From the NCBI GenBank assembly GCA_038213805.1, contig JBBQSO010000061.1, positions 1 through 33,085 on the forward strand: a DNA stretch of 33,085 nucleotides, in the 5' to 3' direction. The DNA comes from Planctomycetota bacterium (GTDB lineage Bacteria > Planctomycetota > UBA11346). Position numbers and translations under genes: made by a program. Positions 1 through 33,085 of the stretch are shown here, piece after piece; position 1 is the first letter of the stretch; each line of letters begins with the position of its first letter. The notes under the pieces were generated by a model that worked only from the letters and a program-made list of their open reading frames with translations, was not told the DNA's origin and did no database searches.

Positions 1-256
1 GCCGGATTGTTGCGCGCTGCTTCGTTTTTCTTGGTCGATTCGCTCCCGGGCACTGGGGTGTCGAGGAGGGTTCGCTGGAGGGGGCAGCCTTGGGCGTTGG
101 GCATGTCAGGGTCCGTGGGGTGGGTTGCTGGTGGGCACCGCGCAGGCTGCGCGCGCGGCCTGGCCGTACCACTGCGGGTTCGTCGGCCTTCGGCAGTCGT
201 CACCCGGCCGGCGCGGGCCAGCCTTGAGGCCAGGAGCGGCGGCGCTACCGTGCAGC

Positions 257-1768
257 ATGAAACTCGCTGCCTATGATGCGCTCATCGAACGCCTCGAGCA
301 CCTGGCGAAGGGCTCGCCGGCCTCGTATCGCACGCGCGTCGCGCTGCTCGCCGCCTTCGGCTACCTGATGGTGGGACTCGCCCTGCTGATCGGATTGGCG
401 CTGCTGGCCGCGGCCGCGGGCGTGCTGTTCATGGCCGGCAAGGCGGTGCATGGCGCCGGGGTGTTCAAGATCGCCTTCATCCTGGCCGCTCTGGGCGGCG
501 CGCTCGCCTGGTCGGTGCTGCGCGGCGTGTGGATGCGTTTCCCGCGCGTCGACGGCATCGCGCTCGCCCGCAGCGAGGCGCCCGACCTGTTCGCCGAGGT
601 CGAGAACCTGCGCCGCGCCGTCGGCTCGCCGCCGGTCCACCGCATCGTCATCACGCCAGAGTTCAACGCTGCGCTCGCGCAGCGCCCTCGGCTGGGCCTG
701 TTCGGCTGGTACGAGAACCAGCTGGTGCTGGGGCTGCCGCTGCTGCGGCGCATGGACGTGGCGCAGGCGCGTTCGGTGATCGCGCACGAGCTTGGCCATC
801 TGCGCGGCGAACACGGCCGCTTTGGCGCCTGGATCCACCGCCTGCGCGCCACCTGGGCCCATCTCGCCGCGCAGAACGCGGGCGGCCGCGTGCTGCGCGC
901 CTTCCTCGGCTGGTACGCGCCGCTGTTCAACGCCTACTCGTTCGTGCTCGCGCGTCTGCAGGAACGCGAGGCCGACCGCGTCGCGGCGCGCGCGGCGAGC
1001 GCCGCGGCCGCGGCCACGGCGCTGGTGCGCGTCGCGCTGATCGGCCGGCACAGCTCCGGCTTCTGGGAGGACCTCGGCCGCCAGGCGCTGCGCGGGCAGC
1101 AACCACCCGTCGATCTGCTCGACCGCCTCGACCGCTATCTGGCCGTCCCGCCCACGCAGGGCGCGCGTTGGCTGGGCGAAGCGCTCAACCGCGGCAACGA
1201 CCGCGATGACGTCCATCCCTGTCTCCGCGAACGGCTCGAGATCATCGGCGATCCCGCGGCCGGCCGCTCGCAGGCCGCGCTCGCACCCATGCCGGCGGCC
1301 GCGAGCGCCGCGCACGCCTGGCTGCGCGAGCGCGAGGCGGACATCGCCGGGCGCCTCAGTCGCGAGTGGCTTGCCGAGCACGGTCTGTTCTGGGCCGCGC
1401 GCCTCCGCCAGGGGCAGGAGCTGGCCACGCGCCGCGCCGCCCTCGTGGCGCGGCGCGAAGCCGACGCCATCACTATCGACGAGCGCTGGGAACTGGTCGA
1501 CGCCATCCACCGGCTCGATGGCCAGGCGGCCGCGCGACCGGCGCTCGAGGAGCTTCTCACGGCCAAGCCCGATCACGCGCCCGCGTTGTTCCTGCTCGGC
1601 CGCGAACTGCTCGAGGATGGTGACGCGCGCGGGGTGCCACTGATCGAGGGGGCGATCGCCCACGATGCCGACGCGGCCGGCCCGGGTTATGCGCTGCTGC
1701 GCGACTTCGCCGACGCCCAGGGGCGTCGCGACAAGATCATGGAGTTGGAGCAGCGAGCGGGGGGGTAG
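257..1768 (+). CDS. M48 (HtpX/Ste24-like) zinc metallopeptidase, membrane-anchored, with C-terminal TPR-like helical region
   Basis: Two N-terminal hydrophobic helices, FNAA motif, HELGH (HExxH), downstream QEREADR third-ligand motif and DVHP. Start set at ATG 257 (MKLAAYD) inside the longer ORF 125..1768. Confidence 0.85.
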   Translation: MKLAAYDALIERLEHLAKGSPASYRTRVALLAAFGYLMVGLALLIGLALLAAAAGVLFMAGKAVHGAGVFKIAFILAALGGALAWSVLRGVWMRFPRVDGIALARSEAPDLFAEVENLRRAVGSPPVHRIVITPEFNAALAQRPRLGLFGWYENQLVLGLPLLRRMDVAQARSVIAHELGHLRGEHGRFGAWIHRLRATWAHLAAQNAGGRVLRAFLGWYAPLFNAYSFVLARLQEREADRVAARAASAAAAATALVRVALIGRHSSGFWEDLGRQALRGQQPPVDLLDRLDRYLAVPPTQGARWLGEALNRGNDRDDVHPCLRERLEIIGDPAAGRSQAALAPMPAAASAAHAWLREREADIAGRLSREWLAEHGLFWAARLRQGQELATRRAALVARREADAITIDERWELVDAIHRLDGQAAARPALEELLTAKPDHAPALFLLGRELLEDGDARGVPLIEGAIAHDADAAGPGYALLRDFADAQGRRDKIMELEQRAGG

Positions 1769-1834
1769 GGGTGCAAGACGCACGGTGCGAGGCGCGAGAA
1801 AATCAGCTCTCGCCGCAGACGTCCAGGAACTCCC

Positions 1835-2542
1835 TCACTCCCCACGCACCGTCTTTTCGATCTCCAACCGATACCCCGCGCTTTTCGGCAGCGCGACGAC
1901 GCGCATGGTTCCGGTCAGGGTGCCGCCACTTGGACAGCAGTTGGAGTCACCGTGATGGTAGATGTGCGTGCGGCAGGTCAGCGCGCGCTCGGAGAGCTCC
2001 AGCCACCAGCCCTTCCACAATGCCTCGTCGGCACGTAGGGGAGCGGGCAGTTCGAGCACGACCTGGGCCTCTGCGATGGCGGTGTCGCTGATGACGAAGA
2101 GGTGCGGGATGAGCTGCGCGCCCGTGCCCATCACCAGCTCGGGTGCGTAGAGGAAGTGCACGTTCTCACCCTGGCCCGCCGGCATGGTGGTGAACAGCGT
2201 CGGGGTGAGCAGGTGGGAGGTCGGATCCGAAATCAGTTCGCGCAGCAGCGTCCAGCCATGCTCCTCCCGGCGCCACACGCGTAGGCGGTCCTGGCCGTCC
2301 CCGGGTGATGCGGTGTTGGCGTGCAAGGTCACGAACAGGGTGGCGTTGCCGAAGTCCGCCTCGGTGTACGCCCAGGTCAACTCCCATGGCCCGGTGTGGC
2401 CGGTCAGGGCGGCGGCGTTCGCGGCGGCGGGTATGGCCGCGACCACCGCGGCCTTGCTGAGCACCTCGGCGGGCGGGGCGTCAACTGGCAGCAGCAGTAG
2501 AAGCGCGATGGCGAGCGCGGCGCAGCGCATCGCCCGCCTCAT
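1835..2542 (-). CDS. secreted protein with C-terminal DxxCCPS motif (LppP/LprE-like)
   Basis: N-terminal signal-like hydrophobic stretch; GDSNCCPSGG near the C-terminus; start overlaps the tyrA stop by 4 bp. Confidence 0.6.
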   Translation of the reverse strand: MRRAMRCAALAIALLLLLPVDAPPAEVLSKAAVVAAIPAAANAAALTGHTGPWELTWAYTEADFGNATLFVTLHANTASPGDGQDRLRVWRREEHGWTLLRELISDPTSHLLTPTLFTTMPAGQGENVHFLYAPELVMGTGAQLIPHLFVISDTAIAEAQVVLELPAPLRADEALWKGWWLELSERALTCRTHIYHHGDSNCCPSGGTLTGTMRVVALPKSAGYRLEIEKTVRGE

Positions 2543-3411
2543 TCCTCGGCGGCGCCGCGGTCATGGGCGTCCGCCGGCGCGCGCGTCTCGTCGAAGCGCT
2601 GCCGGCCGGCGCGGCCGCGTTCGAGCCAACTCCACACCGCGTTGGCGTCGCGCTTGGCAAGCGCGTCCTCGAGGTCACGCAGCCGGGTGATGCCGGCGCG
2701 CAGCTCGTCGAGCACGGCGCGGCGGTTGTGCAGCAGGATATCGCTCCACAGCCCGGCGTTGCCGGCGGCGACACGGGTGGTGTCGCGGAAGCCCGAGGCG
2801 GCGATCGGGGCGGCGGGCGGGCTCAGCCCGGCGGCGGCGGCGGCGGCGAGCACGTGCGGCAGGTGCGAGGCCTGGGCCACCGCGAGATCGTGCGCGTCGG
2901 GACTCAGGCGCAGGGTCTTGCAACCGACCGCCTGCCACAGGCGCTCGACCAGCGCGACCGCCGCGGGCGGAGTCTCGGCCAGCGGCGTGAGGATGCTGGT
3001 GGCACCGCGGTAGAGGGCGGCATCGGCGTGTTCCAGGCCCTGCTGGTGGCTGCCGCACATGGGATGGCTGCCGACGAAACGGCCGCTGCGCGCCAGGTCG
3101 GCAAGTTCGTGGCAGATCACGCCCTTGACGCTGCCGACGTCGGTGAAGACGGCGCGTGTGGTGAAGGGGACCAGGGCGCGGATGTGCTCGGCGATGATGC
3201 TGACCGGCGTGCACACCACCACCACGTCGCAGTCGGCCACGGCCCCGGGCAGGTCGGTGACCGGCGTGCCGAAGCCCAGCTCGGCCGCCTGGGTGACCAC
3301 CTCGCGGCGCCGATGGTGGAGGCGTACCGTCCATTCCGATCCGACCAGCGCCGCGGCTAGGCTGCCACCCATCAGCCCGAGTCCGCTGATCAGCACGGTC
3401 GGCGAGGTCAT
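2539..3411 (-). CDS. tyrA: prephenate/arogenate dehydrogenase
   Basis: GLGLMGGS Rossmann motif, DVGSVK, HPMCG, SHLPH and SGFRDTTRVA are TyrA hallmarks; start at MTSPTVLISG. Confidence 0.93.
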   Translation of the reverse strand: MTSPTVLISGLGLMGGSLAAALVGSEWTVRLHHRRREVVTQAAELGFGTPVTDLPGAVADCDVVVVCTPVSIIAEHIRALVPFTTRAVFTDVGSVKGVICHELADLARSGRFVGSHPMCGSHQQGLEHADAALYRGATSILTPLAETPPAAVALVERLWQAVGCKTLRLSPDAHDLAVAQASHLPHVLAAAAAAGLSPPAAPIAASGFRDTTRVAAGNAGLWSDILLHNRRAVLDELRAGITRLRDLEDALAKRDANAVWSWLERGRAGRQRFDETRAPADAHDRGAAEE

Positions 3412-3683
3412 GCCGGCACCTTGGAGGACTGGTCCGGGGTCGCAACCGCCGATTATCAGCCTTCCACAGGGCGCGTCCCAGTGCTTTGACCGGCAGGGAA
3501 GGGGCGTGGGGAAGATTCCAGTCACCGAATGGAGGGGAATGTCCCGTCTTAGGTGCGATGTGCCCTTCCGCAGGGCCGTTGAACATGGCGGTTTCGGCTC
3601 CAGCAGTGAAAACAGCCCTCCACAGGCCTGCTGTCCGGGTGGTCAAAAGCCCAAGTGGTGCGCAAAATCACCGTTTTCGGGGA

Positions 3684-3711
3684 TTGACCAGTCCAGAGCC
3701 CATCCTATCGT
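3684..3711 (+). promoter_or_regulatory. candidate sigma70 promoter for tpiA-secG-pdh
   Basis: TTGACC (3684-3689), 16 bp spacer, TATCGT (3706-3711) in the tyrA/tpiA divergent gap. Confidence 0.4.
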
Positions 3712-3809
3712 CCCCTCCCCGCGCCGCTTAGTGCGGAGGATCGCCATCCGCGGCCGTGCCGGACGCCGCTCGCAGCCACATCGCTGACCCTTGGAAAGCC
3801 ATCATCCCC

Positions 3810-4559
3810 ATGTCGCGCAAGCCGTTCATCGCCGGAAACTGGAAGCTCAATCTCACCGGCGATGAAGGCAGCGCCCTGATCGCCAGCCTGATCACCGCCG
3901 CCGCCGCAAGTCGTGCCGAGGTCGCGGTCTTCCCCACCGCCCTGGCCGTGCCCGCAGCGGTCAAGGCCGCCGCCGGCAGCGTCATCCACGTGGGCGTCCA
4001 GAACGTGCACTGGGAGGAGAAGGGCGCCTTTACCGGCGAGATCTCCGCCAGCCTGGCAAAAGCCGCGGGCGCCACGTACGTGCTGCTCGGCCACAGCGAG
4101 CGCCGCCAATATTTCGGCGAGACCGACCAGACCGTCAACAAGCGCCTCAAGGCCGTGCTCGCCCAGGGTCTGGTGCCCATCCTCGCGATCGGCGAGACCC
4201 TCGCGGAGCGCGACGGCGGCAAACTCGAGGAGGTGCTCAGCCGTCAGGTGAAGGGCGCCCTTGAGGGCTTCACCGCCGCCCAGCTGTCGACCCTGGTGCT
4301 GGCCTACGAGCCGGTGTGGGCGATCGGCACCGGCCGCACCGCCACCACCGCCCAGGCCCAGGAGGCGCACGCCTTCGTGCGCAGCGTGGTGCGCGGCATC
4401 GCTGGTGAGCTCGCCGAGCGGGTGCGCATCCAGTACGGCGGTTCGGTCAAGGCCGACAATGCCAAGGAGCTGCTCTCGCAGCCCGACGTTGACGGCGCGC
4501 TGGTGGGCGGCGCGTCGCTCAAGACCGCCGATTTCGCCGCCATCCTCGCCGCGGCCTGA
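3810..4559 (+). CDS. tpiA: triosephosphate isomerase
   Basis: AGNWK, GAFTGEIS, GHSERR, AYEPVWAIGTG, YGGSV and LVGGASL motifs. Confidence 0.98.
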   Translation: MSRKPFIAGNWKLNLTGDEGSALIASLITAAAASRAEVAVFPTALAVPAAVKAAAGSVIHVGVQNVHWEEKGAFTGEISASLAKAAGATYVLLGHSERRQYFGETDQTVNKRLKAVLAQGLVPILAIGETLAERDGGKLEEVLSRQVKGALEGFTAAQLSTLVLAYEPVWAIGTGRTATTAQAQEAHAFVRSVVRGIAGELAERVRIQYGGSVKADNAKELLSQPDVDGALVGGASLKTADFAAILAAA

Positions 4560-4606
4560 GCCGCGCGCCGCATCCATACGTGAAATAGAAGAAGAAAGAC
4601 GCCGCT

Positions 4607-5263
4607 GTGACGACGACAACCCTGATCCTGGTCATCCTGCTCTGGCCGCTGTGCCTGTTCATCATCGGCATGATCCTGCTGCAGGGTGGAGCCGGCGACC
4701 TGTCCAGCTCTTTCGGCGGCGGCGGCCAGCTTGATAGCACCCTTGGCGTCGGCGCCGGGCGCAAGATGAGCAAGATCACCGGCTGGCTGGGTGGCAGTTT
4801 CCTGCTCATTGTGACCATTCTCTCCATCCACCATGACGGAGACCTGGGTGCGGCCGCAGGCGCCAAGGGTGGCGTCGTGCCGACCACGGTCACCCCGACG
4901 GACTTCGGCGCCCAGACCGGTACCAGCACTGGTGCCGGCAAGGCCGTCGCCCCGGCTGCAACGACCGACGCGGCCAAGCCCGACGTGGTGGCGTCGCCCG
5001 CTACCGCCAAGCCGGCGGATGGTGCGGCTGCACCTTCGGCGCCTGCCACCGCGCCCGCGATCGCCCCCGCCGTGGTGCCGGCCGTCCCTGCGTCTGAAGC
5101 GCCGAAGGCTCCGAGTGCCCCCGCCCTGGTCCCGGAAGCCGCTACACCGGCTGTCGCGCCTCCGACCACGGCTGCCCCTGCGCCTGCCGAGACCAGTCCC
5201 GCCGCTCCCGCCGCTCCCGCCGCCGCGCCCGCCCATTCGGGCGTGCAGCTCGAGCCCAAGTGA
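4607..5263 (+). CDS. secG: preprotein translocase subunit SecG with long Ala/Pro-rich C-terminal tail
   Basis: Two TM helices around ILLQ-G-G-DLSSSFGGG, conserved position immediately after tpiA, then a ~140-aa low-complexity A/P/T tail; GTG start. Confidence 0.85.
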   Translation: MTTTTLILVILLWPLCLFIIGMILLQGGAGDLSSSFGGGGQLDSTLGVGAGRKMSKITGWLGGSFLLIVTILSIHHDGDLGAAAGAKGGVVPTTVTPTDFGAQTGTSTGAGKAVAPAATTDAAKPDVVASPATAKPADGAAAPSAPATAPAIAPAVVPAVPASEAPKAPSAPALVPEAATPAVAPPTTAAPAPAETSPAAPAAPAAAPAHSGVQLEPK

Positions 5264-5350
5264 TGCTTCCCGGCGCTGCGCGCCACGCTCTTTGCGCTTC
5301 CTGAAGCCTGCTGATCGCCCGCCACGCCTTCCCGTCGCGACGAGGATCCC

Positions 5351-6367
5351 ATGAGCCCGACCGCCGCCAAGCCGACCGCCATCGACACCGCTGCCGTGCG
5401 CAACGAGATGGGCAAGGAACGCCTGCTCAAGATGTACCGGCAGATGCTGCTGATCCGGCGCTTCGAGGAGCGCGCCAGCCAGGCCTACGAGGCCAAGAAG
5501 ATCGCCGGCTTCCTGCACGCGTACATCGGTCAGGAGGCGGTCCAGACCGGCTTCTACGACCACCTCGATCCGAGCAAGGACGCCACCGTCACCAGCTACC
5601 GCTGCCACGCGCTCGGCCTGCTCTGCGGCCTCGATCCCAAGGAGCTGATGGCCGAGCTGTTCGGCAAGGTCACGGGCAACGTGCGCGGCAAGGGCGGCTC
5701 GATGCACTTCTTCTCGAAGGAGAAGAACATGCTCGGCGGCCACGGCATCGTCGGCGGGCAGATCCCGGTCGGCACCGGCGCGGCGTTCAGCGCCAAGTAC
5801 CGCAAGACCGGCGGCGTCAGCATCACCTACCTGGGCGACGGCGCCTCGCCCCAGGGCACCTTTCACGAGTCGCTGAACATGGCTTCGCTGTGGAACCTGC
5901 CGGCGATCTACGTGATCGAGAACAACATGTACGGCATGGGTACGGCGTGCACGCGCGCCTCGGCGGTGCAGGACATCGCCGCGGCCAAGGCGCCGGGCTA
6001 CAACATGGCTTCGTTCACCTTCGACGGTCTCGACCTCTACGCCTCGTGGAAGACTGCGCAGCAGGCCATCGCCATCGCGCGCGCCGGCCGCCCGGTGCTG
6101 ATCGAGGCCAAGACCTACCGCTACCGCGGCCACTCGGTGTCGGACGCGGCCACCTACCGCACCAAGGAGGAGGTCGACCGCTACAAGGCGCTCGATCCCA
6201 TCGAGCGCATCAAGGTCGACCTGCTCGCTGCGAACTGGCTCACCACGGCTGGTGCGGAGCAGCTCGAGGAGCAGGTCATGACCCAGATCATGGAGGCGGT
6301 GAAGTTCTCCGATGAGAGCCCGGAACCGCCGCTCAGCGAGCTGACCCGCCACGTCTACGCCGAGTGA
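5351..6367 (+). CDS. pdhA: pyruvate dehydrogenase E1 alpha subunit
   Basis: GFLHAYIGQEA, GKGGSMH, GDGA..ENN TPP-binding motif, TYRYRGHS.SD. Confidence 0.97.
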   Translation: MSPTAAKPTAIDTAAVRNEMGKERLLKMYRQMLLIRRFEERASQAYEAKKIAGFLHAYIGQEAVQTGFYDHLDPSKDATVTSYRCHALGLLCGLDPKELMAELFGKVTGNVRGKGGSMHFFSKEKNMLGGHGIVGGQIPVGTGAAFSAKYRKTGGVSITYLGDGASPQGTFHESLNMASLWNLPAIYVIENNMYGMGTACTRASAVQDIAAAKAPGYNMASFTFDGLDLYASWKTAQQAIAIARAGRPVLIEAKTYRYRGHSVSDAATYRTKEEVDRYKALDPIERIKVDLLAANWLTTAGAEQLEEQVMTQIMEAVKFSDESPEPPLSELTRHVYAE

Positions 6368-6431
6368 TCCGGGGCGCTCCGCCCCATCCGCCTGCTCCAC
6401 GTCCGCCCTCCGCCTCCCCGAGGATCATCCG

Positions 6432-7511
6432 ATGTCCGCTCTGACGGCTCCCCCGCTGAAGGCCTCGCGCCCGATCAACACCAAGGCCAGCGAGCCGATC
6501 AACGGCCACAAGGGCATCCTGCTCTCGGACGGCACCCAGCTGGTCAACATGCGCATGGCGATCTGCCAGGCGCTGTACGAGGAGATGAAGCGCGACCCGG
6601 CCATCTTCATCATGGGCGAGGAGGTCGCGCAGTACAACGGCGCCTACAAGGTGACCAAGGGTCTGCTCGACGAGTTCGGCGCCGAGCGCGTCATCGACAC
6701 CCCCATCACGGAGTCCGGCTTCGCCGGCTTGGCGATCGGCGCGGCGATGACCGGCCTGCGCCCGGTGATCGAGTTCATGTCGTGGAACTTCAGCTTCCCG
6801 GCCTTCGACCAGATCATCTCCAACGCCTCGAAGATGTGCTACATGACCGGCGGCATGTTCCCCATCCCGCTGGTGATGCGTGGCCCCAACGGTGCGGGCC
6901 CGCGCGTCAGCTCGCAGCACAGTCACGCGGTCGAAGCGCTCTACAGCCATTTCCCCGGTCTCATCGTGGTCAGCCCGTCGACGCCCTACGACGCCAAGGG
7001 CCTGATGAAGACCGCGCTGCGCCAGCCGAATCCGGTGTGCTTCCTCGAGAACGAGATGCTCTACAACTACGAGCAGGACATCCCCACCGCGGACTACGCC
7101 ATCCCCTTCGGCAAGGGCGTGGTGCGGCGCGAGGGTGGCGACTGCACGATCGTGGCGATCAACCGCTGCGTGCACTGGGCGCTCGAGGCGGCCGACGCGT
7201 TGGCCAAGGACGGCATCCAGTGCGAGGTCGTTGATCCGCGCACCATCAAGCCGCTCGACATCGAGCTGATCGCGGAGTCGGTGCGCAAGACCAGCCGCTG
7301 CGTGGTGGTCGAGGAGTGCTATCGCACCGGTGGCGTCGGCGCCGAGATCGCGGCGCAGCTGATGGAGCGCGTGTTCGACGACCTCGACGCTCCGGTCGGC
7401 CGCGTCACCACCACCGAGAATCCCATGCCGTACGCGGCGAACCTCGAACACGAGACGCTGCCCAAGCCGCACCGCATCATCGCGGCGGTGAAGCAGGCGT
7501 GTTATCGATGA
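6432..7511 (+). CDS. pdhB: pyruvate dehydrogenase E1 beta subunit
   Basis: GEEVAQYNGAYKVTKGL, DTPITESGFAG, EFMSWNF, QHS, DPRTIKPLD. Confidence 0.97.
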   Translation: MSALTAPPLKASRPINTKASEPINGHKGILLSDGTQLVNMRMAICQALYEEMKRDPAIFIMGEEVAQYNGAYKVTKGLLDEFGAERVIDTPITESGFAGLAIGAAMTGLRPVIEFMSWNFSFPAFDQIISNASKMCYMTGGMFPIPLVMRGPNGAGPRVSSQHSHAVEALYSHFPGLIVVSPSTPYDAKGLMKTALRQPNPVCFLENEMLYNYEQDIPTADYAIPFGKGVVRREGGDCTIVAINRCVHWALEAADALAKDGIQCEVVDPRTIKPLDIELIAESVRKTSRCVVVEECYRTGGVGAEIAAQLMERVFDDLDAPVGRVTTTENPMPYAANLEHETLPKPHRIIAAVKQACYR

Positions 7512-7524
7512 GACGGATTGCCAC

Positions 7525-7669
7525 GGTCCGGAGGTCCGGAAGTCCGGACGTCCGGAAGTCGACAGCCCTCAGACGCGAAGACGCATAAGCCTTTCAGCAC
7601 CTCGATCCCACCCCGTGAATTCTGTCGTCCGGAGACTTCCGGACTTCCGGACTCCCGGACTTCCGGACC
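7525..7669. repeat. inverted pair of octamer tandem repeats, (NGTCCGGA)x4.5 .. (GACTYCCG)x4.5
   Basis: Left arm 7525-7560, right arm 7627-7669; complementarity extends into unique GACAG (7561-7565) / CTGTC (7622-7626). Confidence 0.9.
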
Positions 7670-7678
7670 CTGCCCCCC

Positions 7679-8986
7679 ATGATCATCGAACAGCTCGTCC
7701 CCGCCAAATCCCCGACCATGACCGAAGGCACGATCGTCGCATGGCGCGTCAAGCCCGGCGACAAGGTCAAGAGCGGTGACGTGATCGCCGAGATCGCCAC
7801 CGACAAGGCCACGGTCGAGTGGGAGGCGCTCGATGGCGGCACGGTTGCGGAGATCCTGATCCCGGCCGGTGCGCTTGCCCAGGTCAACCAGGTGGCGGCG
7901 ATCTTCACCACCAAGCCCGACGACGACGTCAAGGCGGCGGTGGCCAAAGCCAAGGAGACCAACGCCAAGTTCACGGGCGGCGCCGCGCCCGCCGCCGCGG
8001 CCGCCGCCGCGGCCACGCCGACTCCGGCCGCTGTTCCCGCGGTGACGCCTGCGGCCACGGCGCCATCAGCCATCAGCCATCAGCCATCAGCCCTGCCCAG
8101 GGGCATCCGCGTCTCCCCCGTCGCCGCCAAGATCGCCGCCGCCCAGTCCGTCGACCTGCGCGCGATCAAGGGTTCCGGTCCGGACGGCCGCATCGTGCGC
8201 CGCGACGTCGAGGCCGCCGCGAAGTCCGGATCGGCCAAGCTGGGTGCCGCAGGCGGCGCGCCGGCGAAGGCCGAGAAGCCGAAACTCAAGGTCCTGCGTC
8301 CTGATGGCGCGGTCAGCGACGTGGCGATGTCGCCGATGCGCACCATCATCGGCAAGCGTCTGCTCGAGGCCAAGACCCAGATCCCGCACTTCTATGTCAC
8401 CGAAACCGTCGACGCGGGCGCGCTGAGCACGCTGCGTGAACAGGCCAACCTGCTCGATGGCCTCAAGGTCACGGTCAACGACCTGATCGTGCGCGCCACG
8501 GCGCTCGCGCTGCGTGTGCACCCCAAGCTCAACGCCACCTACCAGGGCACTTCGATCCGCCAGCACGACAGCGCCGACATCTGCGTCGCGGTGGCCATCC
8601 CCGATGGCCTGATCACGCCGATCGTCGCCAAGGCGCACACCAAGAGCGTGCGTCAGATCGGCGACGAGGTGCGCGCGCTCGCCAAGAAGGCGGTCGACGG
8701 CAAGCTCCAACCCGCCGAGTTCCAGGGCGGCAGCTTCACCATCTCGAACCTGGGCATGTTCGGTATCAGCGAGTTCGTCGCGATCATCAACCCGCCCCAG
8801 GTCGCCATCCTTGCCGTCGCGGGCATCAAGGACGAGCCGGTGGTGCGCGGTGGGCAGGTGGTCCCCGGCAAGGTCATGCGCCTGACCATCAGCGCCGACC
8901 ACCGCGCGGTCGACGGCGCCGACGCCGCGGCCTTCCTCAAGACCCTGCGCGAACTGCTGGAAGCCCCGGCGACGCTGCTGATCTAA
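7679..8986 (+). CDS. pdhC: pyruvate dehydrogenase E2 dihydrolipoamide acetyltransferase (single lipoyl domain)
   Basis: SPTMTEG..ATDKAT lipoyl-Lys motif, Ala/Pro linker, SPVA..GSGPDGRI E3-binding domain, catalytic DHRAVDG. Confidence 0.97.
   Translation: MIIEQLVPAKSPTMTEGTIVAWRVKPGDKVKSGDVIAEIATDKATVEWEALDGGTVAEILIPAGALAQVNQVAAIFTTKPDDDVKAAVAKAKETNAKFTGGAAPAAAAAAAATPTPAAVPAVTPAATAPSAISHQPSALPRGIRVSPVAAKIAAAQSVDLRAIKGSGPDGRIVRRDVEAAAKSGSAKLGAAGGAPAKAEKPKLKVLRPDGAVSDVAMSPMRTIIGKRLLEAKTQIPHFYVTETVDAGALSTLREQANLLDGLKVTVNDLIVRATALALRVHPKLNATYQGTSIRQHDSADICVAVAIPDGLITPIVAKAHTKSVRQIGDEVRALAKKAVDGKLQPAEFQGGSFTISNLGMFGISEFVAIINPPQVAILAVAGIKDEPVVRGGQVVPGKVMRLTISADHRAVDGADAAAFLKTLRELLEAPATLLI
8062..8092 (+). 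repeat. (GCCATCA)x4.4 heptamer tract inside pdhC linker
   Basis: Perfect tandem repeat, same unit as the arrays at 25182 and 32954; translates in frame as PSAISHQPSA. Confidence 0.92.
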
Positions 8987-8990
8987 GGCC

Positions 8991-9083
8991 AACGTCCGGC
9001 CTCCGCTGTCCGACGGTGAAGTCCGACAGCGGACCACCGGCGTGATGTCGGGATGGCAAGACATCGGACTTCGGACTTCGGAC
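8991..9083. repeat. degenerate heptamer variant (GAAGTCC / GGACTTC) with internal hairpin
   Basis: TCC recurs every 7 bp at 8991-9011; 13-bp stem with 1 mismatch at 9002-9033; GGACTTC x2.6 at 9066-9083. Confidence 0.6.
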
Positions 9084-9105
9084 ATTCACGAAAAGAAAGA
9101 CTCCC

Positions 9106-10497
9106 ATGGCTGACTACGATGTCCTCGTCATCGGCGCCGGTCCCGGCGGATACGTCGCTGCGATCAAGGCGGCCCAGTACGGCAAGAAGACCGCGATTAT
9201 CGAAAAGGAGAGCCTCGGCGGCGTGTGCCTCAACTGGGGCTGCATCCCGACCAAGGCGCTGCTTAAGAGCGCGGAGATCTTCGACGGTCTGAAACATGCC
9301 AAGGATTACGGTCTGGCCGCCGACAATGTGCGCGCTGACTTCGCCGCGGTGATCAAGCGCTCGCGCGACGTCGCCGGCGCCATGGCGAAGGGCATCGAGT
9401 TCCTGATGAAGAAGAACAAGATCACCGTGCTGAGCGGCACGGCGACCTTCGTCGACGCCAAGACCGTCGCGGTGAAGAAGGCCGACGGCAGCACGCAGAA
9501 CGTCAGCGCCGACAACGTCATCATCGCGACTGGGCACAAGCCGCGCACCTTCCCGCACCTGCCGGTCGACGGCAAGCTGGTGGTCAACTACCGCCACCTG
9601 CTCGCGGCCACCGAGCAGCCGAAGTCGCTGCTGTGCATCGGCGCGGGCGCCATCGGCATGGAGTTCGGCTACTTCTTCTCGACTCTTGGAACCAAGGTCA
9701 CCGTCGTCGAGGTCCTCGACCAGGTGCTGCCGGTCGAGGATGCCGAAGTCGCCAAGGTCGTCGAGCGCGCCTTCACCAAGGCCGGCGTGGCGATCAAGCT
9801 CGGCACCAAGGTGGTCAAGCTTGAGGTCAAGGCGGCCGGCGTCGCCGTGCACCTCGAGAAGGACGGCAAGGCCGAGGTCATCGAGGTCGACAAGGTCCTG
9901 GTCGCGGTCGGCTTCCTGGCCAGCACCGAGGGCGTCGGCCTGGACAAGGCCGGGGTCACCCTCGACGAGCGCGGCTTCATCGCCGTCGATGCCAACATGC
10001 TGACCAACGTGCCGGGTGTCTACGCCATCGGCGACGTCGCCGGCAAGCAGCTGCTCGCGCACAAGGCGAGTTTCGAGGGCGAGGCCGCGGTCGGCCATAT
10101 CGTCGGCCACCCCGCGCCGCTCAACTACGCGCAGATCCCCGGCTGCACCTACTGCCAGCCGCAGGTCGCCTCGGTCGGGCTGACCGAGAAGAAGGCCCTG
10201 GCCGAGGGCCGGAAGCTGAAGATCGGCCGCTTCCAGTTCGCGGCCTCGGGCAAGGCCAAGGCCATCGGCCACCCCGAGGGCTTCGTGAAGCTGGTCTTCG
10301 ACGCTGAGTTCGACCAGCTGATCGGTGCGCACCTGGTCGGCTACGACGCCACCGAGCTGCTCGCCGAGCTCAGCCTGGCGATGAAGCTGGAGTGCACGGC
10401 CAAGGAGATCATGGAGACCATCCACGCCCACCCGACCCTGTCGGAAGCGGTGATGGAATCGGCGGCTGACGCGCTCGGCGTGTGCGTACACCAGTGA
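9106..10497 (+). CDS. lpdA: dihydrolipoamide dehydrogenase (E3)
   Basis: GAGPGGY FAD motif, GGVCLNWGCIPTK redox disulfide, GAGAIG, HAHPTLSE. Confidence 0.98.
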   Translation: MADYDVLVIGAGPGGYVAAIKAAQYGKKTAIIEKESLGGVCLNWGCIPTKALLKSAEIFDGLKHAKDYGLAADNVRADFAAVIKRSRDVAGAMAKGIEFLMKKNKITVLSGTATFVDAKTVAVKKADGSTQNVSADNVIIATGHKPRTFPHLPVDGKLVVNYRHLLAATEQPKSLLCIGAGAIGMEFGYFFSTLGTKVTVVEVLDQVLPVEDAEVAKVVERAFTKAGVAIKLGTKVVKLEVKAAGVAVHLEKDGKAEVIEVDKVLVAVGFLASTEGVGLDKAGVTLDERGFIAVDANMLTNVPGVYAIGDVAGKQLLAHKASFEGEAAVGHIVGHPAPLNYAQIPGCTYCQPQVASVGLTEKKALAEGRKLKIGRFQFAASGKAKAIGHPEGFVKLVFDAEFDQLIGAHLVGYDATELLAELSLAMKLECTAKEIMETIHAHPTLSEAVMESAADALGVCVHQ

Positions 10498-10499
10498 GG

Positions 10500-10671
10500 G
10501 GAAGTCCGGAAGTCCGGAAGTCCGGAAGTCCGGAAGTCGGGACTTTCCGGTGCTCGGCGCGGTTGCGATTCGTTGCGACGGTCTCGCATAGCCCCGGAAT
10601 CGGCGGGCTGAGGTATCCCCGGGTGTCTGGGCTTCCGACTTCCGGACTTCCGGACTTCCGGACTTCCGGAC
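10500..10671. repeat. inverted pair of octamer tandem repeats, (GGAAGTCC)x5 .. (GGACTTCC)x4.5
   Basis: Left arm 10500-10543, right arm 10633-10671, ~89 bp unique spacer. Confidence 0.92.
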
Positions 10672-10690
10672 GGCAGGCCGCAGGCCCGCC

Positions 10691-11386
10691 ATGACATTCA
10701 TCGAGTCCCACCCCACCATCATCACCCCGAATCCGGGCGGCCCGGCCGATCCGCTTGGTGAGTCGGTGCTCGACCCGCAGCAGCCGTGGCTGCGCGTGTT
10801 CGCCCCGGCCGAGGTGCGCGTGGTCGTCGGCCGCCACCAGGATCCGACGCGCGAAGTCCATGTCGATCACGCCCGTGCAGATGGGGTGCCCATCCACCGG
10901 CGCGTCGCGGGCGGCGGGGCGGTGGTGCTGGCGCCGGGCATGGTGGTGGTCGCTGCGCGGCTGCGCCACGAGGTCTTCGGCGTCACGCCCTACATCGACC
11001 TGGTCAGCGGGGCGCTGGTCGCCGGCGTCACGGCGGCGTGCGGGACGGCCCCGGTGATGCGCGGGCTGGGCGACTTGGCCATGGTCGGCGCAGACGGCGT
11101 CCTGCGCAAGGTGCTTGGGGCGTCGCTGCGCCAGACCTCGCGCATGGTGGTCTACCTGGGGGTGCTGCTGGTTGCGGACCGGGTGGAGCTGATGAATCGC
11201 TATCTGCGGCCGCCGAGCCGCGAGCCGGACTACCGTGGCGGGCGCGACCACGGCGACTTCTGCACCGGGCTCGACGCGCATGGCGCGAGCGAAGAAGGCC
11301 TCCTTGCCGCGGTGCGCACGGCCTGCCTGCGCGACCTCGCGGGCCATGCCCTGGAGGTGCCGCGGGTGGGTGGGCTGGGCGCTTGA
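10691..11386 (+). CDS. lipoate-protein ligase / octanoyltransferase family protein (catalytic domain only)
   Basis: VVVG..Q, RRVAGGGAV, GDL..RKVLGAS motifs of the BPL/LplA/LipB fold; directly after lpdA. Confidence 0.82.
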   Translation: MTFIESHPTIITPNPGGPADPLGESVLDPQQPWLRVFAPAEVRVVVGRHQDPTREVHVDHARADGVPIHRRVAGGGAVVLAPGMVVVAARLRHEVFGVTPYIDLVSGALVAGVTAACGTAPVMRGLGDLAMVGADGVLRKVLGASLRQTSRMVVYLGVLLVADRVELMNRYLRPPSREPDYRGGRDHGDFCTGLDAHGASEEGLLAAVRTACLRDLAGHALEVPRVGGLGA

Positions 11387-11494
11387 CGTGCCTGCCGCCC
11401 CGGGTGTGCTAGGAATCCGCTCACCACGCGCGGCCGTCCTCCGTCCGGGTCCTTTCAATCCCCGTCGTCCCTCAGCCTCGCGCCAGGATCTGCC

Positions 11495-12454
11495 ATGAAC
11501 AATCTCGCCATCATCGGTTCCGGACCCGCCGGCTACACTGCGGCCATCTACGCGGCACGCGCCAACCTCGCGCCGGTGCTGTTCACCGGCCGCCAGGCCG
11601 GGGGTCAGCTCACCACCACCACCGAGGTCGAGAACTATCCAGGCTTTCCCGAGGGCATCATGGGCCCCGAGTTGATGGTGCGCTTCGAGCAGCAAGCCAC
11701 GCGCTTCGGCACCGTGGTCAAGGCCGGCTGCGAAGTCACCGAGGTCAAGCGCGGCGAGCACGGCTTCACGATTTCGTGGAGCGACCTCTACCAGGGTACC
11801 AACGAGAGCGCGGAATACGCCACCGTGATCATCGCCACCGGCGCCAGCGCCCGCTACCTGGGCCTGCCCGGCGAAGAGGAGTTCCTGGTCGACGGTCCCG
11901 ACCGCAAGCACGGCCTGACCGCCTGCGCGACCTGCGACGGCGCCTTTTACAAGAACGTCGAGGTCGCGGTGATCGGCGGCGGTGACACCGCCTGCGAGGA
12001 AGCCAACTTCCTCACCAAGTTCGCCTCCAAGGTCTATCTCGTCCACCGCCGCGGCGAGTTGCGCGCGTCGAAGATCATGGCCGAGCGCGCGCTCAAGAAC
12101 CCCAAGATCCAGCCGATCTGGAACAAGACTCTGGGCGGCTACCAGGTCGACGCCAAGCGTAAGATGAGCGGCGTGACCCTGCTCGACACCGTCGACGGTT
12201 CGACCAGCCCGCTGGCGGTGAAGGCGGTGTTCATGGCCATCGGCCACACGCCCAACACCGGCTTCCTCAAGGATTCCGGCCTGAAATTCGACGCCAACGG
12301 CTACATCGAGGTCGAAGAAGGTTGCCGCACCAACGTGGCCGGCCTGTTCGCCGCCGGCGACGTGCGCGATCACCGCTACCGCCAGGCGATCACCGCGGCA
12401 GGCATGGGGTGCATGGAGGCGCTCGAGGCTGAGCACTATCTGCAGGGTCATTGA
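11495..12454 (+). CDS. trxB: thioredoxin reductase
   Basis: GSGPAGYTAA, GGQLTTTTEVENYPGF, CATCDG, GGGDTA.EEA, YRQAITAAG. Confidence 0.97.
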   Translation: MNNLAIIGSGPAGYTAAIYAARANLAPVLFTGRQAGGQLTTTTEVENYPGFPEGIMGPELMVRFEQQATRFGTVVKAGCEVTEVKRGEHGFTISWSDLYQGTNESAEYATVIIATGASARYLGLPGEEEFLVDGPDRKHGLTACATCDGAFYKNVEVAVIGGGDTACEEANFLTKFASKVYLVHRRGELRASKIMAERALKNPKIQPIWNKTLGGYQVDAKRKMSGVTLLDTVDGSTSPLAVKAVFMAIGHTPNTGFLKDSGLKFDANGYIEVEEGCRTNVAGLFAAGDVRDHRYRQAITAAGMGCMEALEAEHYLQGH

Positions 12455-12457
12455 AGA

Positions 12458-12596
12458 GGGTCCGGGGTCCGGAAGTCCGGAAGTCCGGAGTTCGGCTCGA
12501 CGAGGTCAGGGGGCCGTGAAGGGGAGGGTCGTAGTGATTTCCTCGCCGCCTTGCCCTCCTGGAGTTCGGAATTCCGGACTTCCGGACTTCCGGACC
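12458..12596. repeat. inverted pair of octamer tandem repeats, (GGAAGTCC)n .. (GGACTTCC)n
   Basis: Left arm 12458-12495, right arm 12561-12596, ~65 bp spacer. Confidence 0.88.
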
Positions 12597-12718
12597 TCAA
12601 GCCTCGTCCACCTAAGCACGTGCGCCCCAGCCTCTACCGCAACCTGCCTACGCTCCTCACCAAGGCTTGTGCTCTGCCCGTGCCGGGACTAGACTTGAGG
12701 TGGAAAGTCCACACGCCC

Positions 12719-14653
12719 ATGGCCCTCGCTGACGACAGCAGACCATCCGACGCGCTACCCCAGCTTCCCCACCTCCCGGGGATGGAGGGGCTGGACCAGC
12801 CAGCGGTCAAGGCCGAGGAGCCCGAGCCCTTCGACGTCAAACCCGAGTTCATCGTCGGCACCGCCCGTACCTCGCGCGTTGAGGCCAAGCCGGTGACCCC
12901 TGCGGGCGAGACCGCCCACGTCGTCAGCGGCCAGGATCCCTACCTCGGCCGCCAGTTCGGCGGCTATGAGCTGGTGCAGAAGGTCGGCCAGGGCGGCATG
13001 GGCCTGGTCTACAAGGGCCGCCAGCTCAGTCTCGACCGGGTGGTCGCGGTGAAGATCCTCAACAAGGCGCTGTGCGACAACGACGAGTTCATCAAGCGCT
13101 TCGCGCGCGAGGCCAAGTCCATCGCCCGCATCAACCATCCGAACATCATGTCGGTGCATGATTTCGGCCAGACCGATGGGGTCTGGTACATGGTCATCGA
13201 ATTCATCGAAGGCTCCAGCCTGTCGCGCCAGATCGCCGACCGCCTGATGCTGCCGGTCGAGGACCTGGCGCCCATGATGATGCAGTGCCTGGCCGGCCTC
13301 GCCCACGTCGGCGCGCAGGGCATCGTGCACCGCGACATCAAGCCCGACAACATCCTCATCACCAGTGAAGGCATCGCCAAGATCGCCGATTTCGGCCTCG
13401 CCAAGGACGTCTCGGCGAACAACGACGCGACCGACCTGACCGCGGTCGGACTGGCCATGGGTACGCCCGCCTACATGAGCCCGGAACAGTGCATGGGGCG
13501 CAAGCTCGATGGGCGTTCCGACCTCTATTCGCTCGGCGTCACCGCCTACCTCGCCCTGACCGGCGAGAAACCCTTCACCGGGCAGTCGTCGTTTGAGATC
13601 ATGACCAAGCAGCGCGAGCAGCTGCCGGTGCCGCCGTCCAAGCTCAATCCGCACATCCCGCGCGAGGTCTCGGACCTGGTCATGCGCATGCTCGCGAAGA
13701 GCCCGAGCGACCGCTTCAGCGACGCCGAGGCCTGTCGCGCCGCGTGGGCCGAGCTCGGCGCGCGCCTCGGCTTCCTTGGCAGCCCGCCGGCCGCGACCGA
13801 GGTCCCGTCCGCGCCGATCGTGAAGGGTGCGCGCAGCGGAGTGCCCGCACCGCTGCCACCCGCAAACGCACCGCTCGCGCCGCTCCCGTCGATGTCGCCA
13901 CCGCTCGCCGCGCCTCCTGCCGAGCCGGCCAAGTCCACCTCGCCGCGGCGCAGCACCGACGTCCATCCCGCGCCCGACGACGCCCACAAGGGCCCCAGCA
14001 GCGAACGCCGCGAACGCTCCACCACCGAGCGCCGACTGTCCGCGCGCGGCCCGGCGGTGGTGAGCGAGGCTTCGACCTGCGCGCGCTGCGGCATGCTCAA
14101 CCGCGGCGACGCGGCGGTGTGCTCGCGCTGCGGCCACGAGTTGCGCCCGCCGGCCGACGATCCCCAGGCCGCACGCGGCCAGGAGGCCGAGGCCCAGCGC
14201 CTGTTCGCCGCCGGCCAGTTCAAGGAGGCCGCGGGGATCTACGCGCGCCTCGCCGACCGCGAGACCGACCGCCGGGCGCGCACCGTGCTGCGCAGCCGCG
14301 AGCGCGAGGCGCGCACCGGCGAGCACGAGCATGCCGTGCTCGAGCTGCAGAACCGCACCCAGGTGATGGTCAAGCGCGGCGAACTGAAGGCCGGCATCGA
14401 GATCCTCGAGAAGGGCCTGCGCGAGGTGCGCGAGGCCGGCAGTTCGTCGACCGGTGCCGAGACGCGCCTGCTTGAGGACATCACCAACCTGCGCGCGCGG
14501 CTGCGTGGGCGGCGGCGCACCCGTGTGATCCTGATTGTGGTGGTGGTGGTCGCGGTGCTGGTTGGGCTGCTCCTGCTCAGCCTCGCCCTGCCGAAGGACG
14601 CGGCGCCGGGCCACGCGCTGCACGGACCGCCGGCGAGCGCGGACCAGGCATGA
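12719..14653 (+). CDS. Hanks-type Ser/Thr protein kinase with Pro-rich linker, zinc ribbon, TPR-like helices and C-terminal TM anchor
   Basis: GQGGMG, VAVK, HRDIKPDN, DFG, GTPAYMSPEQ; CARC..CSRC; hydrophobic VILIVVVVVAVLVGLLLLSL near the C-terminus. Start set at ATG 12719. Confidence 0.92.
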   Translation: MALADDSRPSDALPQLPHLPGMEGLDQPAVKAEEPEPFDVKPEFIVGTARTSRVEAKPVTPAGETAHVVSGQDPYLGRQFGGYELVQKVGQGGMGLVYKGRQLSLDRVVAVKILNKALCDNDEFIKRFAREAKSIARINHPNIMSVHDFGQTDGVWYMVIEFIEGSSLSRQIADRLMLPVEDLAPMMMQCLAGLAHVGAQGIVHRDIKPDNILITSEGIAKIADFGLAKDVSANNDATDLTAVGLAMGTPAYMSPEQCMGRKLDGRSDLYSLGVTAYLALTGEKPFTGQSSFEIMTKQREQLPVPPSKLNPHIPREVSDLVMRMLAKSPSDRFSDAEACRAAWAELGARLGFLGSPPAATEVPSAPIVKGARSGVPAPLPPANAPLAPLPSMSPPLAAPPAEPAKSTSPRRSTDVHPAPDDAHKGPSSERRERSTTERRLSARGPAVVSEASTCARCGMLNRGDAAVCSRCGHELRPPADDPQAARGQEAEAQRLFAAGQFKEAAGIYARLADRETDRRARTVLRSREREARTGEHEHAVLELQNRTQVMVKRGELKAGIEILEKGLREVREAGSSSTGAETRLLEDITNLRARLRGRRRTRVILIVVVVVAVLVGLLLLSLALPKDAAPGHALHGPPASADQA

Positions 14654-17600
14654 ACGTCCTGGTCTGCCCCCGCTGCCAACAGGCGCAGCCTGGACCGGCA
14701 CCCGTCGCGAGTGCGTGGCTCGCATGCGCGCAGTGCGGCCACCGCTGGCTGCCGGTCTTCCCGACCGCGACGGGGTCCCCGGACGCGCCGCCCCCGGCGC
14801 CGCGCACCGCCGCGTCCGCCCCGCTGCGCGCGGTGCCCGCGCCGCCGCGCCCGGTTGCCGCGGAGCAACCGCTGCCAGTCGCTGCGACCAGGCCCGAGAT
14901 CCCGGAACCTCCGGCGAAGCCGCTCACCGTGGCGCTGCCCGCCGAGGGCGGCCGGGCGGTCGGCCGCCACCTCGGCAGCGATGAGTACCGGCCGGACGAG
15001 ACTTCCGAGCTCAAGCGCCGCACCAAGGCCCTGACCGAGCGTCGCGAAGGCACGCCGCCCTCGTATTCTCCCGGTCGTCTGCAGGCGCAGCCCGGCGCCG
15101 CTCGACCCGCTCCGGCGCCGGTCAGTTCATCTGGCGCCAGCGCGGAGCCCGTCGACGCCGACCTCTTCGAGCGCATGGAGCAGCAGGCGGTGCAGGCGCG
15201 CAGCGTGCAGGACACCGTCGCCCAGGCGTCGCGCGCCGCGCCGATGCTCGCCTCCTCACCGGCGCTGCCGCCGCCGCCCGCCACGCCGCTGGCGCCGCAG
15301 TCTACGGCCGTTCCCATCGTCCCGCCCGCGGCGGGGCCGGTGGTGGCGCGCCAGGTCGCCTGCCCGGTGTGCGGCCATCGCTGGCAGTCGACACGCGGCG
15401 ATGGCGAGCAGCAGGGCTGCCCGCAGTGCCTGGTCACCTTCAACATCGCGCGCGGCCAGGTGGTGGCCGGGGCGCCGCGCATCGCCGGCCACAGCGACCC
15501 GTTGCTCGGCCGCGCGCTGCGCGGCTGCCTGATCGACCGCAAGCTCGGCGAGGGTGGCATGGGCGCGGTCTACCACGCGCGCCAGCTCAGCCTCGACCGC
15601 AGTGTGGCGGTAAAGGTGCTGCCGCCCGAGCTGGCCCGGAACAAGAATTTCATCCAGCGCTTCGAGCGCGAGGCCAAGAGCCTGGCGCGCATCAACCACG
15701 CGAACATCCTGCACATCTACGATTTCGGCGAGGACCAGGCGCTCGGTATCTACTTCATGATCATCGAATACGTCGAGGGCCGCGACCTCGGCGAGATCCT
15801 GCACGAGCAGTACACCCTCGGCCAGATCGAGGTCCTCGACATCGTGCGCCAGGCCTCGCTCGGCCTCGAGCAGGCCGCCGAGAAAGGCGTCATCCACCGC
15901 GACATCAAGCCCGACAACCTGATGCTCACTGCGGACGGGCTCTGCAAGGTCTCGGATTTCGGCTTGGCCAAGGGCTACGGCGCCGAGAAGGACGTGACCA
16001 GCATCGGCGTGCGCGTCGGCACGCCGGCGTTCATGAGCCCCGAGCAATGCGATGGCGTAGACGTCGACTTCCGTTCCGACATCTACAACCTCGGCTGCAC
16101 CGCCTTCCTGGCCCTCACCGGGCACCTGCCCTTCGACGCGGACACCCCGTTCGCGATCATGCTCAAGCACAAGAACGACCCCGTTCCATCGCCGCTGCTG
16201 CACAATCCCAACCTGCACCCGCGCGTCGCATCGCTGGTCATGCGCATGCTGGCCAAGCGCCCGGCGGACCGCTTCGCCACGCTCAAAGAGCTCATCGACC
16301 TGGTCGAGGAGCTCGAGGTCAGCCTCGCCGGCACCACCGCCATCCTGCGCAAGGTGCGCGGTCCCTACCGGCCGATGGGCGAGGCGCCCGACCTGGCGCA
16401 TGCCCGGCTCACCAGTCAGGGCGCGCGTGGCCCAGCCTCGCCGCCACCGCTGCGCCGGCCGCCGACGCCGGTCCCACCGGCCCCCGTGGTGGCGCGCCCG
16501 GCGCCCCCGCCCGTAACCCTCGGCTCGCCCGAGGATGTCCCTGATTGGCTGAAGCCGGTCGCGGTCGCGGCGACGCGCACGCCCCTGCCCTCCGCTCCAC
16601 CGGTCGAGAACGCATCCGCGGCCGCCTCTGGCCCGTCGGGCTTCCGCGACCTGCGTGCCAAGCTCGCCGAGGCGCGCTCGCGCACCCTCGCGGAGGAGGC
16701 CGGAGCAGTCGCGGAGCAGGCCGGTCGGCTGCTCGAGCAGGGCGACCATGAGGCCGCGGCGCAGGCCTATGAGCGCGCCGCGACCATCGCCCCGGCGGGA
16801 CCTGAGAGCAAACGCCTGGAACAGCTCGCGACCAACGTGCGCCGGCGCAGCGGTCGGCGCCGCGCGCTGCGCCGCTGGCTGGTCGCCGGCCTGGTGGTGG
16901 CGCTGGCCGGGGTCGGCACCTGGGGACTGACGCCGCAGATCCATGAACAGCTTGCGGCCAGCGAGCTCGAGCCGATCCAGGCGGTGGCCAACACCACCGC
17001 GCGCGTCCGCCAGCTCGAGCAGTTCGCCGCCGATTACGGCAAGCCCTGGGAATGGTACGTGACGGTGTTCCAGCGCGGGTATGTGGTGCCGTCGGCGGAG
17101 CGCGCCCTGCGCGAGGCCGCCGCGCTGCACCGCGCTCTGCAGCCACCGCCCGTCCATGCACCGACGCCGACACCTCCGCCGGCGGAGGATCCGGACCTGA
17201 CCGCCCTGCGGCGCGCCGCCCAGGACGACGCGGTGCCGTGGCGCGAGATCGCCGAACGCGCCAAGGCGCTGGTTGGGCGCCCGGTGCTGGCCGAGCGCGC
17301 CGCGGTGCAGGCGCTGCTCGACCAGGCCAACCGCGAAGTCCTCGCCATGGGCGAGGACTTCAAGCCCATCGAGGCCGCCTGGGTCGCTGGCCATCAGGGC
17401 GAGGCCGCCGATCTCGCGATCGCGTTCCGTGCCAAGCATCCGCGCGCCGGTGTGAGCACCCCGACGCTCGTTCCCGGCCGCCTGGTCGTGACGGACGCCG
17501 ACACCGGTGCGCTGCCCGCTGGCGTGCAGGTCGCCACCCAGGCGCAGGCGGTGCGCGGCCAGGTCACCGGGATGTTCACCAGTCCCGGCCGGCTGCTGGG

Positions 17601-18795
17601 CGATGATTTGCGCTTCTGTCGCTCCACCGCGGTGGCGGTGCGCGTCGAGGTGAGCGCACCCGGTTACCGCAGCGAGGTGCTGGTGGTGCCGGCCAACACC
17701 AGCGCCAACGAGATCAGCTACCCGCTCGCCCTGCATCCCGGCATCGCCTGGCAGCATCCGCTGCCCGGCAGCCCCGTGTGGCAGCGCCTGGAGCTCCTGC
17801 CTGACGGCTCGTTGCTGGCCTGCGGTGCCGCGGCCCTGGTACACCTGCGCGCGGAAGATGGCAGCACCCTCGCGACCCTGGCGCGCGAGCAGCTGCCGGT
17901 CCCGATCCCGCCCGGTCTCGAAGGCCACTGGACCGACTGGTTCGACATCGGCGCCGGTCACGCCATCGCCGGCACCACCGATGGCGTGGCGGTGCGTCTG
18001 GACGTGCCCGATCTGAGCGATGGCGTGATCGTCCACCGCGGTCGCAATCCGGTGCTGGCCTATCGCGAGCGCGAGCTGGTCCTGCAGCCCGGCCGCGTCG
18101 TCTCCTACCTCATCGAATCCACGCCCCAGGGACCGTCGCTGCATGTGCGTACCGCCGACAAGGACCTGTGGACCAGGCCTGGTCTCAAGGGTTTCCGTGC
18201 GCCGACCCTGTGGTTCCGCGACGGCGCGGTCGCGCTGCTCGACGACCAGACGCTGACCGTGCTTGACGAGCTCACCGGCCAGGTCGCGGCCACGTTGGCG
18301 GTGGGCGGACCGCTGAGCGCGGCGCCGGTGCTGCTCGGCGAGGGCGCCGCCGTGCTGGTTCCGACTGCGGGCGGGGTGCAGCTGCTGGTGCTGCCGACCG
18401 CTGCGGGCATGCCGATCGCCAGTCTGACCGACCCGGCCCTTACCAACAGCGCTGGTGCGACCCTTGCCGCCCAGGGCGACCAGGTGCTGATCGCGCGCGC
18501 CGACCGCAGTGTGCACCTGCTGCATTGGACTGGCGACCATTTCGAGCAGGCGTGGGCGGGAACCCTGCCTGACGGCCTCGGCGCGCGCGTCGTCATGCGC
18601 CTCGGTGCCGAACGGGCCGTGATCGCAGACGAGGCGGGTGAGGTGGTGCTGATGGCGCGCGGCGACGGCAGCGTGCAGCGCCGCATCGCCCACGGCAGCA
18701 CCCCGCTCTGCGCCCCGCTGGTCGCCGGCGGCATGCTGGTGATCGCGGATCGCGATGGGCGGTTGACAGCGTATGCGCTGCCGCAGGGGAAATGA
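14650..18795 (+). CDS. large membrane Ser/Thr kinase: two N-terminal zinc ribbons, kinase, TPR-like, TM, extracytoplasmic PQQ-like beta-propeller
   Basis: CPRC..CAQC and CPVC..CPQC; GEGGMG, HRDIKPDN, DFG, GTPAFMSPEQ; TM WLVAGLVVALAGVGTW; C-terminal propeller-type repeats ending IADRDGRLTAY; ATGA overlap with the upstream kinase. Confidence 0.9.
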   Translation: MNVLVCPRCQQAQPGPAPVASAWLACAQCGHRWLPVFPTATGSPDAPPPAPRTAASAPLRAVPAPPRPVAAEQPLPVAATRPEIPEPPAKPLTVALPAEGGRAVGRHLGSDEYRPDETSELKRRTKALTERREGTPPSYSPGRLQAQPGAARPAPAPVSSSGASAEPVDADLFERMEQQAVQARSVQDTVAQASRAAPMLASSPALPPPPATPLAPQSTAVPIVPPAAGPVVARQVACPVCGHRWQSTRGDGEQQGCPQCLVTFNIARGQVVAGAPRIAGHSDPLLGRALRGCLIDRKLGEGGMGAVYHARQLSLDRSVAVKVLPPELARNKNFIQRFEREAKSLARINHANILHIYDFGEDQALGIYFMIIEYVEGRDLGEILHEQYTLGQIEVLDIVRQASLGLEQAAEKGVIHRDIKPDNLMLTADGLCKVSDFGLAKGYGAEKDVTSIGVRVGTPAFMSPEQCDGVDVDFRSDIYNLGCTAFLALTGHLPFDADTPFAIMLKHKNDPVPSPLLHNPNLHPRVASLVMRMLAKRPADRFATLKELIDLVEELEVSLAGTTAILRKVRGPYRPMGEAPDLAHARLTSQGARGPASPPPLRRPPTPVPPAPVVARPAPPPVTLGSPEDVPDWLKPVAVAATRTPLPSAPPVENASAAASGPSGFRDLRAKLAEARSRTLAEEAGAVAEQAGRLLEQGDHEAAAQAYERAATIAPAGPESKRLEQLATNVRRRSGRRRALRRWLVAGLVVALAGVGTWGLTPQIHEQLAASELEPIQAVANTTARVRQLEQFAADYGKPWEWYVTVFQRGYVVPSAERALREAAALHRALQPPPVHAPTPTPPPAEDPDLTALRRAAQDDAVPWREIAERAKALVGRPVLAERAAVQALLDQANREVLAMGEDFKPIEAAWVAGHQGEAADLAIAFRAKHPRAGVSTPTLVPGRLVVTDADTGALPAGVQVATQAQAVRGQVTGMFTSPGRLLGDDLRFCRSTAVAVRVEVSAPGYRSEVLVVPANTSANEISYPLALHPGIAWQHPLPGSPVWQRLELLPDGSLLACGAAALVHLRAEDGSTLATLAREQLPVPIPPGLEGHWTDWFDIGAGHAIAGTTDGVAVRLDVPDLSDGVIVHRGRNPVLAYRERELVLQPGRVVSYLIESTPQGPSLHVRTADKDLWTRPGLKGFRAPTLWFRDGAVALLDDQTLTVLDELTGQVAATLAVGGPLSAAPVLLGEGAAVLVPTAGGVQLLVLPTAAGMPIASLTDPALTNSAGATLAAQGDQVLIARADRSVHLLHWTGDHFEQAWAGTLPDGLGARVVMRLGAERAVIADEAGEVVLMARGDGSVQRRIAHGSTPLCAPLVAGGMLVIADRDGRLTAYALPQGK

Positions 18796-18969
18796 CCGGA
18801 GCGACGCGTGGTTTTCCTCACGTCGCGCTGCACATGTCGTAGCTTCTGGGCTTAAGCGAGGCGTGAAACGCGAGAAGATCAGGTATCGCCCGCATGCAGG
18901 GGCGCTTTTACCGATGCCTTCTGATCAGCGCGAAAGCCAGGTGCCGATTGGTTCGCAATCCGCAGTCTG

Positions 18970-19593
18970 CTACGCATCCATCAGCGCCACGAAGCGCGCG
19001 AACTTCGTCAACGGCTGTGGCGTCACCGGGATACCGAGATCGGCGAACTGCGCACTCCAGCGCGCCACGCTGGCCGGGGGATCAGGCGTCTCGATCTCCA
19101 GTTCGTGATCGCAGCGACCGGCGATGAAGGTGGTGCGATCGAGGCAGAGCAGTTCGCCGGCGGAGCTGCGGAACTCCTGACGCGCGTTGGCGAAGCCGCC
19201 ATAGGCGAGCAGTGGCGCGCCGGCAAGGGCCGTGGCGACTGGTTCGGGCAGGTCGAACGAGGCCGCCACGGCGGGATCGAGCGTCGCGCCACCCACGGGC
19301 AGGCGCGCCCACAGCGCGGGGTCGAGCCAGCGTTCCCACTCGTCATGGCGGTGGAGCTGTGCGTCGCCGCCGCTGGCGCGGCGCTTGCAGGTCAGCTGCA
19401 GCTGGTCGTTCTCGCGCCGCAGGCGCAGGTTCATCCGGGCGCGGCGCAGGCGCAGGTCCGCGCTGTCGAAGAAGCGGTTTTCCTGGACCAGCAGCCGCGC
19501 GGCTCCGAGCAGCGCAGGCAAGGCCTTCGCGAGGCGGGCATGGCCGTCGGCGGTCAGCGCCCATTTCAGCTCGACCTCGAGGTGGTGGTCCAT
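18970..19593 (-). CDS. CYTH-domain (triphosphate tunnel metalloenzyme) protein
   Basis: N-terminal EVELK (ExExK), Q.N.FFD, LRLRRE, LDRT, ELEIE, C-terminal TKFARF. Confidence 0.88.
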   Translation of the reverse strand: MDHHLEVELKWALTADGHARLAKALPALLGAARLLVQENRFFDSADLRLRRARMNLRLRRENDQLQLTCKRRASGGDAQLHRHDEWERWLDPALWARLPVGGATLDPAVAASFDLPEPVATALAGAPLLAYGGFANARQEFRSSAGELLCLDRTTFIAGRCDHELEIETPDPPASVARWSAQFADLGIPVTPQPLTKFARFVALMDA

Positions 19594-19636
19594 GCATGGG
19601 CAGGGTAGCGGCCTGTGCGCAAAGGGCGATGGGGAG

Positions 19637-19778
19637 GGCTGGCAGCTGACGGCTCGTGGTCGCACCTCATCGTACGGTCATCAGGGTGGGTCCCTGTCCC
19701 GGGCGCGCAGTTCACATCCGGATTTGGGCTCCACCTGCACGCATCGCGCTACGAGGCATCCGCCGTCAGCCGTCCGCC
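19637..19778. repeat. degenerate inverted heptamer pair (GGCTGRC .. GCCGTCA) in the CYTH/accA divergent gap
   Basis: 19637-19653 GGCTGGCAGCTGACGGC is identical to 25080-25096; GCCGTCAGC (19762-19770) is the reverse complement of 19645-19653. Confidence 0.7.
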
Positions 19779-19859
19779 CCGGCGGGCTCCGCCCGCCGGG
19801 AGACTTCCCTTCCCGGCTGCGCCCCTATGCTCCCAGCTTACCCATCGGCCGGAGCCTCC

Positions 19860-20831
19860 GTGAGCAATCCCTTCGATTTCCTCGAGCCCCTCATCGACCT
19901 CGAGGCCAAGATCGTCGAACTCGAGCAGCTCGGCGAGAGCACCGGCCTGAACATGTCGGGCGAACTGGCCTCGCTGCGCGAGAAGCTGATGCGCGAGACG
20001 CGCCGCGTGTTCGCCGGACTGACGCCCTGGCAGCGCGTGCAGCTCTCGCGCCATCCCCTGCGTCCGCAGTCCTCGGACTACATCGACCACATGGTCGACG
20101 GCTTCGTGCCGCTCGCCGGCGACCGCATGTTCGGCGACGACGAGGCGATCATCTGCGGCATGGGCGAAGTCGGCGGCCACCGCTGCATGATCATCGGCCA
20201 GCAGAAGGGCAAGGACGTCCACGAGCGCCGGCGCTGCAACTTCGGCATGCCGCATCCGGAAGGCTACCGCAAGGCGATGCAGAAGATGCGCATCGCCGAG
20301 AAGTTCGGCCTGGCGGTGATCTGCCTGATCAACACCCCCGGCGCCTTCCCCGGCGTCGATGCCGAGGAGCGTGGCCAATCGATCGCCATTGCCGAGAACA
20401 TCCGCGACATGGCCCTGCTGCGCACCCCGGTGATCGTGGTGGTGATCGGCGAGGGCGGCTCGGGCGGTGCGCTCGGTATCGGCGTGGGCGATCGCATGCT
20501 GATGCTCGAGAACAGCTATTTCTCGGTGATCTCGCCCGAGGGCTGCGCCGCCATCCTGTGGAAGGACGGTGCCAAGAAGGACATCGCCGCGGAGCGCCTC
20601 GCGCTCACTGGTGCGCACCTCAAGCGCTTCGGCATCGTCGATGAGATCATCGAGGAGCCCGCCGGTGGCGCGCACCGCCAGCCGGTCGCGATGGCGCACG
20701 CCCTGCGCGACGCCATCGTCCGCAACCTCGACGCGCTGCGCTTGCAGCCGGTCGATGCCATGCTTGAGGGCCGTTACCGCAAGTACCGCGCCATCGGGGT
20801 GGTGATGGAAGAGTCCGTCGCGGGCATCTGA
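19860..20831 (+). CDS. accA: acetyl-CoA carboxylase carboxyltransferase alpha subunit
   Basis: LTPWQRVQLSRHP.RP, GDR.FGDD.A, NFGMPHPEGYRKA, GEGGSGGALG, SVISPEGCAAILW; GTG start at 19860. Confidence 0.97.
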   Translation: MSNPFDFLEPLIDLEAKIVELEQLGESTGLNMSGELASLREKLMRETRRVFAGLTPWQRVQLSRHPLRPQSSDYIDHMVDGFVPLAGDRMFGDDEAIICGMGEVGGHRCMIIGQQKGKDVHERRRCNFGMPHPEGYRKAMQKMRIAEKFGLAVICLINTPGAFPGVDAEERGQSIAIAENIRDMALLRTPVIVVVIGEGGSGGALGIGVGDRMLMLENSYFSVISPEGCAAILWKDGAKKDIAAERLALTGAHLKRFGIVDEIIEEPAGGAHRQPVAMAHALRDAIVRNLDALRLQPVDAMLEGRYRKYRAIGVVMEESVAGI

Positions 20832-20832
20832 C

Positions 20833-21144
20833 GTGTTCAAGCTGGTCATGGTGGTGCGTCCGCAACGTGCCGAGGTGCTCTGCCAGCGCCTCGCCGCGAG
20901 CGGCTGGGTCGATGAACTGATCGCCGCCGAATGCCGTGGCTACGGTCGGCAGAAGGGTCATCTCGACGAGTACAAAGGCGCCGAGTACAGCATCGATTTC
21001 CTGCCCAAGGTGGTGGTTTCGGGCATCATCCCCGACGAGCGCGCGGATGAACTGGTGAACCTGGTATGCTCGACCTGTCGCACCGGCCGCATCGGCGACG
21101 GCAAGATATTCCTCCAGCGCATCTCGCAGGAACTCGTGTATTGA
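20833..21144 (+). CDS. glnB: PII-family nitrogen regulatory protein, C-terminally short
   Basis: GYGRQKG T-loop, Y.GAEY (Tyr51 equivalent), DFLPKV, TGRIGDGKIF B-loop; 103 aa. The glnB versus glnK assignment is uncertain. Confidence 0.9.
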   Translation: MFKLVMVVRPQRAEVLCQRLAASGWVDELIAAECRGYGRQKGHLDEYKGAEYSIDFLPKVVVSGIIPDERADELVNLVCSTCRTGRIGDGKIFLQRISQELVY

Positions 21145-21221
21145 TCAGCAGTTCCATGCATGCCCAAGGATTTGGCATGGATCTGCAGGTGGTTGCTCAG
21201 CAGCTCACAAGGTCCGGCTCC

Positions 21222-21251
21222 TTGACGCGGGTCGCCGCTGGTCATGATAAT
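21222..21251 (+). promoter_or_regulatory. candidate sigma70 promoter
   Basis: TTGACG (21222-21227), 18 bp spacer, GATAAT (21246-21251); GAGGTG RBS at 21281 before ATG 21293. Confidence 0.45.
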
Positions 21252-21292
21252 ATGCTGAATGCGCGGAAAATCCCGTGCATGAGGTGAATCCC

Positions 21293-21574
21293 ATGCGTGG
21301 TTTCTCTTCTACGCTGCTGGTTTCCGGCCTGGTGCTGTGCCTCGGTCTCGCTTCGGCGGCTGAGAGCGGCAAGCCCATCAACACCATCTGCCCGGTCACG
21401 GGCAAGGCGATCGATCCCGCGATCCCGCCGGTGGTGGTGACCATCGGCAAGGGTGAGCGTTCGCGGAAGATCCTGATCGGCGTGGCCGACGCCGCCGCCG
21501 CGCAGAAGGTCAAGGCGCGTCCCGATCTGTATGCGGACGCCGCCAAGGCGAATCACCAGGCCGACGCGCGCTGA
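21293..21574 (+). CDS. small secreted YHS/TRASH-like protein (degenerate Cys motif)
   Basis: Signal peptide ending ASA-AE; INTICPVTG..ID; C-terminal P..YA; GAGGTG RBS. Confidence 0.7.
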   Translation: MRGFSSTLLVSGLVLCLGLASAAESGKPINTICPVTGKAIDPAIPPVVVTIGKGERSRKILIGVADAAAAQKVKARPDLYADAAKANHQADAR

Positions 21575-21846
21575 TCGAGTGTTTCCCGGGACTCTCTGAA
21601 GAGCGGCCCTGCGGGCCACGGTCCCGGGTGAAACGCATTCCTTGGCCTTGGAGTGGTCGTGGACCGGTTTCGTTCCCTAGCGGAAGCGCTCGGTGGAAAC
21701 GGACATGTTCACCTGCGGGCATCGCTTGCCCGGGACAGCGGCCCGCTGGGCCGCATCGCGTAGGGCCTTCTGAGACCCTGCTCCGGTTGAGACTTTTTCC
21801 ATTCCGGAACGTGCGCGCCGCCTACGGTGCGAGCAAGGAAAACCCC

Positions 21847-22128
21847 ATGCGCACCGTCGCCCTCCTGTTGCTCCTCGTCGCCACCGCGTGCGGATCGGCC
21901 ACCTTTGCCGCCGAGGGCACGGCCGAAAAGCCGAAGGCCGCCCACAACTCGGTCTGCCCGGTGAGCGGTGATACGGTCGACGCCGACACCAAGCCGGTGG
22001 TGGTCAAACTGAAGGACGGAACTTTCGTCGCGATCGGTCTGTGCTGCACCGACTGCAAGAAGGAGCTGAATGCCGACCCGGACCGTTTCGCAGCGGCGGC
22101 CCTCGCCAACAAGAAGGCAGCGAAATAA
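21847..22128 (+). CDS. small secreted YHS/TRASH-like protein with CPV..CCxxC
   Basis: AAGGA RBS; signal peptide; NSVCPVSG..VD..GLCCTDC...DPDRF. Confidence 0.78.
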   Translation: MRTVALLLLLVATACGSATFAAEGTAEKPKAAHNSVCPVSGDTVDADTKPVVVKLKDGTFVAIGLCCTDCKKELNADPDRFAAAALANKKAAK

Positions 22129-22216
22129 TCCGCCGCCGCGTAGTGAGCACCACGCGGCACGATCCTGACCGTCTGATGGCCACCGCCTGAGGGCAGCATT
22201 CAGGAAGGGCTGATCG

Positions 22217-22252
22217 GTAACCTGCGCACGCCCGTGGGCGCGCGCAGGTTGC
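22217..22252. terminator. GC-rich hairpin between convergent genes
   Basis: GTAACCTGCGCACGCCC-GT-GGGCGCGCGCAGGTTGC, 17-bp arms with 2 differences; no clear U-tract. Confidence 0.55.
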
Positions 22253-22258
22253 CTGCGC

Positions 22259-22594
22259 TTATTTCACCTCGCCTGCTTTCTCGGCCTCCTTGCCCGGCTT
22301 GCGCAGCGGCTTGCCGTCCTCGGAATAGGTGATCTGGTGCTTCTTGCCGTCTTCGACGTAGCTGAGGCGGTAGACGGTCTTGTCGCCGTGCGTGAGCTTC
22401 CTGGCGCTTTTGAGCACGTCGAGGCGATGGTCCTGGCTGAAGCCGACAGTCACGGCTTTTGGAAGCTGCTCAATACCGATCGACTCGCCTTTGGCGGCGT
22501 TCTTCGCCGCGTCATCCTTGCCGGCCTCTTCAGCCCAGGCGAGCGGGGTGCCGAGAGCGGCGGTAAGGAGGAGGGCGGTGATGATGGAACGCAT
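22259..22594 (-). CDS. small secreted PepSY-like protein
   Basis: Signal peptide (AWA-EE); LPKAV..F, VYRLSY..DGKK..ITYSEDGK pattern of PepSY/BLIP-like folds; AAGGA RBS. Confidence 0.7.
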   Translation of the reverse strand: MRSIITALLLTAALGTPLAWAEEAGKDDAAKNAAKGESIGIEQLPKAVTVGFSQDHRLDVLKSARKLTHGDKTVYRLSYVEDGKKHQITYSEDGKPLRKPGKEAEKAGEVK

Positions 22595-22778
22595 GGCGGA
22601 TTCCTTTCCCTGTGGGTGGGTGTGTGGCAGGGTCCGTTATAACCCATGTCAGGTCGCGGCAAGGTTGGCAGATCCCGGCGTCCTGTGTCAGCGCTGAAGC
22701 GTTGCCGACCGCGCCACTGCGCTTTCATATTGCGTCGAGGGCTCGCCGCCGACCATCCCGGACCCACGGATCCACGCC

Positions 22779-23450
22779 ATGCACCTGTTTCCACCGCCTT
22801 CCCACCTGCTGCGCGCGTGGCGTGCGCCCGCTCTCACCGCCATTGTGCTGGCCCTCGCGGCACTCGCTGCGCCCGCAGAGGAGTTGCCACCCGCGCTGCG
22901 CCTGGCCTCCGCGCTGATCATCGAGCGCGCGCACGAGGCGCAGATGGCCGGACGGCCCGGCGTGGCGAGCACGCTGCGCGAGCTCGCTGAGGCGGTCGCT
23001 GCCCGCCAGGTCGGGCTCGGCGAGGCCGCGCTGCTGGTTGAGATCGCCGGCGGTGCGCCGGCCGCGCCGCTGGTCGCCAGCGGCAGCGCGCGGCGCGCGG
23101 CAGTGGAGCCCAAGCTCAGTCAGGCGCAGGCCGTCGACATCGTCGAGGGTGCTGGGCTTGCCGCGGTCGCACCTCCGGCTGCGCCGTTGCTGACCGGTGC
23201 GGTGCTGGTGGTCGCGCGCGGCAAGGACGGCAAGAGTCAGCTCGTCGCCATCGGCCTGGGCAAGGACAAGGGCGTGAATCCGGGCCAGCGCTTCCTGGTG
23301 CGCCGCGAGGGCAAGCGCCTCGCCGAGTTGGTGATCGGCGATGTCAGCGATGCGACCATGTCGACCGGCTACATCGTGCCCGGCACCGAGGCCGAACAGA
23401 ATGTGGAGATCCTCAAGGGTGATGAGGTGGTTTTTCCGGTACCGCCGTGA
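22779..23450 (+). CDS. hypothetical secreted protein with C-terminal beta-barrel (FlgT-C-like)
   Basis: Signal-like ALTAIVLALAALAA; C-terminal VAIGLGKDKGV.PGQRF.V.R..GDEV pattern; GC3-rich codon use. Confidence 0.65.
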   Translation: MHLFPPPSHLLRAWRAPALTAIVLALAALAAPAEELPPALRLASALIIERAHEAQMAGRPGVASTLRELAEAVAARQVGLGEAALLVEIAGGAPAAPLVASGSARRAAVEPKLSQAQAVDIVEGAGLAAVAPPAAPLLTGAVLVVARGKDGKSQLVAIGLGKDKGVNPGQRFLVRREGKRLAELVIGDVSDATMSTGYIVPGTEAEQNVEILKGDEVVFPVPP

Positions 23451-23532
23451 TGCCTGGTGCCGACAACAACGGATGACTGACGTCTTGCAGCAGGCGACGC
23501 TGGCGGATGTGCAGCGATCCGGCTGGTCCCCG

Positions 23533-23609
23533 ACGCGCAGCGTGTTGGTTTCTGACTGTCGCCGTCCGCCGCCGGCCATCTGCTGTCAACCATCTGCTGT
23601 CAACCATCG
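23533..23609. repeat. GCA-triloop mini-hairpin followed by a degenerate heptamer tract
   Basis: ACGC-GCA-GCGT at 23533-23543; GCCGTCC GCCGCCG GCCATCT GCTGTCA ACCATCT GCTGTCA ACCATCG at 23561-23609. Confidence 0.7.
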
Positions 23610-23613
23610 AACC

Positions 23614-23970
23614 TCAGCTCGGCTCCGCCTGAAACGACCCCATGACGCGATTGTGCACGCTGTACGTCACATGGATCGGGCTGCAGCACACCGTGCAGTC
23701 CTGCACATCGTCCTGGTCACCGGCGCTGAGGTCGATGGCGATCTCGACCGGCTCGCCGCAGTACGGGCAGGGGATGCGCTGCGTGGCCTGGAGGTCGGCG
23801 TGGTCGTCCGCCGCGGCCCCGTCCGCGGCGTCAGCGGACTCGCCGTCGACCAGCCCGGGATTCTCCTCGTAAAGCGTGGCGATGAGTTCAGTCAGCGCTG
23901 CGCGCACCGCGCCGGTGACGCGGAAGCCCTTCTTCCGCAGCAGCGATTTCAGGCGTCTCTTGATCAGCAT
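23614..23970 (-). CDS. CPXCG-motif cysteine-rich zinc ribbon protein with basic helical N-terminal extension
   Basis: CPYCGE..D..QDCTVCCSP matches the CPXCG family. An in-frame stop 9 codons upstream of ATG 23970 rules out a longer N-terminus. Confidence 0.8.
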   Translation of the reverse strand: MLIKRRLKSLLRKKGFRVTGAVRAALTELIATLYEENPGLVDGESADAADGAAADDHADLQATQRIPCPYCGEPVEIAIDLSAGDQDDVQDCTVCCSPIHVTYSVHNRVMGSFQAEPS

Positions 23971-24394
23971 GCGGGCCCCGCGCGGTGGGATCGGTCACGG
24001 CGCCGGCGGCGCGGCGCTCGTCCTTAGTGATGATGCGCGCCCGGAGGCTGCGGCAACCGCGGTTCCGCGCGGCCTGCGGCAGCGCCTTGCCCGTGTCTGT
24101 GCAGCGACCTTGCATCGCTGCCTTGCGACGCTCCAATCTCGGGGCCAGTGCCGTTCGCGGCCACCAAGCCACCCGAGTCGAGGGCGTTGACCATGTGGGA
24201 TCTGAGCGATCACCAGCGCTCCGTGATCAGGGGGCCACGGGCCGCTTCGCCGCTGCTCGCTTCAACCATGGTCAGTCACCTGCTGATCGGTTGGACACAG
24301 CGCAAGGCCTCCGTCGAGCGCGCGCAGCAGCCGTTCGCAGCGCACCCTGCGCCTGCGCCCGCCACGGCATGAGTCGCGTCCCCGCCGCGCTTCT

Positions 24395-25057
24395 ATGAGC
24401 GGATACGACCCCGAGGCCCAGGACGAGGAGCGCCCGCTTGCGGTGCTTGCCGGCCAGGTGCTGCGCCTGACGCGCGCCACCTATGCCGACCGTCAGCGGC
24501 GCATGGGGCTGTTCCAGCGCATCGCGCAGCGACTGCGGCCACCGGCGTGGATGCGCGCTGCGCCCGACGACCAGCTGCGCCTCGTCTACCAGGACCAATG
24601 GCCGCTGCGCAAGCGCGGCCGCGTGCACTGGGGCCACATCATCCAGGCCAACACCATGCTCTTCGCGCCCGGGCCGCACGACCACCCTGCGGCCGTGCTG
24701 TGGAGCCCGGACGAGTGGTACGACGACCACCTCGACGAGCTCGCGCGCATAGCGTCTTCGCTCTATTCGCTCAAGGGCGAGCAGACCGGCGACGCCGAGC
24801 TTCAACGCTTCGCCGATCTGCTCGCCGACGAGCGCACACGCAAGATGCGCCTGGCCATCCCGCGCGCCCTCACCGGCGGCCGCGCGGTGTTCTACACCAC
24901 CGTGATGGTGCATCGCCGCGAGCTACCGGTGCCCTGGCTCAAGACGCCGTTCTTTCCGCTGCTCACCCCGCACGCCGACGGTGTCGCGACCATGCTGATG
25001 CCGGCGCGCGACTGGCCCGACGCGTTGCGGCGGCTGTGGGTGGCGGTTGGGGATTGA
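24395..25057 (+). CDS. hypothetical protein
   Basis: 220-aa ORF with GC3-rich codons and globular composition (QANTMLFAPG..DHPA); no family recognised. Confidence 0.7.
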   Translation: MSGYDPEAQDEERPLAVLAGQVLRLTRATYADRQRRMGLFQRIAQRLRPPAWMRAAPDDQLRLVYQDQWPLRKRGRVHWGHIIQANTMLFAPGPHDHPAAVLWSPDEWYDDHLDELARIASSLYSLKGEQTGDAELQRFADLLADERTRKMRLAIPRALTGGRAVFYTTVMVHRRELPVPWLKTPFFPLLTPHADGVATMLMPARDWPDALRRLWVAVGD

Positions 25058-25065
25058 ATGGGGCC

Positions 25066-25243
25066 GGCTGACGGCTGACGGCTGGCAGCTGACGGCGTGT
25101 GAAACGTGCCCAAGGCCGCTGGTCGAACCGGAGCTCTATCCAACGCACGAAAATGACGAACCGGCGCGCAGCGCCGGTTCGTCAGCCATCAGCCATCAGC
25201 CATCAGCCATCAGCCATCAGCCATCAGCCATCAGCCATCAGCC
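25066..25243. repeat. inverted heptamer pair (RGCTGRC)x4.4 .. hairpin .. (TCAGCCA)x8.9
   Basis: Left arm 25066-25096; perfect 14-bp hairpin TGACGAACCGGCGC-GCA-GCGCCGGTTCGTCA at 25154-25184; perfect array 25182-25243. Confidence 0.93.
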
Positions 25244-25248
25244 GTTCT

Positions 25249-26154
25249 TCACTTCTTCTTCTTGTCCAGATTCCGCTCGATCGCGCCTTCAGCCAGCACG
25301 CAGGGCGCGCCGGTCGCGGGCACCTCGACGTGCGCCGTCCACAGGATCGCGTTCACCACCAGGCGGCGGAAGTCGTCGTTGGCCCAGTTGGTGTGGGTGT
25401 GCGCGCCGGTGAAGCCGAAGGCGCGGCCGTTGTGCTCGCGCTCGTAGGCCCAGGCCGTGATCTCGGGGCGGCCGGGGTGGCTCTTGGCGTCGGCGGTGCC
25501 GCGCGTCGCGTCGGGCGGGGTGGCGGTGAGGATCGGGGTCAGGCCCTTGGTGGCCTCCGGGGTGCCGCCCTTCCAGCGCATGTTGTAGTACCACTCGTCG
25601 GCGATGGCGAAGGGCTTGACGCCGCGCGTGACCGGGTGCTCGGGCAGGGCGGTGAAGTCGGCCTTCCAGTGCGGGTTGATCGAGATCTCGGCGTCATAGA
25701 AGCCGCCCATCCAGTCGATCACGGTGGCGCCGTCCTGCTTGGTGTAGTCGACCGCGTAATGCAGGTTGACCCAGCCCACGCCCGCATCGATCAGCGGCTT
25801 GAGCAGGTCAAGGTGCTTGCCGACCGGGTGGCCGTTGCGCCCATCCATGTAGAACACCACGGCCTTGGCGCCGGTGAAGATCTTCTCGTCCTTGGGCCAG
25901 CCGTCGTGGGCCATCACCGGGAACACCCCCGGGGTCTGCTTGAGCATGTCCATGAGCAGCGCGCTGCCGGCGAAGAACTCGTGCTCGCCCGGGCCGTGGC
26001 TGGCGTGGCCGGCGACCACCACGATCTTGGTCAGGCTGGCGTCGTGGGTGTCGACCTCGAGCGGGACCTGCGACTGGTCGTAGGGGTCGACCGCCCCGTG
26101 CGCCGCGGCGCAGGTGATGAGGGCGAGGACGGCGGCGCGCAGCAGGGAGGTCAT
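25249..26154 (-). CDS. secreted ThuA (trehalose-utilisation, class I glutamine amidotransferase-like) domain protein
   Basis: Signal peptide; G..SHGPGEHE, LHYA, HPVTRGV..F...DEWY, GRAFGFTG.H...W...FRRLVVNAILW. Confidence 0.85.
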   Translation of the reverse strand: MTSLLRAAVLALITCAAAHGAVDPYDQSQVPLEVDTHDASLTKIVVVAGHASHGPGEHEFFAGSALLMDMLKQTPGVFPVMAHDGWPKDEKIFTGAKAVVFYMDGRNGHPVGKHLDLLKPLIDAGVGWVNLHYAVDYTKQDGATVIDWMGGFYDAEISINPHWKADFTALPEHPVTRGVKPFAIADEWYYNMRWKGGTPEATKGLTPILTATPPDATRGTADAKSHPGRPEITAWAYEREHNGRAFGFTGAHTHTNWANDDFRRLVVNAILWTAHVEVPATGAPCVLAEGAIERNLDKKKK

Positions 26155-26247
26155 GGCGATTCCTTCGCGGGACGGGTGGTGCCGGTACTACGCCGCGCCC
26201 CGCCATGGCGTTGCCTGGCGGCGGCGGCGCAGGCCGGCCGGAGGGGG

Positions 26248-27492
26248 TCAGGGAGCGGGCAGGTCGGCTGGCGCCTTGAACACCGCCGGACGGTGCAGGA
26301 CGGTACCGCTCTTCAATGGTTCGTCGACGAAGCCGCCAGTGGCGAGGTAGAAGCGTCCGTCGACCACGCCGGCAGCGCGGTCGCGGCGGTCGGCCTCGCC
26401 GGTCTGGTCGTGCGAGAACTGCGCGGCGAGCAGTTCGGTCCAGCCGGCTCCGGTGCGCAGCCACTGGTTGCCGAACTCTGCGCAGCGGCGCTGGTCGCCG
26501 TTGGCGCCGGTGAAGTTCTCGGCGAAGGAGTACAGCCCGCGCAGGCCGCCGCCGTCGCGCGGCGCGCGGAAGGTCGCGATGAGGCCCCACGCCTTGCGCT
26601 CCGGGAACCAGAACCAGCCGCTGTAGTCGGTGTGGGTCCCGTCGGGCTTGGCGGTGACCAGGAAGCGGTACGTGGTGCCGGCGGACCACGGGTAGACGAG
26701 GTGGCTGTGCGCGCCAGTGCCCTCGTTGCCGAAGTCGCCGGCCACCACGCCCTCGCCCTTGGCGACCAGGGCGACGCGGTCCACCACGTCGACCTTGGCG
26801 CGGTCGGCGGCCTCGTGGCCGCTGTCCCAGACCGAGAAGATCACCCGCCGCTCGGTGTCGCTGTTGACCTGGATGCCGAAGTAGCCGCGTTGGAAGCCGC
26901 AGGCCATGTAGTAGGTCCAGCGCGGTTCGGCGCGCACGGTGACCTCGTTGTAGAACGCGGTCCCCTGCACGTCCTTGTCGAGCGGATAGCTGAGGTGCAC
27001 GGAGGCGGCGTTGCGGCGCGGCTTGAGATTGAACTGCGCAGCGACGGCTGCGTCGCCGGACAGGGTCAGGGCGGCGATGGTGCCGTAGTCCTGACCGCTG
27101 CGCGCGGTGCCCTCCAGGACCAGGTCGTGGTAGCCGAGCGTCACCAGGTCGAAGGGCGGGAAGGTGACGGTCACCGGGCGGTCGCCGGCGCCGGTGAAGG
27201 ACGCGCTGCGCTCCTGGCCGGCGAGGCGCAGCCGCACGGTGGCGGTGCGTCCGGTCGCCAAAGTCGCCTCGACGCTCGCCTGGAGCTGTCCGCTGTTCGC
27301 AAACCAGCCGTGCCAGACGAGTTGCTCGCGCCCATCGCTCCACCCCTCGGCGCCCTGCGGGGAGCGGATGGTCAGGGTGTCGGGATCGGGGTGGGCGTAG
27401 GCGGTCCAGCCCGGCAGGCGCAGACCATCCTCGGCCGGAGCCGCCAGGACGGCCGCGAACACCGCGAGGGCGAGCAGACGGGCGCGGGCCAT
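26248..27492 (-). CDS. secreted DUF3472/DUF5077-type protein
   Basis: Signal peptide MARARLLALAVFAA; RRNAASVHL.Y, FYNEV, YYMACGF.RGYFGIQVNS..ERRVIFSVWD, LYSFAENF recalled as the DUF3472 pattern. Confidence 0.78.
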   Translation of the reverse strand: MARARLLALAVFAAVLAAPAEDGLRLPGWTAYAHPDPDTLTIRSPQGAEGWSDGREQLVWHGWFANSGQLQASVEATLATGRTATVRLRLAGQERSASFTGAGDRPVTVTFPPFDLVTLGYHDLVLEGTARSGQDYGTIAALTLSGDAAVAAQFNLKPRRNAASVHLSYPLDKDVQGTAFYNEVTVRAEPRWTYYMACGFQRGYFGIQVNSDTERRVIFSVWDSGHEAADRAKVDVVDRVALVAKGEGVVAGDFGNEGTGAHSHLVYPWSAGTTYRFLVTAKPDGTHTDYSGWFWFPERKAWGLIATFRAPRDGGGLRGLYSFAENFTGANGDQRRCAEFGNQWLRTGAGWTELLAAQFSHDQTGEADRRDRAAGVVDGRFYLATGGFVDEPLKSGTVLHRPAVFKAPADLPAP

Positions 27493-27680
27493 GGTAAATG
27501 TCCTGGGGGTACCGAGGCTGGGGTGCCGTTCCACCCACACGCTCTTAGTCCGTGCGCGCGCTTCGGCAACGCCCGGCCGCGGTCGCGCGTATGTGACTGG
27601 GCAATCGCACGCGCAGTGAGTGCTGGCATCCGGTGCCGTCCCGCGACCCTACATCACCGCGCGCCCCCCAGGAGCCCTTC

Positions 27681-28394
27681 ATGAAGATCCTCGCCCTCCT
27701 CGCCCTCCTTGCTCTCGGGCAGCCGTTCCTGGGTGCCGCTGACGCCGGTGCCGCCCCCGCTGTGGCTGGTGCGCAGGCCGAGGCAGCGCACCAGCCTGCG
27801 GGTCCCGAGCGCTGGGAGAAGGAGATCAAAGCCTTCGAGGCGGCGGACGCCAAGAGCCTTCCCGCGCCCGGTGGCAACGTCTTCGTCGGCAGCTCAAGCA
27901 TCGTGAAGTGGCAGACCCTGCTCCAGGACTTCGCGCCGGCGCCGGTCATCAAGCGCGGCTTCGGCGGCTCGCAGATCTCCGACTCGCTGTTCTACGCCGA
28001 GCGCATCATCCTGCCCTACAAGCCCAAGCGCGTGTTCGTCTACGCCGGCGACAATGACCTGGCCGCGAAGCGCACGCCCGCCCAGGTGGCCGGGGACTTC
28101 GCGGGCATCACCGCCAAGGTCCACGCGGCGCTGCCGGCGGCCCGCATCTACTTCATCGCCATCAAGCCGAGCCCGGCGCGCGTCAAGCTGATGCCCGAGA
28201 TCACCCAGACCAACGCCCTGGTGAAGGCCTTCACCGCCACGCACCCGGAAGCGGGCCTGATCGACATCTGCACGCCCATGCTCAGCGCCGAGGGGCAGCC
28301 GCGCCCCGAACTCTTCGGTGACGACAAATTGCACATGAACGAGATGGGCTACGCGATCTGGGTCGGGATCATCAAGCCGCTGCTTGCCGACTGA
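27681..28394 (+). CDS. secreted SGNH/GDSL-family hydrolase
   Basis: Signal peptide; FVGSSS, RGFGGS, YAGDND, D.LH blocks; GGAG RBS. Confidence 0.9.
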   Translation: MKILALLALLALGQPFLGAADAGAAPAVAGAQAEAAHQPAGPERWEKEIKAFEAADAKSLPAPGGNVFVGSSSIVKWQTLLQDFAPAPVIKRGFGGSQISDSLFYAERIILPYKPKRVFVYAGDNDLAAKRTPAQVAGDFAGITAKVHAALPAARIYFIAIKPSPARVKLMPEITQTNALVKAFTATHPEAGLIDICTPMLSAEGQPRPELFGDDKLHMNEMGYAIWVGIIKPLLAD

Positions 28395-28452
28395 GTCCGG
28401 CGCGGGCGGCAGCGCATTTCCTCGTACCCGGCGACATCCTTCGGAACGCACC

Positions 28453-29322
28453 ATGAATCCACGCATCCTGCTCGCCATCGCCCTCCTGGCATCGTCCCTC
28501 TCCGGCATGCTCCAGGCCGCGGATCCGGTGCGCGACGACCACGCGGCGGAGCAGCTCGGCTGGCACCTTGCGACCAAGTGTTACACGTTCAATAAGCTCA
28601 CCCTGGTCGAGACCCTGGTCATCACCAGACGCCTGGGTCTGCGCTACATCGAGATCAACCCCGGTCAGCGCTTCAGCGCCGAGCAGCCGGTGAACACCGA
28701 CCACAAGTCGACCTCCGAAGTGCGCGCGGCGATCACGCAGAAGCTCGCCGAGTACGGCGTCACCGCGCTCGGTTACGGCGTGGTCCAGCTCGGCAAAGAC
28801 GCGGTCGCCGACCGCGCGGTCTTCCAGTACGCGAAGGACCTGGGCATTGGCGTGCTGGTCTCGGAGCCAGGCGCGGACGCGTTCGCGACGCTCGACACGC
28901 TGACCGCCGAATTCGGCATCAAGGTCGCGATCCACGATCACCCCAAGCCGTCGCCCTACTGGAATCCGGAGGCCGTGCTGGCCGCCATCATGGGCCACAG
29001 CGCGGCGATCGGCGCGTGCGCCGACACCGGCCACTGGGCGCGTTCCGGGCTCGACCCCGTCGCCTGCCTGAAGCAGCTCGATGGCCACATAATCAGCGCG
29101 CACTTCAAGGACACCGACAAGATCGGCCAGGGCGCGCGCGACGTGCCGCTCGGCACCGGCAAGGCCGGACTCGCGGCGATGCTCGGTGAACTCAAGCGGC
29201 AGGGCTTCAAAGGCCTGCTGTCTCTGGAGTACGAATCGGGCGCGAGCGGAGAGGCGCTCATCGCCGAGTTGCAGCAGTGCATCGCCAACTTCGACAAGGC
29301 GGCAGGCGATCTCGCGAAGTGA
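28453..29322 (+). CDS. secreted sugar phosphate isomerase/epimerase (xylose-isomerase-like TIM barrel) family protein
   Basis: Signal peptide; AIHDH, DTGHW.RSG.DP, HFKD, DVPLGTG, SLEYE. Confidence 0.88.
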   Translation: MNPRILLAIALLASSLSGMLQAADPVRDDHAAEQLGWHLATKCYTFNKLTLVETLVITRRLGLRYIEINPGQRFSAEQPVNTDHKSTSEVRAAITQKLAEYGVTALGYGVVQLGKDAVADRAVFQYAKDLGIGVLVSEPGADAFATLDTLTAEFGIKVAIHDHPKPSPYWNPEAVLAAIMGHSAAIGACADTGHWARSGLDPVACLKQLDGHIISAHFKDTDKIGQGARDVPLGTGKAGLAAMLGELKRQGFKGLLSLEYESGASGEALIAELQQCIANFDKAAGDLAK

Positions 29323-29323
29323 C

Positions 29324-30544
29324 TCAGGCCTCGGCCGCCTGCGTGGCTGGTGCGGCGGTGCCATCGGGCGCGTGCTCGAGCCGGCGCACCAGGATCAGCG
29401 CGAGCAGCGCAGCCGCGCACGACATCCAGCCGAGCGTACCGTAGTGCTGCAGGGGCGCCTGCGCACCGGTCGGCCCGATGACCAGGCCGGCGACCACCAC
29501 TGCGGCGCCGCTCGCGGCCGCTTGGATGGCGCTGTTCAGGCTCATGAAGGTGCCGCGCAGCTGCGGCGGGACGGTCGCGCTGATCAACGCCATCGCCGGC
29601 ACGAAGCGGCCGCTGCCGCAGACGATGAAAGCCGTGGTGACCGCCAGGATCGCCGGCAGCGTCAGCGGCGGCAGGTGGGTCAGCGCCAGGGTCGGCCCCA
29701 TGGCGATCACCGCCACGATGGTGAAGACGCGGTGCTTGCCATAGCGGTCGGCGAGGCGGCCGATGAGCGGCGAGGTGATGAGGGCCAGCGCGCCGCCGCA
29801 CAGGTAGACGAAACCGAGCTCGGTGTCGCTCACCCCCAGGTTGCGCGCCAGGTAGATGGCGATGAAGGGGATGACCAGGAAGCCGGCGCAGACCACCGAC
29901 GCGGTGAAGGCGAAGGCTAGCCAGGCGCGTGGGGCGCGCAGCACCGCCACCACCGCGGCCTGCGCTGGACGGCGTTCCGCCACGAGGTGGCCGGTGAGGC
30001 GGGTCATGGTCAGCGCGACGGCGGCCAGGGTCGCCGTCGCGACGGCGGCGATGGTGAAGAAGGTGGCGTGCCAGCCCATCCAGCCCGCGATCCACACCCC
30101 AAACGGTACGCCCACCACCGATGCCAGCGCGAATGCCGACATCACCACGCCCATGGCCGCACCGCGGCGAGCGTAGGGCACCACGTCTGCGATGATCGCC
30201 ATGATCAGGGCGCCGAGCAGTCCGCCGAAGGCGCCCGCCGCGCATCGTGCCAGCACCAGTACCGGGAAGTCCGGCGCCAGGGCGCAGGCGATGGTCGCGA
30301 TGATGAAGCCGACGTAGACCGCTATCAGGGCACGCTTGCGCTCGAAGCGGTCGATGAGAAAGGCGCCCAGCACCGCCGCCACCGCCGAGCTGAAGGTGTA
30401 GGCCGATACCGCCACCGCGAACTGGCTCGGCGCGATCGCGAAGGCCTTGGTCAGCTGCGGACCGAGCGGCATCATGACCACGAAATCGCACATCTGCGTG
30501 AAGTTGATGGCGGTGAGCAGGGCGATCAGCAGACGTTCGTTCAT
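29324..30544 (-). CDS. MFS transporter (DHA1-like)
   Basis: About 12 TM helices; DRFERK and GRLADRYGK motif-A repeats; DF.VMMPLGP; start MNERLL at 30544. Confidence 0.92.
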   Translation of the reverse strand: MNERLLIALLTAINFTQMCDFVVMMPLGPQLTKAFAIAPSQFAVAVSAYTFSSAVAAVLGAFLIDRFERKRALIAVYVGFIIATIACALAPDFPVLVLARCAAGAFGGLLGALIMAIIADVVPYARRGAAMGVVMSAFALASVVGVPFGVWIAGWMGWHATFFTIAAVATATLAAVALTMTRLTGHLVAERRPAQAAVVAVLRAPRAWLAFAFTASVVCAGFLVIPFIAIYLARNLGVSDTELGFVYLCGGALALITSPLIGRLADRYGKHRVFTIVAVIAMGPTLALTHLPPLTLPAILAVTTAFIVCGSGRFVPAMALISATVPPQLRGTFMSLNSAIQAAASGAAVVVAGLVIGPTGAQAPLQHYGTLGWMSCAAALLALILVRRLEHAPDGTAAPATQAAEA

Positions 30545-30842
30545 GAGGCCCTTCGCGAGACGGCCCGTTGCCAGTCCGGCCGCCGACGGGAAGTTGGATG
30601 TTGGCGTAAGGACCGGACTGGCCAGTGCGGAGGTCGCCAGGCGTGAACGGGGATGACGGAAGGCAGGAGGGGGGACGACAGGATGCAGGGATGGCACGAG
30701 CGGGATCATGCGCGAGACCTGGCGAATGGGCGGCGTGCCGCGAGACCCGCATCTTGCGAGGTGTTCGATCACCCACGGTCTCGGAGGCGACCCAAGCGCA
30801 CCGCCCCGTCGTCCCTCGCAGCGACTGCCGCGAAGCTGCCTC

Positions 30843-30886
30843 TTGACACGACCCAATTAGTAAACTAATGATAACATATACAGGAG
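30843..30886 (+). promoter_or_regulatory. AT-rich promoter with palindromic operator ATTAGT-AA-ACTAAT and RBS
   Basis: TTGACA 30843-30848; perfect inverted repeat 30856-30869; TG-A-TAACAT 30869-30877; AGGAG 30882-30886. Confidence 0.7.
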
Positions 30887-30892
30887 CTCGAG

Positions 30893-31582
30893 ATGACCAC
30901 CATCGCCCCAGCCACGCCCGTTCTGCCCCACGGCGACGGCGCCCGCCCCGTCAAACGCCTCCCGCTGTGGCTCAAGCTGGCCTACACCGCTTTCCTGGCG
31001 GTGCTGGTTCCGGTCTACTGGTACAACTACGGTCCGACCAATTTCCTTTACTTCTGCGACGTTGCCTTGCTCGTGACCCTGGTCGGTATGTGGCGTGAGT
31101 CGGCGCTGCTCATCTCCATGGCGGCGGTCGGCATCCTGCTGCCACAGCTGGTGTGGGTAGTGGACTTCCTCGCCGGACTGGTCGGCATCACCGTGACCGG
31201 CATGACCACGTACATGTTCAACGCCGAGCGCCCGCTGTTTCTGCGCGGTTTGTCGCTCTTCCATGGTTGGCTGCCGCTGCTGCTGATCGGCCTGGTGTGG
31301 CGTCTTGGGTACGACCGCCGCGCCTTCTGGAGCTGGACCATCCTGGCATGGATCCTGATGGTGGTCTGCCTGACCGCGATGCCCGGCCCGCGTGCGGATG
31401 CGGCCAAGATCGACACGCCGGTCAACATCAACTACATGCACGGCCTGAGCGACACCCAGGCGCAGGCCTGGATGCCGGGCTGGGCGTGGACGGCGCTGAT
31501 GCTGGCAGGCATGCCGCTGCTGATCTTCCTGCCCACGCACCTGGTGCTGCGCCGCGTCTGCCGCCCGGCGGCACAGATCTGA
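30893..31582 (+). CDS. integral membrane protein of unknown function
   Basis: About 6-7 TM helices; NFLYFCD, LSLFH, NINY motifs; strong RBS. Confidence 0.85.
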   Translation: MTTIAPATPVLPHGDGARPVKRLPLWLKLAYTAFLAVLVPVYWYNYGPTNFLYFCDVALLVTLVGMWRESALLISMAAVGILLPQLVWVVDFLAGLVGITVTGMTTYMFNAERPLFLRGLSLFHGWLPLLLIGLVWRLGYDRRAFWSWTILAWILMVVCLTAMPGPRADAAKIDTPVNINYMHGLSDTQAQAWMPGWAWTALMLAGMPLLIFLPTHLVLRRVCRPAAQI

Positions 31583-31811
31583 ACTCCGCGCCCCGGGCAG
31601 AAAGCCCTCAGCGGGCGCGCCGGTGTCTTGTATTCCCCTGCACAGGGCCGAGGGTCATCCACGGCGCCCAGCGCGCAGCCGGCGGCAGTCGATCCACCGG
31701 TCGGTGGGACCGGCAGCGAGCAGAGGACGGGTTGCGCGTCCGCCCGCGCCGTCTTCGCGCTGCCGCAGCGTCTTTTTCGCGTGGCTTCCGCTCGGCCCAG
31801 AAGGATTCCGC

Positions 31812-32828
31812 ATGAGCATGCTCGAGGACCGCGACTTCTACCCGTTCATCCAGCCCGGCGACTGGCGGCACCTGGATTCGTGCTATACGCGTCGCCTGCT
31901 GCCCGACAGCGACGAGCTGTACATCGCCTACGGCCAGCCCGGCGATGAGAGCAACGACTTCCTGAACAAGGAGGCCCTCGCGCAGAGCGGGCTGGAGGCC
32001 GACGCGGTGCACGAGCGCGCCGTCACCAACCTCACCAAGCGCCATGGCACGCGCACCTGGACCGAACTCGACATCGGTGGCGTGACCGTGCTCCAGCGCA
32101 CCGGCGATCCATACGTCTCGGCGGACGTGCTCAACAGCAAGGGTCTCGGCAAGCTCCACCATTTTCTACGCAGCGGCGCGGTGTACGTCGCGATCCCAAC
32201 CTGCTTCTCGTTCCTGGCGTGCGCGCACGCCTCGCTGCTGAACGGCATCGTCGCCGGCGTGTATGCGGAAGCCGTCGTCAACCGCACCGGACCGATCACC
32301 CCGCGCCTGCTCGCGGTCGCCAACGGCACCATCACCGGCTTCCACGAGCCTACCCTGCCCGAGCCGGTGACCAGCGACCGCGACGAGGCCGCACGCCACC
32401 TCGGCCACGGCCTGGCTGCAGTCTTCCAGATCGTCACCACGGCGCGTGGCGACGAATTGGTCGGTCCCGACGCCTTCTGGGAGCAGGTGCGCAAGCGCAT
32501 TAAGGTCGAGGACGCGGATTTCTCCGCCACGCTCACCCAGGCGAAAGAGGCCTATAGCGCGCGGCTCGCACCGCCCGCCGAGGGCGAGCCACCCGCCGGC
32601 GGCAAGCCGCTGGTCCTGGCGGACCTGATGGTGGGCGCTGCGCGCGCGCTGCTTGACGAAGCCGGCTACGACGCCTTCGCCGACGGTGTGCTGCGCGCGG
32701 CTATCGCCATCGGCCAGGCCGGCACCGGCTTCTTCGGCCTGGGCCGCAAGATGCCGGACGGTGTGCTCACCGTGGCGCGCGGGCTGGGTGGGGTGCTGGG
32801 TCAGGATACGGCGGGACTGAAGGCGTGA
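31812..32828 (+). CDS. hypothetical two-domain protein (DUF1444-like N-terminus, TerB-like helical C-terminus)
   Basis: LYIAY..P.....FL....L...GL....VHERAV.NL resembles DUF1444/YtpQ; IGQAGTGFFGLGRK resembles the TerB-like A.GGF.G.G motif; AAGGA RBS before ATG 31812. Confidence 0.65.
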   Translation: MSMLEDRDFYPFIQPGDWRHLDSCYTRRLLPDSDELYIAYGQPGDESNDFLNKEALAQSGLEADAVHERAVTNLTKRHGTRTWTELDIGGVTVLQRTGDPYVSADVLNSKGLGKLHHFLRSGAVYVAIPTCFSFLACAHASLLNGIVAGVYAEAVVNRTGPITPRLLAVANGTITGFHEPTLPEPVTSDRDEAARHLGHGLAAVFQIVTTARGDELVGPDAFWEQVRKRIKVEDADFSATLTQAKEAYSARLAPPAEGEPPAGGKPLVLADLMVGAARALLDEAGYDAFADGVLRAAIAIGQAGTGFFGLGRKMPDGVLTVARGLGGVLGQDTAGLKA

Positions 32829-32843
32829 TGAGGCTGGGAGCTT

Positions 32844-33085
32844 CTGATAGTTGATAGCTGATAGCTGATGGCTCCTTGTCCTATGCACTGGCCGGTGCGC
32901 AGCGCATGGCCAACCTTCCGGCATAGCCGAGGCCGGTGCGTTCCGCGCCGGCCTCAGCCATCAGCCATCAGCCATCAGCCATCAGCCATCAGCCATCAGC
33001 CATCAGCCATCAGCCATCAGCCATCAGCCATCAGCCATCAGCCATCAGCCATCAGCCATCAGCCATCAGCCATCAGCCATCAGCC
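32844..33085. repeat. inverted heptamer pair (YTGATRG)x4 .. hairpins .. (TCAGCCA)x>=18.9 running off the window end
   Basis: Left arm 32844-32873; hairpins at 32889-32912 and 32929-32955; perfect array 32954-33085. Confidence 0.95.

Follow-up and report, generated by a model that had tools for sequence, protein, structure and literature searches.

Why, in the intergenic regions of one planctomycetal contig, is a short tandem array followed again and again by its own reverse complement, and why always in the same order? The window, that is the whole stretch of 33,085 nucleotides analysed here, is one entire contig of a draft Planctomycetota genome (5.5 Mb, 90% complete). A first-pass annotation had described a family of such elements with fixed polarity, and had suggested that either a templated, telomerase- or RT-like activity or selection for long mRNA stems produced them.

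Paired arrays in the window

We checked the sites in the window by direct reading and with Tandem Repeats Finder. The features found are listed below; no strand is assigned to any of them.

e1 left arm, 7526..7560: (GTCCGGAA)x4.4, 14 nt past the stop of the E1-beta gene
e1 spacer, 7561..7633: unique, loosely alignable to intergenic DNA of the sister genomes G003 and G009
e1 right arm, 7634..7668: reverse complement x4.4, 10 nt upstream of the E2 gene ATG
e2, eroded, 8991..9083: left side reduced to scattered GTCCG remnants, right side (GACTTCG)x3.4 at 9060-9083
e3 left arm, 10500..10542: (GGAAGTCC)x5.4, 2 nt past the lpd stop
e3 spacer, 10543..10631: unique
e3 right arm, 10632..10671: x5.1, next ATG 19 nt downstream
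e4 left arm, 12458..12489: GGGTCCG, then GTCCGGAA x2.9, 3 nt past a stop codon
e4 spacer, 12490..12566: holds an older purine-rich/pyrimidine-rich stem, homologous to an inverted repeat of G003 at the same site
e4 right arm, 12567..12595: (CGGACTTC)x3.6
e5, degenerate, 19637..19778: GGCTGGCAGCTGACGGCT (19637-19654) and CCGCCGTCAGCCGTCCGCC (19760-19778)
e7 left arm, 25065..25096: (CGGCTGA)x4.6, 7 nt past a stop codon, genes convergent
e7 spacer, 25097..25181: unique, with a GC-rich hairpin at its end (gaaccggcgcgcagcgccggttc)
e7 right arm, 25182..25243: (TCAGCCA)x8.9, stop codon of the minus-strand gene 5 nt further on
e8 left arm, 32844..32873: variant unit (CTGATAG)x4.3
e8 spacer, 32874..32953: unique, with a GC-rich hairpin at its end
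e8 right arm, 32954..33085: (TCAGCCA)x18.9, runs off the contig end

The array, spacer and inverted array that the annotation had placed at 7525, 10500, 12458, 25066 and 32844 are clear at all five sites. Its pair at 19637-19778 is present, with only about two degenerate units per side; G003 carries a similarly degenerate GGCTG../..CAGCC pair there. One of two sites described as eroded or partial, 8991-9083, is indeed an eroded element, and at the orthologous site G007 and G005 have tight hairpins built of GTCCGGA or GTCCGAT units. The other, 23533-23609, is not a member of the family: we rejected 23576-23608 as an element, since the 14-mer repeated directly there (x2.4) has no visible inverted partner. 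Every copy in the window lies between protein-coding genes and none inside a 23S rRNA helix. Rfam gave no match in the window and, as the annotation had stated, no candidate enzyme is encoded there.

The arrays are not an assembly artefact. Logan contigs from two runs reproduce the arm and spacer at 7300-7659 and reach across 11608-12800; the left arm at 10500-10538 is also present in two strain-level relatives. The entire intergenic stretch with e3, window positions 10498-10690, is replaced by 10 nt in G003, the closest relative.

One polarity throughout the genome

To count polarity genome-wide, as the annotation had proposed, we defined a strict pair as a tandem array, a unique spacer and a reverse-complement array, with same-family neighbours at most 400 nt apart. 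All 190 strict inverted pairs of the genome have one polarity, none has the opposite one, and 4 pairs are direct. The elements do form a family in the sense of the annotation: five main unit families hold 78, 52, 18, 24 and 14 pairs, with no reversed pair in any of them, and their five words are reused at about 300 genomic sites. Of the 264 arrays left unpaired, 107 are accompanied by a decayed partner where the polarity predicts it, and 1 by a partner on the wrong side. A family-agnostic census of neighbouring arrays in the genome gave 234 inverted against 7 direct pairs. Thus, the paired arrays are real and far beyond chance. That the purine- or G-rich arm comes first holds inside the window, but is not general, because the C-rich arm comes first in 24 of 24 pairs of the ACCCTAG family.

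We agree with the annotation that slippage alone explains neither pairing nor polarity. Local microsatellites, shaped at each site by slippage and by selection for a long stem in RNA or DNA (acting as terminator, mRNA stabiliser or RNase III site) and never moving between loci, should yield both polarities if they originated independently, whereas we found 190 against 0. The recurrence of five words at so many sites also speaks against them.

Arm architecture

Arm length peaks sharply at about 4.4 units, or 4 units plus 3 nt, and the phase is fixed at both ends, which again does not fit local microsatellites. In the GTCCGGAA family, 101 of 156 paired arms measure 4.0-4.5 units (35 nt); the left arm reads (GTCCGGAA)n+GTC and the right arm begins GACTTCCGG. 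Modal lengths in the remaining main families are 4.5, 4.5, 3.5 and 2.5 units. The ACGCGGAG family has conserved non-repeat termini (ggataaaaca ... tgttytatcc) around unique centres, which indicates that arms are inherited as units and is a further point against microsatellites. Two other features favour such microsatellites: the lengths of left and right arms are uncorrelated (r -0.22 to 0.13), and some arms have grown to at least 20 units. The two arms of a pair are 92-97% complementary. Variants within them are mostly unmirrored, 64 occurring in a single arm and 7 identically in both (2.2 expected). Nested cases were also found in this genome.

Several of these properties bear on the proposal of templated synthesis at a break, in which an enzyme akin to a telomerase or RT would extend each 3' end with the same unit. 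The order X..rc(X) and a constant start phase are what such a mechanism would produce, and in the arm listing it is usually the two innermost units that come closest to perfection. However, the outer phase is fixed as well, the preferred arm length (4 units plus 3 nt) is not accounted for, and one family ends in non-repeat termini. The mechanism would join the two arms directly, the most recently made DNA lying at the centre, and would leave no room for 50-140 nt of local spacer, whereas the spacers are ordinary intergenic DNA, partly homologous to that of a sister genome. The 90%-complete genome also contains no RVT_1 (PF00078) match. We therefore regard templated addition, as put forward by the annotation, as highly improbable.

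Spacers, folding and genomic placement

The spacers of the 190 pairs have a median of 84 nt (extremes 5-250 nt, 50-140 nt typical). They are unrelated to each other, as the annotation had noted from the window: an all-against-all blast returned only 43 short matches, mostly at array edges. Only 11 of the 190 match anything else in the genome, so that 179 centres are unique and the elements are not one MITE copied intact. We recognised no target duplication when searching by eye, and no defined empty-site footprint was found among the relatives. Elements are gained and lost fast between relatives.

Classical non-autonomous transposons, either MITEs moved by an insertion-sequence transposase or REP/REPIN elements moved by RAYT, would account for the fixed polarity, since terminal inverted repeats always show it. 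The arms have family and sub-family structure, the ACGCGGAG family and related families of G007 end in ..GAACA / TGTTC.. like true terminal inverted repeats, and 4 Y1 transposase genes score above the cut-off. But copies of MITEs and REPINs share their cores, a single arm, unlike a REP, is not palindromic by itself, and the two strong Y1_Tnp genes, at C48 and C97, have REP-like palindromes on their flanks instead of these arms. Together with the missing target duplication, this makes transposition of the classical kind improbable.

Whole elements fold strongly (mean dG -89 kcal/mol, z -10), in line with selection for a stem, while the spacers fold like ordinary intergenic DNA (z -0.61 versus -0.66). 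Spacers that resemble such DNA, and that in G000, G003 and G009 are in part orthologous, are what local microsatellites would leave, as are the GTCCG-type words at the three pdh-operon sites in G000, G007, G005 and G009/G008. Arrays begin mostly 1-30 nt past stop codons, and 118 of the 190 elements overlap no gene in the crude gene calls made for this analysis. Two other results speak against local microsatellites under such selection: arm mismatches show no G.U bias toward the transcribed strand (49 versus 39), and divergent genes flank the elements at the expected frequency (35 of 180).

The same arms enclose IVP genes

The annotation had suggested a search for four-helix-bundle genes between such arms. 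We found them elsewhere in the genome, though none in the window. Three of five PF05635 genes (four-helix-bundle, 23S-rRNA-IVS protein, S23p/Avd-like; here IVP) are bracketed by arms of the TGGCTGA, GTCCGGAA and GCTTCTC families. In relatives, 8 of 30 IVP loci have exactly complementary arrays and 4 more near-complementary ones. Two Xanthomonas species carry their single IVP gene between GGGAATR x4.3 and GATTCCC x4.4, and across five GGGAATC-bearing genomes 9 of 22 IVP loci are bracketed. In a Gemmatimonadaceae MAG the same heptamer flanks an IVP gene in the opposite polarity, so the word alone does not dictate polarity. The same arms in the same polarity around IVP genes, here and in distant bacteria, point to short elements and gene cassettes being one element type. 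Four large families (ACTCCGC, ACCCTAG, ACGCGGAG and ACGGCTG) have no arm-matched IVP gene in this draft.

We then compared genomes with and without IVP, which are related and not independent and were sampled at 6-440 kb each. Pairs occurred in six of seven IVP-bearing genomes (G000, G003, G007, G008, G009 and G018, at 3-12.5 per 100 kb), and none in 556 kb sampled from the IVP-less G004, G006, G011, G014, G015, G016 and G017. G012 has 19 IVP matches, yet no pair in 106 kb. IVP-less relatives with samples of at least 37 kb have about 2-11 arrays per 100 kb at similar G+C, but no pairs. This is difficult to reconcile with local microsatellites, an origin that we consider unlikely on the evidence as a whole. 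A match (E 1.7e-22) links the IVP of this genome to the pentamer XCC0516 (structure 2GSC), and an RNase III gene is present.

Comparison with known repeat systems

Repeat-armed hairpins are not new as a kind, as 70-75 convergent GGGAATC heptamer pairs per genome are already reported, in the available text of Rehm et al. 2015 (PLoS One, PMC4692102), for Xanthomonas campestris and X. axonopodis. As described there, these pairs resemble ours in being tandem 7-base words of mostly about four units, intergenic and near the end of the adjoining ORF, with one array per strand, always convergent, of a length that differs among relatives and with no tie to insertion sequences. Unlike Xanthomonas, this genome has at least five unrelated words, of which two are octamers and the main ones lack GGG, as well as nested cases and one family with the C-rich arm first. 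The same text, as far as available, draws no link between the repeats and S23p genes, whereas in the present analysis the gene is bracketed in two Xanthomonas species. G-quadruplexes or i-motifs have been proposed for the Xanthomonas and Nostoc heptamers, and G-quadruplex formation in vitro is shown for GGGAATC oligonucleotides in PMC4692102. A G-quadruplex takes at least four runs of three or more G, and this could apply to GGG-bearing families only; the main words GGAAGTCC, TGGCTGA, GCGGAGT and ACGCGGAG have no three-G run and yet share the architecture, and such structures are a scarcely credible explanation of it. Cyanobacterial STRR heptamers and prokaryotic long simple-sequence repeats are, like our arrays, over-represented intergenic tandem heptamers; as cited in the available part of PMC4692102, they are single arrays, with pairing, polarity and a link to cassettes absent from their description.

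The intervening sequences (IVSs) of 23S rRNA in Coxiella burnetii, Leptospira and Salmonella come close to our elements. According to the available text of Warrier et al. 2016 (PMC4990558), they share terminal inverted repeats with a stem of about 28 bp, a variable interior, an optional PF05635 (S23p) gene, 5' tandem heptamers of strain-variable copy number, a sporadic distribution and a location inside a host transcript. In Coxiella, RNase III cuts the 28-bp terminal stem in the middle, and 2-3 tandem heptamers stand at the 5' end (PMC4990558). Unlike these IVSs, the elements described here lie between protein-coding genes and are mostly ORF-less, and their cleavage by RNase III is putative.

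MITEs have terminal inverted repeats, as here, but also shared internal sequence and target-site duplications. REP and REPIN elements, reportedly mobilised by RAYT transposases (the names attached are Nunvar, 2010, and Bertels and Rainey, 2011), likewise form hundreds of short intergenic hairpins and inverted doublets, with genome-specific sequence at sites common to relatives. A REP consists of one imperfect palindrome whose head is conserved, and in REPINs the spacer, too, is conserved from copy to copy; in contrast, our arms are tandem words around unique centres, and the RAYT-like genes found here have different repeats on either side.

A proposed class of hairpins with repeat-built arms

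We think it somewhat more probable than otherwise that the short elements are gene-less members of an IVS-like class of repeat-armed hairpins, in which arms of about 4.4 tandem copies of a 7- or 8-base word, specific to each family, enclose 50-140 nt of unique DNA and the whole occupies the space between two genes. On our best reading, one type of element takes three forms: these short elements, the IVP gene cassettes and the 23S rRNA IVSs. The fixed polarity would follow if arms were copied from arms of the same family, like transposon ends, instead of arising locus by locus, and slippage may alter copy number afterwards. By analogy with rRNA IVSs, the transcribed stem of 30-40 bp would probably be cut by RNase III, which might allow the insert to reside inside an operon. 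The pentameric IVP protein may be needed in trans for the spread or upkeep of arms, and the number of spaced word cores in an arm, five, would suit one IVP ring.

Several observations count against this reading, among them the mostly unmirrored arm variants, the pair-free sample of G012, the four families with no arm-matched IVP gene and the opposite polarity in the Gemmatimonadaceae MAG. No spacer was found copied elsewhere, that is, transposition of whole elements in the manner of MITEs is not seen. Furthermore, newer arms lie outside older hairpin DNA at e7 in G003 and at e4 of the window, where the homology of the spacer stem to the G003 inverted repeat places the GTCCGGAA arms outside it; a simple one-unit insertion is thus insufficient.

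A bolder version, which we put forward only tentatively and rather doubt, is that IVP itself both writes and keeps the arms. Its homopentameric ring would bind five word cores (4 units plus 3 nt), each IVP subfamily having its own word. With host replication or repair, an arm could then be copied from an existing element to both intergenic edges, or the second arm could be made by fold-back copying of the first. If so, IVP and its arms would be a new kind of mobile element needing no transposase or RT, and the roughly 300 gene-less hairpins of this genome would be its non-autonomous offspring. Such an element would account at once for the heptamer excess in bacteria, for the intervening sequences in rRNA and for what a large orphan protein family does.

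Significance

To our knowledge, the excess of heptamer tandem repeats in bacteria, the origin of the IVSs that fragment 23S rRNA and the function of PF05635 have been unexplained for decades. On the reading that we prefer, that of one class of repeat-armed elements, this genome shows all three as parts of one thing, in that the same repeat-built arms, in the same order, enclose either local DNA alone or an IVP gene. The hairpins also lead to wrong start-codon calls and broken assemblies, and within operons they probably define the limits of transcripts. If the link holds in independent lineages, it would provide a practical annotation rule and lead directly to the question whether IVP binds or propagates its arms.

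Results

The window is the complete contig C61 of a 5.50-Mb draft genome (G000; 180 contigs, 69% G+C). The first-pass annotation had listed eight sites here at which a short tandem array is followed by its reverse complement. Direct reading and Tandem Repeats Finder (TRF) bore out five of them as clear elements, each composed of a tandem array of a 7-8-base word (left arm), a unique spacer and the reverse-complement array (right arm), while the other three were weaker. The elements, in forward-strand positions, are:

7526-7668, e1, clear element with the word GTCCGGAA
10500-10671, e3, clear element with the word GTCCGGAA
12458-12595, e4, clear element with the word GTCCGGAA
25065-25243, e7, clear element, left arm GGCTGAY, right arm TCAGCCA
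32844-33085, e8, clear element, left arm GGCTGAY, right arm TCAGCCA, running past the contig end
19637-19778, e5, degenerate pair only
8991-9083, e2, eroded

The remaining site, 23576-23608, was rejected as an element. It is a direct 14-mer repeat (CCATCTGCTGTCAA x2.4) within an intergenic stretch of 163 nt (23451-23613) that measures only 6 nt in the sister genome G003.

Elements occupy their intergenic gaps fully. In the pyruvate-dehydrogenase-type operon at 6432-12454 (E1-beta, E2, lpd and two more genes), left arms start 2-14 nt after a stop codon and right arms end 10-19 nt before the next ATG. An Rfam search of the window gave no family matches. The tracts are not artefacts of assembly: Logan contigs from two public DNA sequencing runs carry the left arm, the spacer and a portion of the right arm over 7300-7659 and also span 11608-12800. 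One of the two best runs may be the source sample. In two runs with strain-level relatives the contigs stop in the left arm at 10538. Read depth over the arrays was up about tenfold, matching the expectation for a dispersed repeat. A further array of the TCAGCCA family, (GCCATCA)x4.4, lies inside the E2 gene itself (8062-8092), in a flexible linker translated as PSAISHQPSA. Compared with the sequence beside it, its read depth was several hundredfold higher in two runs (X1 and X2) and about 40-fold higher in two others (X3 and X4), like that of a dispersed repeat.

Arm order across the genome

TRF analysis of the complete G000 genome yielded 7,606 rows. The commonest 7-8-mer words were AAGTCCGG (232 arrays after merging), AGCCATC (206), ACTCCGC (70), ACCCTAG (70) and ACGCGGAG (58). 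Taking neighbouring same-family arrays no more than 400 nt apart as pairs, we counted 190 inverted pairs: 78 of AAGTCCGG, 52 of AGCCATC, 18 of ACTCCGC, 24 of ACCCTAG, 14 of ACGCGGAG and 4 of two smaller families. Each family had one arm order (190 inverted pairs, none reversed, 4 direct), so the fixed polarity proposed for the window holds genome-wide; a family-blind census of neighbour pairs gave 234 inverted versus 7 direct. That the G-rich arm always comes first, as the first-pass annotation had it, is not a rule, as the C-rich arm leads in 24 of 24 ACCCTAG pairs. Since X..rc(X) is identical on both strands, arm order belongs to the element and cannot be caused by the direction of transcription or replication. 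According to crude GC3-based gene calls, elements lay between co-directional (58 + 42), convergent (45) and divergent (35) genes, against a background of 885, 794, 537 and 528 in the same order.

Unpaired arrays kept the same asymmetry. Among 264 of them, a decayed partner (12 or more of 14 bases) was present on the expected side in 107 cases and on the wrong side in one. Ninety-seven internal arrays had no partner at all, and for 77 of these a called gene was available on either side: left-type arrays were closer to the left gene in 26 versus 11 cases, right-type arrays closer to the right gene in 29 versus 11. Families did not cluster along contigs (28 same-family neighbours versus 30.8 expected); the three consecutive GGAAGTCC sites of the window do not reflect a general rule. 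Long TCAGCCA arrays were also seen at contig ends, at 32954-33085 of the window and in 29 of the 102 unpaired AGCCATC arrays. This repeat family is thus one cause of the fragmented assembly, and the true copy numbers of TCAGCCA/AGCCATC probably exceed those counted.

Arms and spacers

Arm-to-arm complementarity was 92-97%, and the lengths of the two arms were uncorrelated (r -0.22 to 0.13). Variant units occurred in one arm only in 64 cases and identically in both in 7 (versus 2.2 expected); mirrored variants are a weak signal only. Uncorrelated lengths and one-armed variants indicate that each arm drifts and slips independently. Nevertheless, arm length has a sharp mode: 101 of the 156 paired GTCCGGAA arms measure 4.0-4.5 units (35 nt, equal to four units and three bases), and the modes in other families are 4.5, 4.5, 3.5 and 2.5 units. 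The phase of the GTCCGGAA arms is fixed at both ends, with (GTCCGGAA)n+GTC on the left and GACTTCCGG...CCGGAC on the right. Elements of the ACGCGGAG family share termini of conserved, non-repeat sequence (ggataaaaca-GGAGRCGCGGAGACGCGGAGA-wcggaggagg ..., mirrored at the other end), and the centres they enclose are wholly different from copy to copy. Together, the length mode, the fixed phase and these conserved ends argue that arms are inherited as defined units and do not grow afresh at each site. Purely local slippage plus selection does not explain the elements, because polarity, the common words and the fixed arm length are left over; the earlier view that slippage alone is insufficient is borne out to that extent.

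Conserved, MITE-like ends (..GATAAAACA / TGTTYTATC.. or ..GATYGAACA / TGTTCRATC..) mark a superfamily that has varied tandem 8-mers immediately inside them and unique centres. Its members include C12:66257-66392, C16:5219-5400, C27:47487-47639 and others in G000, and loci L212, L216, L220, L225 and L228 in the relative G007. Mismatches between arms did not significantly favour G.U on the transcribed strand (49 versus 39). Where a start codon follows the arm by 4-35 nt (n=41), raw counts gave a Shine-Dalgarno-like word in 10 cases and a leader of at least half C (cctcccccATG) in 19; examples are window 7669-7681, C22:51792 and C31:43391.

Spacers are 5-250 nt long, with a median of 84 nt among the 170 spacers of 40-160 nt. 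As the first reading of the window had suggested, they are mutually unrelated: all-against-all blast of the 190 spacers returned 43 short matches, mostly array edges, and blast against the G000 genome found any match for 11 of 190, two being local tandem duplications. Neither search revealed a common core. Whole elements have evidently been duplicated in local tandem at C16:5122-5400 and C31:15992-16333, where a copy of the spacer lies beside its own element (97% over 76 nt in the first case, 94.5% over 73 nt in the second). One true case of nesting was found on C27, with a ACGCGGAG element inside an AGCCATC element. In folding samples of 70, 70 and 30 sequences, spacers resembled ordinary intergenic DNA (z -0.61 versus -0.66; G+C 0.648 versus 0.685), and whole elements folded with a mean of -89 kcal/mol (z -10). 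The inner junction is not conserved: of 78 GTCCGGAA elements, only 7 have TCGTG after the left arm. Complementarity past the array edges is about random.

Same sites, other words in relatives

Synteny of the operon extends to about 15 relatives, where the same intergenic sites hold the same architecture with different words: GTCCGAT..ATCGGAC in G009, G008 and G005, GTCCGGR..YCCGGAC in G007, and GAGTTTC..GAAACTC in G018, which belongs to another genus. At the E2/lpd junction, G005 and G007 have tight hairpins with loops of 5-10 nt. The closest relative is G003 (about 87% identity in whole-window blastn against G003 loci). There, 10 nt replace the 193-nt stretch at the e3 site, and the e1 site retains a right-arm remnant only. 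The e4 site is a purine-rich/pyrimidine-rich inverted repeat in G003, the right half of which is homologous to the e4 spacer of the window; the GTCCGGAA arms in G000 thus enclose older hairpin DNA. At the e7 site, G003 has new GCAGAGG-type arms around an apparent GGCTGA-arm remnant.

A 440-kb sample of G007 contained 22 pairs of about ten word families. Collinear flanks placed only 5 of the 22 in G000, too few for statistics on inheritance versus re-insertion; three sites are empty (24-63 nt) and two are e2 and e3 of the window. These comparisons point to fast turnover, in which the word follows the genome more than the site and layers can nest. Some operon junctions that hold hairpins elsewhere carry inserts of about 600 nt whose two small ORFs resemble an antitoxin-toxin pair (E2/lpd in G009, L015, and G008, L019; E1-beta/E2 in G014, L018). 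No arrays were seen around them.

Candidate enzymes and IVP genes

The first-pass annotation had proposed a telomerase-like activity that adds the same unit to both 3' ends at a break. This model found no support in the 90%-complete G000 genome, where RVT_1 had no matches. Y1-transposase gave five matches, four above the cut-off, and the two strong Y1 genes are flanked by other, REP-like palindromes. G000 has an RNase III gene; the sole RNase III-like gene found (C15:73861-74208) lies between ACCCTAG-family elements at C15:72393-72519 and C15:74516-74683.

Five genes in G000 encode PF05635 proteins ('23S rRNA intervening sequence protein', S23p, an Avd-like four-helix bundle; hereafter IVP). 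The proposed search for four-helix-bundle genes between arms was productive, since three of the five are bracketed by the same arm families in the same polarity:

C19:6015-6329, PF05635 gene between (TGATGGC)5.9 and (GCCATCA)4.4
C29:26364-26612, PF05635 gene between (GTCCGGAA)4.4 and (GACTTCCG)4.5
C115:11837-12145, PF05635 gene between GCTTCTC and GAGAAGC arrays

From the flanks, we take the neighbours of the C29 gene to be a guaB-like gene and guaA. In tblastn, five IVP proteins gave no significant match to the 190 spacers (best E 0.04). The C19 protein matches crystal structure 2GSC (XCC0516 of Xanthomonas campestris; E 1.7e-22), an entry with five chains, and Warrier et al. cite XCC0516 as a homopentamer (PMC4990558).

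A search of 31 genomes found PF05635 in 16, one of them G000. Exact reverse-complementary 7-8-mer arrays stood on both sides of 8 of 30 PF05635 loci and near-complementary ones at 4 more; the remainder mostly had an array on one side. Co-occurrence was examined in contigs of 13 relatives, which are kin and some of which are represented by samples of 6-30 kb chosen around the operon. The seven without a PF05635 match in their incomplete genomes (G004, G006, G011, G014, G015, G016 and G017) had no inverted pairs in 556 kb, versus about 24 expected at G000 density, and 0-11 arrays per 100 kb in samples of at least 37 kb. Pairs per 100 kb numbered 4.25 in G000, 5.0 in G007, 3.0 in G003, 3.4 in G018, 5.0 in G009 and 12.5 in G008. 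The exception is G012, with 19 PF05635 matches and no pairs in 106 kb.

The heptamer repeats described in Xanthomonas mostly have four units and lie at a mean distance of 28 nt from the 5' neighbouring ORF; the paper proposes no mechanism except possible G-quadruplexes (PMC4692102), which cannot apply to the G000 words. Scanning a sequence collection for four GGGAATC units, we found at least 125 loci, those listed including Xanthomonas, Luteimonas, Dokdonella, Rhodanobacter, Gemmatimonadaceae, Moorena, Acidobacteriota and others. Four tandem units also occur in such distant lineages (L064-L143) as a Thermoplasmata archaeon MAG, an Elusimicrobia MAG, Vibrio jasicida and several Moorena and Gemmatimonadaceae. 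Of 89 of these loci examined, 22 had a partner downstream (G-rich arm leading) and none had one upstream. PF05635 genes were present in 5 of 5 tested GGGAATC-bearing genomes versus 1 of 14 controls, and 9 of the 22 PF05635 loci in those five were bracketed. The single PF05635 gene of Xanthomonas arboricola and of X. euroxanthea sits between (GGGAATR)4.3 and (GATTCCC)4.4, within an operon and in the same direction. Moorena and a Gemmatimonadaceae MAG have further bracketed PF05635 genes with other words. One Gemmatimonadaceae case has AGCCATC first, opposite to the G000 order, so a word does not dictate its own polarity.

In the complete 9.3-Mb genome G026 of the same phylum, PF05635 copies (C1, L271-L281), many with shared in-frame stops, lie within near-identical (98%) units of 700-760 nt. 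The units are sharply bounded on the left (CCAAGTTGCGACC..), have no heptamer arms and run on into a larger shared repeat; they are uninformative as a guide to the mobile unit of the G000 elements.

Discussion

The simplest account is that the window holds a repeat-armed hairpin element in its gene-less form, the IVP cassette being its gene form and the classical 23S rRNA intervening sequence (IVS) its rRNA form. The Coxiella IVS is described as having an S23p ORF, a 28-bp terminal stem cut mid-stem by RNase III and, at the 5' end, two or three tandem GACAGAT heptamers, the first of which coincides with the RNase III site (PMC4990558). In the repeat-armed hairpin account, arms would descend from existing arms, from which fixed polarity follows, and slippage would produce the length tails. 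Stems of 30-40 bp are textbook RNase III substrates, and the predicted cutting of the stem would let inserts reside inside operons. Five spaced word cores per arm and a pentameric protein are a coincidence worth testing, nothing more.

Whole-element transposition was not seen, and the simple account explains neither arms that flank pre-existing DNA (e4; e7 in G003) nor the unique centres. A possible route would be a first arm followed by fold-back copying, in which single arms may be intermediates. In open PMC and bioRxiv full text we found no paper tying heptamer pairs to PF05635. The kind is already in print for Xanthomonas, and the G000 elements are a real and well-marked further case of it. 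What the present finding contributes is clean statistics and the contrast between relatives with and without a PF05635 gene.
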